IMG/VR virus record: IMGVR_UViG_3300031994_000020
From: a virus
Lineage: Duplodnaviria; Caudoviricetes
Reading direction: 5' to 3' (one strand)
Length of the DNA stretch: 64,000 nucleotides
In this document: positions 1-64,000 of the stretch, piece after piece
Numbering within the stretch: the first letter of the stretch is position 1
Layout: every line of letters starts with the position of its first letter
Notes under the pieces: generated by a model
Databases searched by the model: none
The model's input: only the letters and a program-made list of their open reading frames with translations
What the model was told of the DNA's origin: nothing
Made by a program: the position numbers and the translations under genes

Positions 1-1
1 C

Positions 2-1186
2 AAATGTCGTAAGACAATGGCGGCAGACACTAACTTTTATACCTATAAAGATGGAACGAAATGCGAATTATGCAAAGCATGCTTAACTATGCACATAAAT
101 AATTAGGAGCCGGAGACATTTCTTTGGCTTTTGGAAAAATTTGATGTTCCTTGGATTCCATCAGAATAGAATGTATTAAGAGATAGAGCTTATCAAAAAG
201 ACCCCCATAAGATGACCGGTATGTCTGTCTTTGGTAAGTATTTGTCTAAAATGAAATTAAAACAATAGAACAAATATACTTAGGCAGATACTGAAAGGCT
301 AAAAGCGGAAGCTGAAGAAAAAGCTAAAAAATATGGTATGCCTGATGAACAAGCGCAAGCTCAATTAGAAGAAATGAAAACTGCTTATGAAAATGGAGAA
401 ATTTCAGAAGCTCAATATAAAACATATGCAGAACAAAATGCACCAGAGCCAACACCCGAACCTGCGGCGGCTCCTCCTTCTGATGGATATGAGTATCCGG
501 TAAATTCTCCCTTTGAGGAAGTACCCATTGTAGATGTAGGTGCGGATCTTACTGATGAAGATAAAATTTACTTGGCTATGAAATAGGGAAGACTTTATAA
601 AGCATATGAATGGGTTGCGCTTGAGCAATTATATAAAGAGTTTATGGATTCATTTGATATTCAAGGTGCAGCAAGAATCGACACTCTTAAAATGATATGT
701 AAAACAAGTTTAAAAATGAATCAAGCAATAGATTGCGGGGACGTCGATTCGTACCAGAAGTTATCTAGAGTATATGATGCCATGATGAAATCCGCAAAAT
801 TCACAGAAGCTCAAAATAAAGAAGGTAAATCTGATTTTGTTGACTCTGTTGGTGAATTAGTTGCTTATTGTGAAAAGAATGGTGGACAAATTCCTAAACA
901 TGAAATTAAAGCTCCTTATGATATTGTTGATAAAATTATAAATGATTTAAAAGAATATAATAAGACTTTAATATATGAAGATAAATCATTAGCGGAAGAA
1001 ATTGAACAATATTTAAAGAATAAAGAAATTGCTGAGAATATGAAGAGAGATAGAGAAGCTGCACGAGAAAAAGGTCAAGATGAAGTTGAATTAACTGATG
1101 AAGATTATGAAAATTTTAAAAAAGCAATAGCAGAAGATAAAGAAAAAGATCAACAACTTGAAGCGGGAGGTGCTGATGAAGAATGA
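2..1186 (+). CDS. Putative terminase small subunit (5' truncated; N-terminal Cys cluster); 5 in-frame TAG read as Trp
   Basis: One frame from base 2 to TGA 1184-1186, with TAG at 104, 167, 266, 281, 584 and no TAA/TGA. Joins ORFs 338 and 644. ATGA overlap with terminase large gene. Function inferred from position. Confidence 0.6.
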
Positions 1187-2922
1187 GTTTACAAAATTTA
1201 TTAGACCTCTCAGAATCAAGATCAGTTAAACAAGGTCTTTCTGAAGAAAGATTAAAAGAACAAATTCCTCATTTGAGGAAATTAATCTCTTTTTATAGAG
1301 AATATCCTGATTATCTTGTTGATTTTATGAAAGGTCCAGATAGTACTTTTCAATTTTATTTTTATCAAAGAATATTTTTAAGAGTGGTAATGCGACATAG
1401 ATATGTTTATGCAACCTTCCCTCGTGCTTATAGTAAATCATTTTTAAGTATGATGGTTTTGATGCTTAGATGTATTCTTTATCCTAATAGTCAATTATTC
1501 GTAACGACGGGCGGAAAAGAGCAAGCTGCAAGTATCACAATAGCTAAGATAGAGGAGATATGTAAGCTGATTCCCGCACTTAATAATGAAATAAATTAGA
1601 ACCGCGGTGTTTCTAAAAAATCTAAAGATGATGTAAAATATGTATTTAAAAACGGTTCTTCTATTGATATACTTGCGGCAAGACAATCTTCCAGAGGTCA
1701 ACGTAGAACAGGTGGCCTTATGGAGGAATGCGTGCTTATAGACGGTGATATACTTAATGAAGTTATAATTCCTACTACAAACGTAGATAGATTACTACCG
1801 GATGGAAGTAGACATAAAGAAGAAAATGTAAATAAATCTCAAATATATATTACAACGGCGGGATAGAAAAATAGTTTTGCATATGATAAACTTGTGGAAC
1901 TTTTAGTCCAGAGTGTAATTGATCCAAATGAGGTTATGGTAATAGGTGGAACTTATGAGACACCAGTAACTGAAGGACTATTAGATGAGTCTTTTGTTGA
2001 TCAACTTAAAATACAAGGTACTTATAATGATGAATCTTTTGATCGTGAATATAGATCAATCTGGTCTGGTGATGTAGAAAATGCTTTTTATTCAGCAGAA
2101 AAATTTGATAAACATAGAGTATTATTACAGCCAGAGTATGAATATAGCGGAAGGTCCTCTAAATCAGCCTACTATGTAATTGGCGTAGACGTTGGTCGTA
2201 TTGGATGTACGACAGAGGCTTGTGTATTTAAATCAACACCTCAACCACAAGGTTCAGATCTTAAGACTCTTGTTAATATTTATACTTACGAATCAGAAGA
2301 TTTTGAAACACAAGCAGTTAATTTAAAAAAATTATATTATAAATACAAGGCGCGGGTGCTCTCTATAGACGCCAATGGTCTAGGTATTGGTCTCGTTGAT
2401 TTTATGACTAAAGCTCAAGTAGATCCAGAGACTGGTGATGATTTACCTCCATTTGGAGTTGAAGGCGGTACTTCAGAAGACGCTTCAGAGCTTTATAAAA
2501 ATATAAAAGGGTATGGAGTTGAAGAAAATGCCATGTATTTAATTAAAGCAAATGCTCCTATAAATACAGAAGCTTATTCTTATGCTCAAACACAAATGTC
2601 AAGCGGAAAGGTAAAGTTTCTTATTGATGAACAAGCTGCAAAGACTAAATTAATGAGTCAAAAACAAGGACAGACATTAAATGCAGATCAAAGAAATGAA
2701 TATCTTAAACCTTTCGTTTTAACTTCAATATTAAGAGAACAAATGTTAAATTTGGTACAGGATAATGAAGGTGTTAATATTATTTTAAAGCAAAATAATA
2801 AAAGTATTAGAAAGGATAAATTTTCTGCTTTTATTTATGGTTTGTATTATATAAAACAAGAGGAAGATAAAAAGAGAAAGAGAAAGAAAAGAGATATAAG
2901 TCAAATGTTATTTTTTAGTTAA
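1183..2922 (+). CDS. terL: Terminase large subunit (579 aa; TAG at 1597, 1864)
   Basis: Walker-A-like FPRAYSKSF, RGQRRTGGLMEE (Walker B region), YITTAG[TAG]K motif III, nuclease VIGVDVGR and KDKFSA. Fragments 1183 and 1894 are in one frame separated only by TAG. Confidence 0.9.
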
Positions 2923-2923
2923 C

Positions 2924-2970
2924 TTGGGCAGTGAAAATTAAGAGAAGTAAGATTAAATTGATATACAGTA
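2924..2970 (+). promoter_or_regulatory. Candidate late-promoter motif copy
   Basis: TTGGGCAG-N6-TTAA-N16-TTGATATAcagTA; matches 7 other intergenic copies. Confidence 0.5.
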
Positions 2971-2985
2971 TAAAGGAGATTGATT

Positions 2986-3342
2986 ATGAGAGCAAGCCGT
3001 GGTGAAATAAAGATAGAAGATATATTAACTGATGCGGGATTGGTATTTAAAGAAGAGTATAGTTTTTCAGATCTCGTATCAAGTAGCGGTAGACCACTCA
3101 GGTTCGATTTTGCAGTCTTTGATGATAATGGAGACTTAGATTTTTTAATTGAGTATCAAGGTATTCAACACTATCAAGCTAAATCTAAATTTGGTGGTTC
3201 AAAAGGTCTTTATAGACAAAAATATAATGATGCTCAAAAAAGACAATATTGTCAACAACATAATATAACTTTAGTTATTATTCCTTATTAGGATGAAAAT
3301 ATACTTGATTACGATTATATTATGAAAGCGGCAGGATATTAA
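2986..3342 (+). CDS. PD-(D/E)XK (Vsr/DUF559-like) endonuclease; TAG at 3289
   Basis: LRFDFAVF..IEYQGIQHY..IIPY[TAG]DE, matching the typical IPYW ending. AAGGAG RBS; TAA at 3340. Confidence 0.75.
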
Positions 3343-3363
3343 TCCTGTCGTTTCCTTTGTTGC

Positions 3364-3392
3364 TTGACAATTTAGAAAAAATATGTTATAAT
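3364..3392 (+). promoter_or_regulatory. SigA/sigma70-type promoter upstream of the portal gene
   Basis: TTGACA-17 nt-TATAAT with extended -10 TG. Confidence 0.8.
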
Positions 3393-3422
3393 AGAAATAT
3401 AGTGAGAAAAGGAGGTGTCTCT

Positions 3423-5042
3423 TTGCGTAATAGAATTAAAGAAAATCATATTAAAGATTTTAGTATGATGACACCAAGAGATACTAACCCTAATCAAACT
3501 TCTGGTTATCAAGGTATCCCCGCCATTGATTTTAATAAGATTAGGATTGGTGCGAAAACCCTTGATGATGCCATTCTTAAATTAGGTGATTTAAAGAAAG
3601 CTAATCCAAAATTAGCAGATAAAGGAACTATATTAAAAGCTATAACTAGTTATGATTTACAAACTATGAGAGAAGCATCTGATTTATTTTATAAAGTAAG
3701 TGGTATTTATTCTCGTATTATTAAATATATGGCTTTTATGTATCGCTATGATTGGATGATTACTCCTTTCGTTAATGATGAATCTGTTAAAAAAGAAAAA
3801 TTATTAAAAGGTTTTCAAAATGCTTTAAATATATTAGATAATTTTGGAGTAAAGAAAGCTTTTGGAGAAATTGCTAAAGAAGTACTTTTACATGGAGCTT
3901 ATTATGGTTATAAGGTAGATACAAAGGAAGGAATGTGTTTACAAGAACTTCCTGTAAATTATTGTAGAAGTAGATTTAATCAAGGCAAAAGACCGGCAGT
4001 TGAGTTCAATATGAAATTTTTTGATGAACAGTTTAGAGATGCCGCACAGAAGATGAAAGTATTAAAAATGTTTCCAGATGAATTTTCAAAAGGTTATATT
4101 TTATATAAGCAAAATAAATTACCTCCTGAATTCATGGGTGATACAAGTGGTTAGTATTTATTAGATCCAAATAAGACTGTTAAATTTAATATTGCGGGAG
4201 ACGATTATCCTCCATTTATAGCAGTCATTCCTTTATTAATTGATTTGGATGAAGCACAGGCATTAGACAGAAAGAAAACTTTACAAAGATTATTAAAGAT
4301 AGTAATTCAGAAGATGCCGTTAGATAAAAATGGTGAATTAATATTTGATGTGGATGAAGCTCAACAGCTTCATAATAATGCTGTTCAGATGTTAAGTAGA
4401 GCAATTGGTGTGGATGTCTTAACTACATTTGCAGATGTTGATGTAGCTAGTATGACCGAAAATCAGGCATCTGCGCAGACAGATGATTTAGCAAGAGTTG
4501 AAAGACAAGTTTTTAATGAAGCTGGTTTATCTCAGATGCAATTTAATACTGATGGAAACATAGCATTAGAGAAGTCTATATTAAATGATGAATCAAGTAT
4601 TTATAATATGATTCTTCAGTTTGAGCAATTTTTAAATGAGCTTATTGAACCATGTAATATGGGTAAGAAAGCTCAATTTAAAGCACAGATATTAAGCACT
4701 ACAATTTATAATTATAAAGAGTTATCTAAATTATATAAAGAACAAATGCAAATTGGTTTCTCAAAGATGTTACCTCAAATTGCACTTGGTCAATCACAAA
4801 GTAGTATTCTTGCTAATGCATACTTTGAAAATGATATACTTGATCTGGTTAATGTATTTATACCTCCTTTAATGAGTTCTACTATGAATGAAAATATTCT
4901 TAATAGAGTTAAAGGCGGGAACCCAGGCACTGGGAGTCCATCAACTAACCCTGGTAAGGAACAGGAAGGCGCCGGCCGCAAGGAATTACCAGATGATCAA
5001 AAGTCAACAAAGACTATTCAAAATAGAGAGAGCATGAATTAA
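3423..5042 (+). CDS. Portal protein (TTG start; TAG at 4152)
   Basis: GGAGGTG RBS. Fragments 3357 and 4245 are in frame (SG[TAG]YLLDP). About 540 aa, located between terminase and protease. Confidence 0.75.
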
Positions 5043-5055
5043 GGAGGATATAGTA

Positions 5056-6405
5056 ATGGCACGAATGAGTGTTGCAACGATAGATTCTCCGGAGTTTATT
5101 AATATTACTTCTATTAATCCTCTTGTTTCTAAATGTGAGATAAAAGTTCTTTATGTTGGAGAGAATAGAAATAGAAGTTTTATTTCAAAAGAAGTAGCTA
5201 CTGAAATGGCGCAGACTTTACCTGGATGTCCTATTGTTGGCTACTATATTGAAAATAAAGAAGACTTTGGAGATCATGGTGACCAAATGATTATTGATGG
5301 TGAGGGTATTAAATTTAATAAGCTCACTAAACCTTATGGATTTGTTGCTCCTGATAGTAAAATATAGTTCCAAAAGTTTGAAGATACTGATGAATTTGGA
5401 AATACTGTTATTAGAGATTATTTAATGACAGAAGGGTATATTTAGACTGGACAGTTTGAAGAGTGTCAGAGAGTTGTCGATAAAGGAAATCCGCAATCTA
5501 TGGAACTTGATGAAAAAACTTTAAAGGGTCATTGGTCAACTGATAATAATCGTGGCATTGATTTTTTCATTATAAATGACGCGATATTTTCTAAGTTATG
5601 TATTTTAGGAGAGGACGTTGAACCTTGTTTTGAAGGTGCTTCAGTTTCTGCTCCTCAAGTAAGTTCTCATTTTAGTATGGATAATGAATTTACAGCTACT
5701 TTATCATCAATGATAAAAGAATTAAAAGAACTTACTTTTGCATTACAAAATAAAGGAGGAAATTCAATGGACGGTATGGAGAACACAACACCAGTAGTTG
5801 AAGAACAAGCTATTGAAGTACCTGCCGCAGAAGAAGTTGCTACAGAAAATTTTTCTGCTGAAGAGGACAAAGTAAGTTCAGAAACTATAGTTGAAAATCA
5901 AAATACAGTAGAAGAGTTCGAAAAGAAAGAAGAACCTGAAGAGGAAAAGAAAGAAGAGTCTGAAGAGAAAGAAAAAGAAGAAGATGATGAAGAGGAAAAA
6001 GAGCCTAAGAAAAATCATTCTTTAGAAGATGAATTTGCTTTAGTAAAAGAAGAACTTGACGAACTCAAGAATCAGTATTCACTTTTACAGAAAGAAAATG
6101 AAGAACTTATTAAGTTTAAGAACTCTGTAGAAGATGAAAAGAAAGATGCTCTTATAAATTCTTTCTATATGCTTTCTGATGAAGACAAGAAAGAAGTTAT
6201 TGAGAATAAATCTAAATATTCTTTAGATGATATTGAAGCTAAACTTTCTGTTATTTGCGTAAGAAAGAGAGTTAATTTCAATAATGAAGAAGTAAAAACA
6301 GAAGAACAGCCTGCTCTTATTTACAATTTTAATGCGGCAGAAGAAGTTGATGCACTTCCTGCATGGTTAAAGGCTGTTGAAGCTAAACGAAACAATAATA
6401 ATTAA
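5056..6405 (+). CDS. Prohead protease-scaffold fusion (449 aa; TAG at 5365, 5443)
   Basis: NRNRSFI, PIVG, EGYI[TAG]TGQ, QSMEL, LCILGEDVEPCFEGA, then an acidic coiled-coil C-terminus. Lies just before the capsid genes. Confidence 0.75.
5767..6405 (+). CDS. Probable nested scaffold protein (internal in-frame start)
   Basis: AAAGGAGG RBS immediately upstream of in-frame ATG 5767; E/K-rich product with no TAG. Confidence 0.55.
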   Translation: MDGMENTTPVVEEQAIEVPAAEEVATENFSAEEDKVSSETIVENQNTVEEFEKKEEPEEEKKEESEEKEKEEDDEEEKEPKKNHSLEDEFALVKEELDELKNQYSLLQKENEELIKFKNSVEDEKKDALINSFYMLSDEDKKEVIENKSKYSLDDIEAKLSVICVRKRVNFNNEEVKTEEQPALIYNFNAAEEVDALPAWLKAVEAKRNNNN

Positions 6406-6418
6406 GGAGGAATATACA

Positions 6419-7114
6419 ATGGCATTTACAAGAGTCGGATATGGTCAAGTAGAGCCTAATCAACTTTCTGCTCAGAAAACTGGCCAGATTTATGCTAGTC
6501 TCCCTCTTGATCCTACTGTTAACGTACTTCAGAATGGTGAATTCATGTATTATGATTATGCCACTGGTAAAGTAACAGCAGATGATTCAACAGGTGTGGC
6601 AGAGCCTATGCTCGTATTCAATGAAATAAAACTTTATGAACCTTTCTGGAGACGTTCTTATAAAGATTTTGCAATGATTAGAGTTGGTGACAATTATGTT
6701 ACTTCTGATCTTGCAGTTAATGGACCTATCGAAGGAAAATATGGTGATGGCGCTTTAACAACAGGCGTTGTTCCTACAGCAAATTACATGGATGATCAGA
6801 CACCTCCAGTACAGCAAACACTCACCGGTCATACTGAGTATCCTTATCGAATGGATGGTATCGCACCTCGTCTTTTCAAGACAAATGTAGGTGATATTTA
6901 TACTACTAATATGGTTAAAGCTGGTGCTAATGTAACTTATGCTGTTGGTGCATTACTTGTACCTGTTAAAAATACAACTTCAAAGACACTTGTTCTTGAA
7001 GAGTTCGTACCTGCTCAGACAGGCGATAAGCCTACTGGTATGGCATGGGTTGTTGTTAAAGTTTACACAATGCCTGATGGTCAAGATGCTGTTAAGCTTC
7101 AGAGAGTACAATAA
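6419..7114 (+). CDS. Capsid decoration/cement-like structural protein
   Basis: AAGGAGG RBS; lies between scaffold and major capsid; no TAG. Confidence 0.6.
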   Translation: MAFTRVGYGQVEPNQLSAQKTGQIYASLPLDPTVNVLQNGEFMYYDYATGKVTADDSTGVAEPMLVFNEIKLYEPFWRRSYKDFAMIRVGDNYVTSDLAVNGPIEGKYGDGALTTGVVPTANYMDDQTPPVQQTLTGHTEYPYRMDGIAPRLFKTNVGDIYTTNMVKAGANVTYAVGALLVPVKNTTSKTLVLEEFVPAQTGDKPTGMAWVVVKVYTMPDGQDAVKLQRVQ

Positions 7115-7133
7115 TTAATAGGAGGATAAGAAA

Positions 7134-8165
7134 ATGGCTTTAGAATTTAAAGATGTATTAGCATTAGCTAAAACCGTAGCCAAGGCTAATTCTTCTGCTC
7201 CTACTGCGTACAGCTTTGGAGATAAGAAATATAGCTATAATGAGTTACAGGAAACTTTAAGAGATGAGTTCAAGGAAATCGCTGGAACTTATTCACTTTA
7301 TAGAGAAAATAAGAATACTGTATTTGCTCTTTTAGAGCAGACAATTGACGATGTATTACCCGCAAGAGTTCTTGAACAATATGGTCAGTTCGCTGAAATC
7401 AAGACTTTCGCACAGGGTGACAAGCCTATCTTCACACAGAAGATAACAACCGCTTCAAGAAGACGTGCAAGACAGTTTATCGGAAAAGTTGGTCTTGCTG
7501 GTTTATACGAAGTATTCAAGCTTGATGGAACTAGCTACGAAGTAACAACCAATGCAATTGGTGGTGCTGCGCAGATCGGTTTTGAAGAGTGGATGGATGG
7601 TCGTGTAGATTTCGCAGACGTTCTTGATATAGTAATGGAAGGTCTTGATTCTTGCATCTATGTTGAGATTGAGAAGCAGTTATTAGGTGCTGTAGGTATT
7701 ATGCAGGCAGCAAATAAGAGATCTGTAGCTGGTTGGAGTGAGACCGATATGGACGCTTTAATCTCCATCGCTGATTCTTATGGAAAATCTGCTATTTACT
7801 GTACATATGAATTTGCAGCAACTATGGTTCCTGCTCAGGGCTGGGTTTCTGATGAAATGAGAAATCAGAAGTGGAATAATGGTTATATCGCTAACTATAA
7901 GGGTCATACAGTAATTGTTCTTCCTCAGTCATATGAAGATGAAACAAATAAGGTAAAGGTTATCGATCCTAGTTTCGCATACATTATTCCTGTTGGTGCT
8001 GAAAAACCTGTTAAGATTGCATTAGAAGGACAGACAATCGTTGATGAATACACCAATTATGATAGATCAAGAGAAGTACAGATCTATAAGAAGATCGGTG
8101 TAAGAGCTATCTTTTCTAACGCTATCTGTGTATATCAGAACACAACATTAAAACGTGGTATTTGA
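7134..8165 (+). CDS. Major capsid protein
   Basis: 343 aa, strong RBS, position after protease/scaffold, followed by a terminator. All 4 Trp are TGG. Confidence 0.8.
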   Translation: MALEFKDVLALAKTVAKANSSAPTAYSFGDKKYSYNELQETLRDEFKEIAGTYSLYRENKNTVFALLEQTIDDVLPARVLEQYGQFAEIKTFAQGDKPIFTQKITTASRRRARQFIGKVGLAGLYEVFKLDGTSYEVTTNAIGGAAQIGFEEWMDGRVDFADVLDIVMEGLDSCIYVEIEKQLLGAVGIMQAANKRSVAGWSETDMDALISIADSYGKSAIYCTYEFAATMVPAQGWVSDEMRNQKWNNGYIANYKGHTVIVLPQSYEDETNKVKVIDPSFAYIIPVGAEKPVKIALEGQTIVDEYTNYDRSREVQIYKKIGVRAIFSNAICVYQNTTLKRGI

Positions 8166-8190
8166 TAATTAATTGCTTTAAAATAAAATA

Positions 8191-8224
8191 TGGGGAAGAT
8201 GGATCAATCTTCCCCAATATTTTT
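8191..8224 (+). terminator. Rho-independent terminator
   Basis: TGGGGAAGAT/ATCTTCCCCA stem plus T-rich tail. Confidence 0.7.
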
Positions 8225-8251
8225 ATATAAGAGGTAAAAGGAGATAAGTTT

Positions 8252-8857
8252 ATGAAAGATATAAATAGTGGTTTAATTTCCGTTAAAAATAGAAATAATG
8301 GAACAACAGTTTATAAAATCCCAGATAAAAATATAGTAAGAACTTTTGCTCCAGGTGAAACAAAGCAGATTTCTTTAGATGAATTAAAAGAACTTCAGTG
8401 GATTCCTGGCGGTGAATATTTACTTAAAAATCTTTTAATTGTTGATAATAAGGTAGCATTAGATGCTCTTAATATGAAAGTAGAACCAGAATATTTCTAT
8501 ACTGAAGATGATATTAGAAAACTTCTCACAGGTATGGATAATATGGATGAATTTCTTGATTTTCTTGATTTTGCAACTGAAGGTGCTATTGATATAGCAA
8601 AAGATATTGCTGTAAAGGAAAGAATTCCCGATTCAAGAAAGAGAGAGGCTCTTTCAGCAAAAACTGGTTTTAATATAGATAGTGCAATAAATATGGACAA
8701 ACTCTTTGAAGAAGAAGAGAATAAGCCTGAGCCAGAAAAGAAGGAACGCAGAGTAAAGGTGGCAGATGCTAAAGAAGAAGAAGCTCCTAAGAGAAGAGTT
8801 GCTATTTCTGAAAAAAGTGCGGAAACCGCATCTAAGTATAAAATAATTTCTAAATAA
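8252..8857 (+). CDS. Hypothetical head-associated protein
   Basis: Intact ORF with AAGGAG RBS. Confidence 0.6.
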   Translation: MKDINSGLISVKNRNNGTTVYKIPDKNIVRTFAPGETKQISLDELKELQWIPGGEYLLKNLLIVDNKVALDALNMKVEPEYFYTEDDIRKLLTGMDNMDEFLDFLDFATEGAIDIAKDIAVKERIPDSRKREALSAKTGFNIDSAINMDKLFEEEENKPEPEKKERRVKVADAKEEEAPKRRVAISEKSAETASKYKIISK

Positions 8858-8881
8858 TATTAGAAGAAAGTGAGGTGCCGA

Positions 8882-9487
8882 ATGAGTAGAATAAAAGCTC
8901 CCACCTCATTTGTAACCATATATGATAGTTTCTTTGCAAGAGTAACTGATGATATGTATATGGAGATAACTGAACTTGAAACGTTAGAAATGTTACAAGA
9001 CCTTTTATTAAATGCTATTTCTAGATTTGAATTTCCTAGAGTAGATATATTCGATTATGAAGAAGGTCATTAGGAAGATATGGGTACTTATAAAGGCGTT
9101 GAAAGTGAAAATAAAAAAGTGCCAGCTACCGGATAGGTAGGTGGCTTTTTTAATTATCTTCTGACTGATGAAGAAATTAATATTCTTGCTTTAAATATGG
9201 TTATAGAATGGTTAGGACAGCAATTAGATACTACTGAAAATTCAAGAATGAAATATAGTGGTTCTGATTTTAAATTTACTTCTCAAGCTAATCATATGGC
9301 TAAATTAAAAGTTCTTATAGATGCACATAAACAAGATTGTGTTCATTTACAGAGAATTTACAAGAGAAGAGTATTTACTGAAAATGGTGCCCAATCCACC
9401 ATGGGTCAGATTGTCTCTCGCCCTGATTATGGAGTAGACAAAATTAATAGAATAGGTTGGTATTCTAAACGTGGTATTAAAATATGA
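8882..9487 (+). CDS. Putative head-tail adaptor (TAG at 9071, 9134)
   Basis: GAGGTG RBS. Fragments 8870 and 9197 are in frame. SDFKFTSQANH motif; position in the neck module. Confidence 0.6.
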
Positions 9488-9782
9488 TTTAGAATTTGAT
9501 AATGATACTATAAAGAAAAGTCTTGATAGAATCACAAATCAAATTTTTAAATTATTACCAAGTAGAGAAGAAGGCGGCGATTGGTTAACGCCACTTCAAA
9601 ACTTGATATATGAAATTATTGGTATGAAAGCACTTTGGGTCGATCAAACAAATTTGTTTTCTTTATTATGTAAATTAGAAGCCTTATTAACATTAACAGA
9701 TGAAAATGATTTTCTTATTTTTAGAAAACTTATTTTTGAATGTTTAGGGCTTGTAACTCAAATAAAAAAATGTCTGGATTAA
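9471..9782 (+). CDS. Hypothetical neck-region protein
   Basis: Intact ORF overlapping both neighbours. Confidence 0.55.
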   Translation: MVLKYDLEFDNDTIKKSLDRITNQIFKLLPSREEGGDWLTPLQNLIYEIIGMKALWVDQTNLFSLLCKLEALLTLTDENDFLIFRKLIFECLGLVTQIKKCLD

Positions 9783-10726
9783 GTAATATGTTATTAAGAG
9801 CCGGTTATAAAGGTTATGACAGGGCGGATGATCGTAACGTCACTGGTAAGTTTAAATCTTTTTTAGCTGCTTTAAAAAATTCATACCAAGCGGAATGGAT
9901 TACCTTAAATAAAGGTGAAGAAAATGAACAAAGATAGAGATGTTTAATAAATCCTTCCCGCTTAACAGAGCAATTTGATAAAAAAGTTATTTCAATAGAG
10001 TTTGAATCTGGGTTAGAAGAAGGTTCAGTATTTTATTAGGATAGAACCAACAGATATTGGATTGTTAATCTTCAACAGCATACAGAGGAAGCTTACTTTA
10101 GAGGTACTATAACAAGAGCTGATGGCATTATAGAAGTTGATGACCATCCATATTGGGTTAGTGTGCGCGGACCTGTTGAAACTGAGACGATATAGAATCA
10201 GAAGCATGGTATTACATAGAATGATCTTAATTACTCTATGGTAATTCAAATTGCTAAGGATAGTAGGACAGTACCTTATTTTTCAAGGCATAAAGTTATT
10301 AAAATGAGATTATCTTATCCTGATGCGGAAACTGGAGAACCTTTAGAAGAATGGCATAATTAGAAAGTGGTTGCCACTGATAAATATTCTGAAGAGAAAG
10401 TTATGCAAGTATATCTTGATGAATAGTATGATAATGAGGCGGAAGATGCCATGATCCCAGAAGAGGAGACAGTACCTGATCTTATGGCTCCACATATCGA
10501 GGGTCCCGCAGATGCACATGTTTATGATGAAAATTTAGTCTTTTCTATTGTTGGTTTAAACAGTGGAGAATTTGTAGTTAACTCTGATAAAGTTAAAATT
10601 ACAAAAATGACTGATACTTCATGTACTTTAGATATTTTAGCAGGAAAATCTTTCAGTTTTAATTTGTCTTATAAGACGCAGGATGGAACTACAGTTGATA
10701 AAGTAATAACTGTAAAATCATTTTAA
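9770..10726 (+). CDS. Putative head-closure/neck protein (6 TAG)
   Basis: Continuous frame from ATG 9770 to TAA 10724, interrupted only by TAG. Confidence 0.6.
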
Positions 10727-10752
10727 TTAAAGGAGATACAAGGAGGGATAAT

Positions 10753-11337
10753 ATGAGAGGTTCAAGAATGAATGGTTATCAAGGAGAATTCCAATCTTCT
10801 TTTCTCTCTTGTGAAAAAGATACAGAGACGATTATAAAGAAGTTATTTGTTGAAAGTCGTCCTTATAGTGATTTATTAAAAAGATTGCTTTTGATAAATA
10901 CTAAAGATTGCCTATATGATATGACTAATCCTAAATATATAGATATTATAAAAAATACTTCGGTGCAAGATTTACATGATAAAGGTTATGTTAGACTTAG
11001 CCCTAAAATTTTATTGGGTGAAAATGAAGAAGTTAAATCTTATATAAGAATTTCTTATGACCATTTTACTCCTTCAAGAAATTTACAATTTAGAGATTGT
11101 ATTGTAGAGATAGATATAATTTGTCATCCTGAATATTGGGATTTGGGCAATTATAGACAAAGGCCTATAAAGATTGCGGGATTTATTGATGGTATTTTAA
11201 ATAATAGTAAATTATCTGGAATAGGTACTCTTCAATTTGCGGGATGCAATGAAATCATATTAGATGAAAATTTAGCTGGCTATTGTTTAATGTATACAGC
11301 TACTCATGGTAGTGATGATATAATTGAGGAGGAGTAA
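10753..11337 (+). CDS. Putative tail terminator/completion protein
   Basis: IDIICHPEYW..RPIKIAGFIDGILN..GIGTL; position before the major tail gene. Confidence 0.5.
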   Translation: MRGSRMNGYQGEFQSSFLSCEKDTETIIKKLFVESRPYSDLLKRLLLINTKDCLYDMTNPKYIDIIKNTSVQDLHDKGYVRLSPKILLGENEEVKSYIRISYDHFTPSRNLQFRDCIVEIDIICHPEYWDLGNYRQRPIKIAGFIDGILNNSKLSGIGTLQFAGCNEIILDENLAGYCLMYTATHGSDDIIEEE

Positions 11338-11340
11338 TTT

Positions 11341-12075
11341 ATGGAGGTCGATGAATTATTATTACAAACTGGTGCGGATATACCTTTTGCCCAGGCGCGG
11401 TTAACAATTCATCAACCACTTTTGAAAGAAATTGCTTTTATGGGGGAGAGTAATTTTCATATAGGTAGTCAATTTTTGTTGTTTGATAAAAATAATTTAT
11501 CTGACAAGGACAAGGTTGGTTTAGAAAATCAAAGCAATTTTAATATATTTATGTCAGTAATGCATAGTCATGAAAAGGCTATACATAAGACATGCGCTTT
11601 GATGATTTTAGCTTTACTTTTTCCAGAAGCTAAAATGAAAGTTGAAGCAGATAAAATACTTCTTCAACTAGAACAATTTTCATCAAGTATAAATGAACAA
11701 AATTTTGTGGATTTCCAAAGTATTATAAAGCAAATATTTTGTTTAGGAGATAAAGGAGATTCTAGTAATTATGATCCCGCGGATGCGCTTGCCGCACGAA
11801 TAGCTAATAAGATAAAAAAAGGTAAAGAAAAGTTAGCAGAAAAAAAAGGTATTGATATTACCAAAATTTCTATTTATAGTAAATATATAAGTATATTAGC
11901 GGTGGGATTAAATAAAGATAAAAATGAATTATCTAATTATACTGTTTATCAGTTAATGGATGAATTCGAGAGATTTCAACGTTATCAAAGTTTTGATATT
12001 TATATTAAGGCAAAGATGGCTGGAGCTCAAGACTTAGAAGAAGTAGATAATTGGATGGGTGATTTACATTCTTAA
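11341..12075 (+). CDS. Hypothetical tail-assembly protein
   Basis: Intact ORF with GGAGG RBS; C-terminal YTVYQL..F.R..AGA..W pattern. Confidence 0.5.
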   Translation: MEVDELLLQTGADIPFAQARLTIHQPLLKEIAFMGESNFHIGSQFLLFDKNNLSDKDKVGLENQSNFNIFMSVMHSHEKAIHKTCALMILALLFPEAKMKVEADKILLQLEQFSSSINEQNFVDFQSIIKQIFCLGDKGDSSNYDPADALAARIANKIKKGKEKLAEKKGIDITKISIYSKYISILAVGLNKDKNELSNYTVYQLMDEFERFQRYQSFDIYIKAKMAGAQDLEEVDNWMGDLHS

Positions 12076-12110
12076 CCAATTTAGCTAAATTTATTAAGGA
12101 GGAAAAAATA

Positions 12111-13328
12111 ATGAAGTTTGGTGTTAGAGAAATCGTTGACGTTGTCTTCAAGGCAGCGGATAATATGAGAATCGGAAACAAAACTTTCAAAAAGTATCAA
12201 CCTGTATTTATGATTGATACAGCTACAACTTCCTCACTTGAACAAGCAACAACTACCGTATATGCACAAGGTGGTAAAGGTTATAGCCGTTTAATCGCTT
12301 GGGAAGGTGAGAAAACAATGACCTTCACTGTTACTGATGCTCTTATGTCTCCTATGGGACTTGCAGTTTTAACAGGCGCTGGTCTTATTAATCCTGACAA
12401 GACAAATCAGGCTCATGTACATACAACATTAAATGTAGTTACTAATGCAAGTGGTGAAGCTACTGTTTCTGTAGATGATCTTAATGAAGAATATGGATTA
12501 AATGCAGAAGATTATGTAATCTGCAATGCAATAGAAAAGTATGCTACAGAACTTGATGGATCTGGTGCTGGTATTGAATGGTTTGATAAAGTTTCTATAA
12601 AGGATGCTACTGGGGATTATGTTCACATTAGTAAAGCACAGGGTGAAACTCCTAATGCTACATTTGTTATTAATGGAGCTGCAAATACCACTGTTCAGCT
12701 TGACTTCTATGTAATTATGAATAATAGTGTAACAGAAGTTCAGATTGAGCCAGGTAGCTTTGGTGGATATTTCTATGTAGAAGCTCAGACATTATTCAGA
12801 CGTGAAGATACCGGTAAGGATATGGCTGCAGAACTTATTATTCCTAAAGCTAAGGTACAGTCAGCGTTTACATTTACAATGGCTGCATCTGGAGATCCTT
12901 CTACATTTGATTTCGTTATGGATGCTATGCCTGGTTACACAAGATTTGATTCTACTAAGAAACAAATGTGTGTAATTCAGATCGTAGGTGATGACAAGAA
13001 AGCTGTTAATGATGTTGGTGCTCATACACATGAGACTCAAACAGAAATAGATTCACCTTCTTGGGAGGAATCTCCTGAACCTACAACTTATACAGTTACA
13101 CAGAACCTTACAAATGTAACAAGTTCTTTCTCAGGCAATTCAGTTAATGCAGGTGCTGCCTTTACTGCAACACTTACTGCTGAGACAGGATATACAATGG
13201 ATGCAGTTACAGTAACAATGGGCGGAACTGATATATCAAGCACCGCTTGGGACGAAACTGCAAGTAAAGTTACTATCGCAGAAGCAACAGGTAATATAGT
13301 TATTACCGCAGCTGCTACTGAGGAATAA
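12111..13328 (+). CDS. Major tail tube protein with C-terminal Ig-like extension
   Basis: VYAQGGKG..LIAWEGEK, FTFTMAASGDPSTFDF, Thr-rich beta C-terminal domain. All 4 Trp are TGG. Terminator follows. Confidence 0.75.
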   Translation: MKFGVREIVDVVFKAADNMRIGNKTFKKYQPVFMIDTATTSSLEQATTTVYAQGGKGYSRLIAWEGEKTMTFTVTDALMSPMGLAVLTGAGLINPDKTNQAHVHTTLNVVTNASGEATVSVDDLNEEYGLNAEDYVICNAIEKYATELDGSGAGIEWFDKVSIKDATGDYVHISKAQGETPNATFVINGAANTTVQLDFYVIMNNSVTEVQIEPGSFGGYFYVEAQTLFRREDTGKDMAAELIIPKAKVQSAFTFTMAASGDPSTFDFVMDAMPGYTRFDSTKKQMCVIQIVGDDKKAVNDVGAHTHETQTEIDSPSWEESPEPTTYTVTQNLTNVTSSFSGNSVNAGAAFTATLTAETGYTMDAVTVTMGGTDISSTAWDETASKVTIAEATGNIVITAAATEE

Positions 13329-13342
13329 TTATAAAAAATATG

Positions 13343-13378
13343 ATGCGGGAGGCGGAAGTCTCCCGCATTTTTTGTTTA
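13343..13378 (+). terminator. Rho-independent terminator
   Basis: ATGCGGGAG/CTCCCGCAT stem plus TTTTTGTTT. Confidence 0.8.
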
Positions 13379-13398
13379 TATGAAAAGAGGTGAGATTC

Positions 13399-14553
13399 AT
13401 GGACCTTGTTATTGATATATATTCAATAGATGCAAATTCAATAAATATAAATGATGTAACTTTAAAAGAATTAATGAATAGATTAGAAAATAATATAGCA
13501 GAAGAATCAATTCCTTTTTTAAAAATGGATTGGCAATATTTAAGAATTGCCGCTGCTAATTTTTTAGGAGGAGAAAGAAGATTAGATAATTTAAATAAAG
13601 TAAATGATTTTTCTAAATTAAAAAGAATGTTATATAATACTGATCCAGAAAAAGGAACTGTTTTTTCTAAATATGCTAATATAAGGCAAAAAACTGATGA
13701 GCAAATAATTTTACAATCAAAATATTTATTAGCGAGAGAATTTGAAAAATATTTAGATTCATATAGAGGCAAACAGAAGGCTCGAAAAATGGTATTAGTA
13801 CATGAAGATAATGAAAATAAACAAATAAGAAGTTATCAAATTGATTTTCCAGATATAGTATTATATGCTGATAAATCAGGGAATATTAGTACAGCTGGAT
13901 TATTAGCTAAATTAGAATCTGAAAAAGATAGCTATATTTTAGAATCTAATACAGAAAATAAAAAGCAAGAAGATCTTGTTGCTGCAGGTAATGATGCTTA
14001 TTTTGAAGTTAAAGATAGATTACATAATTTTTATAAAAAATATGGTAAACAAGCAGGTATTCCAGAAGGTATAGGTATTTTAATGTAGAAAATAGGAAAA
14101 AATTAGCACACAGCAAGAGTATTAAATAAAGGAGATCAAAAAGAAGCTTATGTTGCATTTATAATGTCTAATGAAGATCCTTATAAAATTCCTATTCGTA
14201 CTAGAAATAGTAATATGCATAAATTTATTCAATATTATTATAATAATTATTTATCTAAAATTACTAATTTAGCTGCAATAATTGAAGAAGATGTTGTTAC
14301 TAAAGATAAAGAGCTAGGCGTTAAAGGAGCGGGGGCAAATTTGCCGAGCTTAATTCAATATGAAAAAGTGGCTGCTTAGATTTTATCTCAAGAGCAACCA
14401 TTATCTAGAGAAGAATTAGAATTCGCTTTAAGAAATGATAAAACTTTAGGTAAGGATGTAGAAAGAAATATAGAATTTGATATAAAAGGAACAAGTTTAA
14501 AAATAGTAGCTCAAGAATTATTTAAAGAATTAAAAGCAAGAAAAAAAATTTGA
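13399..14553 (+). CDS. Hypothetical protein (3 TAG)
   Basis: GAGGTG RBS. Fragments 13390 and 14164 join through TAG at 14086, 14104, 14377 to TGA 14551. Confidence 0.6.
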
Positions 14554-14578
14554 CATATTAAAAAAAATATGTTATAAT
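14550..14578 (+). promoter_or_regulatory. SigA-type promoter
   Basis: TTGACA-17 nt-TATAAT with extended TG. Confidence 0.8.
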
Positions 14579-14609
14579 ATAAAAAAGGAAATAAAAGGAG
14601 GATATTGCT

Positions 14610-15134
14610 ATGCAATATAAAGATTTGGGTTTAAAAATAAATAATGATATAATATCTTTTAAATTTGGAGATAAAGAAATTAAAGTAAAGAAATATCTCC
14701 CTGTAGAAGATAAATATGATATTGCCATGATTACGCTTCAGAAATCTGCGGAAAATGGTATATTTAACCCTATTAAACTTGATATATTTTATCATCTTAA
14801 TTTAATTTATGCTTATACTGATCTTGAGTTTTCTGCGGAAGATAGAGAGGATGAATTAAAACTTTTTGATGAGTTAGAAAGTTCCGGTTTTATGGATGAA
14901 TTTTTAAAAGTTATTGATGAAAATGAATATAAGAGTATTCTCGAAAATATAGGGGACCTTGAATGGTCTTTAACCGATTATAATAAATCAGCGGCTTCAG
15001 TCTTTAAGAGCTTTATTGAAGATCTTCCTGCAAATGCGGAGGCCGCGCAGGCAATAGTTGATAATTTCAATCCTGAAAAGTATCAAGCTGTTGTTGATTT
15101 TGCAAAAGCAGCCAACGGAAATCGTCCTATTTGA
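14610..15134 (+). CDS. Putative tail assembly chaperone
   Basis: Intact acidic ORF immediately before the tape measure gene. Confidence 0.55.
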   Translation: MQYKDLGLKINNDIISFKFGDKEIKVKKYLPVEDKYDIAMITLQKSAENGIFNPIKLDIFYHLNLIYAYTDLEFSAEDREDELKLFDELESSGFMDEFLKVIDENEYKSILENIGDLEWSLTDYNKSAASVFKSFIEDLPANAEAAQAIVDNFNPEKYQAVVDFAKAANGNRPI

Positions 15135-15156
15135 TAAGGTCAAAATGAATTAATAG

Positions 15157-15200
15157 ATAAACCCTCGTTATTATATAATATAACGAGGGTTTATTTTTGT
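15157..15200 (+). terminator. Hairpin/terminator overlapping a late-promoter motif
   Basis: ATAAACCCTCGTTA/TAACGAGGGTTTAT inverted repeat plus T tract. Confidence 0.65.
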
Positions 15201-15231
15201 TTTGAAGAAAACAATAGGAGGTATAAGGATT

Positions 15232-18200
15232 ATGGCAGGAAAAAATCGTATAGATTTTCAACTTGGTTTTACAGTTGACAAATCTGGATTAGAGCAGATG
15301 CAATCTCTTTTCCAACAAATTGCCAATAAAGCAAAAGAGCCTGGTAATCAATTAAATACAGGTTTACAACAGGCAGCTAAAACTGCTACTACCCTTGATG
15401 GAATATTAGAAAAGACTTTTAATACCGAACTTGGTAGTTTAAATGTAACAAAATTTAATCAAGAAATGTCTAAAGCTGGTTTGACATTAAAAGGAGTTAA
15501 ATCAGACCTTTCTAATGCGGGAAATCAAGGAGCTACCGCATTTAATAGATTATCTCAAGCTATATTGGGAACAAATTTACAATTAAAGCAATCTAATCAA
15601 ACATTAGATAAAATGTTCGTTACATTAAAGAATACTATTAGATATGGTATATCAAGTAGTTTATTTAATAATGTAGTAGGGGCAATAGAGAAAGCATATA
15701 GTTATAGTAGAGATTTAAATACATCATTAAATGATATTAGAATAGTAACAGATAAATCTGCGGAAAGCATGGCTAAGTTTGCGGAGGAGGCGAATAGTGC
15801 CGCTAAGGGTCTCGGTGCAAGTACTTTAGACTATACTAATGCTTCTTTGATTTACTATCAACAGGGTCTTGCTGATGCGGAGGTTCAAGCAAGAACTGAA
15901 ACAACATTAAAGGCAGCAAACATTACAAGTCAGTCTGCAGCTGAGGTATCTGAACAGCTCACCGCTGTGTAGAATGGTTATAAAGTAAGTGCGGAAGAGA
16001 CTGAGCTTTATGTTGATAAACTTGCGGCTGTGGCAGCAACAACCGCCGCAGATTTGGAAGAATTATCAACTGGTATGTCAAAGGTAGCATCTGCCGCGAA
16101 CGCAATGGGTGTTGATTTTGATGACTTAAATGCTCAGATTGCTACTATTGTTTCTGTAACTAAACAGGCTCCTGAATCAGTTGGTACTGCATTAAAGACT
16201 ATCTATGCTCGTTTAGGCGATTTAAAAGTTGATGGTATAGATGAGTTTGGCGTAAAACTTGGTGAAGTATCTAGTCAGTTACAGACTATGGGCATTCAAA
16301 TACTTGATCAAAATGGAAATATGAGAGATATGACCTCTATTATGACAGAGGTTGCAGATAAATGGAATACATGGACTGAAGCTCAAAGACAAGCTGCAGC
16401 AGTTGCTATGGCTGGTAAGAGACAGTATAATAACTTAGTTGCTTTATTTGATAACTGGGATATGTATTCAGATGCTTTAGAAACTTCAGCAGATGCTATG
16501 GGAACATTACAGCATCAACAAGATATTTATATGGAGTCTACTGAAGCTAAATTACAGAAATTAAAGACTACATGGCAAGAGTTATATGGTGATTTAATAG
16601 ATACTGATGAACTTAATGGCGGAATTGAAGCTATTACTAATTTAGTAAAAGTACTTGATAATTTTGTTGCTTCTTTTGGTGGTGGTCTTAAGAGTATCGC
16701 TGGATTTGGTGCTATTCTTGCTAATATATTTAATAAGCAAATTTCTGAATCTATTATACAAGCTAATCAAAGAGCAGAAGTATTTAAGCAGAATTTAAAT
16801 GCTCTACAAGCAAAAAAAGATATGATTGATCTTGGGAAAATGGATTCTTCTGGAAGCACTATGAGAGATCAAGCATCTGCTGAAAATACTAAGATTCAAT
16901 TAGAATATGCAAAGCAAATATATGATGTTCGTGTAGGATTAAATTCTGAAGAATATAATAATTTAACTTTAATGCAACAAGAACTTGGTCAATTAGTTGA
17001 ACAAGTAAGATATTCTGAATTAGCTACTGCAAATAAAGAGAAGTCTATTTTAGGAGAAGAAAAAACTCTTAGCTTATTGACTGAAGAACAAAATATAGTT
17101 CAAAATCTTTTAGATGAAACAGCAGAACAATATAATATTCAATTAAAACAAGTATCCAAACAAGAAGAATTAGTAAATAAGTTAGATGAACAAGTTCAAA
17201 GATCAATTGATTTAAAAGAGAATACGCAAGCATAGGGCGGATATAAAACTCAAATTTTAAAGATAGCAGAGCAAATTGGTGATGAAGAATAGAAGGCTGT
17301 TTCTAATATATTAAATGGTGTTAAAGCTGGTCAAATAAATAAAGATATAAAAGAGAAAATTTTAACTGCTTGTAGTAAACAATATGAAAAAGAATCTGAA
17401 ATTCTTACTAAAATAGAAGCTGAAATGGAGGCTGAACAAAGAGTTTTAGATGTAAGAGAACAAAATGCTCAATTAAAAGATAAAGAGATTAATTTACAAC
17501 AAGAATTAAATAATAAAATAGAACAAGCTGGAAAAAATGAGAAAATTACGCAAGTAATAGTTGGTATTACCTCTGCTCTTGGTAATATGGCAATGGCTTG
17601 GAGTTCTATTAATTCTTTAATAGCTACATAGGAAGATGAATCGGCTTCTTTTGGTGATAAGTTAACTCAAAGTTTAATGACTTTAGGTTTTACATTACCT
17701 ATGATAATATCTTCTTTTTCTAAATTAAGAGAAACTATGAAATTAAATTCTGTTTTTGAAGTTTTAAAGACAAAAATAGAAGGTGTAATTTTAGCAAAAG
17801 AAGCTTCAGCTTTAGCAGAGAAGAAAGAAACTTTAGAAATAGAGAAAAATACTGCATAGCAAGCATATAATGAAGCAGCGGAACAAGGTCGCGCAGACGC
17901 TGCAATTTTAGAAGAAGCAGCTATTGAAAAAACAACAGCTGCAAATGCTGCTAATACAGCATCTTTAGAAGCAGATGCTGCTGTAAAAGAGAAAAATATT
18001 GCTATAACTAAACTTTAGAATAATACTTTATTAGCAAGTCCATTATTTTAGTTTGTAGGCATTGTGGGTGGAATTATAACAGCTCTTGTTGCGTATAATG
18101 AGCATTTAAAAAAAGTAAGAGAAGAACAAATTAAAAATAATCAAGAAGAAATTGATGTTATTAAAAGTAAACAAGAAGAAATTAAAGTTAATAATGAATT

Positions 18201-21200
18201 AGTTGATTCTTATATGAAATTATATAAAACTTATGAAGAAACAGGAAATAATAAAGAAGAATTATATAATAAAAGTTTAGAATTAATTGATTTATATAAC
18301 ATTGAAAATGGTAGAATTTTAGCTTTAAGTGGAAATTATAAAGAATTAGCTCAAAGAATAAGAGAAGCTAGTAAAGAAAGTTTAGAATCAGATATAAATA
18401 GTGCAAAAGTAGCAGCAGGAGATATTGCTGAAAATATTGTTCTAAAAGATGTTAATAATAAAAGTACTCCAGGACATGAAGTAGAAAATGATTTAGTAAT
18501 GGGATATACTGGAGATTTTGATAATATATATAGAGAAAGCGCTGAAAAAATATTTAAAGATAATGCTCATGCAATTTTTTCTGATGGTGGAGCTTCTTTA
18601 CAGTTATCTTATAATAAAGATGATTTTAAAGATATATATACTTATACTCAAGATATTACTAATGCAATAGAATATTTAGAAGCTAGATATACTAAAGCAG
18701 AATTATCTGGAAGTTCATTTTATAAGACTTTAAAAGAACAACAAAAAAGTTTTTCAGAAGATATTGATGAATTAGAAAATCAAGTAGATCTTATTTATTC
18801 TAAATCTGTAGATAAGGCTTTTTCTGGTATAGATTTTAATGAATTAAAAAATAATTCAAAGGACACTTTTGTTGATTTTGAAAAATTATATGATAAAGTT
18901 AAAGAAATTAGAAATGAATTAAGTGGAGAAATACCTGAAGATAGTATTGATAAATATATTAATAAAGTATTATCAAGCTATGAACAAATACCTGCTGATT
19001 TTACTTCAAAGTTAGATATTATAAATAAATTTTTAGAGTCAAATCCTTTAGATGTAGAAATTGAAATAAATGAAAAAGAGTTAGTTAAAGAAATAGATAA
19101 ATTAAATGATAAACAATTAGCATATTTAGCTGTTCATTTAGATTCTGCTATTTTAGATGGCGATTTAAAAAAATAGGTAAAAGATAATGAACCTATTTTA
19201 ACTTTTTATGAAAAAGCAGAAACTTCTAATAATATGCGAGATTTATTATCTGGTTATAAGGATAAAGAAGGTTTTGATACTGAAAAGAAAGATATCTTTT
19301 TTGGTAATGAAGAAAATGTTCAAAATTTAGGTGTTTCACAAGAGCAGTTTGATATTTTAGATCAAGGTCAACAATTACAAGTATTGACAGAAAAATAGAT
19401 TGAAAATACAAGAGCAACCGAAGATGCTAGAAAAGAAGCTGTAGATTCTACAGAAAAAAGAATAGAAGCTCTCCAAGATGAAGGCGGCGCTTACTATGAA
19501 GCGAGTAAAGCGCTTCAAGATTAGAAACAAAATTATGACGTTTCAGATACAATAGAAGAACAAATTGAAAAATCTGAAGAATTAAAAGGAAAATCTGAAG
19601 AATTAAAAGATGCTCTTATAGCATATTCTCAAGGTGTCGCAACTGAAACACAAAAGGGTTTAGTTGATAGTTATAGAGAGTTAATAAGTGCTAATGGAGA
19701 ATTAACAAAAGCTAATGATGAATTAGCTAAATCATATGGAAGAAATCTCTCTTATGGTAAAGAATTAGAAGATAGTTTTGATGAAGCAAATAAAGAATTA
19801 AATACTCAAGAATCTTTATTAGAAGAGGCAAAAAGTAGTGCTTTAAGTTATAAAGAGTCTATTGAATTATTAAGTAAAGCTACTGCAAATCATAATGCTA
19901 TTTTAGATGAAGTACAATCTAAATACAAAACTTTAATAGGTATTGTTGATGATTATAATGAAACTGGGAAATAGACATTAGATAACGTTCAAGCCTTAAT
20001 GGAAATGAGCGATCAGTATGTTGCTCAATTAGAATTTGAAGGTAATACTTTATCTTTAAATGAAGAAGGTTTTAAAGCATTAACATTAGCTAAAATTGAT
20101 GATTTAGTGGCAACTGAAAATTCAGCTTATGAACAAAAAGTTTTGGAATTAGCTCAAATTGCAGAATCTAATTCTACCGATGCAGCAGCACAAAAAACAG
20201 CTTTATTTACTCAGATGCTTCAAACATTGGGTCTTGTTTCTAGAGAAACTGCTAATGATATAATAAATTTAGATGCAGCAATAAAATTAATTGGAAAAGA
20301 AGGTTCTGATGAAACTAAAGCGGCATTAGATCAAGCTACTAAAGCACATGAAAATAGATTAAAAGCATTAGAGGATTTACGAAATCAAATTAACTCAAGT
20401 TCTGGCTCTGGCGGTTTACGTAAAGTAATGGGGGCAGGAGAAAAGAAATCTGGTTCTAGTAGTGGAAAAGATAAGCAGCAAGATCAAAAAGAATAGGATG
20501 ATGAATTTGACCGTTATTGGCAGATTAAGAAAGCCATTGATATGGTTGATAAAGCCATCTCCCGCCTTGATAAAGATCAAGAAAACCTCCATGGTAAAGA
20601 GCTTATTGCATCATTAAAACAAGAAAATCAACTCCTTCAAGAGCAAGCTAAAAATTATGAGACATTGTACGAAATGCAGAAACAGGAAGCGGAAGAGCTT
20701 CGCGCACAGCTCAGTACAATGGGACTTGCCTTTGACGCAAATGGCGCTATAACAAACTATGCGGCAGCCACTAGTGCAGCACTCGCGCAATATGCACAGG
20801 CAGTAGAGCAATATAATGCAGGACTCATAGATGAGACCACTTTTAAAGTTTTTGAAAAATCTTATGAAAACTTTAAGAAGTTGTTAGAAAGATATGATGC
20901 ATTATATTATACTGAGATGCAGGATACTCAAGATAAACTTGATGAAATGCGTCGTAAACAGTTAGAAAATAACCTTAAAGCATGGGAAGTTGAGATTCAG
21001 TTAAGGTTAGACACTACCAAGGCCCAGCGCGAATAGAATGATTTCTTAAAAGATATTAAACAAGATTTTAGAAAAGTATAGACTGATCTTACTATTGATT
21101 CTTCTTTTGATAGAGATAACTTTAAAGAGTATATGAAAGATGTTGACACCACATTAAAAGCAATTAAGGATGTAGAAGCTGAAATTGATAAAATGATGAA

Positions 21201-23595
21201 TGGTGGAGAGTCTGATATGTTTGAAAGTGTATCTCAGGCTCAAGAGAAACTGAAAGAATTACAAGAGCAGTTATTAGAGCAAGGTAAAGCATTATATGAA
21301 TTATATAAAGCCTTATAGCAAAATTATATTGATGGAATGGATCAAGTTAAAGATAAGTTTGATGAACTTATGAAGAGATATAAGCATCTTGATAATGAAC
21401 TTAAATTCCAGAAAGAACTTGTTGAATTAATATATGGTGATAAGGCATATGATTTAATGGATAAATATTATGAGACTCAAGAACATAATATAGAAGCTCA
21501 AATTGATTCTTTAAGACAGCAATCTGATTTTTGGCAAGAGCAATTTAATGAATCATATGAATTGGCTAAGAGAACCGGTGCAGACGTTAATCTTGATGAT
21601 TGGACTACATGGACTGAAGATATGAAGAAAGCCTATGATAATATGATTCAATCTCAAGAAGATTTAAATGATTTAGTTCTTGAGGGTGTTAAGATACTTC
21701 AGGATAAATACCTTAATTCCATTAATAAAATAATGGATGCTATGGATGAAGGTGTTTGGGGCAAGGGCGGATTTGATGAAATGAAATCTAATTAGGATTT
21801 CATGCAAAAGAAAGCTGATGAATTTCTTGATGATGTTCAAGGTATGTATAAGATTCAATCTTTTGCTAGTAAAATAGATGCCGATATTGCTAAAACTGCA
21901 AATGTTAAAAATCAACAGAAATTATTGAATTTTAGAGAGCAAGAAATAGACGCCTTAAGAGAGAAAGAAAATTTAACGCAGGCTGATTTAGATCTTGCGG
22001 AAGCCCGCTATCAAATAGCATTAAAAGAAATTGCCCTTGAAGAAGCTCAGAATAATAAAACGTCAATGAAGTTGACAAGAAATGAACAGGGTAATTAGTC
22101 TTATCAATATGTCGCTGATGAAGATGATGTAGCTGCAAAAGAACAAGATTTAGTAGACTCTTATGGTAATTTATATGAGTTAGCTAATAACTCCTATGAA
22201 CATAGTATGGAATTAGTTATGGAACTCTAGGAAGAAATGCAAGAAAAAATGGCAGAAGTAGCTAATGATACTACATTATCAGAAGAAGCAAAGAATCAAA
22301 AATTACTTGAAATACAAGAACAATATAGACCTTTAATGGAGGCTGCTGCAACGAATGCAGAAATCTATAAACAAGAGGCTATTGTTGCTACAAGCGCAAT
22401 TTTTGGTAAGAGTTGTGAATTAGACTTAAGTAATTATGAGCATTTAACATCTGAGCAAAAGAGACTTGTCGATGAATACAAAGAAGCTGCGGCAGGGGAC
22501 TATGAGCAACTTCGTACAGGTATTATTGAAGGATATTATCCTGCTTTAGCGGAAGCTTCAGAAACTACTTTTAGCAATACTAATATAAATTCTCAAACAA
22601 CTGCGGCAAATGTAATTAAAAGATAGGTTACTGATCCAGATAGCGTTCAAGCTGAAATAACTAAAGCTATAAAAAATATTAGTAAAGCAACTGAAGATTA
22701 TCAAAAACAACTTGATAAATTACAAGAAATAGCTGGTATAGATTTTAGTAAAATTGGTGACGCTATTGATGCAGTTGATCAAAAAATCAATGACATGAAT
22801 GATGATACTAAGAATCTTACTGATGATTCTAGTAATTATCTTGATGAATTGAGAAAATTACTTGAAGAAGTTGCAGAAGCATAGAAAGAAGTATCTGAGA
22901 AAATTCAAAATGCTAAGCGGGATATGGATGACTATGCGCAGGCAACGAGAGAAGCCAAAGCAGCTGAACAGCAGTTAGGTAATCCTCCTTCTAGCCCTGG
23001 AGGCCCTACTTCTAATAATAACGGTAATGGTGACGATAAAGATAAGACTAAAAATGGTGAAGTGAGAAAGAATTGGAAAATTCAAGATAGAATGACAGGA
23101 ACCATTTACGAAACAAAAACAAATGCAACTGAAGAAGAAGCAAATGATTGGTTTAGAGAGAGATCGAAAAATAGAGGAGATGGTAAGTAGCCTGAAATGG
23201 CGCAACCTTTCTTGTCTTCTTATCGCACTGGCGGTTATACAGGTGAGTAGGCTGATGATGGCGGACGTCTTGCAGTGCTTCATCAGAAAGAACTTGTTCT
23301 TAATGCTGATGATACAAAGAATTTCTTATCAGGTATTAATACTATAAGAGATTTAACTGCATTAAATGGTTCTATATCAAATGCTATTATAAGTGCAGTT
23401 GCGGGAATGGCTATGAACCTTGCGGGAGTCAATCCTGGAATTAGTGGTCAAGGATCTGGAACAGCAGCCGCCGCATCTAATACTTATAATATTACAGCAG
23501 AATTCCCTAACGCTTATAGTGCAGAAGAAATTAAACAAGCAATACTTGGTTTACCTAATTACGCATCACAATATGTTAATAGAAATGTAATTTAA
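15232..23595 (+). CDS. Tape measure protein (about 2787 aa; about 22 TAG)
   Basis: 13 ORF-track fragments share one frame and the gaps I read contain only TAG. TP901-type core (ESVGTALKTIYARL, AGKRQYN), long coiled coils, C-terminal TGGYTGE[TAG]..LAVLHQKELVLN. Confidence 0.9.
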
Positions 23596-23598
23596 AAT

Positions 23599-23632
23599 GA
23601 AGGAGGAGCGAAAGCTCCTCCTTTCTTTTTTT
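23599..23632 (+). terminator. Rho-independent terminator
   Basis: AAGGAGGAGC-GAAA-GCTCCTCCTT plus T tract. Confidence 0.85.
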
Positions 23633-23705
23633 GGTCTAAAAATTATAATAATATAAATATATTTTTTAAATACTTTATAAAGATATAAAAGGAGGGAGGA
23701 ATAAT

Positions 23706-26700
23706 ATGGGTTTTACACAAGAGTTACAAGAAAGTATTATGTCAGCAATTCAAAGTGCTTCTAAAAAAGAAGTAATGAATTCTAATGCTACCTGTACATT
23801 ACAATGCGAAGTTGTCGAAGTAACAGATCCGGGTAAAAATGAGTATAAAGTAAAAATTCAGAATAATATTATTACTGCTTATGGAACTCCATCTGTGACT
23901 TATAAGCCCGGAAATTTAGTCTAGGTATTATTCCCAAATGGTAATGATTAGTCAGATCAAGACGCCATTATAGTAGGCGCAGTGACATATTCTACTGAAT
24001 TATATACAGAGAATGGTAATGATAGTTATATTAATATAAGTGAAAATTTAATAAATGGTTTGAATGAAATTGATTTATACACTTATAATTCAAGTGAACA
24101 ATCAATAGAATTAACAAATGATAATTTTGGAAGTATATTTCTTGATTACTTAAAAGATTATCAAGTATGGAAATTATCTGCTAATATAAAAACAGATATT
24201 CAACCTATGGATCAACGTGCGGCAGGTGATTATGGTATTATTTTAAAATTGCCTATTTTAAAAGACAATGGTAATAATAATTTAAGCCATGATTAGTTTG
24301 ATATAAAAATAAATGTAGATAATATTCAAGGAGATCCTTATAATTTATCTTCATATACAAATCAAGAAATTTATGTAGAGGTTCCCGCGGATTTAGTGTA
24401 GGATCCAACAGATGAAAATGGTAATAAGAGATATCCTATTTTTACTGCTTTTGTTACAGGGTTCGCTCAAAGCCCTCAAAGTGATAAAAAAGATATATTT
24501 TTAAAAGATTTTTCTTTTCAAGCGGTAGATGCTTATACAGAAAAAGTAAAATCTGGCTACTATCTTACTATTGTTTCAGATACTGGAAGATATTATGTAG
24601 GCTCCGAAGAGACAAAAACTCTTAGACCTGTTTTAAAAGTTAATGGAAAAAATAAAAAATTAAATGATTATGATTGCTATTGGTTTAGAGAAAATACTAC
24701 GATTACTCCAGGAAATAGTAAATATTCTAGTTATGGAAAAAGTGGTTAGGAGTGTTTAAATGATTATAACTCTCTTGGAGAGAATGAAGATGGAACAGAA
24801 TCTATTCAGTAGGTAACTGATAATTATGAATATAGTGTACCACAAGATAGTATATACACTTCTATGAAATTTAAATGCGTTTTAGTTGATAAAGAGGGCG
24901 CAGCAGTTGCAGAAGGATATATTGTTTTAACTAATAAATCAACAGATAGTGTTGAGTTTAATTTAAAAACTACAACAGGTTTTACTTCTTATACTAAGAA
25001 TGTAGGTAATGTATCTTTAGTAGCAAGTATTAAACCTAATAATATAATTGTTAATGATTTAATATCTACTACATAGCAAAGATTTGATAAAAATGGTAAT
25101 GCTATAGATACCGATTTTTATAATGTTGTAAGAAGTAATGATAAAAATGAAGATTAGATTGAATTTGAAATAAATTTTCCTTGTTCTTTTATAAATGAAT
25201 AGAATACTATAAAGTGTTCTTTTTAGAGAGAATTTACTAAAAGTACAGGAGAAGTTAAAAAAGAGCTTATTGGAAGTTCAGAAATTCTTATTAATACTCA
25301 AGGTAATTACACTTACAGAGTGGTGATAGAAAATGGTAATTATTTATATAAGTATGATGGTAACGGTAATTCTCCTTTTGTAGCAGATTATAGTGGCCCT
25401 GTCTCTTCTCGTGTTAAAACCATACCTACTTTAAGTTAGAAAATATATAAAGCGGATGGTACTGAATTAACAGAAGATGAATATAAATATTGTAAATGCA
25501 CATAGGTGGCTCCCGCAAATAGACAAGAGTAGAAAACTACTACCATGTTTGATTTTTATGATAATGATAAACAAAATGAAAGAGAAGGTTACTATCATAT
25601 AAATAAAAATCAACTTGATTATAAAATTGCTAACCGTTATAATGATAAAACTTTTGTTAATGATATTACTTTAGTTATTGAATATAATGGAGCTACAATA
25701 GAAGAAACTACTGATATAAGATTTCTAAAAGAAGGCGAGTCTGGTACTAATGGTTCTAAATATACAGGACTTATATTATAGAATGGTTGTACTTATGGAG
25801 AATATGAAGGTTATCTCCATAAATTTCAATTAATTTATAATAATGGAGCAGATCCGGGTTAGTATTGGGTAAATAGAGCTAATGAAGAAGGATCCATTGA
25901 AAAATTTATAGAAACTGAATTTACTGTTCAGATTTATTGCAATGGAGAATCTATTAATGATGATGATAATAATAATAGTCATATACAAAATATAACTTAG
26001 TCTCTTTTTAATGAGCGTCAAGCCAATCCTATGATTGAAATTGATAATAATGGTAAAGTAACTATTAAAGAAGGCACGACTTAGGATGGCATAAAAGACA
26101 CAATAAATATTATTCAAGCGAAAGTTGAAGTAGGACCTTCCGCAGGAGGAATTTCAAATCCGCAAGAAGTACTTTACATTTATTATCCTATTGAAATAAG
26201 TTATATTACTAGCAAATTATATAATAAATCTATTCCAAACATAGGTGGAGGATTTGATAAAGTTTTATATGCTTCTAATGATGGAACGAATCCTCAATAT
26301 AACAATGTTGATTATTTTGAATATATTAATAATATAGATGATGAAGAATATAATTCTTATAATTCATATACTTAGGATGTAATAGGAAATTTAGAATTTA
26401 AAAACTTTTATCCAACCCCTACTGAAGATGATCCTAAAAAAGTAGATGAGTCAAGAATAAAAGTTGATGCTTTGACTACAAAAGAGTCTGCTTTTGATTT
26501 TAATTATGTGAAAGTAACAATGACTAATAAGCAAACAATTGAAAATATAAGAACTAAAATAGATAATACTCAAGGACAAATTAATGATAATAAAGATATA
26601 GAAACAAAAATTTCTACTATTGAAACTAATATTATAAATTTAAAAAATTATTGGTTAAATATTAAAGATAATAATATAGAAAATTCTTTAAGAAGTAGTA

Positions 26701-29138
26701 AAGAATTTGTTAATACAAGGACTAATATGTTAAATGCTTTAAATGATGCTTTAACAGATTTATATACTTTTAATGAAGAATTTAAAAAGATTTTTCCTTC
26801 TGGTAATGAAAATATTTTTAATTATGAAGTAACCAAGGAAGAAATTGAAAATAAGAAAAATGAATTAAGAGTTTTAGGTAAAAAAGATACGCCTGCAGAG
26901 CGTCCTTTTATAAATAAATTAAACACTATTACATTTAATGCACAGCAAATTTCTAAAAAGATAGCTTATGATTTAAATATGTTAATAGATGCTTATAATG
27001 AAGATATTGAAAGATTTAATGATAATTGTAATATTTTTAATGACTTTAATGTTAAAGCAAGTTATTATGGGTAGAAAAATTTTAAGGGCGGAATGTATGA
27101 ATATTGTAATAATAATTCATAGTCAGATTCTCTTAAAGAAAGACCTGAGTACTTAAAATTACAAAATACATTAAATCAATTATTATTAAATTTGAGTAAC
27201 GATAATGATGAAGCTTTAATTTATACTTATTCAGATATTAAAGATAAAGTTTTTGATGAATTTGATAAGTTAATAGAACAATACATGGATACTCCTGCTT
27301 TAGCCCCTATTGATAAAGAAAAAAGTGATTTAGAAGAAGCAAATGTAGCTTTAAATTCTGAATTAAATTCTTATAAAAAAGAACTTGATATTGCAGAGCA
27401 TAGCTCTTCAGTTGTTCATTTAAAACCTATTATAGTTACAATGAATACTCATTCAATGAGTTATTTAAATGATTAGGATGGTAATAAATTATATACTGGA
27501 GGAGATGATGGTGAATACTTATTTGCTCCTCAAGTAGGCGCTGGTAAGAAAGAAAGTGACGGATCTTTTACAGGAATAACTATTGGTGTTAAAGCAACTG
27601 ATAAGAGTCCTAATGAAAAACAAATTGGTTTATTTGGTTTATCTAAAGGTGAGCAAAGCATCTTTTTGAGTGCGGAAGATGGACATGCTGAATTTGGTAA
27701 ATCTGGTTCAGGTCAAATAAAAATATTACCTAATGATCCAACAAATGAAATGGCTGCTATTATTGAAGGTGGTAATTATTCTACTTCTAAAAAAGAAGGT
27801 ATGCAAATAGATTTATCAAAGCCAACAATTAAGTTTGGTAGTGGTAATTTTGAAGTTAGTAAAGAAGGTTGGATAAAAGCTAAAGGCGGTGGGTCAATAG
27901 CTGATTAGACTATTGGAGATAATATTTTAAGTAGTGCAGGTGTGGAGCTTAACTCTTCAGAAAGTTCTGTATAGGTTAAATCTGCGAGAGGGAAAATATA
28001 TTCTGGTTCTCATAACGCTATAGATAATCCTAGTGTTGGCTTTTAGTTATCTAATAATGGATTATCAATTGGTTCTAAATTTAAAGCAACTGATACCGGA
28101 ACCGTTTAGGTTGGAACTGGTGCTTATAATGCTTCTTCTGAAACCGCGACTGATAATAAATGTTAGGCTATTAATGGAAATACAGATGGCTCTTATATTG
28201 GTTTTAAAACAAATAAAGCATATTTTAAACGTGATGAGCATAATGTTTTAATAGGAATTGATACTAACTCTGCAACAGGACATGCTAACTCAGGAGAGGT
28301 ATATATTGGTACTGATGGTTTTAGATTAGGCACTAATTTTGCTGTTGATTCTAATGGTGATTTATTTGGTTCTAGTGTTACTGTTACAGCCGGTCACATT
28401 GGAGATTAGAGTATTAGTAATGGAGAAATAGTAGGTGAGACTTCAAGCGGAGGCGGAACAATAACTTTAAATGCAAAAGGTTCCATAATAGCTAAAAAAG
28501 GAAAAACTACTAAATAGATAATTGATAGAGATGGTTCAGTTACTTTTACAAACGGAACTATTGCAGGGTAGACTTTAAATGAAGCATCTGGAAACATTTC
28601 TGCTAGTTTGACTGCAGGAAATATGACTTTAAGATCAGATGGCTATATCGGGGGAGGTTCCGATTATGCTTAGTATATTGATAATAAAGGTAATGCTTCT
28701 TTTAATAAAATTACTGCAAATGGAATTTTTTCAGGTTCAGCAGATGGAACTTTTTCAGGTTCAGCATCTGGTACTTTTTCAGGCTCAGCAACTGGAACTT
28801 TAACTGGAAATGGAACGAATCCTTTAGGAGGAACTTGTGTTGATCAAATAAAATCTTTATCAGTAGGACAATTAACAGCTCAAGGAGTTTTGGTTGGCGC
28901 TGCTGGAAGTACACACGCTATTACAATGAAAAATGGAAAAATATCAGCAGATAGTATTGATGTTGATAGTATCATAGCGGCCATTGGTAAATTAGAATAT
29001 CTTGAAGTAAGAGGTTTACGAGTAGGATCAACATCATCTACAGGAAGTTTTTATTTTAATGGTTATAATGTATCTAGAAGTGAAAAGGCATCTACTAGTT
29101 ATACTCATGTACTTTCAACACTAGCGAGTCCAGGATAA
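23706..29138 (+). CDS. Large tail tip/central fibre protein (about 1810 aa; about 29 TAG)
   Basis: 8 fragments in one frame. Coiled-coil segment, then C-terminal beta-helix-like repeats (GSIAD[TAG]TI, GHIGD[TAG]SI, GTIAG[TAG]TL). Confidence 0.75.
28722..28800 (+). repeat. 24-bp coding tandem repeat (GxFSGSAx, 3 copies)
   Basis: TTTTCAGGYTCAGCA recurs every 24 nt. Confidence 0.7.
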
Positions 29139-29171
29139 TAAATTAATGCATAATAAAAAGGAGATAAAAGG

Positions 29172-29348
29172 ATGGAAGAATTAAAACAACAATTACTTGA
29201 TATTTGTAACGCTAGCGGACTCCCGCTTGAGGCGATTTTATTCGTGACCAAGGATCTGTATCGCGATGTTGAGGACACACTCCGCCGCGTCAAAACAGGT
29301 CTTTTAGTAAAAGATAATAATGAAGAAGAAAAGGAGACAGAAGAATGA
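29172..29348 (+). CDS. Small hypothetical protein (58 aa)
   Basis: AAGGAG RBS, MEELKQQLLDICNASGLP..., ATGA overlap with the next gene. Confidence 0.6.
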   Translation: MEELKQQLLDICNASGLPLEAILFVTKDLYRDVEDTLRRVKTGLLVKDNNEEEKETEE

Positions 29349-29638
29349 CTATAACATTATTTTTAACACTCGTGACTATTTTGTCAATTATAAGTTCTGC
29401 AATAACCGAAGCAATAAAGAAAGTATTTGGTGATCAGCAGCCTACATTAGTAGACTTAGTTCTTTCTGTTGTTACCGGAATAGGAGGAGGGTTTGCTGCA
29501 TATATTCTTATGGGAATTAATTTTACTCCCACAACAATTATATGTTTAATACTTTTACCGCTTGCTATCTGGTTATGTTCTACCCTTGGTTACGATAAAG
29601 TAAAAGAAATTATAGAACAGATAGGTATGAAATCATAA
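29345..29638 (+). CDS. Holin-like membrane protein
   Basis: 97 aa with three hydrophobic segments and a GYDKVKE tail. Confidence 0.6.
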   Translation: MTITLFLTLVTILSIISSAITEAIKKVFGDQQPTLVDLVLSVVTGIGGGFAAYILMGINFTPTTIICLILLPLAIWLCSTLGYDKVKEIIEQIGMKS

Positions 29639-29645
29639 TTTAATT

Positions 29646-29676
29646 TGGGTTGGCTTTGTGCCAACCCATTTTTTTT
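29646..29676 (+). terminator. Rho-independent terminator
   Basis: TGGGTTGGC/GCCAACCCA plus T tract. Confidence 0.8.
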
Positions 29677-29755
29677 GGTCTAAAGTCTTTTATTCTCTTT
29701 GCTTAAAAATTATATATATAGAATAAGGAAATCCACTTTTAAGGAGGATGAAAGG

Positions 29756-30250
29756 ATGTTAGATTTATTAGCGAGTTTTTCTGTTTCGCAGATACTCTCT
29801 TTTTCTATATTAGGAGTGCTTGCTTTAAAAGGTTTTTTAGATATAATAGATTTTTTTAAAGGTAAGTATCAAGAAAAATTTAATAGTGATTATAAGAAGC
29901 TTAAAAATCAAGAGGACATTGATGAACAGCTTCAATTGGCAAAAGATAACCATGAAGAAATATTAAAAATATGCAAAGCTTTTGATGATAAACTAGATAC
30001 CGTTGTTGGCTCAGTTGATGAATTAAAAAGCATTGTTGATGAATTAACTCAATCTGATATGCACGATATAAAACAATATATAGTTCGTGAATATCATTAT
30101 TTTGCAGAAGAAAGAAAATGGATAGATGATTATAGTTTGGATTGTATTTTAATTAGATACAATGATTATAAGAAAGAAGGCGGAAATTCTTATATAGATA
30201 CGCTAGTAGAAGAATTAAAAAAATTACCTAAATGTCCGCCTAAAAATTGA
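29756..30250 (+). CDS. Holin-associated membrane protein (N-terminal TM, coiled coil)
   Basis: AAGGAGG RBS; C-terminal Y..Y..EGGNSYI...LP motif common in Firmicutes phage lysis regions. Confidence 0.5.
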   Translation: MLDLLASFSVSQILSFSILGVLALKGFLDIIDFFKGKYQEKFNSDYKKLKNQEDIDEQLQLAKDNHEEILKICKAFDDKLDTVVGSVDELKSIVDELTQSDMHDIKQYIVREYHYFAEERKWIDDYSLDCILIRYNDYKKEGGNSYIDTLVEELKKLPKCPPKN

Positions 30251-30279
30251 TTAATTTGAGATAAAAGGAGGGCTTTGAA

Positions 30280-32988
30280 ATGGCGTCAAATGTGTTATAT
30301 CCTCCGATTCTTGATAGTTATATGCCGGCCTTCCGCGCCTCTGATGGAGAATGTAGAATATATTTTTCTTTATCAAAATATAACTCTCAATCGGATTTTA
30401 AAAACCTTCATGTTTCTATTGTTAAACAAAAGAATAATGCAAGAGTTGTGAATAATAAAAAGAATGATGGTGGAGAAGGAAGATATAGAAGTACTGGTAT
30501 TATTTTAAATGTAAATTATAATCGAGATTATTCCCAAAGTAATCTATATTATTTTACTCTTAAAAATGATGATTTATTATCTGGTTTTGAAGTAGGTGAA
30601 ATTTATAAGGTACAAGTAAGATTATCTGGTGCAACTTATAATGGAGCGCAAACAACAGAAGGTCAGTCATCTTAGTTAAATAAAAATGCTTCTTTATTTT
30701 CAGAGTAGTCTACTGTTTGTATTATAAAAGCAATAGGTGATATGAATGTTAAAGTTGGCATTTTAAATAATGGAAATCCTATTAATAATGAAAGTAATTC
30801 TACTATTGAAACTGCTACATTATCTTATAGTACGTTAGATATTTTTGGGAGTGTTAAATTTGTAAAAGGGGGATTAAAAGCAGAAGATAATGAAATATTA
30901 TATATGTATAATATTAAATTATTTGATGTTTTAGAAAATAAATATGTAGAAGAAAGCGGCAAACAATATGCTGGTGAAGTGCTAAATATAAATGAATTTA
31001 GGTATATTTTTAAAACAGAATTAAAAGATACCAAAGAATATAGATTAGATTTTTATTTTACTACTAATAATTATTATGAGTATTCTTGTAGTTATAATTT
31101 TGTTGTTGAATTAGACACAGCAGAAAAATGTAGTATAGAAATCAAAACAGTTGAAAGTGATAATCTTAATATTTTAGATTCTACAATTTCATTAGAACAG
31201 GAAGAGGGGAGAATAGGTTTAAAACTTGTTGGAGAGAATCCGGTATCTACAAATATATGTATTAGACGTTCTGACTCTAAAAGTAATTTTTCTATTTAGG
31301 AAGATATAAAAATATTTCCTATTATATCAACAATTCCTAGTAGCATACCTATAATATAGGATTATACTATTGAAAGTGGAGTATTTTATAAATATGGTGT
31401 TCAAACAATAAATGAAAGTAATGAAAGAAGCGAATTAAATATTAATACTATTCCTGCTATGAGAGATTTTGAATACTCTTATCTTTTAGGAGAAGATAAT
31501 AAGCAGTTAAAGTTAAAATATAATAATATAATGAATAGTTATAAAATACAACTTATGGAAAGTAAAATAGATCCTATAGGAGGCGCATATCCTATTATTA
31601 CTCGTAATGCAGCATTAAATTATAGGATCTTTCCTATTGTTGGTACTATTTCATTTTCAATGGATGAAAATCATTTGTTCTGTGATAGATCTATTCTTTA
31701 TGAAAATGGAGGCGAAGATTTATAGATTAAGCCAAGAAAATTTAAGCCTACGGGAGATGATCAGCATAGTGAAAATACAGATATTGACTCTCCTAAATTT
31801 TCAGAAGAATATGAAAATAAACCAACATATCAAGGTAGCGTTACAAAAGATATTCAAGAACAATATGATTATATATATGAAAGAGCTTTTAGAGAAAAAG
31901 TTTTAGAGTTTTTACATGATGGTAAACCTAAATTATTTAAATCTCCAACAGAAGGAAATATAATAGTTAGATTAACAGATATTAATTGTACTCCTAACAA
32001 AACATTAGATAGAATGATTTATGATTTTACATCTAATGGCAATGAAATTGCAGAAGCTACTTTAGAAAATTATATTAAATATAATTTTTTAACAATAGGA
32101 GAAATTAATACTAATTTAAGTAAAGAAGAAGTTAAAATAGGTCAAGTTTCTGCTACTTTTGAAATGGGGAAAAATATTCTTCGAAGCATTTATGATAAAT
32201 ATGATGGCCATGGAGAAAATATCGGTGGTCAATTAAGAACTTTATTAAAAGTGTATAATGTAAGAATAACAATTGAAGATATTCCATTAAGGTATAATAA
32301 TTTAATAGGTAATAAAATTCTTTTAAATGGAGAGTCTGAAATAGCTATTTTAGCTCCTCAAAGAATATTTGATTTAGATTCAAGAATATTTTTTGATAGT
32401 GATGATTGTAGTGTTTTGGAAGGAAATACAGGAATTTCTTTTATAGATGGAGAAGATGATAGACCAGAAGGTACAATAGGGACTGTGAAAGCAGTTATTG
32501 ACTTTCTTTATGAGTTAGAGGAAAAGCCTTAGACAGGAAAGAAAATCTTATCTAAAAAGAGTAAAAAAGGAATGGGGCAGTTATTTGGGCATTATTCTTC
32601 AGGATATTCTATTTCAGGAGAAATTTCTAGAAGATATTATTTTGAATCGGATAATATGTTTAGAAGATTAAATGCTATACACTCTATTGAAATTCAAGGT
32701 TCTCCGGGGTTGGTTTTTTCTATTAAAGATGACAAAGATCCAAGTGGTCTTGAACCAGAACATTATTGGCATGAAATAAATGATACTGGAATATTGGTTT
32801 TTTATGAAATTGAAGATATTAAAGAAATAAAATTTTATGGAATTAGAAATAAACTAACAGGGGCAGTTGATACTATAAAAGAAGGTACTACTGAGCCTGT
32901 TTCTGCAGATATGTGTATTACATATTAGTATAATTCTGTAAGCGGTAGATATGATACTTCATCAAGAGAAAAAGGAGAAAGTGAATGA
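30280..32988 (+). CDS. Baseplate/distal-tail-like protein (902 aa; multiple TAG)
   Basis: 5 fragments in one frame; FSE[TAG]STVC, GKPKLFKSPTEGN; ends in ATGA overlap with 32985. Confidence 0.7.
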
Positions 32989-35105
32989 ATAATTTAAGCT
33001 ACTTAAAAGATAAAGATTTTTTAAGGAAGCTGGATAATGATAATAATAAGTTTTATTGGGTTAAGATAGAAGTTCTAGATGCGGAAGAGCGTACTATCAG
33101 TGCGATTCAAGGTAAAGTTCAAAGCGGATCATCAATCAATATTGATGGTAACTCTTCTGTAAGAAGAACTTGTAATATATCTTTTATAGCAGAAGAGGCT
33201 GAAAACGATTTAACTAATGTAGATAATTTATTATCAGTAAATAAAAAAATAAGAATTATGGAAGGTATTGAGAATACTATAAATGAGAATTACGATCCCA
33301 TAATCTGGTTCCCGCAAGGGATATATGTAATTGTTCAGCCTAGTATAAATCATTCTTCTAATGGTTGTATAATTAATTTAAGTTGTAAAGATAAAATGTG
33401 TTTATTAAATGGAGAATGTGGAGGTAATTTACCTACCTCAATAACTTTTGATAGTTATGACCAAATTATTGGTGAGGTTGTATGTCAAGGACATCCCGCA
33501 AATGACTCTACAATAATTCCTAATAATTATACAATATATTATGATAAAACAAATAATATTTATTATTCTTAGACCAAAGAGTCTGGATAGAAAAAGGAAA
33601 AGAATGGTTCTGCTATAGGTACAAGAGTTTCAGTAAAACAAAGAATTTATGATATTATCCGGACTCTTGTTTGTAATTATGGTGGAGAGTCTTTAAGCAA
33701 AATTTTTATTAATGATGTTCCACTTGATTTAAAACAAATAGTAAGATAGACAGGTTCAGAACCTTTATATTATAAAACAGAAGGTAGTGTATATACTACA
33801 GACGAATCAAAGAAAATAAATGATGAATAGATTACTTTTGAATATGGTGATGATATTGGATATGTATATACTGATTTTACATATCCTGGTTCTCTTGTAT
33901 CTAGTATAGGAGAAAATGTTTGTAGTGTATTAGATAAAATAAAAGCTACTTTGGGTAATTATGAATATTTTTATGATACAGAAGGTAATTTTTATTTTCA
34001 ACAAATTAGAAATTATCTTAATAATTCTTATGATCCTGTAAATACATTTAGATTAGATAATCATGGGAAAATAAGAAAAGTAGAAACCACATCTAATGGA
34101 TTGTGTATTTTAGATAATTTAAATTATGAAGTTGATTTTCATAATGGAAATAAAACTGTTTATTCTTTTGTTGAAGGTAGTGGGTTAATTACTTCTTATA
34201 ATAATAATCCATCTTATACTAATTTAAAGAATGATTATCATATATAGGGTAAAACTAGTGATGGTTATGCCATTCATTATCATTTAGCTATAAAAGAGAA
34301 ACCTTTAGAAAGTGATTTTAAAACTTATAATGTTATATTTTTGAAAAATAATAAAGGAGAATCTGCGGGTATTAGATTAGCTAATGATGATGAGGCAGGA
34401 GCAATATCTTATAAACCATCAGATTAGCGAGCTGAATTATATTTAAGAGGTCTTACTAAATAGAAAAATCAAATTAGACCTGATGTATATGAACAAGAAC
34501 TTCTTGATTTATTTGATAGTATATATGATTTTCAAGTAGAACAAAAAGATAAAGATAATAATATAATATATGGTGCATTTAAAACTGATATGGCATATAA
34601 TCCAAATGCTTTAAAATATTTTTTTGATTACCTTGAACCTATTGATAAAATGGCGGATTGTTCTGTTGATTTAATAGGAACAAGAATACAGTCTTATCAA
34701 CAAGATAAAATAAGAAAATTATATAATACAGATATCCCTAATGTTATTATAATAGACATGGGAATGGATAGTAAATCAAGAACTGAGCTTTAGAATAGAT
34801 GCGATGCGGAAGGTCAACCTAGAGCCAATGTTACTTCAGAGATATATTCTAAAATAGCAATAGGTACAATAGGATATACCGCACAGGAGACAATGAGAGA
34901 CTTGCTTTATCAACATACTAATTATAATGAAAGTATTTCTATTCAAAGTATTCCTATATATTATTTAGATGTTAATAATAGAATTTCTGTTTATGATAAA
35001 AAGTCAGGTATTTATGGAGATTATATTATAAAATCTATTTCATTGCCTTTAAATGCAGAAGGTACTATGAGTATTTCTGCGATAAAGGCTTTAGATAGAA
35101 TATGA
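32985..35105 (+). CDS. Baseplate hub/tail protein (706 aa; multiple TAG)
   Basis: 4 fragments in frame; INIDGNSSVRRTCN, DKMCLLNG, YEYFYDTEGNFYFQ, KNDYHI[TAG]G, IPIYYLDVNNRI. Confidence 0.7.
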
Positions 35106-35127
35106 GAGATAAAGGAGGTAATTAAAA

Positions 35128-35991
35128 GTGAGTTTTTATTTAAAGCAATATTATAAAGAAGCAGAAGATGATGAAAATACTTATATGACATATATAGGTA
35201 ACACTGGAGTAGCAACAATAATACAAAGAGATCAGACTGAAGATCCTTATGGAGGATTATTCCCTAATCCTTGCGTAAGATTAACTGGAGAAACTTTTAG
35301 TACAGATCAAACATATTATTTTCATGGGAAAATATATAGATTAGCAAATCCTCAAGAATTTACTGTAAAATTAGCTAATTATGAAAATTATAGACATTCA
35401 AGTGTTTCTAACTATGCAAACCAATATCTTAGAATTTATAATATAAATCCTTTTAAAAGCACTGATAATATTAATGATAAATAGTATGATATTGAATTTA
35501 TTTTTACTCCTGTAGCAGATGGCTATGATACAATTGTTTTTGAATTAACAAGAAGTACTGAAGATTTAGATCCTAGCCAAACTAGAGTTCCTATTATTGG
35601 ATATGAGGAATTAAGTCTTATTAATAATTCAAAAGCAACCATAGTTGATTCAGCAGCTACTTCTATAGTTAAATTAGGAATTCAAGCACGCCCTAGTTTT
35701 ATAATATGTTTAAATGGAGAAGGAATTCGTGTTCCTTATAGTGGAATTTAGGAATTAAGAGAAGGAAGTGTTCCTATAGATTTTATTTCATTAGTAGCTC
35801 CCGCACAAGAAAAAGTAGATGCCACCACAGGAAAGTCAGCTATGGATTTATAGATGGAAGATGTAGAAAAAAAAGTTGAAGGTGTAGGTAGTAATTGCTT
35901 TTTTAATGTAAATGTAGGATTTTACCCTAAAACAAGACCTATGAGTGCTGTTGCTATTGATTATTTATATACAAATGAACAAAAACAATAA
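35128..35991 (+). CDS. Baseplate-region structural protein (3 TAG)
   Basis: AAGGAGG RBS and GTG start; reads through TAG to TAA 35989, just before the next RBS. Confidence 0.65.
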
Positions 35992-36011
35992 GGAAGTGGA
36001 GGTTAATAAAT

Positions 36012-37934
36012 ATGGAAAGTTTTTATGGCGGAAGACCTGGCGCTTCCTTTGTAATTGTTAAACAATATGATGGAATAAATATTCCAGATAAAAGTTTAAA
36101 TAAATATAAATATTTTGCAGTTGATGCAGATGAAGTACCTTATTCAAGAACAGTAGGTTCTGGGAATCATGAATTAATAGAAAGAACTGGAGAAAATTAT
36201 AATCTTGATGTATTATAGAAAGCGTTACCTCTAAATGGAGCTACAATAGAAGAAACTATAGATATAGCAGATCCAAGTCAAAGTTATCGAGTATCAGTTC
36301 CTTTAGAATATCAAGAAGGTATGGTTCAAGATTTTTCAAGAGGGGCTGAAACAACAGGTAAAGTTAATTATGGTGAATATGTTATAATTGACACTTTTGA
36401 TAAAAATAACCCGGACAATGGTAAAGTTTTCCGCAGAGGTATAAATACAGGAGATCTTGGCGGGGCAGAATATATTGGTCAAATAGTTGGTCCTCAAGGT
36501 GGAGTATCAGATATAGATTTAGTTCAATAGGATGATGTCCCTGAAGGCGCGGAAAGTGGATATTAGAGTGCATCTCAGGATAAACATAGTCTTATTCCAG
36601 GTTAGGATGGAACAAATTATAATGATAAAATTTATTATAAATATAAAGATTTTAAAGATAATAATGGTGTTATAAGTACTTTTAAAGTAGGATTTCAAAT
36701 CCCTTATTTAGTACATGAATTTACAGGTGCTATAAGAAGTCCTTATAACAATGGAGTTCCAATTGATGACACTTTTAATTTAATAGAAAAGATTGAAGAA
36801 GAAGAAGAGCATCCTTTTTATCAGGGCTTTAAAATTAATGTTCCTCAAGGTTTTAAAGGCGATACTCCAAGTAATTTTGAAATTTTCCCTACTGCTGTTA
36901 ATGAAGCTCCTTATTAGAATAATGTACAATTAAGCGGCCCTGCTTCTGGAATTATCACTGGACTTATAAAAATAGATACTTATTATGATACTAAAACAGA
37001 ATATTCATCTGCCGCAATTGTAGGTTCTCTTGAAGAAGGAAGTCCTATATTAGGTTATGTGTCATTAAATCAACCAGAAGATAATAAATATTTGTATGAA
37101 TATCATTTAGGATGTTTATTAACTAGATATGATGAACATGAAGCGGGAGATTCTAAATAGATTGATTTAGGACCTTATAGAGATATTGATAGCGTTAATA
37201 TAAGCGCGGCAGGTGTAATTACAGTTAACTACACATGCGGAAGCCCGCAGACGCTTGATACTGTTATTGAATATCCTATTTCATTAACTGTTGGACCTGA
37301 TGGTTCAATGACAACTTTATTTAATACTGGAAAATCTACTACTGTTACTAAATTAGTTAAATAGTTAACTAACATAACAATTGAAAATAGTAGTCCTGAA
37401 GGAGTAGGTAATGATTATTTTAAAGCCTATTATAATGATGGTAGCAGTCAATATATTCAAAAGGCAACTGAAAATTATCCTATAAATTTTATTGATAAAG
37501 CTGCTGTTAATAGTAGTAATGGTCAGTTATTAGTTCGTTATACAAATCCCGCAAGTCGTGGTACGGTGCAATATGAAAATTATAATGACTAGAAAGAAGT
37601 AGGATTAGTAAAGGGGGACCCAGGTGGAGTCAGAATAGCTAAACAAGCTTCTAGTTATAGAGAATTAATTGATCCTTTGACAGGTAAGGGAATCGCGCCT
37701 GAGAATTTTAGTACTCCTCCAGATTACAGTCGCGTTGGATGGTGTGCTACAGTTGAGAACCCTGGTTCAACAAATCCCGCACTTTATTGGTATGATTATA
37801 ATGATTCAACTTGGCGTATTCTTGCTTCGGTGGTTTCATCAACCGCAAATCCTGTAACAATTATAGGTTTTGATTATAACGCTTTGGCAGTTAATGGTGT
37901 TCAACTTATTGCTTCTCAAAGAAAATCTGTATAA
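36012..37934 (+). CDS. Baseplate/tail-fibre base protein (640 aa; multiple TAG)
   Basis: Fragments 36012, 36321 and 37677 are in frame; GQIVGPQG; terminator follows. Confidence 0.65.
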
Positions 37935-37940
37935 TAATTT

Positions 37941-37970
37941 TTGACCCATTCTTTTGAATGGGTCAATTTT
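37941..37970 (+). terminator. Terminator hairpin overlapping a late-promoter motif
   Basis: TTGACCCATTC-TTTT-GAATGGGTCAA plus TTTT. Confidence 0.75.
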
Positions 37971-38043
37971 CTTTTATTTAATATTAATAAAAATTATATT
38001 ATATGATAAGATATTTTGGAGAAAAAGGAGGTATAAAATGTGA

Positions 38044-38649
38044 ATGAAAAGTAATAATGTTATATCTCAATTAATTATAAAAGGAGATTCTGAACATAGT
38101 ATTGAAGATGCTGTGTATAATATAGGTCCTGAATCAAAATATATTAGAGGTTTGTATCGTTCTAATAATAATAATTTTGATGAATATTATTTATTAGGAA
38201 CTGATACTATATCAACTTATTAGACGGAAGAAAGAGAAATAGATGGTGTTCCTATTGTTGTTAATGTAGAAGAAATAAAATTTTGTAGAGAAAGTGATGC
38301 TAGTAATTATTATGTTTTAAAGAAAGAGAAGTAGATTGAAAAGAATAAAAATATTGAATTAGTATCAGATAATGACGTTTTAACTTTTCAATTTAATAAT
38401 GAAGATGATATGCAATATATATCAGAATCTCAATCTATTAAACAAATAAATAATGTTATAGATATTTATGTAGAAGATGAAGATATAAATATTATTGGCG
38501 ATGTATAGCATGAGAATTAGTTCCTTTCTTTTGTTGAAAATGAAGGGATAGTTATTCAAGTTCTTCAAAAAGAAATAATATCTTCTACTAGAAAAATAGA
38601 TGGAATAATAAAAACTTTTACTACAGAATCTATTTCAGATCCGAATTGA
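38044..38649 (+). CDS. Hypothetical fibre-associated protein, paralogue of 41210 (4 TAG; absent from ORF track)
   Basis: MKSNNVISQL..YNIGPESKY..SNNNNFDE resembles MTTNNVISQL..YYIGPELKY..SNNHNLEE. Confidence 0.75.
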
Positions 38650-38665
38650 GAGAAAGGAGTTAAAA

Positions 38666-41002
38666 ATGCCAGACATTGTAAAAAGAATTAGTCTTAAAAA
38701 TAATCAAGGCGATTACACTAATTATGATATTGGTGCGGATGCTAACAATGTTAGTCTTGTTGAACCAATCAATATTGGTGGCAATATATATAATGATGCA
38801 GAATCTGCATTAAATGCTTTAAATAATAATAACAGCGATGTTGTAATTAAAGATTTTATATCTAAAACCTAGACTGGTCTTACTAGCTTTGATGGTAAAT
38901 ATGTATGGACTGATGGAAATGATATTTATTATTCAAATAATTATCAGCAGTATAAATTAAATAAAAATACCGGTGAATGGACTGAAGTTACTTGGGGCGG
39001 TTTAGCAAGTAATATTCAATTAGATGGTCAATATATATGGTCAGATGGAGAAGATACCTATTATTCAAGAAGCCTTACGGGACATCAATATAAATTAAAT
39101 AAGACTTCTGGAGATTAGGAAACAGCTACTTAGCAAGGAAAATCATTATTCAATGGAATAAATGTATGGACAGATGGAAATCAATATTATCTTTCATATA
39201 ATTCAGATCAATATGTATTGGATAAAACAACAACTCCATATACTTGGGTTGCAGTTACTTAGTCTACACCCGATGGAACATTTGGTGGGAATGGCTATTT
39301 TACGTAGTCAGACGGAAATAATACTTATTATTCTAGTGATAATACTCAATATGTTTTAGATAAAATAAATCCTTATACATAGACACAAATGACATAGACT
39401 GGATTAACTTCCTTTATTGGTTCTAATGTTTGGACTTCTAATGAAGGAGATATTTATCTTTCTGAAGGAACTAAACAATATGTTTTAAATAAAGAAACTT
39501 ATAATTGGTCTCCCGTATCATGGTCTATTCAATTAGTTGATCAAACTAATTTTAAGGGAGAACATATTTAGACTGATGGAAGTGATGTTTATTTCTCTTA
39601 TGGTTCAGAACATTTTATTTTTGACAATAGAAAAATAACAGAAGCTGGTGTACCAAATGGATTAGCTACATTAGATTCAAATGGTAAATTAAATAATACA
39701 CAAATTCCTAGTGGAGCAATGGTTAAGGGTATTGATTATGTTACCGCTGGACAAAAAGCTAACACTACTTTAGGAAATGGAGCTACTGCGGAAGGTCAGA
39801 ATACTACAGCAAGCGGACCTTATTCTCATGCTGAAGGGCAGAATACTACAGCAAGTGGACCATTAGCTCATGCAGAAGGACAAAGCACTGTTGCAAAAGA
39901 AGTAAATGCTCATACAGAAGGTAATGGAACAACAGCTTCTAATGCAAATACTCATGCAGAAGGACTTTCAACAATTGCTTCTGGCCCTAATGCACATGCG
40001 GAAGGTAGTGGCACTGTTGCAAGAGAAGCAAATACACATGCTGAAGGTAATAGTACAACAGCTTCTAACGCAAATGCTCATGCAGAAGGATATTTAACAA
40101 TTGCTTCTAATGCAAATGCACATGCGGAAGGTAATGGTACAACAGCTGCTCATACAAATGCTCATGCAGAAGGTTTTAAAACTGTAACTGGTAATGCTAA
40201 TCAGCATGTAGGCGGAAGATGGAATATAGGTAGAAATAATACTTTATTTGAAATTGGTAATGGTACAGCAAATAATGCAAGATCAAATGCTTTTGAAGTA
40301 TATGAAGATGGAAATATATTTGTTGCAGGAAATGTTGCTAATAATAGGAAAGAAACATTTGTAACTAATAGAGGAATACTTAATTCTTCTTTTGTTATTT
40401 CAGATGATTTTAAAAATAATAGTATTTATTCTTATTTTAGTAATTCTACTGAAAATATAAATATATATATTAATGGTGCTAAATATTTTGGTATTAAAAC
40501 ATCAAATAATGTTTATTTATATACAGGACAAGTTAGTACTGGATATAATGGAATATATGTAAGAGTATTTAATGAAAGCACAGGATTATTAATACATCAA
40601 GGATATTATAATGATGCATCTTTAACTACCACTTTAGAATTAACAGGGAATATTAATTATACATTTTATTTCTATGATATGAATAATGCTCCTTGGGATG
40701 AACATATTATTTATAAAGAATATTGGTTTGGAAGTGGATCACAAGCTGCCGGTCCAGCTGTTGAATGTTCGACATTAGATTCGCATACTTCACTATATTA
40801 TGGAGTAGTAGATGTTGGTATTCCTAATTATCGTTTAGTATCTGCTAATCTTACATCTTCTTGGACACCTACTCCTGATAAAATAACGCCTACACTTTTA
40901 TTAAGAGATTGGGATAAGATTAGGATTTTTGTGGGAGCGAGTCCAGAAACTCTTACTATGGGGTTAAGATGTTTATATCTTAAACGTGGAAGCGAAACAT
41001 AA
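38666..41002 (+). CDS. Tail fibre/receptor-binding protein 1 (778 aa; 8 TAG)
   Basis: N-terminal YDIGADA anchor, six approx. 42-aa Trp repeats, 14-aa HAEG (YadA-head-like) repeats, FEIGNGT neck. Confidence 0.8.
38870..39625 (+). repeat. Six Trp-rich coding repeats (WxxxxW...W[TS]DG..YYS..QY.L.K)
   Basis: Visible on translation; Trp columns use TGG (9) or TAG (8). Confidence 0.85.
39785..40175 (+). repeat. 42-bp coding repeats (AHAEGxxTxAS)
   Basis: About 10 tandem 14-aa units; a related array lies at 46945-47250. Confidence 0.85.
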
Positions 41003-41081
41003 AAAATGAAATAGATCTATTTTTTATATTTAAAAAATTTTATCAAAAATTCAAGATAATAAAATTGTTTTTTAAAAAATT

Positions 41082-41121
41082 AAGGGGACTTAATCATTAG
41101 ATTAAGTCCCCTTTTCTTTTT
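41082..41121 (+). terminator. Rho-independent terminator
   Basis: AAGGGGACTTAATC/GATTAAGTCCCCTT plus T tract. Confidence 0.85.
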
Positions 41122-41209
41122 GGTCAATTATAGTAAATAATGCTTTTATCTTTTTAAAATATAATATTAAAGAAGATATTTTATTAAGAGTAAAAAGGAG
41201 GGACATTAA

Positions 41210-41773
41210 GTGACAACAAATAATGTTATTTCACAATTAAATATAAAAAGATCAAGTGATGGATACGATACTTATTATATTGGTCCAGAATTAAAATATG
41301 TTGGTAGCTTAGCTACATCTAATAATCATAATCTTGAAGAACAAATGATAATGGGAGTAGATAGACAAATTGTTTCTTATTATGATGAAGTAAATAAAGC
41401 GCAAATTGAAATAATAGATTTTCGTAGAAATAGCGATACAAAATATTATACTTTAGAAAAAATAAAGTATGATGGAGATTATGGTATGAGTGTTGCTTAT
41501 GTTCAAGGAAATGTATTAAATTTTAATACTTCTAATATATTTTGTTCACAAGATCATATTTTAGATCAAAATGAATATGATCCAAATATGATTTTTACAG
41601 ATAATAAATTTGATATAACATCAGACTCTATATTAGAAGTAGATACTCTTTATTATACAGATCCTGATGATACAAGCGTACCTGATGGAAAGAAAGCAAT
41701 ATCTATAAAAACAACAATGAGAATTACTAAAGGCGGTCATTCTATGATTGTTGAAACTGTTCAAGAGCCTTGA
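41210..41773 (+). CDS. Hypothetical fibre-associated protein, paralogue of 38044
   Basis: Intact ORF, AAGGAGG RBS, shared N-terminus. Confidence 0.7.
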   Translation: MTTNNVISQLNIKRSSDGYDTYYIGPELKYVGSLATSNNHNLEEQMIMGVDRQIVSYYDEVNKAQIEIIDFRRNSDTKYYTLEKIKYDGDYGMSVAYVQGNVLNFNTSNIFCSQDHILDQNEYDPNMIFTDNKFDITSDSILEVDTLYYTDPDDTSVPDGKKAISIKTTMRITKGGHSMIVETVQEP

Positions 41774-41802
41774 TAAAATAAGAGAAAAGGAGTGGTAAAA
41801 AG

Positions 41803-42078
41803 ATGCCAAATAAGATTATAAATCAAATTAATTTAAAAAATTCTGATGGACAATCATCTGAACTTTATGATATAGGTGCTAATGCTGTTAATGTTATGTA
41901 TGATAATGATACTAATATAAAAACAAAGATTGATAGTAAAGCAGATACACAAGCGGTAGGTCAATCTATTCAACAAATAAGAAATGTAATTCCATCTACC
42001 GCAACAAGTAGTAATCAATTAATAACAGCGAATGATTTAGATACTGCAATATATGATGTTCTTAATACCCCCGTTTAA
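41803..42078 (+). CDS. Short fibre anchor-only protein
   Basis: MPNKIINQINLKN..YDIGANA N-terminus shared with 38666 and 43791. Confidence 0.65.
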   Translation: MPNKIINQINLKNSDGQSSELYDIGANAVNVMYDNDTNIKTKIDSKADTQAVGQSIQQIRNVIPSTATSSNQLITANDLDTAIYDVLNTPV

Positions 42079-42096
42079 TAAAAGGAGGTAATAAAA

Positions 42097-42783
42097 ATGA
42101 GTTTAAAAAGTGTTTTCGTTGATATAGCAAATAGTATTAGAAGTAAAACTGGAACTTCTGAATTAATTAAGCCCGTAGATATAGCAGATGTAATAAATAA
42201 TAGTACTTTAGGCGGCGGTGAATTTGTAATTGCAGATAATGGAGCATTAAAATTTAATTCTAGTGTATTTAATATGCCTGTGAATATTTCTGATAATGTC
42301 ACTGATATGCGTAATTGTTTTTATGGTTGTAGTAATTTTAATCAACCTATTAACATACCTAATAACATTGCTTATATGGGTGGCTGTTTTGCAGGTTGTG
42401 ACAACTTTAATCAACCTATTAATATATCTAATAATGTTACTAATATGTATGAATGTTTTGCAGGTTGTACTAATTTTAATCAACCTGTTAATATACCTAA
42501 TAACATTGCTCATATAGAGCGTTGTTTTTTGGGTTGTAGCAATTTTGGGCAGAATATTTTTTTAAACAAAACTAATTTAACCCCTATGTTTTATAGATCT
42601 ATGCTTGGATCTTGTAATAATTCAAAAACAAAACGAATTTTCATTGGGGCCGGAGTTTCTCCTGGTAATCTTATAGCTTATACTAATGAATTTTCAATAG
42701 TTGGAAATACAATCACATAGTCATCAAATTCAAATTGCACATATAATACAGCATATAATATATATATTTATAATAATAGATAA
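42097..42783 (+). CDS. BspA/DUF285-like LRR protein 1 (TAG at 42718)
   Basis: 22-aa repeats FNQPINIPNNxxxMxxCFxGCxN; reads through to TAA 42781, adjacent to the next RBS. Confidence 0.8.
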
Positions 42784-42797
42784 AGGAGGTACAATGA

Positions 42798-43766
42798 ATG
42801 GCGATTTTAGAAGATGTTTTTATAAATATAGCTAATAGTATTAGAAGTAAAACTGGAACCTCTGAATCAATTAAACCTATAGATATGCCAAATATAATAA
42901 ATAATATAAGTGCTGGCGGTATTTATAATATAACTACAGGAAATGCAGCAACATCATTTAATAAAGAAACATTTAATTATCCTGTTAATATTTCTAATAA
43001 TGTTACTGATATGAGTAATTGTTTTAATAATTGTACTATTTTTAATCAGCCTATTAATATACCTAATAGTGTTACTAATATGTGTAATTGTTTTATACAT
43101 TGCTATGAATTTAATCAACCTGTTAATATACCTAATAGTGTTACTGATATGAATAATTGTTTTAGCTATTGTGGTTTTGGTTTTAATCAACCTATTAATA
43201 TACCTAATAGCGTTACTAATATGGAAAGTTGCTTTCATTTTTGTAATAATTTTAATCAACCTATTAATATACCTAATAATATTACTAGTGTGTATGATCT
43301 TTTTTATAATTGCTATAGTTTCAATCAATATGTAAATATACCTAATAGTGTTACTAATATGTGTGATTGTTTTAGTGGTTGTTAGAATTTTAATCAACCT
43401 GTTAATATACCTAATAATGTAGCAAGCCTTTATTATTGTTTTAGAAATTGTAAAAATTTTAATCAGCCTATTAATATTCCTAATAGTATAACAAATATGG
43501 AAGGTTGTTTTGAGGCTTGTCAAAATTTTGAACAAGATATTATTTTAAAGAAAACTGATTTGCTTCCTATTATGTATGCAAATATATTTAAAAATTGTAA
43601 TAATTCAAAAAGAAAACAAATTTTTGTTGGTATAGGAGGGTCTCCTGGAAATCTTATAGCTTATACTAATAGATATTCAATAGTTGGAGATACAATAACA
43701 TAGACAACAAATTCAAATTGTGCTTATAATACAGCTTTCAATATATATATTTATAACAATAAATAA
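42798..43766 (+). CDS. BspA/DUF285-like LRR protein 2 (TAG at 43383, 43701)
   Basis: Paralogue with more 66-bp repeats; same N- and C-terminal caps. Confidence 0.8.
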
Positions 43767-43790
43767 CAAATAAAGGAGGTATAAAATAAA

Positions 43791-46700
43791 ATGCCATTAA
43801 TCAAACAAATTAACTTAGACAACGATGGTGTTGTAACCTCATATGATATTGCGGCAGATGCTACTAACGTAGAATTACAAAGCCCTGTCACAATAGATGA
43901 ACAACAGTATGAAACTGCGGGAGGCGCGTTAGAGGCGGCCGCCGCAGCTATAAATAACATAGAAATAGATATAGCTGATCTTGGTATAAGCAAGATAGGT
44001 ATATCTCAGATTGGTATGGCTAATGGTGTTGCAAGTCTTGATGCTAATGGTAAGATACCAGTTTCTCAGTTGCCTAGTACCGGTTCGGATGTATATCGTT
44101 ACAATATAGTTACCAAATCAACGGGCGGTTCGGATGCAGCGATAACTATAAAGAAATATCTTAATGAAGAGTTGGTATCATCAACTGACTACCCTTATAA
44201 GACATTTGATCATACCCATGTGATTATTGATAGTTTATTTGACATGATTTATGCCGAAGATGGTCAGGCTAAGTATACAATGACTTTACTTGAGAACTCT
44301 ACCGATCATAATGCCGGATATTCAAGAAGATGGCAATACAATGAAACTGTAGACTTCTCAGAAACATTCATAATGTCAGATGAAGATATTTCGTTTATCG
44401 CTCCTCCATTCTACGCAAATGTATCATATGTTGTTGGCGATAAAGTAACACGTAATGGTAACTTTTACAGATGTAAAATGCCTCATACCGGTGCATGGGA
44501 TATTGCTGATTTCGATAAGATATCTGTGGATGAGTTATTTGACGAGGTGTATGATTCTCTTGATGATATCGCAATTGACATAACGCAACTTGGTATAAGT
44601 AAGGTAGGCATTTCCCAGGTTGGTATCGCTGGAGGTGTTGCTAGTCTTGGTAATGACGGTAAGGTACCGAACAGTCAGTTACCTGCTATACCTACGAAAG
44701 TTTCAGAACTTCAAAATGATAGTGGATTTATTACAGGATATACAGAAACCGATCCTACAGTTCCCGCCTGGGCGAAAGCTTCTACTAAGCCTAGCTATAC
44801 TGCAAGTGAGGTCGGCGCAGTTGCAACTACAGCTGTCGGTAGCGCTAATGGAGTCGCTGAACTAGATAGCACAGGTAAGGTACCTGCCGCACAGCTTCCT
44901 TCTTTTGTTGATGAAATTATAGAAGGTTATCTGAATCCCGCAGATGGTAAGTTTTATGAAGAATCTACTTATGAAACAGAAATACTTGGGGAAGAAGGTA
45001 AGATATATACTGAATTAGCAACTAATAAGACTTATAGATAGTCTGGTTCCGCATTCGTTGAGGTAAGTGAGAGTCTTGCTCTTGGTGAAACATCATCTAC
45101 CGCATATGCGGGCAATAAAGGTAAAGCAAATGCAGATGCGATTGCCGCAATTAAAGATGGAACTAACATTGACAGTTTTAGTGATGTTGAGACTGCTCTT
45201 AGTAATAAGCAGCCTAAGACTCTTGATACTCCTATAGTAGTAGATGAAACAAGTTATACTACTGTAGAATCTGCTATGAATGCTATTAATAATAAAGCTG
45301 TGATAGTAGATGATGAAATGTCTGATACAAGTATTAATCCTGTTCAGAATAAGGTTATTACAGAAGCTTTAAATGGCAAAGAAGATGTGATGGAATATAC
45401 CTCTGATACTAATGTGCTTGAAGTAAATTTACAGCATAGTGCTTTAGTATCAGGCATGGCGATTGACATACAGCCCATACAGGACTTACACGGATATGAT
45501 AAACCGTGGGTTGGTGGCGCTTCAAAACAGCTTCTCCCCTTAACGGTAGCAGGATTAAAAGCATTAAACACCACAGGAACATGGTCTGGAAATAATTATT
45601 CCATTCATGGTGGAGTGATAACCCTTTTAACAGATACGGATGAAAACGTAATAGGGATAAATGCAAACGGGACATTTACCACAAGAGTAGACTTTTCTTT
45701 AGGTAGCGTGTCTCTTAATGGAAGTTATGTTATAAGTGGTTCAACAAATGGTGGTTTGGATAAGTGGATTATATGGACAAGAAGCCACGGCACAGTATTA
45801 TCCGAAATGTCCATGGATGGTGCGGGATATTATAGTGAGACATCAGGAAGTGCCAAAGAATCAGTATTAACTATTTATCCCGGAACGATTAGCAATCAAA
45901 AGTTCTATCCAATGCTTTGCTTGCAGTCTGCTGAAAATCCGACTGTATTTGAACCGTATACAAATGAATGTGCGATAAGTGGAACAAGCAAATTAGATAT
46001 CGTTTGCGCACAGACTTCCCAAATGCTGATACCTACAAATAATGAAAGCGTATATGGTAACGGTTTAACAATGTATTATTTGGGTAAAGGTAAATACAGA
46101 GTAAAAGGAATGCCGACAGCAGGAGCAGGCTTATATAAGAGAATTCAAAGCTTTTATATTTATGGTGGTGATAATTGTCGAGTAAAATTTAGAAATAATA
46201 TAGCAAATAGTGGCATTAGTTTGTCATTTATGAGCGGCTCATCTGTTTTAGATACCTTTTCATTAAATACAGTAAATAGAGAAGGAGGATACAATGCACT
46301 TAAAAATAAATATTGTGATGCTTTTAGAGTAAATATCACTAATACGGGAACATACCTTGATTTTACATTTCAAGTGGAGTTTTATGATTCCCAATTATAC
46401 AATGCCTACACCATCGACCTCAATGGCACACGCTACGGAGGAACACTTGACGTAAAGACGGGCGTGCTGACGGTAGATAAGAAGTTCGCCACCAAAAGAT
46501 GGGGAACATATACACGTACAGATACATTAGGTAAGATGGTTCGTAGACAGATAGGTGCGTTATCCGATGCAAAATCAAACACCACTAATATTATATCAGA
46601 ATTAGCTCCGATGGTGCGTGATTGGGATTCGGACACTTGCCATTTCTATTTGGCAACACAGAATGTAACAATGTTCCTTCCTGTTGGTACGTCAGATGAC

Positions 46701-48695
46701 ACCGAAGTAAATGTGGTATATGAATTAGATACTCCTCTCACCGTTCAGCTTACCCCTACACAGGTAGAATTACTTAAAGGCTATAACTACATTTCAGTTA
46801 ATGGAAATACAGTGATAAGTAAGTTAAATGCTTTTTCGGATGATGCTGTTAAGTATTTAGAGCCGATTATTGATGGGAAGATGACTAAAGGTGTCGACTA
46901 TGTAACAGCCGGACAGAAAGATGGAACAACTCTCGGAACATATGCTACGACAGAAGGACATAATTCCTCTGCTCCTGGTTATGCTGCTCATACAGAGGGA
47001 AGTAACTCAGCAGCAAGCGCATCATGTGCTCATGCAGAAGGATCTGGTACAAGAGCATCTGGTCAGTATTCGCATGCGGAAGGAGAGCAAACAGTAGCAA
47101 GTGGAACATGTGCTCATGCAGAGGGACATGGAACTTCTGCTGGACGTTAGTCACATGCTGAAGGGTACGAAACTAATGCGGAAGAATATTCCCATTCAGA
47201 AGGTCGTGGTACTAATGCTGGATATACTTATTCTCATGCTGAAGGGTATTATACCCAAACAAATTGTGATTATCAACATGTTCAAGGTAAATATAATGAA
47301 GGTAAGCGAGAAACGGCATTTGAAATAGGTAATGGTACGTCAGAAAATGCTCGTTCTAATGCTTTTGAGGTTGATTGGAGTGGCAATGTGACCGCGGCCG
47401 GAGATATTACTGATGGTAATGGTAATAAACTTGCCGATAAGTTAAATTCCGTAAATCCAGCAGTAACTGGACAATTAACTATTGATGGAGTGAGTATTCA
47501 AAAATATGCAACTAAAGACTCGATGGCGTATCAGACGACAATATACGCTTCCCAAGAAGGTGAAACAACATTTAGAGCCGATTATACTGATTGTATTGTT
47601 GATTTTGCTGTAAACGGTTCCATTGTTGATACCGGAATTATACCTTATACTTATAATGGAATAAGTGTCAGTGGTAGTAGTATGACATATGACGGTTCAC
47701 AGGATAAAGACGTAATTGTAAAGATTTACTATGTTGATTCTGTTGGAGTAAAAGTAGACGGTGATGTTATTGATAGTTCTGGAAATGTATTAAGAAATAA
47801 ACTTAATTCTTCAGATATAAGCGCGTAGGCGAAAGCAAGTACGAAGCCAACGTATACAGCATCCGAAGTGGGGGCAATAGCTGTTGATGCAGGCTTTGTA
47901 CATACAGATGATATAACATACGACCCTGATATAAAAACAGTAACGTGTACAAAGAGTGTAAATGGTTGGACGTCACAGATATACTCAAAATCAGGATATG
48001 TTGATAATGTATTTGTAACATTTAAGCCAGATTCAAGAAATGGGTATCGTATGGTTGGGCTTGATTCTAATCCATCTGAATCAGTAGACTTCACTTCTAT
48101 TGATTTTTGCTTCTTTTGTCAAGGTGGTGGAAGCTTATACATATTTGAAAGCGGGACACAGATAACACCACCTGCTGGGCATACTACCTATAGTGCTGGG
48201 GATGAATTACGCATAGAGTATAGTGATGGATTTGTTAGATACTATCACAACGGGGAGCTTGTCAGAAGCGTAGCAAGAGCTATTGGCAATCCTTTATATC
48301 TCGATTCATCATTCTACAATAGCGGAAGTGTGTATGATGTTGAGTTTGGAGCAGGACTCGGAAATACAAATAAGCCGACAGTTGTATATGAAGTGGGACA
48401 ATTAAGCAATAGTCAGACTTTGGTAGATAGTTTTAAAGAGTTTGCAAGAGCACATAGTGCAGAGCCTACAATAAGTTTTGAGGGCATAGGCTATATAAGC
48501 GGCGGCACTCAATCTGATTTACCAGCGGTTTCTACTGTATGGACTTATGCAACAGTTAAATTTATAGTCCGATTTGCCGAAACTTTAGGCAGAGAAGATG
48601 GTACAATTATATTATATGGCTATGATTCTAACAAAATAGCTATGAAAGCAATCGCCAATGGTACTGCTCGAAGTGGATGGTTAATACTTGAATAA
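43791..48695 (+). CDS. Tail fibre/receptor-binding protein 2 (1634 aa; TAG at 45039, 47148, 47826)
   Basis: 4 fragments in one frame; GVASLDxxGKVP repeats, NKTYR[TAG]SGS, HAEG repeats, mosaic C-terminal domains. Confidence 0.8.
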
Positions 48696-48734
48696 AAGAA
48701 GTATTTTTAAGAAAAGTAAGGAGGAAATAAACAA

Positions 48735-49004
48735 ATGGCAAAGTATGCAGTAGTAGAATGCAACAACAGTAATTTCAGCATAGTATCTGAATGGACGGAT
48801 AACAAAGACGGGGCTATTTCTGATTGACACAGGGAATGTAGGACTTTAATGAACGCTCCCGACGTGAAAAGAGCAGTGGTTAAGGTAGTTGACGAGGATT
48901 TTAACTTGGTAGACGGCAAGCAGGAGCTTATTTTTCATCCCGATGAAATACCACAGTCCGAAATGCCTGCGGAGGATGATGATGCGGAAAATGAACCTGC
49001 ATAA
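48735..49004 (+). pseudogene. Small fibre-associated gene with in-frame TGA at 48825
   Basis: AAGGAGG RBS; MAKYAVVE..ISD[TGA]HRECRTLMNAPDV.. continues as plausible protein to TAA 49002. Confidence 0.55.
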
Positions 49005-49158
49005 ATAATCTTGTCAGCTGTGTAATTAGTGGAACATTTGATGGTACTGTTACTAACTATTCGCCTATAACTGCGGGAGTATCAGCAACAATAACATTCA
49101 CATAAGTAAAGTAACATAAAACGAACATTTTTAACGGAAAAATAAGGAGGATAAAAAC

Positions 49159-49242
49159 ATGAAATATGCAATAACATGGACAACTAATACAGATTGTGTG
49201 TATAATACAGCTTTTAATATATATATTTATAATAATAAATAA
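49159..49242 (+). pseudogene. 27-aa chimeric relic ORF (MKYA start fused to LRR C-terminal cap)
   Basis: AAGGAGG RBS; MKYAITWTTNTDCVYNTAFNIYIYNNK nearly matches the ends of both LRR genes. Confidence 0.7.
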
Positions 49243-49376
49243 GAAAGAGTACTCGCAGATACTGTAAAGAAATGCAGCTGCAAGGGCTTATTTAAAAATT
49301 TTTTAATACGTTCGGACAAACTAAATAAATCTATTTTAATGTAATTTCATATATATTATCAAGGAGGATAATATAT

Positions 49377-49895
49377 ATGATTACATTAGCAATAGATGCT
49401 TCAACGAAGTCAACAGGTTAGAGCATATTTGAAAATCAAGAATTAAAAGATTATGGTTGTATTACGGCTTCAAGTTCAAATCTCTACAATAGAATAGATA
49501 AAATGATAGAAGAAATAGATAAGATACTTCAAAAATATAATATAGAGCAAGTTGTAATTGAAGAAGTATTACCAGAAGATGTTAAAGGTAATAATTCTGT
49601 TTTCAAAGCACTTATGTATCTTCAAGCATTTATCGCACATAAATTAAATCAATATGATATTATTCCAAAATTTATAGTATCATCAGAGTGGCGAAAAAAA
49701 TGCGGGATTCATACTGGGCCTGGGATTCGTAGAGAGAGTCTCAAACCAAAAGACATTGCCTTTGTAAAATCTCAATTTGGTATTAATACAAATGATGATG
49801 TTGCAGATGCAATATGTATAGGATTTGCTGCGGTAGGTGGTACTATCAAAGAAAACCAAGTGATAAAAACAGATGATGGATTTGAGTTTGCATGA
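49377..49895 (+). CDS. RuvC-like Holliday junction resolvase (TAG at 49419)
   Basis: LAIDASTKSTG[TAG]SIF, VVIEE, SEWRK, DDVADAICIG. The first catalytic Asp lies upstream of the TAG. Confidence 0.85.
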
Positions 49896-50110
49896 TGCAC
49901 TTGGGCAAACTTGATAAAATTGCTTACCGCAATTTTTAAATAATATTACAAGGGAATAAATTACTTTCTCATAGGTTCTCTGATAACCTAGTTTTTACTC
50001 CCTAGTAAATAAAATACTTTCATAATCTATGTGAAAGTAATATCCTTTTAAATTCTTAATTGATATATCTATCAACAATTCTTTTTAAATTCCACAAGGA
50101 GAGAAGTACA

Positions 50111-50560
50111 ATGGGTAACTTTAACAATTTTCAACGTAATAGTAATTTTGCACCTTTTTATACCCCATCTTCAGTAGTGAGTACTACACCAACGAATAAT
50201 ATTATTTAGGTTCAAGGAATAGAAGGGGCTAAAGCATGGCAACTTGCACCTAGTAGTATTGCAATTCTTTTAGATAGTGAATCAGATGGCAAAATGTATA
50301 TTAAGGTAAGCGATAATATAGGTATGTCTACATTAAGAATTTTTAATTATGTGGAAGAAATACCTAATAACAATGTAAGTACAAGTGTAACCGTAAACAA
50401 TGATTTGGATTTAACTCAATATGTGAGAAAAGACGAATTAAGCAAATTGATAAAGGAGTTAATAGGAAATGAGCAATCTTTACCAACAACTGATGCGGCA
50501 GGCCCCGCCCCTTCAACCACAAGCCCAGGCCCCGCAAAAGTTACAATCCTCAAAAAGTAA
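50111..50560 (+). CDS. Conserved Firmicutes phage hypothetical protein (TAG at 50207)
   Basis: NII[TAG]VQGIEGAKAW..LLDSE..MYIK; AAGGAG RBS. Confidence 0.7.
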
Positions 50561-50753
50561 TTTTTCATTAAAAAATCTTATGAATATCTCCGACCCTTCC
50601 TCGTTCATTCAGAACATGGTCGCGAGCAATCCCCAATTACAAAATGTAATGCAATTATTTCAATCAAGCAAACTTTCCCCAAAAGAATTTTTTTATCAAT
50701 ATGCTAAGCAGAATGGAGTAGATCCAGATCAGTTTCTAAATTCTTTAAAATAA
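50469..50753 (+). CDS. Gln/Pro-rich hypothetical protein
   Basis: AAGGAG upstream; NPQLQNVM..PKEFFYQYAKQNGVDP; overlaps the previous gene by 92 nt. Confidence 0.65.
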   Translation: MSNLYQQLMRQAPPLQPQAQAPQKLQSSKSNFSLKNLMNISDPSSFIQNMVASNPQLQNVMQLFQSSKLSPKEFFYQYAKQNGVDPDQFLNSLK

Positions 50754-50766
50754 GGAGGACATAATA

Positions 50767-51468
50767 ATGTCAGAAAATGGTCTTAGTGCTAGTGATGTTG
50801 CTTTATTAAGCGGAAACCGCGATGGTTTTAATGGATGGGGAGATTCTTCATTCTTTTGGATCTTTGCATTATTAATTCTTGCCGGCGGTGGATTCGGTGG
50901 TTTTGGTTTTGGCAATAATGGATTTGCTAATGCTATTGGTTATGAAAACCTTGCAACTTCTAATGAAGTCCAGAGAGGATTTGATAATCAGAACTCCATG
51001 GCTAACCAGAGAGATATACTTGCCGCAGTAAATTCAGGAACCGCACAAGCAGTTGGTGCTACTAATCAAGTTTATCACGATATAGTAGGTTATGTCGGTG
51101 ATAAGTATAATGAACTTGATAGAGACATCTTTGGTGTAGGCAGCGCTGTTCAGCAGTCAATAGCAAATCAGAACGAATGCTGCTGCGGAACCAAGATGCT
51201 CATGATGGAAACAGGAGCTGGAATCAATGCAGGAATAGCTCAGAACCGTTATGAAGCAGCTATGAATACAGCCGCAATTAACGCAAATACAACAGCACAA
51301 ACACAGAAAATCCTTGATGCTATCCAAGGCAATAGAATAGCAGATTTACAGGATAAAGTTAATCAGCTTGAATTACAGAGTCAACTTGCTTCTGTAGTAC
51401 GCTATCCTAACAATACTTTCTACGCAGTTCCTTCACCTTGCTTTAATTGCGGATGCGGGAATATCTAA
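50767..51468 (+). CDS. Gly-rich TM / coiled-coil / Cys-tailed hypothetical protein
   Basis: FFWIFALLILAGGGFGGFG, QNECCC, TQKILD, CFNCGCG. Confidence 0.75.
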   Translation: MSENGLSASDVALLSGNRDGFNGWGDSSFFWIFALLILAGGGFGGFGFGNNGFANAIGYENLATSNEVQRGFDNQNSMANQRDILAAVNSGTAQAVGATNQVYHDIVGYVGDKYNELDRDIFGVGSAVQQSIANQNECCCGTKMLMMETGAGINAGIAQNRYEAAMNTAAINANTTAQTQKILDAIQGNRIADLQDKVNQLELQSQLASVVRYPNNTFYAVPSPCFNCGCGNI

Positions 51469-51512
51469 TTTAAATCTTTAAACGTCCATTTGACGAGGTA
51501 ATTTTTCACTTC

Positions 51513-51541
51513 GAGGGCGTTTTCTACACGCCCTCTTTTTC
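51513..51541 (+). terminator. Rho-independent terminator
   Basis: GAGGGCGT/ACGCCCTC plus T tract. Confidence 0.7.
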
Positions 51542-51563
51542 TTAATTTAAGGAGGACAATCAA

Positions 51564-51971
51564 ATGAGCAAGTCTGCTATTTATACCGTAAATTCTTCTG
51601 CACAAAATGTTGCAGTTAATGGAACTATTAATTTAGGTACAATCATTAGAAGATATGGCCCAAATGTAAATTTAAATGGAAATGCTATAACTATAAGCGG
51701 AGGCGGGTACTATGATGTTGATGCTTCTATAACATTAGCGCCTACCGCCGCTGGAAACGTAACTGTAACCGCATATAAGGATAATGTTGCGATCCCTGGA
51801 GCTACAGCTAGTGCTACAGCGATCGCCGCAAATGATTTAGTCAATCTCTCTATTTCTTCTATTGTAAGAGAATCATGTGCATGTTGTGAAAGTTTATCTA
51901 ATATTACTTTAGTATTAACAGGAACTGCCGCAAGCATTTCTAATGTAGCTGTTGCTGTGGAGAAACTTTAA
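51564..51971 (+). CDS. Beta-sandwich protein (BclA-C-terminal-like, tentative)
   Basis: ITISGGGYYDVDASITL..AIPGATAS; fold assignment is inference. Confidence 0.5.
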   Translation: MSKSAIYTVNSSAQNVAVNGTINLGTIIRRYGPNVNLNGNAITISGGGYYDVDASITLAPTAAGNVTVTAYKDNVAIPGATASATAIAANDLVNLSISSIVRESCACCESLSNITLVLTGTAASISNVAVAVEKL

Positions 51972-52540
51972 TGACAATAGAAGAAGTATTCAGCGGAATA
52001 GGTCAGAGAATGGTTGAAGGTTTAATGACTCATTCTCAATTAGCTGATTATTTTGGTTTTTTAGGATTAGAAGGTTATCAACAATGTCATTTATATCATT
52101 ATTTTGATGAAAATTGTAATTATAAAAAGATAAGTAATTATTATTTAAAACATTATAATAAATTATTAATAGATATGCCTTTTAAAAATCCTAATGTAAT
52201 ACCTGCTGATTAGTTTAGATACAATAGACAGCAAGTAACAAGTGATATTAGAAAAGATTCTATAAATGCGGGATTTGAAAAATAGGTAGAATAGGAAAAG
52301 AACACTAAAATATTTTATGAGCAAATGTATCGCACACTATCTCAACTTGGAGAAGATGCGGCTGCCGCATTTATATTGGATTTTGTAAAAGATGTAGATT
52401 GTGAGCTTGCGGAAGCTCAACAAAAATATCTTGAACTGACTGCTATTGATTATGACATTACTAATGTAATGGAAGAACAAGAGAGAGTAAAAAAGAAATA
52501 TAAAAATAAAATAAAGGAGATTTCATTATGTATGATATAA
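51971..52540 (+). CDS. Ferritin-like four-helix protein (3 TAG)
   Basis: FLGLEGY..HLYH..E, IPAD[TAG]FRY, K[TAG]VE[TAG]EKNTK, DVDCEL; fragments in frame. Confidence 0.65.
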
Positions 52541-52716
52541 AAGATATATGTGATGAGATAAAGAATCTTGAGGAGTGCGAACTTTCTTAGGATATGTGTA
52601 AGAAACTTTCATCTCTTTATATAATAAAAGATTTTTATAAAAAATATTATGAAGATGCGGGAACTCGCCTTGTGGCGAACGAAACTATGATGACTTCTCC
52701 AATGAAGGAGAGATAA
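52528..52716 (+). CDS. Small hypothetical protein (62 aa; TAG at 52588)
   Basis: AAGGAG RBS; reads to TAA 52714 just before the terminator. Confidence 0.55.
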
Positions 52717-52720
52717 AAAT

Positions 52721-52758
52721 AAGGACGTAGATTATTTATCTACGTCCTTTTTCTTTTT
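52721..52758. terminator. Terminator between the convergent late and early arms
   Basis: AAGGACGTAGAT/ATCTACGTCCTT stem with A- and T-rich flanks. Confidence 0.8.
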
Positions 52759-53779
52759 ATAAATTTAATATAAAATCTCTGAAACTTTGAGTTTCAACGA
52801 AACTACAACATCCTATTTGACTTCCCATTTTTACTCTATTGTATCTATCTGGCATACCATATATATATTTAATAATATCCCAATCATTTAATCTGAGTTC
52901 TTCTATAATCTTTCTTTTTAATGACTTTAAAGCATCATAGCTTTCAACTAATGTATCATTAGCACCAAGTCTCCATAAGCTAGCTTGATAATAAAAATAT
53001 CCATGAAGTAAAGTCATCATAATTTGATGGAGTCCAAAATTCTTAAGATTTTGGTCATCATTATTTAAATACATATCAAAGAAAGGATAGCTTGCCCCCA
53101 TAAGAAAATCTCCAAGATATGTGTCTATGTAAAAATTTTTTTCATTAAAATAAGACCTTGATAAAGACTCTGGATTGTGAACCCATTTATAAGTATAAAT
53201 AGGAACATAAGCATAATCTTCTCCTATTGATATTAAAGAAGCTAAGTTACACGAGTTAAAGAAAACATCTTCATGTGACATTAAATCTTCTTTAAAATAA
53301 CAATGAAATTTATTTAATGTATTTTCTACATTAAAATATTTTCCATGGAGCCAAGTATCTGTTTCATCGCCATGAAATTCTCTTCCATAGGTTTGTGTAT
53401 CATAAAAGAATTCTCTAAATTCTGTGCATAATGTGTATTCTATACCATCTTCTTGTATTATTTTAAATACTGTCTTAAAAGCATTTGGTTCAAACATATC
53501 ATCATTGTCTATAAAAGTAAGCCATTCTCCGTGTACATAAGGGAGTGCGGCCTGCCGCGTATTTCCTGGACAATGTACCTCCCGCGTTGTTTCACAATAT
53601 ACAATATTCATTTTATCTTCAAATGTTTTTACCACATTAAGAAAATTATCAGTTGATTTATCATCACAAATAATAACTTCATAATCATCTTTATGAAGTC
53701 CATTATCTAATACGGATTGTAACAATCTACCTATTGTTTTTTCACAATTATAACATGGTACAACGATTGATAATTTCAT
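52757..53779 (-). CDS. Glycosyltransferase family 2
   Basis: SIVVPCYN, ICDDKSTD, FIDNDD, HEDVFF. Confidence 0.9.
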   Translation of the reverse strand: MKLSIVVPCYNCEKTIGRLLQSVLDNGLHKDDYEVIICDDKSTDNFLNVVKTFEDKMNIVYCETTREVHCPGNTRQAALPYVHGEWLTFIDNDDMFEPNAFKTVFKIIQEDGIEYTLCTEFREFFYDTQTYGREFHGDETDTWLHGKYFNVENTLNKFHCYFKEDLMSHEDVFFNSCNLASLISIGEDYAYVPIYTYKWVHNPESLSRSYFNEKNFYIDTYLGDFLMGASYPFFDMYLNNDDQNLKNFGLHQIMMTLLHGYFYYQASLWRLGANDTLVESYDALKSLKRKIIEELRLNDWDIIKYIYGMPDRYNRVKMGSQIGCCSFVETQSFRDFILNL

Positions 53780-53800
53780 CCTTTTATCTCCTTAAAAGAA

Positions 53801-53830
53801 AAGCCCTGATATTTTTATATCAGGGCTATT
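53801..53830 (-). terminator. Terminator after the dUTPase gene
   Basis: AGCCCTGAT/ATCAGGGCT stem with T tract on the - strand. Confidence 0.65.
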
Positions 53831-53832
53831 TT

Positions 53833-54276
53833 TTATTTTATTCCAGTACTTCCAAAACCGCCCTCGCCGCGCTCTGTACTATCAAGTTCATCAACTTCAT
53901 TAAATGAAACTTTAGGACATTCCATTATAATAAGCTGCGCGATTCTAGTTCCTGCGGGAATTATCTGCTCTATATCTGTATCATTATGTATTGCTACAAC
54001 TACAGGACCTCGATAATCTGCGTCTATAACTCCAACACAGTTCGCAGGTCTAAGTCCCTGCTTTGTAGCGAGTCCACTTCTCGCAAAGATAGCTCCAAAA
54101 TAACCATCTGGAATCGCCATTGAAAGTCCCGTATCAATTTTTACGGTTGCGCCAGGAGGAAGCTCTATATCATAGTTTGTGGCTGCATAGAGGTCGGCGC
54201 CCGCAGAAAAAGCAGTACCAAAAGTAGGCATTTTAGCAAGATTGTTTAATTTCTTAATATCTATATTTATTACCAT
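53833..54276 (-). CDS. dut: Trimeric dUTPase
   Basis: AGADL, RSGLA, GVIDADYRG, RIAQL, RGEGGFGSTG. Confidence 0.95.
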   Translation of the reverse strand: MVINIDIKKLNNLAKMPTFGTAFSAGADLYAATNYDIELPPGATVKIDTGLSMAIPDGYFGAIFARSGLATKQGLRPANCVGVIDADYRGPVVVAIHNDTDIEQIIPAGTRIAQLIIMECPKVSFNEVDELDSTERGEGGFGSTGIK

Positions 54277-54278
54277 AA

Positions 54279-54602
54279 TTAAAATTCCACTCCTTCATCA
54301 TCGTCATCGTCTATATCATCATCTGTTGTTTCTTTTACTATTGGCTCAGGGAAATATCCTGGATCAACATTATAACTAACAGAAGCAGTACAATCAGGCT
54401 CTTTTTCAGAAGTGAAATCTTCAGTAAGGGTAACTCTATACCATTCATCTTCTATTTCACCTTTTACCTTTTTACATTTGTATTCTGAGCTGTACTTTGA
54501 TAATGTAAAATTACGGTCTCTTTTAGCTTCTTCTATAAGCTGCTTAGCTTCTTCCTCATTAGGAACTCTATAAGTAAGAACACTTCTTATAAGATATTTC
54601 AT
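54279..54602 (-). CDS. Hypothetical protein
   Basis: Intact ORF with RBS. Confidence 0.65.
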   Translation of the reverse strand: MKYLIRSVLTYRVPNEEEAKQLIEEAKRDRNFTLSKYSSEYKCKKVKGEIEDEWYRVTLTEDFTSEKEPDCTASVSYNVDPGYFPEPIVKETTDDDIDDDDDEGVEF

Positions 54603-54621
54603 CCTTTTTATCTCCTTTTTA

Positions 54622-54876
54622 TTATATCATTTCAACAGTAATAGGAAAATCATTAAATTCTGTACTTCTATTAAGTTCTCTTTGAACTTTATCTCCTATT
54701 GCTTCCCAACCTTTAATTTTAAGAATAGGAGTGTCATTTTGTCTACATAAGGCATAACATACATGTTCTATATCACTTAAAGCACAGTCTATTTCTTGAA
54801 TACATCTTTCATTATCATAAACGCATACTTTTTGTTTTAATACAAAAGGACTTATAACTGCTACGACTTGTTTCAT
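54622..54876 (-). CDS. Hypothetical protein
   Basis: Intact ORF with RBS. Confidence 0.65.
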   Translation of the reverse strand: MKQVVAVISPFVLKQKVCVYDNERCIQEIDCALSDIEHVCYALCRQNDTPILKIKGWEAIGDKVQRELNRSTEFNDFPITVEMI

Positions 54877-54888
54877 ATTTTTTTCCTC

Positions 54889-55266
54889 TTATGCTGATAT
54901 AATACCATGAGTATAGTCAAAAAGATAATATACAAAACATTCTTTAGTATCAGGATCTTTTATCCAAATCTCATAATTGCCATCTTCTAATAATTCTATG
55001 TCAATAATCTCTCCTCTGTTTTGTAAAGTAGGTCTTAATTCTTTTACAATACCATCAAGAGTGAGAGGAATAAAAATTGTATAATCTCTTCTTTCATGGC
55101 ATAATAGCATCCAATATGTCTTTTTATTATTAGTTGCTTCTTCCTAAATATGTTTTCCCATATCATAGGATTTTATATTAAATGTTATAGTTTCAAGCGG
55201 AGCTTCTTGACTCATAGCTTGTTTGTTTATAGAATATAAAGTTATATCTGTATTTAATTCTGCCAT
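54889..55266 (-). CDS. Hypothetical protein (125 aa; one TAG at 55146-55144)
   Basis: MAELNTDITLYSINKQ..KHI[TAG]EEA..YWMLLCHERRDYT; the start lies just downstream of a promoter and an RBS-like sequence. Confidence 0.7.
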
Positions 55267-55301
55267 ATTAAAAAACCTTTCCCTTAATTTTATCTATATA
55301 T

Positions 55302-55330
55302 ATTATAGCATATTTTTTATACTAAGTCAA
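55302..55330 (-). promoter_or_regulatory. SigA-type promoter
   Basis: TTGACT-17 nt-TATAAT with extended TG. Confidence 0.75.
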
Positions 55331-57606
55331 GTTATATATCCACGTAATTTTTTACTATGTTTATATCTATCTTCAACTTCGTGTTGCTTACCTATATTAA
55401 ATGCAGACTTATAATCTCCGGTAAGGTATCCCGTGACTCGTCTAAGTCTCTGAATATTAGAGCTGCCACAAGCAGGACAGGAATCATTAATTAATCCAGT
55501 ATAACCACAATCTGCACACATATCATTCGGTACATTTAAAGCAAAATAGGGTATATCTTTATCCATGGCATAATTAACAAGAGTTTCCATAGCTTTGAGA
55601 TTTTGAATTACCGCGCCTTCAAGCTCCACGTAAGTGATGCATCCCGCACTACTATATCCTGTTAATTGAGACTCAATGTCTATCTTTTCTATTGGTGATA
55701 TTTCTTTCCAAACAGGAACATGCATACTGTTAGTAAAATATTCTCTATCACTTACATTAGGTATCTTACCATATTTTTTGCGGAATTTTTCTAAAGCAGT
55801 GTGGCAAAGATTTTCTGCGGGAGTGTAATACACTCCGAAGTTAAGTTTATATTCTTCTTTAAACTCAGCACAGCGATCTTTAAATAACTGCTCTATCTTC
55901 TTTGCTAATTCCATTCCTTTTGTTTCAGTATGGTCACATCCCACCAGAATTTGTAAGCACTCAGCTAAGCCTAACTGTCCTATAGCAAGAGTTCCGTGCT
56001 TAAGTGCTGATCTAATGCCTTCTTCAGGCACATATCCTGCCATAGTTCCATTCTCATACATGAATTTAGCTGATGCGGGATCTTGATTACATATATATTC
56101 AAAACGCTCAATGAGCATATCTTTTGCATCATTTATTGCATCATCAAGAAGTTTCATAAAATCATCTATTATATTATAAGATGATTCCCAAAACATTAAT
56201 TTATTACCATTTTTATCATATGCATACTCTTTATGATCTGTAAATAATGCTTCCATTGCTATTGTTGGAAGAATAATTGTAACTGGACAGATATTTCCAC
56301 GTCCATCTTTGAGCTGACCGAACCCGTTTATATCCCAACCATTCGCAGTTCTACAACCCATGGTGCTAAAGTATGTGCGCGGATCATCTGGATCGTATCC
56401 CGCATTACCGCTCCAATCGCAATTCGCATAATTAGGATAAAGACGCTTAGCAGTAGATTCAAGTGCCAATTGATAAAGGTCGTAATTCGGATCTCCAGGT
56501 TTGCGATTTACTCCTTTCATCATTTGGAATATACCACAAGGGAATATAGGAGTTTTATGAAATTTACCTACTCCTTTAATGCTACCTCTAAGAAGCGCTT
56601 CTGTAACCATGCGACCCTCAGGAAGAGTACATGTTCCATAATTGATCGAGGTAAAGGGGAGCTGATTCCCGCTTCGTGATTGTAAGGTGTTAAGATTGTG
56701 ATACATACCCTCGACTGCTTGCTGCGTTTCTTTGATTGTCATATCCATAGCATATTGATATGCTTTTTCAAATGTTTTATAACCTTTATCGTCAATCGGG
56801 GTTTCTGAAGTAAACACACCTTCATATTTATCAGTATTTATTTCTAAAATATATTTACAACCATCTTTCCAATGTTTATAAAAACTTTTTCTTACATATG
56901 GAACCATTGTCCAATCTAGATGAGTCGCAGAAACGCCTCCAAATTGCTGCAGAGACTGGAGCTGAAAGATTACAGCGACTAACTGAAAAGCAGTATTAAT
57001 ACTATTTGCGGGGCGTACATCTGTCTGCCGCGTATTAAACCCTTTTGCAAGTAAATCATCAAAAGGTACACTAAGGCAATTATGCATACCAATAGCATAG
57101 CTATCGAGATCATGAATATAGATCTCATTATTCACATGTCTAGCTTTTGATTTCTCTGACATGCAGTTATCAAGAGCAAACTCTTTCATAAGCACTGCAT
57201 CAGCTTCGCCTTTTCGACCACCAAAACTATGTTCATCAACATTTGCATTCTGGTTCTGTACATTACTAGCCTGGAGCTTTTCTTTAATAACCGACATCAT
57301 ATGGCTATTCCATTTGCGCTGTTTATCGCGGTCATGGCGATATTCAATGTATGCGGTGGCCACGTCGCGTCTTTTCGTTGACATAAGACCATGTTCTACT
57401 AATGATTGTATATCATCAATAGTTAATTCATTTGGTTGCCCTTCCATATATCCTTCAATATAGTTTGCTATATTTTGGGCTTTTTCTTCTGCGTATGGAG
57501 TTATTTTTCCATCAACCGCAATAAATGCTTTAAGAACAGCATTCTTAATTTTTTCTGAATTAAATGGTTCTCTAATACCATCACGTTTTATTATAAATAA
57601 ATCCAT
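55327..57606 (-). CDS. nrdD: Anaerobic (class III) ribonucleoside-triphosphate reductase
   Basis: ATP cone, IYIHDLD, MGCRT, TPAENL, CxxC..CPxC, RVTGYL glycyl-radical motif. Confidence 0.95.
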   Translation of the reverse strand: MDLFIIKRDGIREPFNSEKIKNAVLKAFIAVDGKITPYAEEKAQNIANYIEGYMEGQPNELTIDDIQSLVEHGLMSTKRRDVATAYIEYRHDRDKQRKWNSHMMSVIKEKLQASNVQNQNANVDEHSFGGRKGEADAVLMKEFALDNCMSEKSKARHVNNEIYIHDLDSYAIGMHNCLSVPFDDLLAKGFNTRQTDVRPANSINTAFQLVAVIFQLQSLQQFGGVSATHLDWTMVPYVRKSFYKHWKDGCKYILEINTDKYEGVFTSETPIDDKGYKTFEKAYQYAMDMTIKETQQAVEGMYHNLNTLQSRSGNQLPFTSINYGTCTLPEGRMVTEALLRGSIKGVGKFHKTPIFPCGIFQMMKGVNRKPGDPNYDLYQLALESTAKRLYPNYANCDWSGNAGYDPDDPRTYFSTMGCRTANGWDINGFGQLKDGRGNICPVTIILPTIAMEALFTDHKEYAYDKNGNKLMFWESSYNIIDDFMKLLDDAINDAKDMLIERFEYICNQDPASAKFMYENGTMAGYVPEEGIRSALKHGTLAIGQLGLAECLQILVGCDHTETKGMELAKKIEQLFKDRCAEFKEEYKLNFGVYYTPAENLCHTALEKFRKKYGKIPNVSDREYFTNSMHVPVWKEISPIEKIDIESQLTGYSSAGCITYVELEGAVIQNLKAMETLVNYAMDKDIPYFALNVPNDMCADCGYTGLINDSCPACGSSNIQRLRRVTGYLTGDYKSAFNIGKQHEVEDRYKHSKKLRGYIT

Positions 57607-57675
57607 TGGTATTTACCTCCCTAATTATTATTATTTTAAGGTTTGTAAATATATTTTACTTTTATACAAGATATA

Positions 57676-58179
57676 TTAATTAAATTCGCCCGTTGTATTA
57701 TAACTAGTACATGTTATCCCATAGTCTTTACCTGTATCCCATGGGGTAGTAATCAATGGACAAACAATAGGATCAGGATTAGAAGGAACTGTAATTATAT
57801 GCGCGGGAGCTGTAAGACTCGACTCTTCTTTAAGCTCTTTATATTTATTTAAATACCAATCAGATTTCTTTAAATCTTCTTCACCATTTTTATCTGCCGC
57901 GCGATATCTGTATTTCCAAGCATTGCAAAGGCAGAAGTTCTGAACTGCTTCCTTACCAAATACTAAAATCATTTCGTCTATACATTCCATCCCGCCTTCA
58001 CGATTATAATGCTTAGGATGGTTTACATTTTCTTTAGCCAATTTTTTATTCTCCTTTGGTATTTCTGTTTTTAACATTTCTAATGTATCATTAAACTTTT
58101 GTTTGTACTCTTCTGGCAACAATGTTATTTTCCAATCTGGATCATCATCATCTATAAAATTTACAGTATTAGTATTCAT
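57676..58179 (-). CDS. DUF3310 (SaV-like) protein
   Basis: NVNHPKHY..ECID..NAWKY.YR..KNGEEDLKK..WY. Confidence 0.8.
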   Translation of the reverse strand: MNTNTVNFIDDDDPDWKITLLPEEYKQKFNDTLEMLKTEIPKENKKLAKENVNHPKHYNREGGMECIDEMILVFGKEAVQNFCLCNAWKYRYRAADKNGEEDLKKSDWYLNKYKELKEESSLTAPAHIITVPSNPDPIVCPLITTPWDTGKDYGITCTSYNTTGEFN

Positions 58180-58234
58180 ATTACTCTCCTTGTGCGGCGA
58201 CCCAGCTCAGTGCATCACTGAGCTGGCTTCCCGC

Positions 58235-61200
58235 TTATTCATCATAATCTTCTTCCAATGCGCCGGTAGCTGTAACTCTCTCATGTTGAAGTTTAATTTC
58301 ATCTCCAACTATATCAATTATTTTATAAAGTTGATGAGTCATTGTTGCTTGATAAGTCTTACCGACAAACTGATCATCGCGTCTGTATCCAGTAACCATT
58401 AACATTGTACCTCTTTTAAACCAGCTCTTTTCCAAAACCTTTTTAGTTCCATCAGGTTGTACTTGACTTACTTGACGTTTAAACATTGCATAATAATCTT
58501 TAGTAAATTTAACCGCTACTACACCAGATGTTGTTAAAAGAGATACTATATGATGATTATCATCCTTTGCTATTACAGTTCCTGCAATTCTATATAATTT
58601 ATAAATAGGAATCTGTACGCCACCTCTTTTTATAAAATAATCTACTTCATTAGATTTTAATTCATTAAAATCTGCTAAATCATATTTTTTATTATCAATA
58701 TTTATTAATTCATGCGGTCCATGGTAGAAACATAGTGAGTCCATTTCCCAGTGGGACTGGGTCCCCGCCGCATATTTTTCCCATGTTTCCATAAACAGCA
58801 TATCATTTAACTTCATTAATGTTTCATTTTGATTTTCTTTAAGCCATTCTCTTGCTTTATCCATAATTAACTGATACTTATTATCCCAAACTTTACAAGG
58901 AATGAACATATTTCCATTTTCATCAAAAGAAATCTCATCTATCATTTCAGTTAAATGCTTTTCTAAAAATTTGTATCCTACATCATTTATTACATAATTT
59001 GTAAGATTTCTTTTACTTATTGCTTTAAGATATTTATTAAAGTTAAAAACTCTAATTTGTAATTCTAATTCTTTAGGAATTAAATTATGTTGTACTAATC
59101 CATTAAAATTCTGCAAAGTTAATTTTTTCTTAGGCTCGCATACTTTAGATATATAATATGCCATTATTTCTTTTCTACTATGCAATATTTCTTCTACCTC
59201 ATCAAAAGCACCAGCTTTGATTAAATTAAACATTGCTGTCTTTGTTAAAGGACATCTTATCATAAAATCTTTAATTCCTTTATATGGTCTCCCGCCCTTT
59301 ATCTTTTCTATTGTTTCTGTGTTTATATTGCTTAATGCTTTAAGACCATACAATATACGATTATTCTCAATATCTGGTTTAAATCCATAATCAGACTCAT
59401 TTATATTTACAAGAGATACATTAATGCCTTTTGAAGTTATATCTCCAATAGCCTTTGCTAATTTTGCATAATCTGTACCTTTTTCTTTTTTCTCTACATC
59501 AAAATCGTCTTCTTCTTCAAGACTGCCGCTATTTACTATCAAACATGCAGTATCCCAATATATAGGATCCCAATGAGTTGCAAGATATGCGGTCTGATAC
59601 CCAATGAATGAGTATGCAAGTGCATGAATCACACTAAAAGAGTAACCCATCTGAGGACCAATTCCGCAGTTCCAAATATATTTTCCAAGTACGGGAGATG
59701 TTGCTTGTTCCAATACTTGTTTCTTTAATTCAGGGATTTTATTCATTTGCTTTTTACCGACTATTTTTCTTGCGGTATTGGCATCTTTTAATGTAAATCC
59801 ACATATATTTGGATCCATTAACATTTTCATCATTTGCTCTTGGCTTGGTGGAACGCCATAAGAAGATAAAAAGTAAGGTTCAATAACTTTCATTTCTTCT
59901 TTTGTCAAACCTGCTAAAGACATTTCACTATACCATAAACTAATGTTATTCTTAAATCTTATATACTTCTCCATAGGAGTTTCAGCACCTTTTTCTGAAG
60001 TCATAAGACGCATCAAACCATTGGCATCCGCTAATTCTAACATAGTTCCTGGTTTAATTTTCTTTGCCGCCTGACTACCTATATCACTATCAAATTGAAA
60101 GATATTCAAAATATTTCCTTCTTGAATATTTGTCCATACATCTTTATCTTCAATATCTAATACATCTGGATGGAAATATTTATTATAAACTTCTCTTAAA
60201 GATAAATTATCTTCTATTTCACCATTCTCTTGTAAAAACTTTATACACTGTGTTATCTTATCTTGTACTTCAGTTAAGAGAAAATCATATTTTGTCATTC
60301 CCGCAGCTTCAGCCATGTGCAGATCATACTGAGTTATTATATCCCCACTCGGTGTCTTCATAAAACAACCAAACTCATATGGATCTTCATCAAACATAAT
60401 TACACCTGATGCGTGACTTCCGCGACGGCTAATAAGTCCTTCAATACCTTGCATTATTTCCAATAATCCAGGATATTGATTCACCTCATAAATGAACATT
60501 TGAACAGGCTCTCTACCTTTTTCTTTATTTCCATTTATGACTTCATCAAGACTCCAAAGAAAACCTCTTTCACTTGGTACTAAACTTGATAAATACTGTG
60601 CTATATCATTATCAATTCCATTAGGATATTCTTCACTTCTATATCCGCGGCAAGCGGTTTGAATCGTAGATTTTGTTGTTTCAGTTCCAAAAGTTGCTAC
60701 AAGAGTACATCCTAAATTTTTACGAGATATATCATCTATATCTTCTTTAAAATTCTTTCCACGCTCTTCTTTTATTTTTTGAATGATAAGCGGGCGCTTT
60801 GATGGACACAAATCTAAGTCAATATCGCCAAGCTCGGTTCTGTCTTTATTAAGATAACGCCAGAATGGTAAGTCCCACTTTATAGGATCCAACTGAGTAA
60901 TCCCAAGAAGATAATGATTCAGACCAGAGCAACTTGAGCCACGTCCCGCACCTACCATACTTCCGCATTCCCAAAACATATCAATATAATGTTGAAGCGT
61001 GATAGGATAAGAAAACATATTAGTTCCCAATTTCTCACCTATTGTTTTCTTTATATCAGCTTCTTCTTCAAGTCGAGAAAGATATTCATCTGTTCCAAGA
61101 TTCTTTTCTCTTAATTTTTCAATACATTTGTTTACCCAATATCTTTCATATATATCATCAGAATCAAACATACTATTTAATATTGGATAATCATTATGTG

Positions 61201-62191
61201 CTGGATCTCCTTCACGTCCTGCTATCATTCCTTTATGTTTTGGATAATTTTCCACTTCAACACTAGGAATAACTTGTGCATGAGTCAAATCATAAAATTT
61301 TATTTTATCATAAATCTCCATACTATTCTTGCACATTTTTTCATATAAATCAACAATAGAAGGAGTTAAATTCTTTTTAATATCTTCTTCATCCTGAAGA
61401 TAAGCATATTCATAAAAATCATCAACTTCTCGTTCTCCACCCTTACTATTAAGGTATGCTTTATGAACATATCTATCTTCTTTTGTAAGATAATGAGCAT
61501 CTGAGCCAATTACCATTTTAACGCCAAAAACAACAGATAACTCTGCTATCTTTTTATTTACTATTATTTGTTCGCGGGAGGCACCTGGTGCTACTTCAAA
61601 ATAAAAGTCATCACCAAAAACTTCTTTACACCAAAGTACAAAATTTATTATCTGCTGCTTTTTCTGTAAAGAAGTTTCATTATTTCTATCGCCCATCTTC
61701 CGCGCTAATTCCATCTCAAGAACACAGGAACTTAATTCACCACCTATACATGCGGTTGTCGCTATTAAATGACCAGGATTCTTGTTTATTATTCTTTCAA
61801 GATCAGACTTTAATGTAGGTACTCTTTCAAGTCCTCTATCATAATAAGAATTCATCCAAGCTAAAGAAGATAACTCTCTTAACTGACGGTGCCCTTCGCG
61901 ATCTCTAGCTATTAAAATAAAATGAAAATATTTTTGACCAGTTTCTCTCGTATCTGTCAAATATATTTCATTTCCTAATGCTATTTTAAATTCTGGATTC
62001 TCTTCTCTTATTTTCTTTGCTAATATATTTACTTCTATAGAACTAGCTAAACATTCATGATCTGTAATACTAATTCCCGCAAGACCTATATCAATTGCTC
62101 TTTGAATCAGCTTCTCGGGACGATTGATGCTATCGAGAAGTCTTATATTACTATAATGGCTGTGAGAATGGACTTCAAACCGATTAGACAT
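58235..62191 (-). CDS. dnaE: DNA polymerase III alpha subunit (C family)
   Basis: PHP domain (HSHSHYS, ITDHE, SDAHY), GRGS, DIDLD, HASG, KYDFL, YSFSVIH. About 17 Trp, all TGG. Confidence 0.95.
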   Translation of the reverse strand: MSNRFEVHSHSHYSNIRLLDSINRPEKLIQRAIDIGLAGISITDHECLASSIEVNILAKKIREENPEFKIALGNEIYLTDTRETGQKYFHFILIARDREGHRQLRELSSLAWMNSYYDRGLERVPTLKSDLERIINKNPGHLIATTACIGGELSSCVLEMELARKMGDRNNETSLQKKQQIINFVLWCKEVFGDDFYFEVAPGASREQIIVNKKIAELSVVFGVKMVIGSDAHYLTKEDRYVHKAYLNSKGGEREVDDFYEYAYLQDEEDIKKNLTPSIVDLYEKMCKNSMEIYDKIKFYDLTHAQVIPSVEVENYPKHKGMIAGREGDPAHNDYPILNSMFDSDDIYERYWVNKCIEKLREKNLGTDEYLSRLEEEADIKKTIGEKLGTNMFSYPITLQHYIDMFWECGSMVGAGRGSSCSGLNHYLLGITQLDPIKWDLPFWRYLNKDRTELGDIDLDLCPSKRPLIIQKIKEERGKNFKEDIDDISRKNLGCTLVATFGTETTKSTIQTACRGYRSEEYPNGIDNDIAQYLSSLVPSERGFLWSLDEVINGNKEKGREPVQMFIYEVNQYPGLLEIMQGIEGLISRRGSHASGVIMFDEDPYEFGCFMKTPSGDIITQYDLHMAEAAGMTKYDFLLTEVQDKITQCIKFLQENGEIEDNLSLREVYNKYFHPDVLDIEDKDVWTNIQEGNILNIFQFDSDIGSQAAKKIKPGTMLELADANGLMRLMTSEKGAETPMEKYIRFKNNISLWYSEMSLAGLTKEEMKVIEPYFLSSYGVPPSQEQMMKMLMDPNICGFTLKDANTARKIVGKKQMNKIPELKKQVLEQATSPVLGKYIWNCGIGPQMGYSFSVIHALAYSFIGYQTAYLATHWDPIYWDTACLIVNSGSLEEEDDFDVEKKEKGTDYAKLAKAIGDITSKGINVSLVNINESDYGFKPDIENNRILYGLKALSNINTETIEKIKGGRPYKGIKDFMIRCPLTKTAMFNLIKAGAFDEVEEILHSRKEIMAYYISKVCEPKKKLTLQNFNGLVQHNLIPKELELQIRVFNFNKYLKAISKRNLTNYVINDVGYKFLEKHLTEMIDEISFDENGNMFIPCKVWDNKYQLIMDKAREWLKENQNETLMKLNDMLFMETWEKYAAGTQSHWEMDSLCFYHGPHELINIDNKKYDLADFNELKSNEVDYFIKRGGVQIPIYKLYRIAGTVIAKDDNHHIVSLLTTSGVVAVKFTKDYYAMFKRQVSQVQPDGTKKVLEKSWFKRGTMLMVTGYRRDDQFVGKTYQATMTHQLYKIIDIVGDEIKLQHERVTATGALEEDYDE

Positions 62192-62223
62192 ATTTTCACC
62201 TCATAATTTTATTTACTATATAT

Positions 62224-62252
62224 ATTATATCATATTTTTTAATAAAAGTCAA
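62224..62252 (-). promoter_or_regulatory. SigA-type promoter for the polymerase gene
   Basis: TTGACT-17 nt-TATAAT with extended TG. Confidence 0.75.
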
Positions 62253-62264
62253 GCGAAAGATTAT

Positions 62265-62732
62265 TCACCTTCCGCTTATGGGATATTCTAATTCTTTACA
62301 ATTAAAAAATTCTTGCAATGCCCATCTCTCACTGCAAAGATTATTTGGTGTTTCATATATCATAAGAACAATAGTAGGTTCTTCATCATCAAAAGGTCTA
62401 GCAAATTTATTAGCGCAATATTCAAATGCTTTTAAAGTTTTTTCTTTATTTACCAATTTATCGAGTAGCTGTCTATATTCAACCATAGTAGGACAGTAAG
62501 GAGCATTAATTTTACTTTCACATGGACAAATATGAGTTCCATATCGTTGAACTATAAGTGGCTCATACCGAAGCCCGCATACTATTCCTCTTTTGTCTAT
62601 ATAATATTCTTTTCCTTGCGGTGGTCGGTACCAGGCTGGATCAGAGACACAAACTGAAACAGGTATGAGATTAGGAGTGAAATTCCGAATCTGATAGAAA
62701 TAGCTGGTCTTTATTTTTATCATTATATTCAT
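62265..62732 (-). CDS. Hypothetical protein
   Basis: Intact ORF. Confidence 0.6.
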   Translation of the reverse strand: MNIMIKIKTSYFYQIRNFTPNLIPVSVCVSDPAWYRPPQGKEYYIDKRGIVCGLRYEPLIVQRYGTHICPCESKINAPYCPTMVEYRQLLDKLVNKEKTLKAFEYCANKFARPFDDEEPTIVLMIYETPNNLCSERWALQEFFNCKELEYPISGR

Positions 62733-62835
62733 TTATCACTTTCTTTAAAATTTTTTCTGATATCATTTGATAATTTCTTTTATTAAACCAATAGTATTCG
62801 GTCTGTCTTCTACTGGTTCAAAAATAGAGGTTATT

Positions 62836-63105
62836 TCAATTTTCTTCAAGTAATTCCTCCCAATGATAATCTCCGCAATCTTCAATTCTCCAATCATCTA
62901 CAATAATATCACTACATTCTTTAATATCTTCCTTATAACCATCAAGTCGATCAGTTTCTTCATCGGTTAATTCTTCATCATTAACTTCTTTTCTTAAAAG
63001 AGTTTTAAAATCTTTTTCTTCTTCTTCTGTAAAATTAATTTCTCCTTCTCTATGCCCATAACGAAGATATCCACGAATATAATCCATATACATAAAAATT
63101 TTCAT
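62836..63105 (-). CDS. Acidic hypothetical protein
   Basis: Intact ORF; ATGA overlap. Confidence 0.65.
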   Translation of the reverse strand: MKIFMYMDYIRGYLRYGHREGEINFTEEEEKDFKTLLRKEVNDEELTDEETDRLDGYKEDIKECSDIIVDDWRIEDCGDYHWEELLEEN

Positions 63106-63326
63106 ATTATTGTCTCCTCTGTATCTATAGCTGCTTGTATATCTAAACTGTCTCCAGAATCAATATCTTCTATTTCACAAAAAGGTTTATATTCAAATAA
63201 TTGATTTTTAAATTTGAACACTGTTTTACTTTTTCCAAAATCCCCTCCCCATTCAGAACCACTTAAAAAAATTTTTAATTTAGTTCCATCAGGAAGTTCT
63301 TTTATTCTTTCTCTTGTTATTCTCAT
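63102..63326 (-). CDS. Hypothetical protein
   Basis: GAGG RBS before MRITRERIK. Confidence 0.6.
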   Translation of the reverse strand: MRITRERIKELPDGTKLKIFLSGSEWGGDFGKSKTVFKFKNQLFEYKPFCEIEDIDSGDSLDIQAAIDTEETII

Positions 63327-63327
63327 T

Positions 63328-63552
63328 TTAATTACCTCTTTTCTTCCAAGGGTTAACACTTTGCTGGCAGTATTCATGTAGATATTCTAACATTTTATCT
63401 TCCTCGGGGAAGAAAAGATCTATCTGCTTTGTTGCTGCAAGCCAACCAAAAAAGTTTGACATTAACTGACCAAATCTCAAATCTGGAAATGATTCTTTGT
63501 GTACTTTACATAATGTTGCATAAAAATCGTCTAATCTATTAGGATCTCTCAC
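63328..63552 (-). CDS. Conserved phage hypothetical protein (MRDPNR..PDLRFGQL)
   Basis: Recognisable small phage protein pattern. Confidence 0.7.
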   Translation of the reverse strand: MRDPNRLDDFYATLCKVHKESFPDLRFGQLMSNFFGWLAATKQIDLFFPEEDKMLEYLHEYCQQSVNPWKKRGN

Positions 63553-63725
63553 TCTTCCATCTCCTTTACTTCAACTATTTCATATTTAACTCCAGGCTCA
63601 TTTGAACTATATACTTTAATACCTTCGTCTATTTCAGTTAAAAAAATATATGCAGTTAGTAATATTCCAAATAATGTCCCTACTAAAAAGATTACTATTG
63701 ATAATATAATTGATTCTATAGCCAT
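63549..63725 (-). CDS. Small membrane protein (58 aa)
   Basis: MAIESIILSIVIFLVGTLFGILLTAYIFL; GAGGTG RBS; GTGA overlap. Confidence 0.55.
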   Translation of the reverse strand: MAIESIILSIVIFLVGTLFGILLTAYIFLTEIDEGIKVYSSNEPGVKYEIVEVKEMEE

Positions 63726-63735
63726 TTTATTTTCT

Positions 63736-63999
63736 TCACCTCATTAGAACTAGCTTCTGTGATGCTCTAGTCGCAGCTGTGTATAACCATCGTTTATGTT
63801 CTTCTTTATCAAACGGGAATGATTCTTCTAGTACCAAAACCTTATCCCACTCAGAGCCTTGAGCTGCGTGGCATGTTAACGCGTACCCATATGTAATTTG
63901 TCTAGGTAATATATCTCCAATTTTATTTATTAATCTACCTATTTGATAAGATACTCTCCAATCTACACAAGGTTTTTCCTCTAATAAGAAATCTTTATC
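63736..63999 (-). CDS. SF1B (RecD/Dda-like) helicase C-terminus, truncated by the window edge
   Basis: YGYALTCHAAQGSEWDKV..RWLYTAATRA (motifs V and VI). Confidence 0.85.
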   Translation of the reverse strand, partial: DKDFLLEEKPCVDWRVSYQIGRLINKIGDILPRQITYGYALTCHAAQGSEWDKVLVLEESFPFDKEEHKRWLYTAATRASQKLVLMR

Positions 64000-64000
64000 A

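What the first reader, a model, noticed from the sequence alone, without database searches (positions are those of the whole stretch)
1..64000. Decoding machinery is missing here; two testable mechanisms
I found no tRNA, aminoacyl-tRNA synthetase, release factor or deaminase in the window. TAG flanks show no common motif or hairpin, arguing against site-specific recoding signals. Option A: tRNA-Trp with a CUA anticodon, one change from CCA. The E. coli Trp-derived amber suppressor Su7 is known to insert Gln, so clean Trp insertion may need a phage TrpRS or special identity elements. Option B: A-to-I editing of UAG to UIG, read as UGG, like stop-restoring editing in filamentous fungi; this would specifically yield Trp.
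Basis: inference. Interest (0 to 1): 0.75.

Follow-up and report, generated by a model that had tools for sequence, protein, structure and literature searches.

The report
Spare-anticodon tRNA reads TAG as tryptophan

Summary
Observation confirmed. The 64-kb window has no tRNA or other Rfam RNA. The whole 146-kb phage has no TrpRS, GluRS/GlnRS-type synthetase, release factor or cytidine/TadA-type deaminase. The 123 in-frame TAGs carry no motif or hairpin.

TAG means tryptophan. At the window's TAG sites, 80 related phages have TGG in 681 of 1001 aligned codons, against 0.45% elsewhere. CAA/CAG appear 3 times. TGG (0.52%) plus TAG (0.76%) in late genes equals the TGG share (1.28%) of the TAG-free early genes. 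In six internal repeats, TAG and TGG alternate in the same three columns.

The decoder lies outside the window, at genome position 10262-10354. It is a 93-nt tRNA(CUA), 9 nt downstream of tRNA-Trp(CCA), with a Trp-type acceptor stem and G73. It carries an extra arm whose 7-nt loop, GUCCAAA, copies the Trp anticodon loop. The same design with a UCA anticodon occurs in about 50 TGA=Trp-type phage contigs, none of which encodes a TrpRS. A version with a Gln-like loop occurs in most long-arm CUA tRNAs.

Option A is supported and option B (editing) is not. That the spare arm serves host TrpRS is an inference.

This scan had already reached the same reading on other windows of this genome.

The parts
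17..52540 (+). Late (virion and lysis-side) gene block read with TAG as a sense codon: 32 ORFs, 22 of them with 1-30 in-frame TAGs, 123 in all. All ORFs end in TAA or TGA.
   Evidence: ORFs merge only under TAG read-through; table 4 does not help. (TGG 84 + TAG 123 of 16,259 codons = 1.28%). (terminase, portal, tail proteins).
1183..2922 (+). Terminase large subunit with TAG at 1597-1599 (residue 139) and 1864-1866 (residue 228).
   Evidence: phrog_2, terminase; relatives carry TGG at 67/80 and 70/80 loci and TGA at 12 and 9. One search confirms the coordinates.
3357..5042 (+). Portal protein with one TAG (residue 266).
   Evidence: phrog_2739. TGG in 64 and TGA in 2 of 66 relatives at that site.
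15202..23595 (+). Tape-measure-like protein, 2797 aa, 22 TAG and 13 TGG.
23706..29138 (+). 1810-aa protein of unknown family with 30 TAG and only 5 TGG. This is the heaviest user of the recoded codon and implies very efficient suppression.
   Evidence: No Pfam family.
38666..41002 (+). Repeat protein in which all 8 TAGs fall in the three Trp columns of six tandem units. The other 9 cells of those columns are TGG.
   Evidence: (translation with X at TAG), read by eye. This evidence needs no database.
52757..62732 (-). TAG-free replication and nucleotide-metabolism block: glycosyltransferase, NrdD, DUF3310, DNA polymerase III alpha. TGG is 1.28% of 2739 codons and TAG is 0.

Best explanation
The phage reads UAG as tryptophan with its own suppressor tRNA, which lies outside the window at genome C1:10262-10354. 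That is about 44.9 kb beyond the window's end, on the strand of the early genes and inside a cluster of 23 tRNA genes.

The tRNA has a CUA anticodon in a normal 5-bp/7-nt anticodon arm and a Trp-type acceptor stem (G2-C71, G3-C70, G5-C68) with discriminator G73. Its T arm is identical to that of the tRNA-Trp(CCA) gene 9 nt upstream. In the variable-arm position it has a second hairpin, with a 5-bp core stem and a 7-nt loop GUCCAAA. That loop matches the Trp anticodon loop CUCCAAA at six of its seven positions.

Inferred: host TrpRS needs C34-C35-A36 plus G73. It charges this tRNA by reading the spare CCA loop and the acceptor end, while the ribosome uses the CUA arm. No phage synthetase, release factor or editing enzyme is involved.

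Early genes avoid TAG. Late genes spell about 59% of their tryptophans as TAG, so they can only be translated in full once the suppressor is present.
For: TAG = Trp:
- relatives have TGG at 681 and TGA at 77 of 1001 codons aligned to the window's TAGs, against a 0.45% TGG background. CAA+CAG appear 3 times and GAA+GAG 5 times.
- TGG is the plurality codon at 13 of 22 sites covered by at least 5 relatives.
- TGG is also the commonest partner in the distal late genes (13/32 and 19/46).
- against three standard-code phages, W 7, F 4, Y 3 and Q 2 of 34.
- the TGG + TAG share in late genes equals the TGG share of early genes.
- TAG and TGG interchange in repeat columns.

The tRNA:
- RF00005 score 54.2 bits, above the gathering score of 29.
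- 77/93 identical, without gaps, to a tRNA(UCA) of another phage. The core is 56/72 identical to the phage's own tRNA-Trp(CCA).

The spare arm is under selection:
- UCCAAA is invariant in 33/33 distinct arms. The stem is 80% paired against 52% in shuffles, with 70 double-change cells against 25 (0/500 shuffles reach either value).
- RNAalifold independently predicts five helices.
- a second, diverged CUA copy in a 144.6-kb metagenome contig has a different 6-bp stem and the loop CUCCAAA.

Host enzyme:
- no TrpRS in this genome, nor in any of 50 phage records carrying the design (22 of them at least 90% complete).
- (PMC9976931): bacterial Trp identity rests on G73, the anticodon C34C35A36 and acceptor pairs. 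The E. coli amber tRNA-Trp is mischarged with Gln.

Parallel case:
- 72 of 90 long-arm CUA tRNAs in IMG/VR carry a spare loop YUYUGA (Gln-like). This includes the phAss-1 type, whose TAGs align best with Q.
Against: No aminoacylation, proteomic or RNA data exist, so the amino acid is inferred from alignments and codon statistics only. Which hairpin stacks as the anticodon arm is a three-dimensional question that sequence cannot settle. That TrpRS binds the spare loop is an inference. UCA versions of tRNA-Trp are tolerated by many TrpRS enzymes without such an arm, so the arm could have another role, such as stability, processing, modification enzymes or EF-Tu tuning. U35 could let a host GlnRS or GluRS mischarge part of the pool. 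How 30 UAGs in one gene escape host RF1 is unexplained. The genome record is about 93% complete, so a missing gene cannot be fully excluded.
Confidence: 0.85

Rival explanations
1. Option B: UAG codons in late mRNAs are edited A-to-I to UIG and read as UGG by ordinary tRNA-Trp(CCA).
For: It would give Trp specifically. TAG and TGG differ by the one base that editing changes. Nothing in the DNA alone can exclude it.
Against: No cytidine/TadA-type deaminase family in the genome. The ADAR search was uninformative. No shared motif or hairpin at 123 sites, whereas known bacterial TadA mRNA editing needs a tRNA-Arg-like loop context (my own knowledge). About 200 sites genome-wide would need near-complete editing. 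A dedicated tRNA(CUA) of Trp type sits in the genome and would be left without a purpose.
Confidence: 0.02
2. The tRNA(CUA) is the decoder but is charged wholly or largely with another amino acid, so the proteins carry substitutions at Trp positions. Candidates are Gln, as with E. coli Su7, or Glu or Lys.
For: U35 is a GlnRS determinant, and the E. coli amber tRNA-Trp is charged with Gln (PMC9976931). Plant tRNA-Trp(CUA) is charged by LysRS (same review). Relatives in the same phage clade read TAG as Gln or apparently as Glu.
Against: TAG sits at positions that are TGG in 68% of aligned relatives, including invariant Trp sites of terminase and portal. Gln and Glu codons are almost never found there (8 of 1001). 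TAG + TGG restores a normal Trp content exactly. 123 non-conservative replacements of Trp would be very costly. The spare CCA loop is conserved. Most Firmicutes lack GlnRS (my own knowledge; the host is not identified).
Confidence: 0.06
3. UAG is read by near-cognate pairing of the ordinary tRNA-Trp(CCA), as the short-stem tRNA-Trp reads UGA in some eukaryotes. On this reading the long tRNA is really a tRNA-Trp(CCA) whose true anticodon arm is the CCA hairpin, and the CUA hairpin is a passenger insertion.
For: From the CCA hairpin to the 3' end the molecule looks like a normal tRNA-Trp: a 5-bp stem, the CCA loop, then the four bases GGGT (NGGT across the family) directly before the T arm. Either hairpin could stack under the D arm.
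Against: A C-A mismatch at the middle codon position is a very poor reader. The phage's own tRNA-Trp(CCA) has a normal 5-bp anticodon stem. The first hairpin's loop tracks the recoded stop codon across phages: UCA where TGA aligns to Trp, CUA here and in one more contig. A passenger insertion would not do that.
Confidence: 0.04

Closest known systems
Phage stop-codon recoding with phage-encoded suppressor tRNA: 'code 15' TAG=Gln in crAss-like, Lak and phAss-1 phages, and TGA=Trp in others (Borges et al. preprint 10.1101/2021.08.26.457843; Peters et al. PMC9523058; phAss-1 PMC10607447)
   Same: The recoded codon is concentrated in late and structural genes and absent from early genes. The suppressor tRNA is carried in the phage's tRNA cluster. 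The phage belongs to the same SPbeta/EF1-like clade as phAss-1.
   Different: TAG stands for Trp here, not Gln. The literature I could search reports only TAG=Gln and TGA=Trp for phages. The NCBI taxonomy node for the phAss-1 group is named after code 15, which would mistranslate this phage.
TGA=Trp phages with 'code change' operons of phage TrpRS plus tRNA-Trp(UCA) (AP1 and HF2 pairs, bioRxiv 10.1101/2025.10.30.685624)
   Same: A Trp-type suppressor tRNA with G73 reads a stop codon as Trp.
   Different: No TrpRS in this phage, nor in any of 50 records with the long-arm design. The anticodon is CUA, not UCA. The tRNA carries a spare CCA hairpin that the preprint does not mention ('variable' occurs twice in its text; 'V-arm', 'hairpin' and 'anticodon stem' do not occur).
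E. coli Su7 (supU), the amber suppressor derived from tRNA-Trp
   Same: A tRNA-Trp body with a CUA anticodon.
   Different: Su7 is a point mutant and is mischarged with Gln (PMC9976931). The phage tRNA has 21 extra nucleotides forming a second Trp anticodon-like arm, and the genome's codon usage indicates Trp.
Class II tRNAs with long variable arms (Ser, Leu, bacterial Tyr) and tRNA-Sec
   Same: About 90 nt with a base-paired arm between the anticodon and T arms. ARAGORN labels the UCA relatives 'SeC' and the CUA form 'Pyl' from the anticodon alone.
   Different: The acceptor/T helices are 7/5 bp and the D stem is 4 bp with a 7-nt loop, not the 8/5 with 6-bp D stem of tRNA-Sec. Real tRNA-Sec genes picked up by my pattern in bacteria look different. 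The extra arm has a 7-nt anticodon-like loop rather than the 3-4-nt loop of Ser, Leu and Tyr arms.
Anticodon-arm mimics bound by synthetases in mRNAs (E. coli thrS operator; yeast aaRS-mRNA sites, PMC6542539)
   Same: A hairpin that copies a cognate anticodon loop and is proposed to be read by the synthetase's anticodon-binding domain.
   Different: Those mimics sit in mRNAs and regulate translation. Here the mimic is part of a tRNA and would serve its aminoacylation. The thrS case is from my own knowledge and was not checked here.

Membership tests
Phage stop-codon recoding by a phage-encoded suppressor tRNA | In-frame stop codons of one kind interrupt otherwise intact conserved phage genes | tested here: met
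   terminase, portal and tail genes become whole only with TAG read through. TGA read-through does not help.
Phage stop-codon recoding by a phage-encoded suppressor tRNA | The phage genome encodes a tRNA whose anticodon pairs with that stop codon | tested here: met
   tRNA(CUA) at C1:10262-10354, RF00005 score 54.2 bits.
Phage stop-codon recoding by a phage-encoded suppressor tRNA | Recoded codon biased to late genes and absent from early genes | tested here: met
   123 TAG in 16,259 late codons and 0 in 2739 early codons; genome map.
NCBI genetic code 15 (TAG = Gln) | TAG positions correspond to Gln in homologues | tested here: not met
   CAA+CAG at 3 of 1001 aligned codons, TGG at 681.
tRNA-Trp (bacterial identity set) | Discriminator G73 | tested here: met
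   G73 is invariant in the 21-sequence alignment A1.
tRNA-Trp (bacterial identity set) | Acceptor pairs G2-C71, G3-C70, G4-C69 and G5-C68 (B. subtilis set, PMC9976931) | tested here: inconclusive
   G2-C71, G3-C70 and G5-C68 are present. Position 4-69 is A-U and 1-72 is G-U, as in the phage's own tRNA-Trp(CCA). The second CUA copy and most UCA relatives have the full A1-U72/G2-G5 set.
tRNA-Trp (bacterial identity set) | Anticodon C34 C35 A36 | tested here: not met
   The anticodon is CUA. A CCA triplet in an anticodon-like 7-nt loop is present in the extra arm instead. Whether TrpRS reads it was not testable here.
tRNA-Trp (bacterial identity set) | Is aminoacylated with tryptophan | not testable with these tools
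   Needs an aminoacylation assay or proteomics. It is inferred from TAG/TGG equivalence.
tRNA-Sec | 8/5 (or 9/4) acceptor/T helices, 6-bp D stem, UCA anticodon | tested here: not met
   7/5 helices and a 4-bp D stem. The anticodon here is CUA. Bacterial tRNA-Sec hits have a different body.
tRNA-Pyl / pyrrolysine system | CUA tRNA with a short variable loop, plus a PylRS gene; TAG at Lys-like or special sites | tested here: inconclusive
   The long variable arm and TAG aligning to TGG rather than to Lys-like sites do not fit. No PylRS-specific search was run; the class I synthetase families searched would not detect PylRS, which is class II. ARAGORN's 'Pyl' label comes from the anticodon only.
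mRNA A-to-I editing restoring Trp | An adenosine deaminase gene and a shared structural context at the edited sites | tested here: not met
   (no deaminase family). (no motif or hairpin). Transcript data are not available.

The most novel reading that the evidence does not exclude
Phages have a general trick that I could not find described, for pointing a stop codon at an amino acid whose synthetase insists on the anticodon. They duplicate the anticodon arm, mutate one copy to read the stop codon, and keep the other copy in the variable-arm position as a decoy that the host synthetase reads. The spare loop is CCA for Trp, with UCA or (here) CUA anticodons, and CUG/UUG for Gln. This phage shows that the scheme lets the same stop codon be given a new meaning (TAG = Trp) within a clade whose members read TAG as Gln, apparently as Glu, or as stop.
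Probability: 0.5. Interest if true: 0.92.

Novelty: new variant of a known kind. Interest (0 to 1): 0.8.

Why it matters
TAG = Trp is not among the NCBI genetic-code tables as far as I know, and I did not find it in the phage recoding papers I could search. Gene callers and databases that assume code 15 put Gln at about 200 Trp positions of this phage.

The tRNA gives a concrete, testable answer to an old problem: how to make an amber suppressor that still inserts Trp when TrpRS needs the CCA anticodon. If the spare arm is read by TrpRS, it is a new kind of tRNA identity element. It would also be a ready-made scaffold for genetic-code expansion, because it would uncouple decoding from anticodon-dependent charging.

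The clade also shows several codes among relatives at 67-92% terminase identity: standard, TGA=Trp, TAG=Gln, apparently TAG=Glu, and TAG=Trp. That makes it a natural system for studying how codes switch.

Tried and rejected
- Table 4 (TGA=Trp) does not open the broken genes.
- TAG=Gln is rejected by the alignments.
- A phage TrpRS, GluRS/GlnRS-type enzyme, RF1/RF2 or cytidine/TadA-type deaminase was searched for and not found. The ADAR search had no working control.
- Site-specific recoding signals were not found.
- tRNA-Sec identity of the long-arm tRNAs was rejected on helix lengths. My pattern did pick up genuine bacterial tRNA-Sec genes in Caulobacteraceae and others. This shows that a UCA anticodon plus a long arm is not diagnostic by itself.
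- A search for further CUA + CCA-loop tRNAs found none in IMG/VR and none in 185,579 species genomes. It found one in metagenome contigs.
- I could not fetch that contig's late genes because the record is not held. The 9.4 kb in hand was uninformative about its code.
- The closest terminase relatives (92% identity, 143-144-kb contigs) use the standard code in the head module, so they are not further TAG=Trp phages.
- Literature searches for TAG=Trp in phages, and for tRNAs with two anticodon arms, found nothing relevant.


Full report
**What the window is.** The window is the reverse strand of positions 55212-119211 of a single 146,105-bp phage contig (GC 32.7%, CheckV 93% complete).
- Its + strand (1-52,540) carries the virion module of an SPbeta/EF1/E3-like siphovirus of Firmicutes: large terminase, portal, tape measure and tail proteins.
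- Its - strand (52,757-62,732) carries replication and nucleotide genes: DNA polymerase III alpha, NrdD and a glycosyltransferase.
- Under table 11 the + strand genes are broken. Reading TAG through joins them into ORFs of up to 2797 and 1810 aa. Reading TGA through does not help.

**Check of the observation.** The window contains no tRNA or tmRNA (ARAGORN) and no Rfam family at gathering score. Six-frame profile searches of the whole genome found no TrpRS/TyrRS family, no GluRS/GlnRS family, no RF-1 or PCRF domain, and no dCMP/cytidine or TadA-like deaminase family. All of these searches had working controls. The ADAR family search is uninformative because its control rang nowhere. Other synthetase classes were not searched.

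The 123 in-frame TAGs have no common flanking motif. The highest value is 0.31 bit per position, with the same codon periodicity as around TGG. There is also no extra downstream structure (mean MFE -5.2 against -6.1 kcal/mol for TGG sites).

**Which amino acid TAG stands for.** Four independent lines point to tryptophan.
- Relatives. I fetched 80 IMG/VR relatives by terminase (67-92% identity). The codon aligned to the window's TAG is TGG 681 times and TGA 77 times out of 1001. TTT and TAT come next. CAA+CAG occur 3 times and GAA+GAG 5 times. TGG makes up 0.45% of subject codons at all other aligned positions. TGG is the plurality codon at 13 of the 22 sites covered by at least five relatives. 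In two long standard-code relatives TGG is also the commonest partner in the distal tail genes (13/32 and 19/46). Against three cultured standard-code phages the partners are W 7, F 4, Y 3 and Q 2 of 34.
- Codon budget. Late genes have TGG 0.52% plus TAG 0.76%, which sums to 1.28%. That is exactly the TGG share (1.28%) of the TAG-free early genes. The Gln share is normal in both.
- Internal repeats. In the repeat protein at 38,666-41,002, all 8 TAGs fall in the three Trp columns of six tandem units. The other 9 cells of those columns are TGG.
- Stop usage. All the ORFs as I delimited them end in TAA or TGA.

**Where the decoder is.** The genome carries 23 tRNA genes and a tmRNA gene at C1:6719-20438. 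They lie on the strand of the early genes. One of them, C1:10262-10354 (locus L323:4262-4354), has a CUA anticodon. It lies 9 nt downstream of tRNA-Trp(CCA) and scores 54.2 bits on the Rfam tRNA model, more than its neighbour.
- The acceptor stem differs from that of the neighbouring tRNA-Trp by one base pair.
- The T arm is identical and the discriminator is G73.
- It has G2-C71, G3-C70 and G5-C68. These, with G73 and the CCA anticodon, form the bacterial Trp identity set (review PMC9976931).
- It is 93 nt long because it has a 21-nt arm between the anticodon arm and the T arm: a core stem GAGGU/GCCUC closing the 7-nt loop GUCCAAA. The Trp anticodon loop is CUCCAAA.
- From this second hairpin to the 3' end the molecule reads like an ordinary tRNA-Trp(CCA): a 5-bp stem, the CCA loop, four bases (GGGT) and then the T arm. 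The simplest description is a tRNA-Trp with tandem anticodon arms, the 5' one changed to CUA.

**The spare arm is a selected element, not an accident.** A pattern scan of IMG/VR found the same architecture with a UCA anticodon in at least 27 phage contigs. It found it in at least 22 more in which the UCA anticodon loop is interrupted by an insert of about 340 nt. One of these phages, G006, belongs to this terminase clade. Its TGA codons align to the window's TAG and TGG.
- Across 33 distinct spare arms the loop bases UCCAAA never vary while the stem covaries. 80% of cells are paired against 52% after shuffling. There are 70 double-change cells against 25, and 0 of 500 shuffles reach either value. 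Sliding the partner by one to three columns destroys the signal.
- RNAalifold on 21 full-length sequences independently predicts five helices. 18 of the 26 pairs show compensatory change.
- The window phage's tRNA is 77/93 identical, without gaps, to one UCA member. It is less similar (56/72 in the core) to its own neighbour tRNA-Trp(CCA). It therefore most likely arose from the UCA family by two changes in the anticodon.
- No other CUA version exists in IMG/VR or in 185,579 species genomes. One exists in a 144.6-kb metagenome contig (JAEEGL013603757.1). It has a different, perfectly paired 6-bp spare stem, the loop CUCCAAA and the full A1-U72/G2-G5 acceptor set. I could not obtain that contig's late genes.

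**How it most likely works.**

Shown: TAG is used as a synonym of TGG. A Trp-type tRNA(CUA) is encoded. The phage encodes no TrpRS. None of 50 phage records with the tandem-arm design encodes one either, 22 of them at least 90% complete.

Inferred: host TrpRS charges the tRNA, and the spare CCA loop supplies the anticodon determinants that the CUA arm has lost. This avoids the fate of E. coli Su7, which is charged with Gln.

Support for the inference comes from a parallel family. Of 90 long-arm CUA tRNAs in IMG/VR chosen without regard to the spare loop, 72 have a spare loop YUYUGA, the Gln anticodon-loop motif, and by eye about 7 of the 18 displayed others carry close variants. One of this family is the 91-nt (88 nt as annotated, without CCA) Sup-CTA of phAss-1. 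Its TAGs align best with Q in my own comparison (Q 9, E 2 of 52), as its authors reported. So the triplet in the spare loop follows the amino acid, while the triplet in the first loop follows the stop codon.

Not settled:
- which hairpin stacks under the D arm on the synthetase and on the ribosome;
- whether the arm has another role;
- how 30 UAGs in one gene escape host RF1;
- the host itself.

**Option B and other rivals.** Editing of UAG to UIG has nothing in its favour beyond giving Trp. There is no deaminase family, no structural context at the sites, about 200 sites genome-wide, and a dedicated tRNA that would be superfluous. Charging of the tRNA(CUA) with Gln, Glu or Lys is contradicted by the near absence of those codons at homologous positions and by the exact Trp budget. 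Only proteomics or charging assays can close this. Near-cognate reading by tRNA-Trp(CCA) would need a middle-position mismatch and does not explain why the first loop tracks the stop codon.

**Comparison with what is known.** This is phage stop-codon recoding by a phage suppressor tRNA, a known kind (Borges et al. preprint; Peters et al.; phAss-1 paper). Two things are new relative to the papers I could search: the meaning of the codon (TAG = Trp) and the tandem anticodon-arm architecture. A recent preprint describes TGA=Trp phages that solve the charging problem differently, with their own TrpRS. ARAGORN's labels 'Pyl' and 'SeC' come from the anticodon only. The helix lengths exclude tRNA-Sec, and the long arm and Trp positions argue against tRNA-Pyl, though no PylRS-specific search was run.

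**Relation to earlier notes of this scan.** After I had reached this reading I looked up the scan's notes. Follow-ups on two other windows of the same genome describe the same code and the same 'spare anticodon hairpin' tRNA. One states that TAG=Gln phages carry the design with a Gln loop, which I then tested and confirmed. Notes on other genomes report TAG=Glu in related phages. My alignments show the same signal: relatives' TAG aligns to the window's E 541, Q 107 and D 106 times.

**Verdict.** The finding's observation is correct. Its option A is essentially right, including the suggestion of special identity elements, and its option B is not supported. The underlying biology is unusual and testable.

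Noticed in passing
L024, L029, L031-L034, L037-L062, L066, L071 (IMG/VR relatives, terminase regions): In about 35 related phages the in-frame TAGs align to Glu in this phage (E 541, Q 107, D 106 in total). One relative (L070) shows Q 17, E 4, and about 18 relatives use TGA at Trp sites. The closest relatives use the standard code. So the one terminase clade holds several genetic codes. The TAG~Glu phages carry a 74-79-nt tRNA(CUA) without a long arm.
   Followed up: partly
L125:396-860 and about 21 further loci (L130, L140-L143, L145, L147, L157, L159, L161, L168, L173, L175, L176, L180, L185, L186, L190, L191, L194, L195, L203): The tandem-arm tRNA(UCA) gene is split inside its UCA anticodon loop (after CUUC) by an insert of about 340 nt. 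No Rfam family, including group I introns, matches at E<=0.01.
   Followed up: partly
L323:12416-12763 (genome C1:18416-18763); also L330:649-995: The phage encodes a full-length tmRNA (RF00023, 80.8 bits, tag AKKIVSFPTKVALAA). The second CUA-tRNA contig has one too. A phage that suppresses UAG stops might need extra ribosome rescue; this link is a guess.
   Followed up: no
L330:5829-5899 (-), metagenome contig JAEEGL013603757.1: The second phage with the CUA tandem-arm tRNA also has a 71-nt, AT-rich tRNA with a UCA anticodon and a mismatch in its acceptor stem. It may be a second suppressor or a pseudogene.
   Followed up: no
L439-L441 and L434, L443, L445 (IMG/VR): Other CUA tRNAs with long arms. 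Three look like Ser/Leu-type class II bodies. Three carry a long second arm whose loop reads UGUUAAU-like (a UUA triplet), which hints at further kinds of spare arm.
   Followed up: no
L332-L342, L344, L346-L351, L353-L357 (bacterial genomes): Genuine tRNA-Sec genes of Caulobacteraceae, Acidobacteria and others have variable-arm loops containing UCCAAA(A) and matched my pattern. This is a caution against calling every UCA long-arm tRNA a Trp suppressor. Four hits in MAGs look like the phage type (L331/L343 Coriobacteriia, L345 Treponema bin, L352 Bacilli).
   Followed up: partly
L323:4097-4168 (genome C1:10097-10168): A weak tRNA-like match (RF00005, 36.2 bits) directly upstream of tRNA-Trp(CCA) that ARAGORN does not call.
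   Followed up: no
window 23706-29138 (+): A 1810-aa late protein with no Pfam family that spells 30 of its 35 tryptophans as TAG. This is the most extreme TAG use in the window.
   Followed up: no
genome C1:12230-14071 (+), inside the tRNA cluster: A 613-codon ORF with 13 in-frame TAGs and 1 TGG lies among the tRNA genes on the 'early' strand. TAG use is therefore not strictly confined to the virion module.
   Followed up: no

Follow-up and report, generated by a model that had tools for sequence, protein, structure and literature searches.

A phage in which TAG probably means tryptophan and a tRNA(CUA) carries a second tryptophan anticodon hairpin

In a 146-kb phage of gut or rumen type, TAG accounts for more than half of the tryptophans of the late genes. 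The genome is one assembled metagenomic contig (IMG/VR record IMGVR_UViG_3300031994_000020) and its lineage is a singleton; positions below refer to the stretch of 64,000 nt that we analysed, hereafter the window. Judging from the sequence, TAG very probably encodes tryptophan while TAA and TGA stay stops, formally NCBI table 32, and decoding would be carried out by a tRNA(CUA) that the phage itself encodes. Both the recoding and its tryptophan meaning, as selected in evolution, were observed, as were the tRNA with its family and the covariation of the additional hairpin.

The original prediction had counted on the order of a hundred in-frame TAGs splitting essential genes, and this estimate was accurate. 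Our own gene set (positions 2-55266) has 124 in-frame TAGs over 23 genes, including those for the terminase large subunit (TerL), the portal, the tape-measure-like protein and RuvC, and nearly all of them lie in the plus-strand morphogenesis arm. Under table 11 this arm is split into 86 ORFs (≥60 aa), and the coding density over window positions 1-52600 is 0.753. When TAG is read as sense, the fragments, which do stay in frame as had been noticed, merge into 38 ORFs and the density rises to 0.959. Neither TGA-sense nor TAA-sense readings repaired the broken plus-strand ORFs, and TGA-sense gave no gain in density; the comparison of coding densities proposed as a check thus came out on the side of a sense TAG. 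The TAG sites are evenly distributed along the genes, with no clustering at the 3′-ends. The late genes hold 127 in-frame TAGs and, by construction, no in-frame TAA or TGA; the terminators of 36 late genes are TAA (24) and TGA (12), and TGA terminates 9 of 38 early genes. For the large late genes, which are tightly packed, there is good ground for the claim that all reconstructed genes end in TAA or TGA. The claim is partly true by construction, and some ten small ORFs lying outside the late arm, each with a TAG at most 20 codons from its end, could really stop there.

Codon usage differs between the two halves of the gene set. About 59% of the tryptophan codons in late genes (structural plus lysis) are written TAG. 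Late-gene TGG (0.52%) and TAG (0.75%) together make 1.27% of codons, and TGG makes 1.25% in early genes. The 38 early genes use 184 TGG and 40 TAG, the latter concentrated in a small number of genes beyond the window (endolysin, GIY-YIG, DUF285); the endolysin has 5 TAGs and the replication arm inside the window has one. The genome displays what is known of late-gene stop recoding, namely many in-frame copies, concentration in late and lysis genes, code-neutral early genes and a matching suppressor tRNA, while its conserved genes lack the marks of code 4, that is, in-frame TGA and TGA never used as a stop.

We then determined which residue TAG stands for by aligning proteins with an X at each TAG, at codon level, to 165 related phage loci. 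The 3366 aligned codons at TAG sites included 1498 TGG, 334 TAT, 164 TTT, 123 TGA, which come from code-4 kin, and 22 CAA; CAG was rarer than CAA and fell outside the top 25 codons listed. Results showed that Trp was the commonest residue at 45 of the 93 informative TAG sites, Tyr at 12, Phe at 5 and Gln at none. W had the highest site-weighted log-likelihood; Y trailed it by 77 units, F by 92 and Q by 190. At roughly half of the informative sites the commonest residue is not Trp but Y, T, I, F or another, a spread that is likewise found at the phage's own TGG sites, whose profile is the same (W 54%, Y 15%, F 8%). A few TAG sites lie in columns that relatives keep as K, R, P or E. The pipeline discriminates between residues, since differently recoded relatives returned Gln (G009), Glu (G007 and G008) and, for TGA, Trp (G005). 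Enterococcus phage H1, which is cultured and uses the standard code, has W at 7 aligned TAG sites and Y, F, I and V at 4 each. The tally of residues in TAG columns, which had been suggested as a further check, gives Trp and excludes Gln; together with the composition, it supports the amber-to-Trp interpretation. The alignment of TAG columns with Trp and the termination of genes by TAA and TGA are the assignments of table 32.

Database-free evidence was provided by 5-6 tandem protein repeats (38830..39650, plus strand), where TAG and TGG interchange in the same three Trp columns (8 TAG and 9 TGG) and an invariant Gln column (QY) is written only CAA or CAG. In the endolysin motif HR*F (the asterisk denotes TAG), TAG lies opposite the W of a Lachnoclostridium amidase.

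The same picture was obtained gene by gene along the plus strand. The first late gene (17..1186; phrog_3314, unknown function) contains five in-frame TAGs; at sites 64, 97 and 203, W is found in 61/61, 62/72 and 65/65 informative relatives, and code-4 kin have TGA there 11, 1 and 11 times. TerL (1183..2922; phrog_2 terminase), which by tblastn is 45% identical to proteins annotated as TerL in Enterococcus phage H1 and Geobacillus virus E3, has TAGs at sites 139 and 228, with W in 71/75 and 69/77 relatives. A small late gene with the motif IPY*D (2980..3342) has one TAG, at which Enterococcus phage H1 reads IPYWE, and the single TAG of the portal gene (3357..5042; phrog_2739 portal), at site 266, corresponds to W in 67/68 relatives. 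The next head-module gene (5056..6405; phrog_3313) has two, at sites 104 and 130 (W in 61/63 and 60/60 relatives). Several of the motifs in which TAG had been predicted to occupy a Trp position were confirmed in this way, with W in 69/77 relatives for TTAG*K, 60/80 for IPY*D and 60/60 for GYI*TG. Two late genes without TAG follow (6377..8165), one of which, 7134-8165 (phrog_4088), is from its position probably the major capsid protein. In the head and tail-joining genes (8870..14553), TAGs occur in 8870-9487 (2), 9740-10726 (6) and 13390-14553 (3), with TAG-free genes between them, and sites 100, 152 and 160 of 9740-10726 have W in 23/23, 22/23 and 23/26 relatives.

The tail genes carry the largest numbers. 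The tape-measure-like protein (15202..23595; 2797 aa, PF10145 PhageMin_Tail) has 22 TAGs, of which site 2683 has W in 20/23 relatives and most others are thinly covered. A tail protein of 1810 aa (23706..29138) uses 30 TAGs vs 5 TGG, and its sites 348, 1257 and 600 have W in 29/29, 32/32 and 22/30 relatives. Another 38 TAGs are found in the six genes of the baseplate and tail-fibre block (30280..41002), where W is present in 73/73 relatives at site 143 of the gene at 30280, in 66/74 at site 421 of that at 32985 and in 25/25 at site 527 of that at 36012. In the region 42097..48695, the genes for DUF285 proteins contain 1 and 2 TAGs, and that for a protein of 1634 aa with a CBM5/12 domain contains 3. 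The RuvC-like resolvase (49377..49895; PF02075 and PF07066) has a single TAG; in its column the relatives show W and TGA 9 times each, F 6 times and I 5 times. Among the last plus-strand genes (50060..52540), 50060-50560 has one TAG and 51971-52540 three, and the lone aligning relative has W at every covered site. On the minus strand, the replication and nucleotide-metabolism arm (52757..62732; GT2, dUTPase, NrdD, DUF3310, Pol III alpha) contains one TAG, in 54889-55266, and reads alike under both codes.

Outside the window, at G000:C1:10262-10354, ARAGORN and Rfam (54.2 bits) identified a tRNA(CUA) that starts 8 nt after a tRNA-Trp(CCA). Both programs place CUA in the anticodon loop, its canonical position, and a 22-nt insert in the variable region. 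The body is of Trp type: it has G73, its acceptor stem and T arm are nearly identical to those of the neighbouring tRNA-Trp(CCA), and none of the four canonical stems is disrupted; pair 1:72 is G-U, vs A-U in 19 of 24 family members. The variable arm forms a second hairpin, with a stem of 5-7 bp and a 7-nt loop, GUCCAAA, that reproduces the anticodon loop of tRNA-Trp (CUCCAAA in the neighbouring one). This tRNA is 84% identical to a UCA member of a family of phage opal-suppressor tRNAs spanning 30 IMG/VR contigs, in which the long variable arm duplicates the Trp anticodon hairpin, with the loop xUCCAAAx. All 30 recovered IMG/VR members carry UCA and serve TGA to Trp; no further CUA member of the decoy-arm family was found, the present tRNA being the sole one recovered. 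Pairing in the extra helix reaches 96.9% over 24 sequences, and three of the four counted pairs change on both sides. When the search was run without specifying the extra loop, CCA was found in that loop in 37 of 57 long-arm tRNA(UCA). Within the family, the anticodon of the first hairpin tracks the recoded stop (UCA with TGA, CUA with TAG), and the second hairpin keeps CCA. The Trp-type acceptor stem, G73, the stop anticodon in the canonical arm and the covarying extra hairpin are shared with the opal suppressors, which differ in reading TGA as Trp through UCA, in place of TAG through CUA. Our searches returned no paper describing a tRNA(UCA) opal suppressor in which the Trp anticodon hairpin is duplicated in this way.

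These features suggest how the code might operate. Because the replication arm is almost free of TAG and never needs it as a stop, this arm would be readable by an unmodified host. The host TrpRS, which normally needs a CCA anticodon, would then accept tRNA(CUA) through the decoy hairpin, a putative handle that may be what lets the enzyme charge this tRNA and that would leave the real anticodon available for a stop codon. Late proteins of full length would be made only once tRNA(CUA) accumulates and outcompetes release factor 1. Charging by the host enzyme, the role of the decoy arm, the competition with RF1 and the timing are all inferred. We give an even chance to the proposal that the decoy hairpin uncouples tRNA-Trp identity from the anticodon, and that a UCA tRNA of this family, switched to CUA, yielded TAG=Trp on a standard-code host. 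The host may, alternatively, itself read TAG as sense.

Decoding of TAG could also be ambiguous, through partial mischarging, for example with Gln, or partial suppression that yields Trp, other-residue and truncated products, so that the Trp signal would be only what selection tolerates. There is a precedent in E. coli su+7 (supU; trpT C35 to U), an amber-suppressing tRNA-Trp that, like the phage tRNA, came from an anticodon change to CUA; it has no extra arm and is charged mainly with Gln, and real decoding here could therefore be mixed. No gene of the TrpRS/TyrRS family and no release-factor gene that would enforce the code was found in the phage genome. Moreover, the 13 late genes without TAG include those likely made in the largest amount, which a cost of TAG decoding would predict. 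Against this, a protein of 1810 aa with 30 TAGs would give almost no full-length product unless each was read efficiently, and TAG occupies strictly conserved Trp columns (29/29, 32/32, 73/73) in which substitutions should hurt. We consider ambiguous decoding improbable.

Far less probable still is TAG as glutamine (genetic code 15), the default of phage annotation tools and the published assignment for phAss-1, a distant relative (TerL 44% identical). In E. coli, GlnRS accepts a tRNA-Trp body bearing a CUA anticodon, and our tally for phAss-1 and for the relative G009 also favours Gln. In the present phage, by contrast, TAG stands where relatives have Trp, Gln is absent as commonest residue, CAA is scarce next to TGG and the log-likelihood of Gln is 190 units below that of Trp; a Gln reading would also leave the late genes with 0.52% Trp and 4.7% Gln. 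It is just as hard to credit that TAG encodes another aromatic residue, Tyr or Phe: these rank second and third among the residues in TAG columns, but genuine TGG sites give the same secondary Y/F signal, both likelihoods are well below that of Trp, and the tRNA body is of Trp type without Tyr or Phe features. Conversion of TGG to TAG by assembly or sequencing error, or pseudogenes of a dead phage, could be invoked for a single metagenomic contig but has a negligible chance of being right, given that the changes are confined to in-frame Trp codons of particular genes, the fragments are in frame and conserved with no frame-breaking TAA or TGA, and a matching tRNA(CUA) is encoded.

The reading of TAG as Trp sets this phage apart from the recoded phages with which we compared it. 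In phages whose code is unlike that of the host, Borges et al. (preprint, 10.1101/2021.08.26.457843) state that they saw only TAG to Gln and TGA to Trp. The recoded gut phages of that study and of Peters et al. (PMC9523058), among them crAss-like, Lak, Agate and Jade phages, likewise concentrate the recoded stops in late and lysis genes, keep their early genes code-neutral, bring their own suppressor tRNA and probably infect standard-code hosts, whereas their changes are TAG to Gln or TGA to Trp. Related to our phage is phAss-1, assigned to a proposed group, Phassvirus (Babkin et al. 2023, PMC10607447; NCBI ‘Caudoviricetes code 15 clade’). Both fall within one broad group whose members have ~135-145 kb and are akin to Enterococcus phages EF1 and H1; phAss-1 likewise has TAG recoded in structural genes and carries tRNA-Sup-CTA genes. 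It differs in its published TAG to Gln, which our tally backs weakly, and in its suppressor tRNAs, which are not of the Trp-plus-decoy type (one is long-armed with G73, the other has 75 nt). The plastid of Balanophora (Su et al. 2019; 10.64898/2026.01.09.698701) has the same table, 32, with TAG as Trp and TAA and TGA as stops, and its decoder is a duplicated tRNA-Trp whose anticodon mutated to CUA. That system, however, is a eukaryotic organelle in which the change came after disappearance of the codon and loss of the release factor pRF1, and no extra arm has been reported for its tRNA, which is nuclear and imported; in our case, a virus superimposes its code on a host and writes a majority of its late-gene Trp codons as TAG. 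The table 32 label covers the assignments only and implies no evolutionary relation to plastids.

The claim that TAG to Trp is undescribed in phages held within the searchable literature: we found no paper reporting it, and phrase searches (TAG or UAG to Trp) led only to the work on Balanophora plastids. We thus found this code change reported otherwise only for the plastid of a parasitic plant. Current phage annotation tools would mistranslate TAG as glutamine in this phage. Sister lineages of the phage group read TGA as Trp, TAG as Gln and, apparently, TAG as Glu; if our reading is true, TAG=Trp arose in a group that also evolved these other codes several times. Should the decoy hairpin act as proposed, it would be nature's counterpart to an engineered orthogonal suppressor, and phages with a decoy arm could assign tryptophan to any chosen stop codon.

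The phage under study is represented by a single IMG/VR virus contig (G000) of 146,105 bp, with a CheckV completeness of 93% and a G+C content of ∼31%, and the window corresponds to the reverse strand of G000:C1:55212-119211. The morphogenesis genes lie on the plus strand up to ∼52.5 kb of the window and encode TerL (phrog_2; 45% identity to the terminases annotated in Enterococcus phage H1 and Geobacillus virus E3), a portal protein (phrog_2739), a tape-measure-like protein (PhageMin_Tail), DUF285 proteins, a CBM5/12 protein and a RuvC-like resolvase. A PDB sequence search with a DUF285 protein gave no match. From 52.7 kb, the minus strand carries genes for a GT2 glycosyltransferase, a dUTPase, the anaerobic ribonucleotide reductase NrdD and DNA polymerase III alpha. 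The endolysin (L222:11863-13173), which lies outside the window, contains an amidase domain 63% identical to a gene of a Lachnoclostridium MAG (L234). The endolysin match and the presence of NrdD in the window hint at an anaerobic Clostridia host, possibly a member of the Lachnospiraceae. The contig also contains 22 tRNA genes, among them a tRNA-Phe whose anticodon, AAA, is unusual (G000:C1:10872-10941) and a tRNA whose anticodon is read by ARAGORN as four bases, aaag (G000:C1:7792-7864), together with a tmRNA (G000:C1:18416-18760; tag AKKIVSFPTKVALAA).

Read with code table 11, the morphogenesis arm breaks into many pieces, and reading TAG as a sense codon fuses these into long ORFs. Over positions 1-52600, table 11 yielded 86 non-overlapping ORFs with a coding density of 0.753, compared with 38 ORFs and a density of 0.959 when TAG was read as sense, while making TGA or TAA sense over the same region repaired neither ORFs nor density. 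The original prediction that in-frame TAGs split essential genes was borne out, with 124 in-frame TAGs in 23 genes of the span it had delimited, counted on one assembled contig. TAGs were distributed evenly along the genes, and a single tail protein gene contained 30 TAG versus 5 TGG codons. Three other explanations, namely that TAG is a genuine stop and the genes are fragmented, that the sequence suffered general G-to-A damage and that the code is a dual TGA/TAG code, were considered and dropped.

Since Pfam gave few matches among the proteins of the phage, we determined the amino acid at TAG by a codon-level comparison with related DNA instead of a Codetta-style profile tally. Every TAG-containing gene was translated with X at each TAG and compared by tblastn with the DNA of relatives, and the subject codon opposite each X was tallied. 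The relatives comprised three cultured standard-code phages (Enterococcus H1, Geobacillus E3 and Alicyclobacillus KKP_3916), phAss-1, a 12-kb faecal contig and 160 IMG/VR loci with TerL or a baseplate gene at their centre. Among 3366 aligned codons over 114 TAG sites, TGG occurred 1498 times, followed by TAT (334), TTT (164), TGA (123) and CAA (22); the 123 TGA codons are further votes for Trp, because the relatives in which they occur use TGA as Trp. As the IMG/VR relatives are phylogenetically non-independent, counts were also made per site. Of the TAG sites, 93 had 5 or more informative residues; the commonest residue was W at 45 of these, followed by Y (12 sites), T (7), I (6) and F (5), and Q led at none, so that the tally of TAG columns came out as the original prediction of a dominant Trp had it. 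A few TAG sites stood opposite a conserved K, R, P or E.

The same procedure applied to the phage's own TGG codons returned W at 54%, Y at 15% and F at 8%, and applied to its Gln codons returned Q at 40% and E and K at 11% each. With a substitution table learned from the same alignments and all sites equally weighted, the log-likelihood was best for W and lower by 77 (Y), 92 (F) and 190 (Q) log units. Control genomes run through the same pipeline gave Gln for TAG in G009 (19/46 sites), Glu for TAG in G007 (51/113 sites) and G008 (49/95 sites, with Q the commonest residue at 6) and Trp for TGA in G005 (12/20 sites), while phAss-1 gave a weak Gln signal. The pipeline therefore separates these residues.

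Composition, internal repeats and the endolysin provided three independent lines that agree with Trp. In late genes, the structural and lysis genes, TGG (0.52%) and TAG (0.75%) add up to 1.27% of codons, compared with 1.25% TGG in early genes. The protein encoded at 38666-41002 contains 5-6 tandem repeats, whose three Trp columns are made up of 8 TAG and 9 TGG codons and in whose invariant Gln column no codon other than CAA or CAG occurs. In the endolysin, the TAG of the HR*F motif corresponds to W in the 63%-identical Lachnoclostridium amidase. By eye only, the endolysin C-terminal G*GK...G*IN is also reminiscent of the GW pattern seen in SH3b domains. Judged on these sequence comparisons, the TAG recoding of this phage is real and TAG occupies positions at which Trp is selected; the reading first proposed was right.

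Use of TAG differs between gene classes. Replication genes within the window contain 1 TAG in total. Outside the window, the recoded genes are the endolysin (5 TAGs), a small gene beside it, a DUF285 protein gene with 13 TAGs and the gene of a GIY-YIG endonuclease. TAGs in DUF285 repeats lie in variable columns and carry no information on the residue. In a multi-copy zinc-finger/endonuclease-like gene, also outside the window, some TAGs lie opposite W (FWKCKC, HWICEC) and others opposite variable positions. The nucleotide 3′ of TAG showed no preference worth reporting. TAG is absent from 13 late genes that do contain TGG, the probable major capsid gene among them (window 6377-8165, 10753-13328, 14610-15134, 29345-30250, 41210-42078 and 50767-51971), which would fit avoidance of a costly suppressed codon in the most abundant proteins. 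About 10 small ORFs outside the late arm carry a TAG no more than 20 codons before a TAA/TGA end (for example, in window coordinates, -7811..-7467, 98899..99270 and 101182..101987). These ORFs may truly stop at TAG, before the suppressor is made, in which case TAG would be context-dependent early in infection.

The putative suppressor is a 93-nt tRNA(CUA) located at G000:C1:10262-10354, 8 nt after the tRNA-Trp(CCA). Both tRNAs share an identical T arm, their acceptor stems differ by one compensated pair, and the tRNA(CUA) carries G73. Its variable region contains an insert of 21-22 nt that folds into a hairpin with a 7-nt loop, GUCCAAA, copying the Trp anticodon loop CUCCAAA. The Rfam tRNA model gave the molecule a score of 54.2 bits and placed CUA in its anticodon loop. 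The reverse assignment, with the CCA hairpin as the genuine anticodon arm and the CUA hairpin as an insertion, was rejected because ARAGORN and Rfam both place CUA canonically and because, across the family of such tRNAs, the anticodon of that arm tracks the recoded stop. Two further features were seen nearby: a low-G+C tRNA just upstream of the tRNA-Trp (L166:4098-4169; G000:C1:10097-10168), scored by Rfam at 36 bits and missed by ARAGORN, and a weak match to YrlA (Y RNA-like; E = 0.22; L166:4312-4408; G000:C1:10311-10407) that starts inside the suppressor tRNA and extends downstream.

The same design, with anticodon UCA, is present in the TGA=Trp relative G005, whose 96-nt tRNA(UCA) (L167:1856-1951) contains a perfect second Trp anticodon hairpin with stem CGGGU/ACCCG and loop CUCCAAA. 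Scanning IMG/VR with a pattern in which the extra loop was specified recovered 30 such genes, all 30 with UCA. Because that pattern fixed the loop, the scan was repeated leaving it unspecified, and 37 of 57 distinct long-arm tRNA(UCA) genes had CCA in the extra loop, mostly as xUCCAAA; the remaining long arms look Sec- or Ser-type. In an alignment of 24 family tRNAs the extra helix was 96.9% paired and 3 of 4 counted pairs changed on both sides, with all controls scoring far lower. At the level of sequence, then, the extra hairpin is shown to be a conserved, covarying structure that keeps CCA, and the canonical anticodon to follow the recoded stop across the family.

The tRNA(CUA) is 84% identical to one UCA member. 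No second CUA member was found by pattern scans of IMG/VR and JGI/ENA metagenomes or by blastn; one of the patterns required Y before TCCAAA and was blind to the GTCCAAA type, which other scans covered. The matches obtained were chance matches or ordinary tRNA-Trp genes, apart from an unrelated 85-nt tRNA(CUA) and an odd tRNA-like gene with repeats. Blastn against GenBank phages gave nothing relevant and a DNA search of four close relatives gave no match. Among 401 genomes of the bacterial order that includes the best endolysin match, a scan returned chance matches only, and the closest standard-code relatives (G002, G003 and G010) had no suppressor tRNA. On human-gut and other metagenome contigs (L216:1-150, L217:14290-14436) we observed a tRNA-like gene, not called as a tRNA by ARAGORN, in which 2-3 tandem CUCUAAA (amber-reading) anticodon-arm-like units are followed by a CUCCAAAA hairpin and the 3′ part is a T arm and acceptor strand of the Trp family.

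Recognition of tRNA by bacterial TrpRS relies strongly on C34, C35, A36 and G73, and in E. coli a CUA anticodon on tRNA-Trp redirects the tRNA to GlnRS. The phage genome encodes neither a TrpRS/TyrRS-family enzyme nor a release factor. We propose that the host TrpRS would charge the tRNA(CUA), with the second CCA hairpin supplying the identity signal missing from the CUA anticodon. TrpRS and TyrRS are class I enzymes with a class II-like tRNA binding mode that turns the variable arm toward the enzyme, which makes a contact between TrpRS and the extra hairpin conceivable. The tRNA design suggests that the anticodon dependence of TrpRS can be bypassed through tRNA architecture. Once charged, the tRNA(CUA) would have to outcompete RF1. 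Early genes would be legible in either code while late and lysis genes would need the suppressor, so that recoding would act as a gate on the late programme, an idea put forward earlier for other phages with recoded stops (Borges et al., 10.1101/2021.08.26.457843).

A quick FastTree phylogeny of 81 TerL sequences, with topology read without support values, placed the phage inside a standard-code subclade; its nearest neighbour (L006) is 92% identical and has TGG at the shared sites. In this tree TGA=Trp has at least two origins, TAG=Glu appears at several places and TAG=Gln occurs in L076 and phAss-1. Most simply, TAG=Trp would be a recent, single-lineage event, in which the anticodon of a tRNA with the extra Trp hairpin changed from UCA (or CCA) to CUA, possibly before many TGG codons became TAG. 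About 30 related contigs (L027, L035-L039, L043-L064, L069-L073, L078) have many in-frame TAGs mainly opposite Glu, which suggests a TAG=Glu code. The 74-nt tRNA(CUA) of such relatives (L169:5181-5254, L170:4744-4817) has no obvious derivation from phage tRNA-Glu and is closest to tRNA-Trp (66%). TGA is read as Trp in 14 relatives (L032, L034, L065-L068, L072, L075, L079-L085). For Geobacillus virus E3 (L003, NC_029073), the record of the topoisomerase II gene GP69 notes a confirmed in-frame stop and a fusion product established by peptide sequencing; in this cultured phage, annotated under the standard code, that would amount to stop read-through.

Among phages with a code unlike that of the host, Borges et al. 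(10.1101/2021.08.26.457843) saw two reassignments and no others, TAG to Gln and TGA to Trp, and these are also the two that the field accepts in phages. Cook et al. 2024 and their tools handle TAG recoding as table 15, and phAss-1 was assigned code 15 (Babkin et al., PMC10607447). In a literature search that was thin on subscription journals, TAG/UAG as Trp was found only in the Balanophora plastid, where it is described as exceptionally rare and attributed to a duplicated nuclear tRNA-Trp(CUA) and loss of pRF1; neither TAG=Trp in a phage nor a tRNA bearing a second anticodon hairpin turned up in the search. Phage stop-codon recoding is already known, and TAG=Trp, for which we found no earlier phage report, appears new in phages, in line with the original prediction.

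For annotation, prodigal-gv and Pharokka-gv, which use table 15 for TAG-recoded phages, would place Gln at over 120 sites of conserved Trp in the window, impairing homology searches and structure prediction. The tRNA(CUA) design may also be of interest to builders of orthogonal Trp suppressors. TAG=Trp recoding is here accompanied by a mechanistically suggestive tRNA, and the amino acid given to a recoded stop would not be dictated by which host synthetases tolerate suppressor anticodons. With one TAG=Trp phage among standard-code sisters and repeated origins of TGA=Trp and TAG=Glu, this group of phages is therefore a natural system for studying code change.

Follow-up and report, generated by a model that had tools for sequence, protein, structure and literature searches.

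Amber codons of a metagenomic phage are very probably read as tryptophan by its own tRNA(CUA) bearing a spare Trp-anticodon arm

What does TAG encode in a phage gene that stays open only when TAG is taken as sense? The question is raised by a tail-fibre-like gene that matches PHROG 25468 and whose tblastn matches are annotated as tail spike or tail fibre (Table 1). It lies in a stretch of 64,000 nt, here called the window, which is the reverse strand of bases 55212–119211 of a 146,105-bp phage record (G000). The record is metagenome-derived, has 33% GC, and is classed as linear and 93% complete. An earlier note on this DNA had proposed that TAG acts as a synonym of TGG in the tandem repeats of this gene, a proposal that now finds support in the repeats themselves, in comparison with homologues from elsewhere and throughout the window.

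We split residues 59–321 into six repeats and aligned them with MAFFT, with TAG masked as X. The repeat consensus is TWxxKTWxGLTxFxGxxIWTDGxNIYYSxxxxQYVLDK, with three Trp columns per predicted blade. These columns read F W X W X W, X W X X X W and W W W X W X, so that their 18 cells hold eight TAG, nine TGG and one Phe codon, and neither TAG nor TGG occurs elsewhere in the repeats. TAG makes up 8 of the 17 Trp positions in the Trp columns of the domain. The hypergeometric probability of all eight TAG falling in the Trp columns is 2.3e-14 (254 cells not occupied by Trp, nine of them in those columns). The repeat strings and counts given in the earlier note were confirmed by this alignment, and no TAG fell outside the Trp columns, the result that it had named as contrary to its reading. 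Its claim that Gln columns use CAA or CAG and never TAG was likewise borne out. The conserved Gln column, QY[KV]L, has CAG or CAA in five repeats and CAT (His) in one, and all 13 Gln codons within the repeats are CAA or CAG.

Homologues from other genomes were compared at the same sites. The X-masked query led to three standard-code loci (L115–L117), and the best alignment, to L115, placed TGG opposite seven of the eight TAG sites and a gap opposite the other. Searching a protein collection gave 414 homologues of the repeat domain, none with a Pfam family on the repeats. When the masked query was re-aligned to the 120 of these that were listed, 692 of the 919 aligned TAG cells held Trp and 5 held Gln. 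In the same 120 proteins, the window's TGG sites faced Trp in 1008 of about 1050 cells and its Gln sites faced mainly Q, N and S. An alignment of 54 standard-code homologues put all eight TAG sites in columns that are at least 90% Trp or invariant.

AlphaFold2, run on the 54-sequence alignment, returned a model with pLDDT 93.1 and pTM 0.89 showing six blades, with at most four strands called in each. Foldseek matched it to Kelch, Pizza6 and SAKe6 propellers at probability 1.0. The repeat domain is therefore predicted to be a six-bladed beta-propeller with three Trp per blade, in agreement with the propeller-like core suggested earlier. The fold of residues 55–335 is similar to Kelch-like and designer six-bladed propellers (PDB 9d8p, 6f0t, 7ona; TM 0.5–0.68, probability 1.0). 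It differs from these in having no Pfam match, in its three Trp per blade, and in its setting within the N-terminal part of a tail-fibre-like protein.

Table 1. Coordinates of the features discussed; positions are those of the window unless stated otherwise.
Feature	Position	Strand	Basis or remark
tRNA-Trp(CCA)	10182-10253 of contig		ARAGORN
tRNA(CUA), 93 nt	G000:C1:10262-10354, outside window		8 nt downstream of tRNA-Trp(CCA)
Late (packaging, head, tail) arm	17..52540	+	36 genes, 125 in-frame TAG vs 88 TGG; ends TAA/TGA
Replication-type genes	52757..63449	-	11 genes, 3 TAG vs 42 TGG; readable under either code
Tail-fibre-like gene, 778 codons	38666..41002	+	open only with 8 TAG as sense; TAA stop
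Six tandem ~44-residue repeats, residues 59-321	38840..39628	+	repeat alignment and 54-sequence alignment
In-frame TAG, residue 69, Trp column	38870..38872	+	at least 90% W in 54-sequence alignment
In-frame TAG, residue 151, Trp column	39116..39118	+	repeat and 54-sequence alignments
In-frame TAG, residue 156, Trp column	39131..39133	+	repeat and 54-sequence alignments
In-frame TAG, residue 199, Trp column	39260..39262	+	repeat and 54-sequence alignments
In-frame TAG, residue 214, Trp column	39305..39307	+	column invariant in 54-sequence alignment
In-frame TAG, residue 239, Trp column	39380..39382	+	repeat and 54-sequence alignments
In-frame TAG, residue 244, Trp column	39395..39397	+	repeat and 54-sequence alignments
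In-frame TAG, residue 302, Trp column	39569..39571	+	repeat and 54-sequence alignments
TGG codons in repeats (starts)	38906, 38978, 38993, 39038, 39167, 39245, 39431, 39506, 39521	+	

The pattern extends well beyond this gene. The window holds 128 in-frame TAG codons, spread over 25 of its 47 genes and concentrated in the late arm (Table 1). Under table 11 the plus-strand genes are fragmented; with TAG as sense they become 36 contiguous genes with no frameshift and no internal TAA or TGA, and the fragments are collinear with full-length homologues. Among their products are the terminase, the portal, tail proteins and a tape measure of 2797 residues. Every gene of the window terminates in TAA or TGA, none in TAG; TGA is the terminator of 16 of the 48 tabulated genes and is never found in frame.

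Codon usage was tallied for the two arms. TGG alone makes up 0.53% of late, plus-strand codons, and TAG and TGG together 1.27%; the corresponding early, minus-strand values are 1.23% and 1.32%. About 59% of the Trp codons of the late plus-strand virion genes are TAG, and the opposite-strand genes are nearly TAG-free. Late-gene Gln without TAG is at a normal 3.1–3.9%, and would rise to 4.65% if TAG were counted as Gln. Pfam gave no family for the repeat domain nor for most of the late proteins. A 1810-residue protein with 30 TAG had no tblastn match among GenBank phages, and its TAG sites were covered by alignment to IMG/VR relatives. In the ORF at 9321–9782, two TAGs in the 5' part have no aligned counterpart; this part may lie upstream of the true start and be noncoding.

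We compared 80 related loci, retrieved via the portal gene, at the window's TAG sites (about 1190 cells). The most frequent codon was TGG (723), followed by TGA (102), TTT (89), TAT (46) and TAG (25), with Gln codons seen four times. TGA at these sites is Trp in TGA-recoded relatives. Three complete standard-code relatives (G006–G008) covered 100 of the window's TAG sites in about 240 cells, with W at 101, Y at 30, F at 21, L at 10 and Q at 2. Opposite the window's TGG codons these three genomes have W 136, Y 19 and F 13, and opposite its Gln codons Q 668, E 137 and K 129. In these alignments the substitution profile of TAG matches Trp and differs from those of Gln, Tyr and Ser. Roughly one TAG site in four is opposite a non-Trp residue, mainly Tyr or Phe in variable columns, and TAG sites also include invariant Trp of the propeller-blade core and of terminase and portal motifs. 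We infer that Trp is the residue that selection expects at TAG.

The clade contains three kinds of genome: standard-code, TGA-recoded and TAG-recoded. In the TGA-recoded relatives (58–63% portal identity), it is TGA that stands opposite window TGG or TAG. In three close contigs that are TAG-recoded, L005, L011 and L012, TAG takes those places, and the same TAG sites recur among these independent contigs.

A tRNA whose anticodon matches TAG was found elsewhere on the contig. ARAGORN detected no tRNA within the 64-kb window, and 23 tRNAs plus a tmRNA on the whole contig, just one of them a tRNA(CUA). Against the Rfam tRNA model this tRNA scores 54.2 bits; the model places CUA in the anticodon loop and 22 inserted nt in the variable region. 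Its body is of Trp type, its discriminator is G73 and its variable region measures 25 nt; ARAGORN labels it Pyl and its UCA homologues SeC. Between the anticodon arm and the T arm sits a spare arm, GAGGU[GUCCAAA]GCCUC, a 5-bp stem with a 7-nt loop that carries the Trp anticodon CCA. The spare loop GUCCAAA equals the Trp anticodon loop CUCCAAA at six of seven positions. RNAfold on the isolated tRNA(CUA), a poor guide for tRNAs, kept the spare hairpin and gave no cloverleaf (z = -1.7).

The origin of this tRNA was traced by core identities, for which neither anticodon loop nor spare arm was counted. They come to 90% with a CUA tRNA of L169, a related 144.6-kb contig found in the metagenome scan, 85–87% with the UCA suppressors that TGA=Trp relatives carry, and 80% with the tRNA-Trp of the phage itself. 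The L169 CUA tRNA is in turn 97% identical to the UCA tRNA of a TGA=Trp relative (G002), and from these sequences the CUA form resembles the UCA form after two changes in its anticodon. We rejected a fresh tandem duplication of the adjoining tRNA-Trp, since the tRNA is nearer to other genomes' suppressors (85–90%) than to its neighbour (80%).

The two-arm design is shared by a family of tRNAs. The TGA=Trp relatives G002 and G005 have a tRNA(UCA) of 96–97 nt of the same design, with spare arms AGGGU[CUCCAAA]ACCCU and CGGGU[CUCCAAA]ACCCG. A pattern scan of IMG/VR, in which the loop motif was fixed in advance, gave 36 contigs with the Trp-type two-arm design, and in every one the anticodon is UCA. 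Twenty-nine distinct arms of the Trp type give 145 cells for the 5-bp stem, and 138 of these are paired, compensatory changes being numerous; shuffled arms paired in 87.5 ± 4.7 cells, and none of 10000 shuffles reached 138. Stem pairs 6 and 7 in these arms are at chance, so the hairpin has the exact dimensions of an anticodon arm. An unbiased scan of long-arm UCA tRNAs yielded 62 distinct variable regions, 29 of which hold a clean hairpin with a CCA loop; TCCAAA occurs in several others, and the rest have other arms, some of them tRNA-Sec-like. Conservation and covariation of the spare CCA arm argue for selection on Trp identity.

For CUA tRNAs the scan left the variable region unconstrained. 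Only this phage and L169, whose arm is ACGGG[CUCCAAA]CCCGU, were found in the scans to combine CUA with a Trp spare arm. Of the other distinct long-arm CUA tRNAs, 10 of 11 can fold a hairpin whose 7-nt loop has U as its second base and then CUG or UUG, which are Gln anticodons. We then have three combinations in which the spare arm and the decoded amino acid could be compared. In the L104 type of CUA tRNA with a Gln arm, TAG is opposite Q, K, E or N, and the TAG of its relatives is opposite Q; in the L095 type, also CUA with a Gln arm, the same tally method gave Q 121 and W 0. CUA with a Gln arm, seen in phages unrelated to this one, thus goes with TAG=Gln, UCA with a Trp arm with TGA=Trp, and CUA with a Trp arm with TAG=Trp, a correlative match between spare arm and decoded amino acid in all three classes. 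GlnRS (or the GluRS/GatCAB route) and TrpRS recognise the anticodon, and C35 is a major TrpRS determinant. The match is what would follow if GlnRS (or GluRS/GatCAB) and TrpRS took their anticodon identity elements from the spare arm. The enzyme might bind the spare loop itself, or the tRNA might alternate between two cloverleaves. We lean towards a modular view of phage suppressor tRNAs, in which the first anticodon arm would set the codon and the spare arm the amino acid via the host synthetase. This phage would then be a natural swap, in which a Trp-arm tRNA went from UCA to CUA and the proteome followed, yielding a TAG=Trp code unlike any described.

Several other readings of TAG were weighed against Trp. 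Glutamine (code 15), the assignment published in the case of crAss-like, Lak and phAss-1 phages, is the commonest amber reassignment in phages. A CUA tRNA with a Trp body can indeed take Gln: E. coli su+7 (supU) is tRNATrp with anticodon CUA, C35 being changed to U, and it reads UAG and is charged mainly with Gln. Yet Gln codons or residues amount to only 4 in about 1190, 2 in about 240 and 5 in 919 cells at TAG sites. Gln in late genes would reach 4.65% rather than 3.1–3.9%, with the Trp deficit remaining at 0.53%, and true TAG=Gln phages give Q 121 and W 0 by the same method. We hold glutamine to be very improbable, and rejected code 15 for this phage, as no more than 1% of aligned cells hold Gln and the leading residue is Trp. 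Code 4 (TGA = Trp) was also rejected, as there is no in-frame TGA and TGA is used as a stop. The precedent of su+7 further raises the possibility of ambiguous decoding, in which some tRNA(CUA) molecules would carry Trp and others Gln or a different amino acid, the proteins tolerating the mixture. This too we find improbable, if less so than uniform glutamine: TAG stands at invariant core Trp in the propeller as well as in motifs of terminase and portal, positions at which Gln would do harm, and the conserved, covarying spare CCA arm favours a selected Trp identity.

Reading TAG as a true stop would fit the fragmentation of late genes under table 11, the genes being pseudogenes, products of assembly errors or subject to rare programmed readthrough. 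It is contradicted by 125 TAG in 36 late genes that nevertheless have neither frameshift nor internal TAA or TGA, by the collinearity of the fragments with full-length homologues, by the same TAG sites in L005, L011 and L012, and by a dedicated tRNA(CUA); we regard it as extremely unlikely. Hardly any probability attaches either to Ser, Leu or Tyr, which might be suggested by a long class-II-like variable arm with G73, given the length of the tRNA (93 nt, of which the variable region takes up 25), its ARAGORN label Pyl, the label SeC on its UCA homologues, and the recognition of long arms by SerRS. Ser and Leu are rare at TAG, however, and Tyr at 12% equals its share at window TGG. The arm of 5 bp and 7 nt with a conserved xUCCAAA loop is unlike Ser, Leu or Sec arms, and other long-arm UCA tRNAs carry different loops, some being tRNA-Sec-like. 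Class II (Ser/Leu/Tyr) and tRNA-Sec/Pyl identities were accordingly rejected, because the protein tallies give Trp and the CCA loop sits in an anticodon-sized arm. A-to-I editing of mRNA, turning UAG into UIG to be read as UGG, would likewise give Trp at TAG. It would need about 128 sites, which have no common hairpin context, and is superfluous given the dedicated tRNA(CUA); we give it practically no credence.

We conclude that the phage very probably uses a code in which TAG is tryptophan, TAA and TGA stay stops, and the decoder is its own two-arm tRNA. The most likely decoder, judged from sequence comparison, is the 93-nt tRNA(CUA). No gene for TrpRS (PF00579) or a release factor (PF00472) was found in the 93%-complete genome, in which such a factor may have been missed. 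On this result a Jade-like 'code change module' is absent and charging of tRNA(CUA) must be by a host enzyme. Host TrpRS would charge it with Trp, the spare CCA arm replacing the identity element lost from the decoding anticodon; this arm may explain why the tRNA is not a plain su+7-like Gln inserter. With su+7 the phage tRNA has in common a Trp body and the reading of UAG; it differs in the added CCA hairpin, and in proteins that demand Trp. The tRNA genes would be expressed early, as they are co-oriented with TAG-free genes. Because TAG fills the late virion genes, late proteins could not be completed before an amber-reading Trp-tRNA exists.

To our knowledge, none of the NCBI genetic-code tables has TAG as Trp, and the stop reassignments reported for phages are confined to TAG to Gln, TGA to Trp and TGA to Gly. 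A literature search that covered few subscription journals found neither a TAG-to-Trp phage code nor a tRNA with two anticodon arms. The combination of CUA with a Trp arm, and the TAG-to-Trp code that would result, is new, and would add one more to the natural genetic codes. Borges et al. (bioRxiv 10.1101/2021.08.26.457843) describe, for phages that do not share the code of their host, TAG-to-Gln and TGA-to-Trp alone, and remark that suppressor tRNAs may be missed where their structure is non-canonical. Their TGA-to-Trp (code 4) phages, such as the ~127-kb 'Agate' phages of Firmicutes, likewise have a stop-to-Trp change in late structural and lysis genes, a Trp-type suppressor tRNA and low GC. 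Within the phage's own clade, the TGA=Trp members have an orthologous two-arm tRNA with anticodon UCA. This phage differs from code-4 phages in that the reassigned codon is TAG, TGA is still a stop, and the anticodon is CUA, so that position 35 is changed. Code-15 phages (crAss-like, Lak, phAss-1; PMC10607447, PMC9523058) have amber as sense in late genes, a tRNA(CUA), and early genes that are largely TAG-free, all as seen here; the difference is in the amino acid, the identical tally method giving Q there and W here.

The spare CCA arm offers a testable answer to how an anticodon-dependent TrpRS accepts a tRNA with an altered anticodon, and is a possible design principle for engineered suppressor tRNAs. 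With standard, TGA=Trp and TAG=Trp genomes in one clade, these phages also make a good system for the study of code switches. The models in Mgcod and Pharokka-gv are limited to codes 4 and 15 and a TAA variant. If this phage were annotated with table 15, about 130 core Trp positions would appear as Gln, to the detriment of homology searches and structure prediction. Its distant relative phAss-1, whose tape-measure N-terminus is 31% identical to that of the phage, was annotated with table 15 in the phAss-1 paper.

Several relatives at 58–63% portal identity (several of loci L049–L082, L122–L126 and genomes G001, G002 and G005) read TGA as Trp, with their TGA codons aligned opposite TGG or TAG of the window. 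Judged from their size and habitat, these TGA=Trp relatives probably correspond to the published "Agate" phages. A single clade thus includes three kinds of genome: standard-code, TGA=Trp and TAG=Trp. One relative, the complete 135,791-bp genome G010 (L067, contig L140), has a two-arm tRNA(UCA), and no in-frame TGA was found within the 21 kb aligned. Its suppressor may have been gained ahead of recoding; if so, it resembles the standard-code Agate relative in which a suppressor was acquired before recoding (Borges et al., bioRxiv 10.1101/2021.08.26.457843).

Within the window, the bias towards TAG was strongest in the gene for an 1810-residue tail protein, with 30 TAG and 5 TGG codons (TAG being 86% of Trp codons); the protein had no match among GenBank phages. 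In the protein with the predicted propeller, this domain is followed by about twelve 13-residue repeats (NxHAEGxxTxASG) without any TAG, and the last 220 C-terminal residues have five TGG and no TAG. The 13-residue repeats are shared with Flavobacterium and Verrucomicrobia phage proteins that carry a tail spike or tail fibre annotation. In the middle one of three overlapping ORFs, two TAGs in the 5′ part face gaps or unrelated codons in relatives, and on this sequence evidence the true start probably lies further downstream; GTG, listed under table 11, occurs at 9471 as a candidate later start.

Features of the window, of the phage genome (G000) and of a related 144.6-kb contig (L169).
Feature	Location	Strand	Source
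ORF, first of three overlapping	window 8870-9487	+	
ORF, second	window 9321-9782	+	
ORF, third	window 9740-10726	+	
1810-residue tail protein gene	window 23706-29138		
NxHAEGxxTxASG repeats	window 39650-40400		
tRNA, four-base anticodon (aaag)	G000:C1:7792-7864		ARAGORN
tRNA-Trp(CCA)	G000:C1:10182-10253 (locus L207:83-154)		
tmRNA, tag AKKIVSFPTKVALAA	G000:C1:18416-18760		ARAGORN
tRNA(UCA), 71 nt, unrelated body	L169:5829-5899	-	

The core of the phage's ordinary tRNA-Trp(CCA) has 80% identity to the adjacent suppressor, but its identity to the tRNA-Trp genes in related phages is only 63–65%, a hint that one of the two neighbours derives from the other or that gene conversion has occurred between them. 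L169, the second TAG=Trp candidate genome, carries a tmRNA with 82% identity to that of G000. It also carries a tRNA(UCA); its few available ORFs showed no in-frame TGA.

In unrelated large phages (L087–L114), long-arm tRNA(CUA) genes have a spare hairpin whose loop is that of a Gln anticodon (CUCUGAA, CUUUGAA, CUUUGAC, UUCUGUU or GUCUGCU), and the short stems flanking these loops covary. The 7-nt loop register fits poorly for the form in L090, L104 and L111. Among phage tRNA(UCA) genes that combine a Trp-like anticodon stem with a long variable region (L208–L250), about half are missing the CCA loop; their arms have 6–7-bp stems and loops such as TTAGGAG and TGACGAG, and some of these genes resemble tRNA-Sec.

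Follow-up and report, generated by a model that had tools for sequence, protein, structure and literature searches.

Genes and in-frame TAG codons at the fibre locus

We looked at a tail-fibre locus in a 146-kb phage genome, the contig of which has a CheckV completeness of 93%. The window, meaning the whole stretch of DNA that was analysed, is 64,000 nucleotides long, and positions refer to it unless the genome is named. The features at the locus are the following.

42097..42783, + strand: DUF285 leucine-rich-repeat protein 1 (LRR1), 228 aa; Pfam PF03382, E = 1.1e-22
42798..43766, + strand: DUF285 leucine-rich-repeat protein 2 (LRR2), 322 aa; Pfam PF03382, E = 4.9e-27
43791..48695, + strand: tail-fibre gene, 1634 codons with TAG read through; PHROG tail-fibre and minor-tail families
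48735..49004, + strand: small ORF of 89 codons, preceded by a Shine-Dalgarno and located after the fibre gene and before the cap remnant
49159..49242, + strand: 3'-terminal remnant of an LRR gene, 27 codons with its own Shine-Dalgarno, reading MKYAITWTTNTDC.YNTAFNIYIYNNK
49377..49895, + strand: RuvC-like Holliday-junction resolvase (phrog_827), with one TAG at 49419-49421

An Rfam search over 41000-53000 gave no match. Six in-frame TAG codons fall in the fibre and LRR genes, two of which (43383 and 47148) occupy variable positions and carry little alignment information. A sequence-only reading of this DNA had proposed that duplicated segments differ here by TGG versus TAG, so that TAG is paired with Trp in two independent sets of paralogues. 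The five codon positions it relied on (TGG 44769, TAG 47826, TAG 42718, TAG 43701 and TGG 49177) proved to be right, as did the quoted peptides.

The two whole LRR genes, at 60% identity to each other (E = 2e-72), scored 80.5 and 94.5 bits against PF03382, for which the gathering cut-off is 25, placing both in the DUF285 or BspA-type family. Neither contains TGG. LRR1 has one in-frame TAG (42718-42720) in its C-terminal cap motif, TIT[TAG]SSNSNC.YNTAYNIYIYNN, and LRR2 has two, one in the cap (43701-43703) and one at a variable, uninformative repeat position (43383-43385). In the cap remnant, TGG at 49177-49179 stands opposite the TAG of both whole genes. Over 75 nt the remnant is identical to LRR2 at 66 positions and to LRR1 at 60, and the three cap copies share these 60-66/75 nt up to the TAA stop, which bears out the proposed cap pairing. 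This third copy is a remnant ORF and not a whole gene, and it may be under no selection. In homologues, W was found opposite TAG 42718 in 26/39 HSPs and opposite TAG 43701 in 30/38. Pooled, W was aligned in 56/77 cases, most of the remainder being register slips of 1-2 residues. Moreover, the cap beyond the TAG is kept in homologues as one continuous protein. Since the cap TAGs of LRR1 and LRR2 probably descend from a single event, the independent pairings are two, one in the fibre and one in the LRR genes, as had been claimed.

Within the fibre gene, the motif WAKASTKP[ST]YTASEVGA occurs twice, with TGG at 44769 in one copy and TAG at 47826 in the other. The two copies have 18/25 residues identical (E = 2e-10, single comparison). 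In a 20-codon core, 40/60 nt are identical and 14/20 codons differ: 10 of the changes are synonymous, including the Ser switches TCT/AGT and AGT/TCC, 3 are conservative (P/S, S/T, V/I), and 1 is TGG/TAG. As the divergence is mostly synonymous, the repeat is an old one held by protein-level selection, and not a fresh DNA copy. W was aligned with TAG 47826 in all 189 homologue HSPs (189/189) and with TGG 44769 in 339/387. Thus, the segments of both pairs are homologous and the protein is conserved past each TAG; neither a lack of homology nor a loss of conservation downstream, each of which would count against the pairing, was seen. The paralogue argument has a value of its own: a single genome is enough for it to name the amino acid, and no database is needed.

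The other fibre TAGs were then compared in the same manner. At TAG 45039, within a YRW[SG]GS motif, W was found in 142/216 alignments and Y in 25/216. An exact-pattern scan located a metagenome contig, carrying a distant fibre, with TGG inside a 23-nt context identical to that of TAG 45039; the same kind of scan over IMG/VR gave no match. TAG 47148 lies in an xSHAEG repeat, the paralogous copies of which have Y, C or A, so the alignment is uninformative, and the profile score there favours W over Q by 4.8 bits. Over the fibre as a whole, phrog_38707 scored 119.3 bits when TAG was translated as W, as against 103.2 for Q, and phrog_25468 scored 82.8 and 78.0, respectively. Under the standard code the fibre gene is broken into four ORFs, and under table 32 its TAGs are translated as W. 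A near-identical fibre N-terminus, P0145, is cut at the same TAG. In the neighbouring resolvase, the site of TAG 49419 is TGG in 3/5 complete relatives and TAT in one, and phrog_827 scored 69.9 bits if the TAG is taken as W, as against 63.6 for Q. By alignment, this is a further independent site at which TAG would stand for Trp.

TAG codons across the genome and among relatives

With TAG called as sense, 233 in-frame TAGs were counted, spread over 72/176 ORFs, and the coding fraction rose from 0.75 under the standard code to 0.89. All 176 ORFs (176/176) then end at TAA or TGA, 50/176 of them at TGA, the absence of TAG stops being indirect evidence as an ORF caller that takes TAG as sense cannot end an ORF there. 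In-frame TAGs are restricted to one gene class, namely late, virion, lysis and homing-endonuclease genes, and the minus-strand genes of the window, called early, are code-neutral. The genes at 15202-23595 and 23706-29138 contain 22 to 30 TAGs each. In a few ORFs the last TAG lies 3 to 13 codons before the end, so TAG may occasionally be used as a stop.

Codon composition followed the same division. TGG is rarer in genes that use TAG, where it makes up 0.59% of codons and TAG 1.08%, as against 1.34% TGG in TAG-free genes; the sum of TGG and TAG in the former, 1.67%, is slightly above the TGG of the latter. Gln usage is 3.6% in TAG-bearing genes and 3.0% in TAG-free genes, hence there is no Gln depletion.

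To place these sites among relatives, 21 TAG sites of the head module were compared with 80 relatives. TGG was the commonest codon at 19/21 sites, TGA stood opposite in code-4 relatives, and Gln codons came to about 2 in total. Three relatives (L004, L010 and L011) have TAG at both the TAG sites and the TGG sites of the window. At 93 tail-module sites, with about 267 aligned codons, we counted 82 TGG, 53 Tyr/Phe codons and 6 Gln codons. Gln codons therefore make up about 2% or less of the codons aligned with TAG, and the alignment pattern of code 15 was not found. Profiles of the fibre, resolvase, portal and terminase families preferred W over Q by 4 to 16 bits. TAG/TGG differences from related genomes were seen at the head-module sites and, in the fibre, as the TGG of the one distant metagenome contig opposite 45039; close relatives of the fibre and of the 1810-aa tail protein were found neither in IMG/VR nor in the JGI metagenomes. 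These results indicate that TAG occupies Trp columns and that the reading frames beyond each TAG are under protein-level selection.

A crAss-like identity of the phage was dropped, as the portal search led to large siphovirus-like phages of Bacillota and to phAss-1, a distant relative with a 37% identical portal. The portal-defined clade holds members with TGA at Trp columns where this phage has TAG, and in a quick portal tree TAG users and TGA users fell in different main branches.

A suppressor tRNA next to tRNA-Trp

As in other recoded phages, a matching suppressor tRNA is encoded. This tRNA(CUA) lies at genome positions 10262-10354, 8 nt after tRNA-Trp(CCA), and is a tandem paralogue of this tRNA-Trp of the phage. 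Its core matches tRNA-Trp at 56/70 positions and tRNA-Gln at 46/70, so it is not of Gln type. The T arm is identical to that of tRNA-Trp and the discriminator is G. In addition, it has an extra 5-bp arm with a 7-nt loop, GUCCAAA, which resembles CUCCAAA, the loop of the Trp anticodon. In a TGA-recoded relative, a long tRNA(UCA) next to tRNA-Trp is homologous to this tRNA and has the same extra arm, with the loop CUCCAAA and compensatory stem changes. The alignments and the tRNA homology together show a feature of code 4, a recoded stop at Trp positions with a Trp-derived tRNA to read it. We suggest that the loop of the extra arm copies that of the Trp anticodon and that the arm probably supplies the CCA identity element missing from the real anticodon. 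Because neither a release factor nor a class-I synthetase was found in the phage contig (CheckV 93%), charging of tRNA(CUA) would fall to the host tryptophanyl-tRNA synthetase.

The meaning of TAG and its place among recoded genomes

Altogether, homologues, profiles, composition and tRNA(CUA) support the pairing of TAG with Trp first read from the paralogues, and the phage very probably decodes TAG as tryptophan. TAA and TGA are used as stops and TAG aligns with Trp, which fits table 32 (TAG = Trp, other codons standard).

A mixed meaning has to be weighed, either read-through together with termination, giving short and long forms of the LRR proteins for example, or a Trp/Gln mixture from a doubly charged tRNA. 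With neither a release factor nor a synthetase of the phage found, competition from host RF1 is still to be expected at TAG, and the ORFs with a TAG 3 to 13 codons from their end would fit such a view. According to the literature, E. coli as a rule charges amber suppressors with Gln, so some Gln insertion at the phage TAGs is possible. However, genes with 22 to 30 TAGs need efficient read-through to yield a full-length product, and homologues keep the LRR cap past the TAG as continuous protein. The TAG sites are conserved Trp columns, hence Trp is what selection sees, and we regard a mixed meaning as improbable.

Glutamine throughout, as in code 15 and as assumed by annotation pipelines, would turn the TGG/TAG pairs into Trp-to-Gln replacements. 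Code 15 is the sole TAG reassignment reported in phages, phAss-1 is annotated with TAG = Gln, and 28/29 phage tRNA(CUA) tested in E. coli extract inserted Gln (literature). Nevertheless, Gln codons are nearly absent opposite TAG both in the 80-relative tally and in the tail module, W is invariant at 47826, it is TGG and not Gln that is depleted in TAG-bearing genes, profile scores drop with Q, and tRNA(CUA) is like tRNA-Trp and unlike tRNA-Gln. We consider this reading very unlikely. Finally, that the TAGs are real stops in pseudogenes or split genes, or assembly or sequencing errors, would account for the four fibre ORFs and the coding density of 75% under the standard code, but is hardly credible given 233 in-frame TAGs in one gene class only, a density of 89% with TAG as sense, divergence that is still mostly synonymous past the TAGs, the same TAG usage in three other contigs, and the matching tRNA(CUA).

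If TAG is read as Trp, many Trp codons of the late genes would have drifted from TGG to TAG through a single G-to-A change; such a change would be silent, so that at a conserved Trp position one paralogue or orthologue comes to have TGG and another TAG. Late genes might be translated only after tRNA(CUA) has been made, a timing role proposed before for other recoded phages and suggested here by the restriction of TAG to the gene class named above.

In a survey of recoding, TAG to Gln and TGA to Trp were the only changes observed (Borges et al., bioRxiv 10.1101/2021.08.26.457843), and we found no report of TAG = Trp in the searchable phage literature. Like this phage, code-4 gut and rumen phages, for example the ~127-kb Agate phages (10.1101/2021.08.26.457843), have a stop read as Trp in late genes and a Trp-type suppressor tRNA, but their recoded codon is TGA, whereas this phage recodes TAG and keeps TGA as a stop. 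The code-15 crAss-like phages, Lak and phAss-1 (PMC9523058, PMC10607447) resemble it in the TAGs within virion genes, in a tRNA(CUA) of their own without a phage synthetase and in the two-code layout, but insert Gln, in contrast to the Trp and Trp-type tRNA proposed here. TAG = Trp is already known as NCBI table 32, from Balanophoraceae plastids. The codon meaning is the same there, but in a plant organelle genome; in the phage, the tRNA(CUA) is virus-borne, and the code would be imposed on the infected cell and concerns only part of the genes. In E. coli, the amber suppressor derived from tRNA-Trp (su7/supU) is charged mainly with Gln. It resembles the phage tRNA in having a tRNA-Trp body with a CUA anticodon; unlike it, the phage tRNA has the added arm, whose loop copies that of the Trp anticodon, and would read sites that are conserved Trp columns.

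A presumably Trp-charged tRNA may thus capture the amber codon. This runs against expectation, since amber suppressors, the one derived from E. coli tRNA-Trp among them, normally carry Gln. TAG = Gln and TGA = Trp are the only options in phage recoding surveys and annotation tools; with a TAG = Trp lineage, as is very probable here, table 15 would silently mistranslate each recoded site of such a genome. Close relatives that use the standard code, TGA = Trp and TAG = Trp would form a natural series on how a code change starts. It is well possible, if short of probable, that lineages belonging to a single clade of large phages reassigned different stops (TAG and TGA) to Trp via homologous suppressor tRNAs, whose extra arm presents the Trp anticodon loop in copy, uncoupling Trp identity from the real anticodon. 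If true, the extra-arm tRNA would be a natural, portable adaptor that points a new codon at Trp. The unusual tRNA(CUA) may also be of interest for amber suppression engineering with tryptophan analogues.

TGA was seen at a Trp column at a single candidate position of the window (48825), and not throughout the late genes as in code 4. It lies in the small ORF of 89 codons, which is inside the coordinates of the TAG finding and not part of it, and which had no tblastn match in phage records or in the fetched loci. The in-frame TGA (48825-48827) falls at a conserved Trp position, where the homologues P0276 and P0277 have W and P0278 has F.

Paralogous TGG/TAG pairs in the fibre and LRR genes

The genes compared are as follows.
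42097-42783: LRR1, a PF03382/DUF285 gene with TAG in its C-terminal cap (42718)
42798-43766: LRR2, a PF03382/DUF285 gene with TAG in its C-terminal cap (43701)
43791-48695, + strand: tail-fibre gene, one 1634-codon frame with TAG read through

The fibre gene is matched by PHROG tail-fibre and minor-tail families and has three in-frame TAGs (45039, 47148, and 47826). The last one lies in the second copy of an internal motif, SA[TAG]AKASTKPTYTASEVGA, while the first copy, PAW AKASTKPSYTASEVGA, has its Trp codon TGG at 44769. This pairing within one gene had been proposed by the sequence-only reading, and both codons were found in place. The copies align at the protein level with E = 2e-10, with just 40 of 60 bases identical in the DNA. 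Fourteen codons differ, 10 of them synonymously (including two Ser switches between the TCN and AGY boxes), three conservatively, and one as TGG/TAG. This mostly synonymous divergence indicates an old repeat maintained by protein-level selection, and shows that translation continues in frame through and past TAG 47826. A HMMER search with fibre residues 290-470 returned 16,887 proteins, and the best 150 were aligned locally.

Residues opposite fibre sites in homologue alignments (best 150 of 16,887 proteins)
TAG 47826: W 189/189
TAG 45039 (motif YRW[SG]GS.[FY]VEIS): W 142/216, Y 25, remainder repeat misalignments
TGG 44769: W 339/387

In the metagenome contig L092, the 23-base context of site 45039 is identical, but the codon is TGG. 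TAG 47148 is uninformative, since its sister repeats have Y, C or A opposite.

LRR1 and LRR2 are 60% identical and have in common the cap motif TIT[TAG](S/T)(S/T)NSNC.YNTA.NIYIYNN. A third cap copy of 75 nt, with TGG at 49177, forms the end of a 27-codon ORF (49159-49242), the three copies having 60-66 of 75 bases in common. The codons at 42718, 43701, and 49177 all agreed with the earlier reading. When 120 DUF285 homologues were retrieved, W stood opposite the cap TAG in 30/38 alignments for LRR2 and 26/39 for LRR1, and most of the others had W shifted by 1-2 positions. TAG 43383 of LRR2 falls at a variable repeat position and is uninformative. The two cap TAGs probably derive from one inherited TGG to TAG change, so that the independent pairings number two, one in the fibre and one in the LRR genes, as had been counted from the sequence alone. 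At about 85% segment identity, the partner of a residue should mostly be the same residue, and a pairing of Trp with Gln or with some other residue should, as a rough estimate, occur in far fewer than 1% of columns. On this rough estimate, the two TGG/TAG pairings are by themselves enough to put Trp ahead by several orders of magnitude. Profile scores for four PHROG families are in line with Trp at TAG.

Profile scores with TAG read as W or as Q
phrog_38707 (fibre): 119.3 bits as W, 103.2 bits as Q
phrog_25468 (covers TAG 47148): 82.8 bits as W, 78.0 bits as Q
phrog_827 (resolvase, 49377-49895): 69.9 bits as W, 63.6 bits as Q
phrog_2739 (portal): 262.5 bits as W, 256.8 bits as Q

Several minor features of this region were also observed. 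The 27-codon ORF starts with ATG and is preceded by a Shine-Dalgarno sequence of its own; it represents either a small peptide that is expressed or a scar left by recombination within the receptor-binding module. A second internal repeat is present in the fibre N-terminus (residues 55-95 and 258-300, window 43950-44690; IDIADLGISK.GISQ.G...GVASL...GK.P.SQLP). The database protein P0145 is identical to this N-terminus at 209 of 213 residues, lacks residues 64-266 through a deletion between the two repeats, and ends at the same TAG 45039. In a small ORF at 48735-49004, which has a Shine-Dalgarno sequence, TGA occurs in frame at 48825-48827; elsewhere in this phage TGA is an ordinary stop. Two homologues, P0276 and P0277, have Trp in that column and a third, P0278, has Phe. 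This TGA may reflect a nonsense mutation followed by restart at Met39 (P0279, a 51-aa product, is on record), acquisition from a relative with TGA = Trp, or read-through at a low level.

TAG sites across the modules and in relatives

Modules of the window are arranged as follows.
17 to ~52540, + strand: terminase, portal, head, tape-measure-sized and tail genes
52757 onward, - strand: long TAG-free ORFs

The head module (genes 17-10726) was compared with 80 IMG/VR contigs whose portals are 58-77% identical to that of the window. TGG was the commonest aligned codon at 19 of 21 TAG sites and aromatic codons led at the remaining two, with about two Gln codons in total. In 21 of the 80 contigs these Trp columns contain TGA, indicating that those contigs use code 4 (TGA to Trp). 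Three short contigs (L004, L010, and L011) have TAG at the window's TAG sites and also at its TGG sites, which indicates that the TAG = Trp code is common to a small group. At 93 further TAG sites in the tail module, whose genes are more divergent, about 267 aligned codons from five complete relatives included TGG 82, TAT 34, TTT/TTC 19, and Gln codons 6. ORFs with TAG have 0.59% TGG and 1.08% TAG, against 1.34% TGG in ORFs without it. Gln usage is 3.6% and 3.0%, respectively, showing that Gln is not depleted in TAG-bearing ORFs. Gln may be inserted, or translation may end, at a fraction of TAG codons. The 176 ORFs called with TAG as sense stop at TAA (126) or TGA (50).

A portal tree was built quickly, with code labels taken from about 20 kb around the portal, which sparse recoding can escape: the TGA-recoded relative G005 was labelled standard, yet TGA is present in one of its tail genes. 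In this quick tree, the window paired with L010 and L004 with L011, both pairs being nested in a 17-row group otherwise of standard code. All TGA users fell in the other main branch, and none in that of the TAG users.

The tRNA(CUA) and proposed decoding

The genome carries 23 tRNA genes and one tmRNA. tRNA-Trp(CCA) is followed after 8 nt by a 93-nt tRNA whose anticodon is CUA (pair at genome 10182-10354). The latter is identical to tRNA-Trp in the T arm, discriminator G, and anticodon-loop context. Their acceptor stems match except for one compensated pair; over the core, 56/70 positions match tRNA-Trp and 46/70 tRNA-Gln. Its extra ~23 nt form a 5-bp hairpin with a 7-nt loop, GUCCAAA, a copy of the Trp anticodon loop CUCCAAA. 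In G005, a 96-nt tRNA(UCA) adjoins the tRNA-Trp (L094:1504-1678) and has the same arm, with the loop CUCCAAA itself and compensatory stem changes, which speaks for selection on the hairpin. This arm may take over, as an identity element, from the CCA anticodon that was lost. A search of the phage contig (93% complete by CheckV) for release-factor and class-I synthetase genes found none, which suggests that the tRNA(CUA) would be charged by the host TrpRS. The confinement of TAG to late genes fits the role in timing that has been suggested for recoding in other phages (Borges et al., bioRxiv 10.1101/2021.08.26.457843).

Known recoding and genomic setting

According to the same survey, phages whose code departs from that of the host showed TAG to Gln or TGA to Trp and no other change. 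The choices given in an annotation paper are tables 15 and 4, and phAss-1 and its relatives are annotated with TAG = Gln. In a screen of 162 phage tRNA(CUA), 29 were analysed by mass spectrometry and gave Gln for 28 and Ala for one. Our full-text literature search for TAG/UAG read as tryptophan matched a plant-organelle paper alone, and NCBI table 32 (Balanophoraceae plastids) already has the TAG = Trp assignment inferred here. Judged from its sequence, the phage thus appears to be a case of stop-codon recoding, with a TAG = Trp assignment for which the literature searched gives no precedent in any virus.

The window corresponds to bases 55212-119211, reverse strand, of a single virus contig of 146,105 bp (G+C 32.7%). 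The portal is related to those of phAss-1 (37% identity) and of large siphovirus-like phages of Enterococcus, Brevibacillus, Bacillus, and Lactococcus, and a crAss-like identity was rejected on this basis. Outside the window, ARAGORN detected a tRNA-like gene whose anticodon has four bases (aaag; genome 7792-7864) and placed the tmRNA at genome 18416-18760, with the tag AKKIVSFPTKVALAA.

Follow-up and report, generated by a model that had tools for sequence, protein, structure and literature searches.

The window analysed here, a stretch of 64,000 nucleotides, belongs to a 146-kb sheep-gut phage (IMGVR_UViG_3300031994_000020) in which the stop codon TAG is read as tryptophan and which carries its own tRNA for TAG. 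A plus-strand morphogenesis arm and a minus-strand replication arm converge on a terminator hairpin; a search for two-way terminators returned 2 sites against 0.1 expected from shuffles. Genes were called with TAG read through, and the features of the window are as follows.

1183-2922, plus strand: terminase large subunit (2 TAG), matched like the portal by phrog_2 or phrog_2739 (PHROGs)
3364-3392, plus strand: perfect sigma-A consensus promoter (TTGACA-17-TG-TATAAT), ahead of the portal gene
about 3402/3423-5042, plus strand: portal (1 TAG)
6377-7114, 7134-8165, 8252-8857, 10753-11337, 11341-12075, 12111-13328 and 14610-15134, plus strand: seven TAG-free head/tail-region genes
8870-9487, 9740-10726 and 13390-14553, plus strand: TAG-containing ORFs amid these seven
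14550-14578: second perfect sigma-A consensus promoter
15202-23595, plus strand: tape-measure-like protein, 2797 aa (Pfam PF10145; 22 TAG, 13 TGG)
23706-29138, plus strand: tail gene, 1810 aa (30 TAG, 5 TGG)
38666-41002, plus strand: repeat protein
52721-52749: bidirectional intrinsic terminator hairpin (stem of 12 bp, with T-runs on each strand), located between the end of a plus-strand ORF at 52716 and the end of the GT2 gene at 52757
52757-53779, minus strand: GT2 glycosyltransferase, final gene of the minus arm (Pfam PF00535, E=2.8e-24; 5 TGG, 0 TAG; TAA stop)
53833-54276, minus strand: dUTPase (Pfam PF00692, E=1e-30; zero Trp codons; TAA stop)
54889-55266, minus strand: small conserved ORF
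55330-55302, minus strand: sigma-A-like promoter (TTGACT-17-TATAAT with TG), upstream of the small conserved ORF
55327-57606, minus strand: anaerobic ribonucleotide reductase NrdD (Pfam PF13597, E=2e-144; 7 TGG, 0 TAG; TGA stop)
57676-58179, minus strand: DUF3310 protein (Pfam PF11753; 4 TGG, 0 TAG)
58235-62191, minus strand: DNA polymerase III alpha, SPbeta YorL-like (Pfam PF07733, PF02811, PF17657; 40% identity to SPbeta yorL; 17 TGG, 0 TAG; TAA stop)
62224-62252, minus strand: near-consensus sigma-A-type promoter (11/12 matches, extended -10 with TG), 33 nt ahead of the Pol III alpha gene
62265-64000, minus strand: small ORFs with TGA stops (62265-62732, 62836-63105, 63102-63449 and 63736 onward), with TGG only in the likely coding parts

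By an estimate from base composition, about 0.01 perfect sigma-A sites would be expected by chance. Since strong sigma-A-like promoters stand on both arms, early and late are assigned from gene function only.

The meaning of TAG was read from alignments to 80 related phage loci, in which TGG stands opposite the TAG codons of the window in 574 of 791 aligned codon pairs (72.6%). The Gln codons CAA and CAG are absent from the 12 commonest partners, and the partner profile of the window's own TGG codons, used as a control in the same test, matches that of TAG. The phage TAGs thus lack the alignment with Gln that marks code 15, and show the pattern of a TAG-to-Trp code of the kind listed as NCBI table 32, with TAG opposite Trp and TAA and TGA as stops. 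All three TAG sites of the terminase and portal genes lie mainly opposite TGG in relatives, and for the tail gene the homologue in two relatives, G001 and G002, carries TGA or TGG. Within the repeat protein, the six internal repeats have Trp columns (T-W and V/I-W-[TS]-D-G) that hold either TGG or TAG, and all 8 TAGs fall there. TGG alone makes up 0.52% of late codons versus 1.30% of early codons, and TAG and TGG together 1.27% versus 1.57%; the Trp content is normal only with TAG counted, which supports the assignment. The 152 phage ORFs terminate in TAA (109) or TGA (43), with no TAG stop seen; standard-code relatives use TAG as a stop in 48 of 395 orthologous genes. In a few small phage ORFs a TAG lies no more than 20 codons from the end, so that a rare TAG stop may exist. 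Judged by these alignments TAG is a Trp codon, and the amber-Trp decoding proposed in a first-pass annotation holds. A phage TAG-to-Trp code was not found in the literature searched (full text, incomplete coverage).

TAG and TGG are very unevenly distributed. The plus-strand genes of the window hold 118 TAG and 82 TGG, versus 3 and 42 in the minus-strand ORFs of at least 80 aa from 52757 on (Fisher p=2.4e-11); over the whole genome the morphogenesis genes stand at 127/88 and the replication and other minus-strand genes at 11/224 (p=2e-39). One of the three minus-arm TAGs is real (codon 41 of ORF 54889-55266), codons 10 and 21 of ORF 63102-63449 lying upstream of the likely start. These Fisher tests are those suggested in the first-pass annotation, whose Trp counts for Pol III alpha, NrdD and GT2, single minus-arm TAG and absence of TAG stops from the minus-strand genes, all of which end in TAA or TGA, were reproduced, as was the TAG-heavy tail gene (about 29 TAG and about 5 TGG had been claimed). 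Zero TAG and a TAA or TGA stop are the rule for Pol III, NrdD, GT2, dUTPase, DnaB, RecJ, GyrA/B, PhoH and RNA ligase. The replication arm had been described as code-neutral, which is correct for genes such as Pol III and NrdD; the early and replication genes are readable in the standard code except for two that need one TAG each, namely ORF 54889-55266, whose TAG lies inside a conserved stretch with ATT opposite in G001 and G002, and an AAA_24 ATPase gene, which belongs to the replication strand but lies beyond the window and whose one real TAG is aligned to TGG in two relatives. In early genes the A-share of the K/E/Q/L/R synonymous pairs is 0.55-0.91 and the TAG share 0.05: the low TAG content reflects selection, not composition.

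The split nonetheless tracks gene function, not the arm, which had been taken as the boundary of TAG use. Beyond the window, TAG makes up 79-100% of the Trp codons in the replication-strand genes for the endolysin, a holin-like protein, a SleB-like cell-wall hydrolase, a DUF285 protein and two homing endonucleases, and the lysis genes of the whole genome hold 11 TAG and 3 TGG. The Pfam or PHROGs matches of the endolysin and both homing endonucleases span the in-frame TAGs, opposite which relatives have TGG or TGA. This arrangement bears on the idea that the arms came from ancestors with different codes and were joined by recombination, the pattern being historical rather than selected. Such a history would suit two arms that are separate, converging transcription units, in a group whose genetic code varies among close relatives. 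It is improbable, however, given that lysis, endonuclease and DUF285 genes rich in TAG lie scattered among TAG-free genes of the same strand, that the strands of the left region differ (15/17 vs 8/55), that divergence from G001 and G002 is about the same for the two arms (64-68% identity in Pol III, 59-61% in the portal), and that the independent TGA=Trp sibling G002 shows the same split.

Nor are all late functions gated, as is evident from the seven head/tail-region genes, which hold 0 TAG and 14 TGG versus 127/74 in the other late genes (Fisher p=1.9e-6) and whose orthologues in G002 lack TGA. Among the seven, only 12111-13328 is matched by phrog_2729 (virion structural protein); 7134-8165 matches phrog_4088, of unknown function. 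The claim of an amber-gated morphogenesis arm therefore applies to the TAG-bearing tail, terminase and portal genes and fails for these seven, whose retention of TGG suggests that TAG is decoded less efficiently than TGG. Sorting by efficiency or abundance could by itself produce such a pattern: the suppressor would be present from the start, TAG would be read poorly through RF1 competition, and it would be tolerated in low-copy proteins and removed where high yield or full fidelity matters. The seven genes and their TGA-free orthologues fit this explanation, as do the low-copy nature of TAG-rich genes (tail fibre, tape measure, terminase, portal, homing endonucleases) and the perfect sigma-A promoters on late operons. 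Pol III alpha, RecJ and gyrase, by contrast, are not high-copy, and still not one of their dozens of Trp codons is TAG; sorting alone also leaves the avoidance of TAG as a stop in early genes unexplained. As a full account it is unlikely, and it may act alongside a timing constraint rather than replace it. A designed gate found no support: TAG is not shifted towards the 5' end relative to TGG (p=0.49) and is the first Trp codon in 19 of 24 genes vs 16.8 expected. TAG placement in late genes looks random and gives no sign of a designed gate as opposed to permitted drift.

The tRNA for TAG is a 93-nt tRNA(CUA) at 10262-10354 in whole-genome coordinates (ARAGORN; Rfam tRNA model, 54 bits), a suppressor tRNA encoded by the phage itself, as in the dual-coded phages of Borges et al. 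It lies 8 nt after a tRNA-Trp with an identical T arm and near-identical acceptor stem, and on this resemblance is a paralogue derived from tRNA-Trp. It also has an extra arm resembling the Trp anticodon hairpin; the literature searched (full text, incomplete coverage) yielded no account of such a second anticodon-like arm. The extra arm occurs in UGA-reading form in G002, G003 and 47 other IMG/VR tRNAs, and in UAG-reading form in this phage and 2 metagenome contigs; a tRNA(CUA) bearing this arm is found on contig JAEEGL013603757.1 (144.6 kb), a candidate second amber-Trp genome. The Rfam scan of the tRNA region gave tRNAs and one tmRNA only, with no ribozyme beside the suppressor. Neither a release factor nor a TrpRS was found in the 93%-complete phage record. 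A lysogeny switch was considered and rejected, as the same record yielded no integrase or resolvase.

The syntenic sibling G002 (IMGVR_UViG_3300028832_000101, 136 kb) reads TGA as Trp. Its late genes have 34 TGA and 69 TGG vs 5 and 74 in its early genes (p=8e-6), its stops are TAA and TAG with zero TGA, 9 of 20 early genes end in TAG, and its own tRNA(UCA) bears the same Trp-anticodon-like extra arm. It thus resembles the amber phage in the uneven use of its recoded codon between early and late genes, the exclusion of that codon from stops and a suppressor tRNA of its own, and differs in that UGA is recoded, not UAG, and TAG is freely used as a stop; by codon counts it is the mirror image of the amber-Trp layout. 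G001 carries TGA in both arms. In a sister lineage (L001/L002) there is no in-frame TAG, and the portal frame first stops at a TAG 2 codons past the aligned end. The TAG=Trp relatives in IMG/VR (L003, L009, L013) are contigs of only 10-13 kb from which the early arm is absent.

These relatives also speak to the host. Were TAG read as Trp by the host, the phage would simply match it, and its early genes would be TAG-poor for unrelated reasons. Nothing points directly to such a host; the early genes say nothing of how a host handles TAG. The proposal is very improbable in view of the 5% TAG share in early genes despite AT pressure, the phage's own tRNA(CUA), the TAG-free frames and portal stop of the sister lineage, the TAG stops of G002, and a screen of more than 250,000 genomes that reported no bacterial UAG-to-Trp code (PMC8629427). 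Code 4 is excluded for the host by the TGA stops of 43 of the 152 phage ORFs. On this indirect evidence a standard-code host is likely. Related loci were also found on 24 MAG contigs in bins assigned to Bacilli, Erysipelotrichaceae, Clostridia, Methanobrevibacter, Treponema and Bacteroidales; many measure 100-160 kb and are thus probably whole phages, and taxa so scattered cannot serve to identify the host. A search of five of these MAGs for the phage FliD gave no match, and the best FliD match among 400 genomes of the class of one of them has 45% identity.

The preferred reading, to which we give a probability of roughly 0.7, is that of a dual-coded phage with TAG reassigned to Trp by a phage-supplied tRNA in a standard-code host. 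The host would be a bacterium in which TAG is not a Trp codon, most likely one of the Bacillota with the standard code and TGA stops, and the phage would supply its own amber reader in the form of a tRNA-Trp paralogue with a CUA anticodon and an extra arm mimicking the Trp anticodon hairpin. Genes that work before or without tRNA(CUA) would be kept free of TAG both as sense codon and as stop (DNA polymerase, NrdD, dUTPase, helicase, gyrase, RecJ, PhoH, RNA ligase), giving identical products whether or not TAG is decoded. Where tRNA(CUA) is dependable, AT pressure would have turned 60-100% of Trp codons to TAG, in the tail, tape measure, terminase, portal, endolysin, holin-like, homing endonuclease and DUF285 genes, which would then give full-length proteins only after charged suppressor has become abundant. 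From this we infer the order of events, and the dependency may itself be of advantage, for example in delaying lysis. Gating of late functions is a plausible consequence, and adaptation only a possibility. Metatranscriptome contigs with 100% identity to both arms indicate presence in an RNA library rather than level, strand or timing.

Dual coding has been described in crAss-like, Lak, Jade and Agate phages using code 15 (TAG to Gln) or code 4 (TGA to Trp), with the timing of late genes and lysis as the proposed role of recoding; these were the only reassignments seen in phages differing from the host, a restriction put down to which of the host synthetases accept suppressor tRNAs (Borges et al. 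preprint, 10.1101/2021.08.26.457843). Block-wise dual coding has also been treated with Mgcod (10.1101/2022.06.29.495998). The amber-Trp phage resembles the phages of Borges et al. in its recoded stops, enriched in structural and lysis genes in their sense, its standard-readable early genes and its own suppressor tRNA, so that the comparison already drawn with code-15 phages is apt (and extends to code 4); it differs in that TAG is Trp, and from Jade phages in that no phage release factor or TrpRS was found. Of 29 phage tRNA(CUA) tested in a 2025 screen, 28 insert Gln and 1 inserts Ala. The 136-kb phAss-1 (OQ749652; PMC10607447), with TAG to Gln, has in common with the amber-Trp phage its broad lineage (portal 37% identity), a similar size, many tRNAs including tRNA(CUA), and TAG in terminase, portal, tape measure and tail genes. 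Its TAGs, however, used as a method control, lie opposite CAA/CAG when put through the test by which those of the amber-Trp phage lie opposite TGG.

What is new, as far as the literature searched shows, is the TAG-to-Trp version, and the recurrence of the same early/late architecture with it means that the architecture is not tied to one codon-amino-acid pair. The split may even be a working translational clock with an interchangeable codon, a reading that we advance tentatively as rather less than an even chance. Perfect sigma-A promoters precede late operons, and suppressor build-up, not transcription, would then set the timing of portal, terminase, tail and lysis proteins, with TrpRS recognising the tRNA by a CCA anticodon arm that acts as a decoy within the variable region. 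Charging would be independent of the real anticodon, so that the family could shift the design between UGA and UAG, which would explain the occurrence of a TAG-to-Trp code that is absent from the phage surveys consulted. The amber-Trp phage, G002 and G001 together make a natural experiment on phage-borne code change and per-gene codon use, and the TAG-gated endolysin, holin-like and homing endonuclease genes and the TAG-free head/tail-region genes offer concrete predictions for protein timing.

The same codon meaning is found in NCBI translation table 32, the Balanophoraceae plastid code, also in an AT-rich genome; that code is plastid-wide, has no two-state decoding switch, involves no virus and belongs to an unrelated lineage. 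UAG-to-Trp in holoparasitic plant organelles is mentioned in one paper. Gene callers limited to tables 11, 4 and 15 fragment the phage genes or mistranslate about 200 Trp positions.

Four lines of evidence agree that TAG encodes Trp in this phage: internal repeats, codon alignments, a control with the relative phAss-1, and Trp content. In the repeat protein encoded at 38666-41002, all eight TAGs (8/8) fall on Trp columns of the protein's own repeats. When TAG was masked as X in the window's proteins and these were aligned with 80 related loci to read off the matching codons, TAG stood opposite TGG in 574 of 791 cases. Its other partners included TGA (41), TTT (40) and TAT (37), the TGA codons coming from TGA=Trp relatives, and neither CAA nor CAG was among the 12 commonest partners in these 80 loci. 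The window's TGG codons, run through the same test, gave a matching profile. The procedure separates a Trp from a Gln meaning, because the TAGs of phAss-1, published as a TAG-to-Gln phage (PMC10607447), are placed by it opposite CAA and CAG. Finally, TGG alone makes up 0.52% of late codons versus 1.30% of early ones, and TAG and TGG together 1.27% versus 1.57%. The relative L041 (IMGVR_UViG_3300035522_000076) has three in-frame TAGs, none at a Trp column, and TAG may have a different meaning again there.

The window corresponds to bases 55212-119211, read on the reverse strand, of a 146,105-bp IMG/VR record, which is linear and rated 93% complete; the full searched stretch was present only in sheep-gut metagenome runs, a candidate source. 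Its two gene arms converge on a terminator:

Up to 52716, plus strand: morphogenesis genes (terminase, portal, virion structural protein, tape measure, tail proteins)
52721-52749: two-way terminator hairpin, where the arms converge
From 52757, minus strand: GT2, dUTPase, NrdD, DUF3310 and Pol III alpha

SPbeta YorL and proteins of large Enterococcus siphophages share about 40% identity with Pol III alpha. For the portal, IMG/VR contains 314 relatives, and the phAss-1 portal is its second-best match among GenBank phages (37% identity).

The first-pass annotation had described the replication arm as neutral to the code and the morphogenesis arm as gated by amber codons, and its codon counts were reproduced with TAG read through: Pol III alpha, NrdD and GT2 have 17, 7 and 5 TGG, respectively, and no TAG, the tail gene at 23706 has 30 TAG and 5 TGG (about 29 and 5 had been estimated), and the minus-strand genes stop only at TAA or TGA (it had stated that none stops at TAG). 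Across the window, plus-strand genes contain 118 TAG and 82 TGG versus 3 TAG and 42 TGG in the minus arm (Fisher p=2.4e-11). Only one of the latter three TAGs is real, at codon 41 of the ORF at 54889-55266; the remaining two precede the probable start codon of 63102-63449.

Grouping the genes of the whole genome by function redraws the boundary of this partition.

TAG and TGG counts by gene class, whole genome
Morphogenesis: 127 TAG, 88 TGG
Replication and other minus-strand genes: 11 TAG, 224 TGG
Endolysin, holin-like gene and SleB-like hydrolase, minus strand: 11 TAG, 3 TGG
HNH and GIY-YIG homing endonucleases, minus strand: 12 TAG, 0 TGG
DUF285 repeat protein, amid tRNA genes: 13 TAG, 1 TGG

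Morphogenesis genes differ from replication genes (p=2e-39), and so do the lysis genes (p=5e-11), of which the endolysin and the holin-like gene (two hydrophobic segments) sit on the replication strand, flanked by gyrB and phoH. In the endolysin and both homing endonuclease genes domain matches extend across in-frame TAGs, several of which stand opposite TGG or TGA in relatives. Conversely, seven head and tail-region genes within the morphogenesis arm have no TAG and 14 TGG (p=1.9e-6 versus other late genes). The leftmost 25 kb shows TAG/TGG counts of 15/17 in plus-strand ORFs versus 8/55 in minus-strand ORFs (p=7e-4). Equal TAG richness of early genes elsewhere, which the first-pass annotation had named as refuting its split, was not seen, but the boundary follows gene class and not arm.

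Early genes are actively purged of TAG, and late genes lie near the AT-driven expectation. Other synonymous pairs ending in A or G carry A in 55-91% of cases in early genes and 73-94% in late genes, and TAG makes up a fraction of 0.05 of Trp codons in early genes versus 0.59 in late genes; because the early A-share is high elsewhere while that of TAG is so low, selection keeps TAG out of early genes. No ORF of the phage genome requires a TAG stop; in standard-code relatives 48 of 395 orthologous genes terminate at TAG. A few small ORFs carry TAG 20 or fewer codons from their end, and a rare TAG stop may occur in such ORFs. Within late genes the placement of TAG was indistinguishable from that of TGG (p=0.49).

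The architecture agrees with that proposed for phages of codes 15 and 4 (Borges et al., 10.1101/2021.08.26.457843), among which the only codes seen to differ from the host's were TAG-to-Gln and TGA-to-Trp. Phage tRNA(CUA) in a 2025 screen insert Gln (28/29) or Ala (1/29), whereas TAG is Trp here, and no description of a TAG-to-Trp phage code was found in the papers searched. With the architecture known and this codon meaning absent from those phage papers, TAG-to-Trp is a fresh version of an established dual-code design.

We infer the host's code and the timing of decoding. The host does not use code 4, because TGA stops 43 of 152 phage ORFs, and in a screen of more than 250,000 genomes a bacterial UAG-to-Trp code went unreported (PMC8629427). 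Promoter type does not divide the arms, since sigma-A-type promoters precede genes of both; a strong one also lies before the ORF at 54889-55266.

62252-62224: strong sigma-A-type promoter before Pol III alpha
3364-3392, plus strand: perfect extended -10 sigma-A consensus promoter (TTGACA-17-TG-TATAAT) before the portal gene, for which 3402 or 3423 is a more probable start than 3357
14550-14578, plus strand: the same perfect consensus, before gene 14610

A promoter type common to both arms leaves room for translation of TAG as the delaying step, in which case passage through TAG would set the delay of portal, terminase, tail and lysis proteins. Sequences identical to parts of both arms also occur in an independent RNA library from sheep gut, which shows presence only.

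The phage genome encodes 23 tRNAs and one tmRNA, and the candidate suppressor has counterparts in other phages:

Genome bases 10262-10354, outside the window: tRNA(CUA), 93 nt, 8 nt past tRNA-Trp(CCA)
L131:2162-2257 (minus strand), L143:1501-1597 (minus strand), L144-L191, L192 and L193 (contigs): extra-arm suppressor tRNAs, loop N-UCCAAA

The two neighbouring tRNAs have identical T arms and near-identical acceptor stems, and tRNA(CUA) has 21 extra nucleotides inserted in its variable region, where they form a 5-bp stem capped by a 7-nt loop, GUCCAAA, matching the Trp anticodon loop. The relatives G002 and G003, both with TGA=Trp, have a homologous tRNA(UCA) in which the stem sequences differ and the loop is CUCCAAA. 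A scan whose pattern included the loop motif but not the surrounding hairpin found 47 further IMG/VR tRNA(UCA) built in this way, and metagenome contigs hold two further tRNA(CUA), making three. The stems show strong covariation: over 40 unique sequences, pairing reaches 95-100% in stem layers 2-5, each with 4-5 pair types, versus 18-68% in slid controls. We infer that the host TrpRS charges tRNA(CUA) by way of this arm. The 93%-complete record yielded no gene for a release factor, a TrpRS, a resolvase or an integrase.

One of these contigs, L193 (JAEEGL013603757.1, 144.6 kb), carries a decoy-arm tRNA(CUA) plus a 71-nt tRNA(UCA), and is about 82% identical to the phage genome near the tmRNA. 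IMG/VR contigs L087-L099 (5-173 kb) carry long-arm tRNA(CUA) with unrelated acceptor stems whose extra arms share the motif CTCTGAAGG; this may form a loop, CUCUGAA, resembling a Gln (CUG) anticodon loop. Directly 3' of the suppressor tRNA lies a 118-nt tRNA-like element (L082:10356-10473, outside the window; Rfam tRNA, 45.9 bits) with a large insertion containing ACAGCAA, for which the ARAGORN call needs an intron. The tmRNA (L082:18416-18763, outside the window; Rfam 80.8 bits; tag AKKIVSFPTKVALAA), also encoded by G002, could be relevant if host TAG stops undergo read-through.

The sibling phage G002 (136 kb, syntenic) reads TGA as Trp, with TGA/TGG counts of 34/69 in late versus 5/74 in early genes (p=8e-6); none of its genes stops at TGA, and TAG terminates 9 of 20 early ones. 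G001 (IMGVR_UViG_3300028591_000112, L136-L142; 131.6 kb, complete, with terminal repeats) behaves like a code-4 genome, since in-frame TGA occurs in both arms, including three in Pol III, and it lacks a suppressor tRNA. One clade of the portal tree has six leaves, namely the TAG=Trp phages (the present one, L009, L013 and L003) and two standard-code contigs; in these two contigs the first stop of the portal frame is TAG, two codons beyond the aligned end. A family member's reassigned codon is thus purged from its early genes as sense and stop codon alike, the other non-TAA stop being retained.

The Pol III alpha gene of G001 is in two pieces about 1 kb apart. Outside the window, the present phage encodes a Ro60-like DUF2828/DUF7788 protein (L083:969-2480) and a full-length FliD flagellar cap homologue that lacks TAG (L083:2527-3900, minus strand, opposite to its neighbours), the top bacterial match to which, in a 400-genome sample, is 45% identical.
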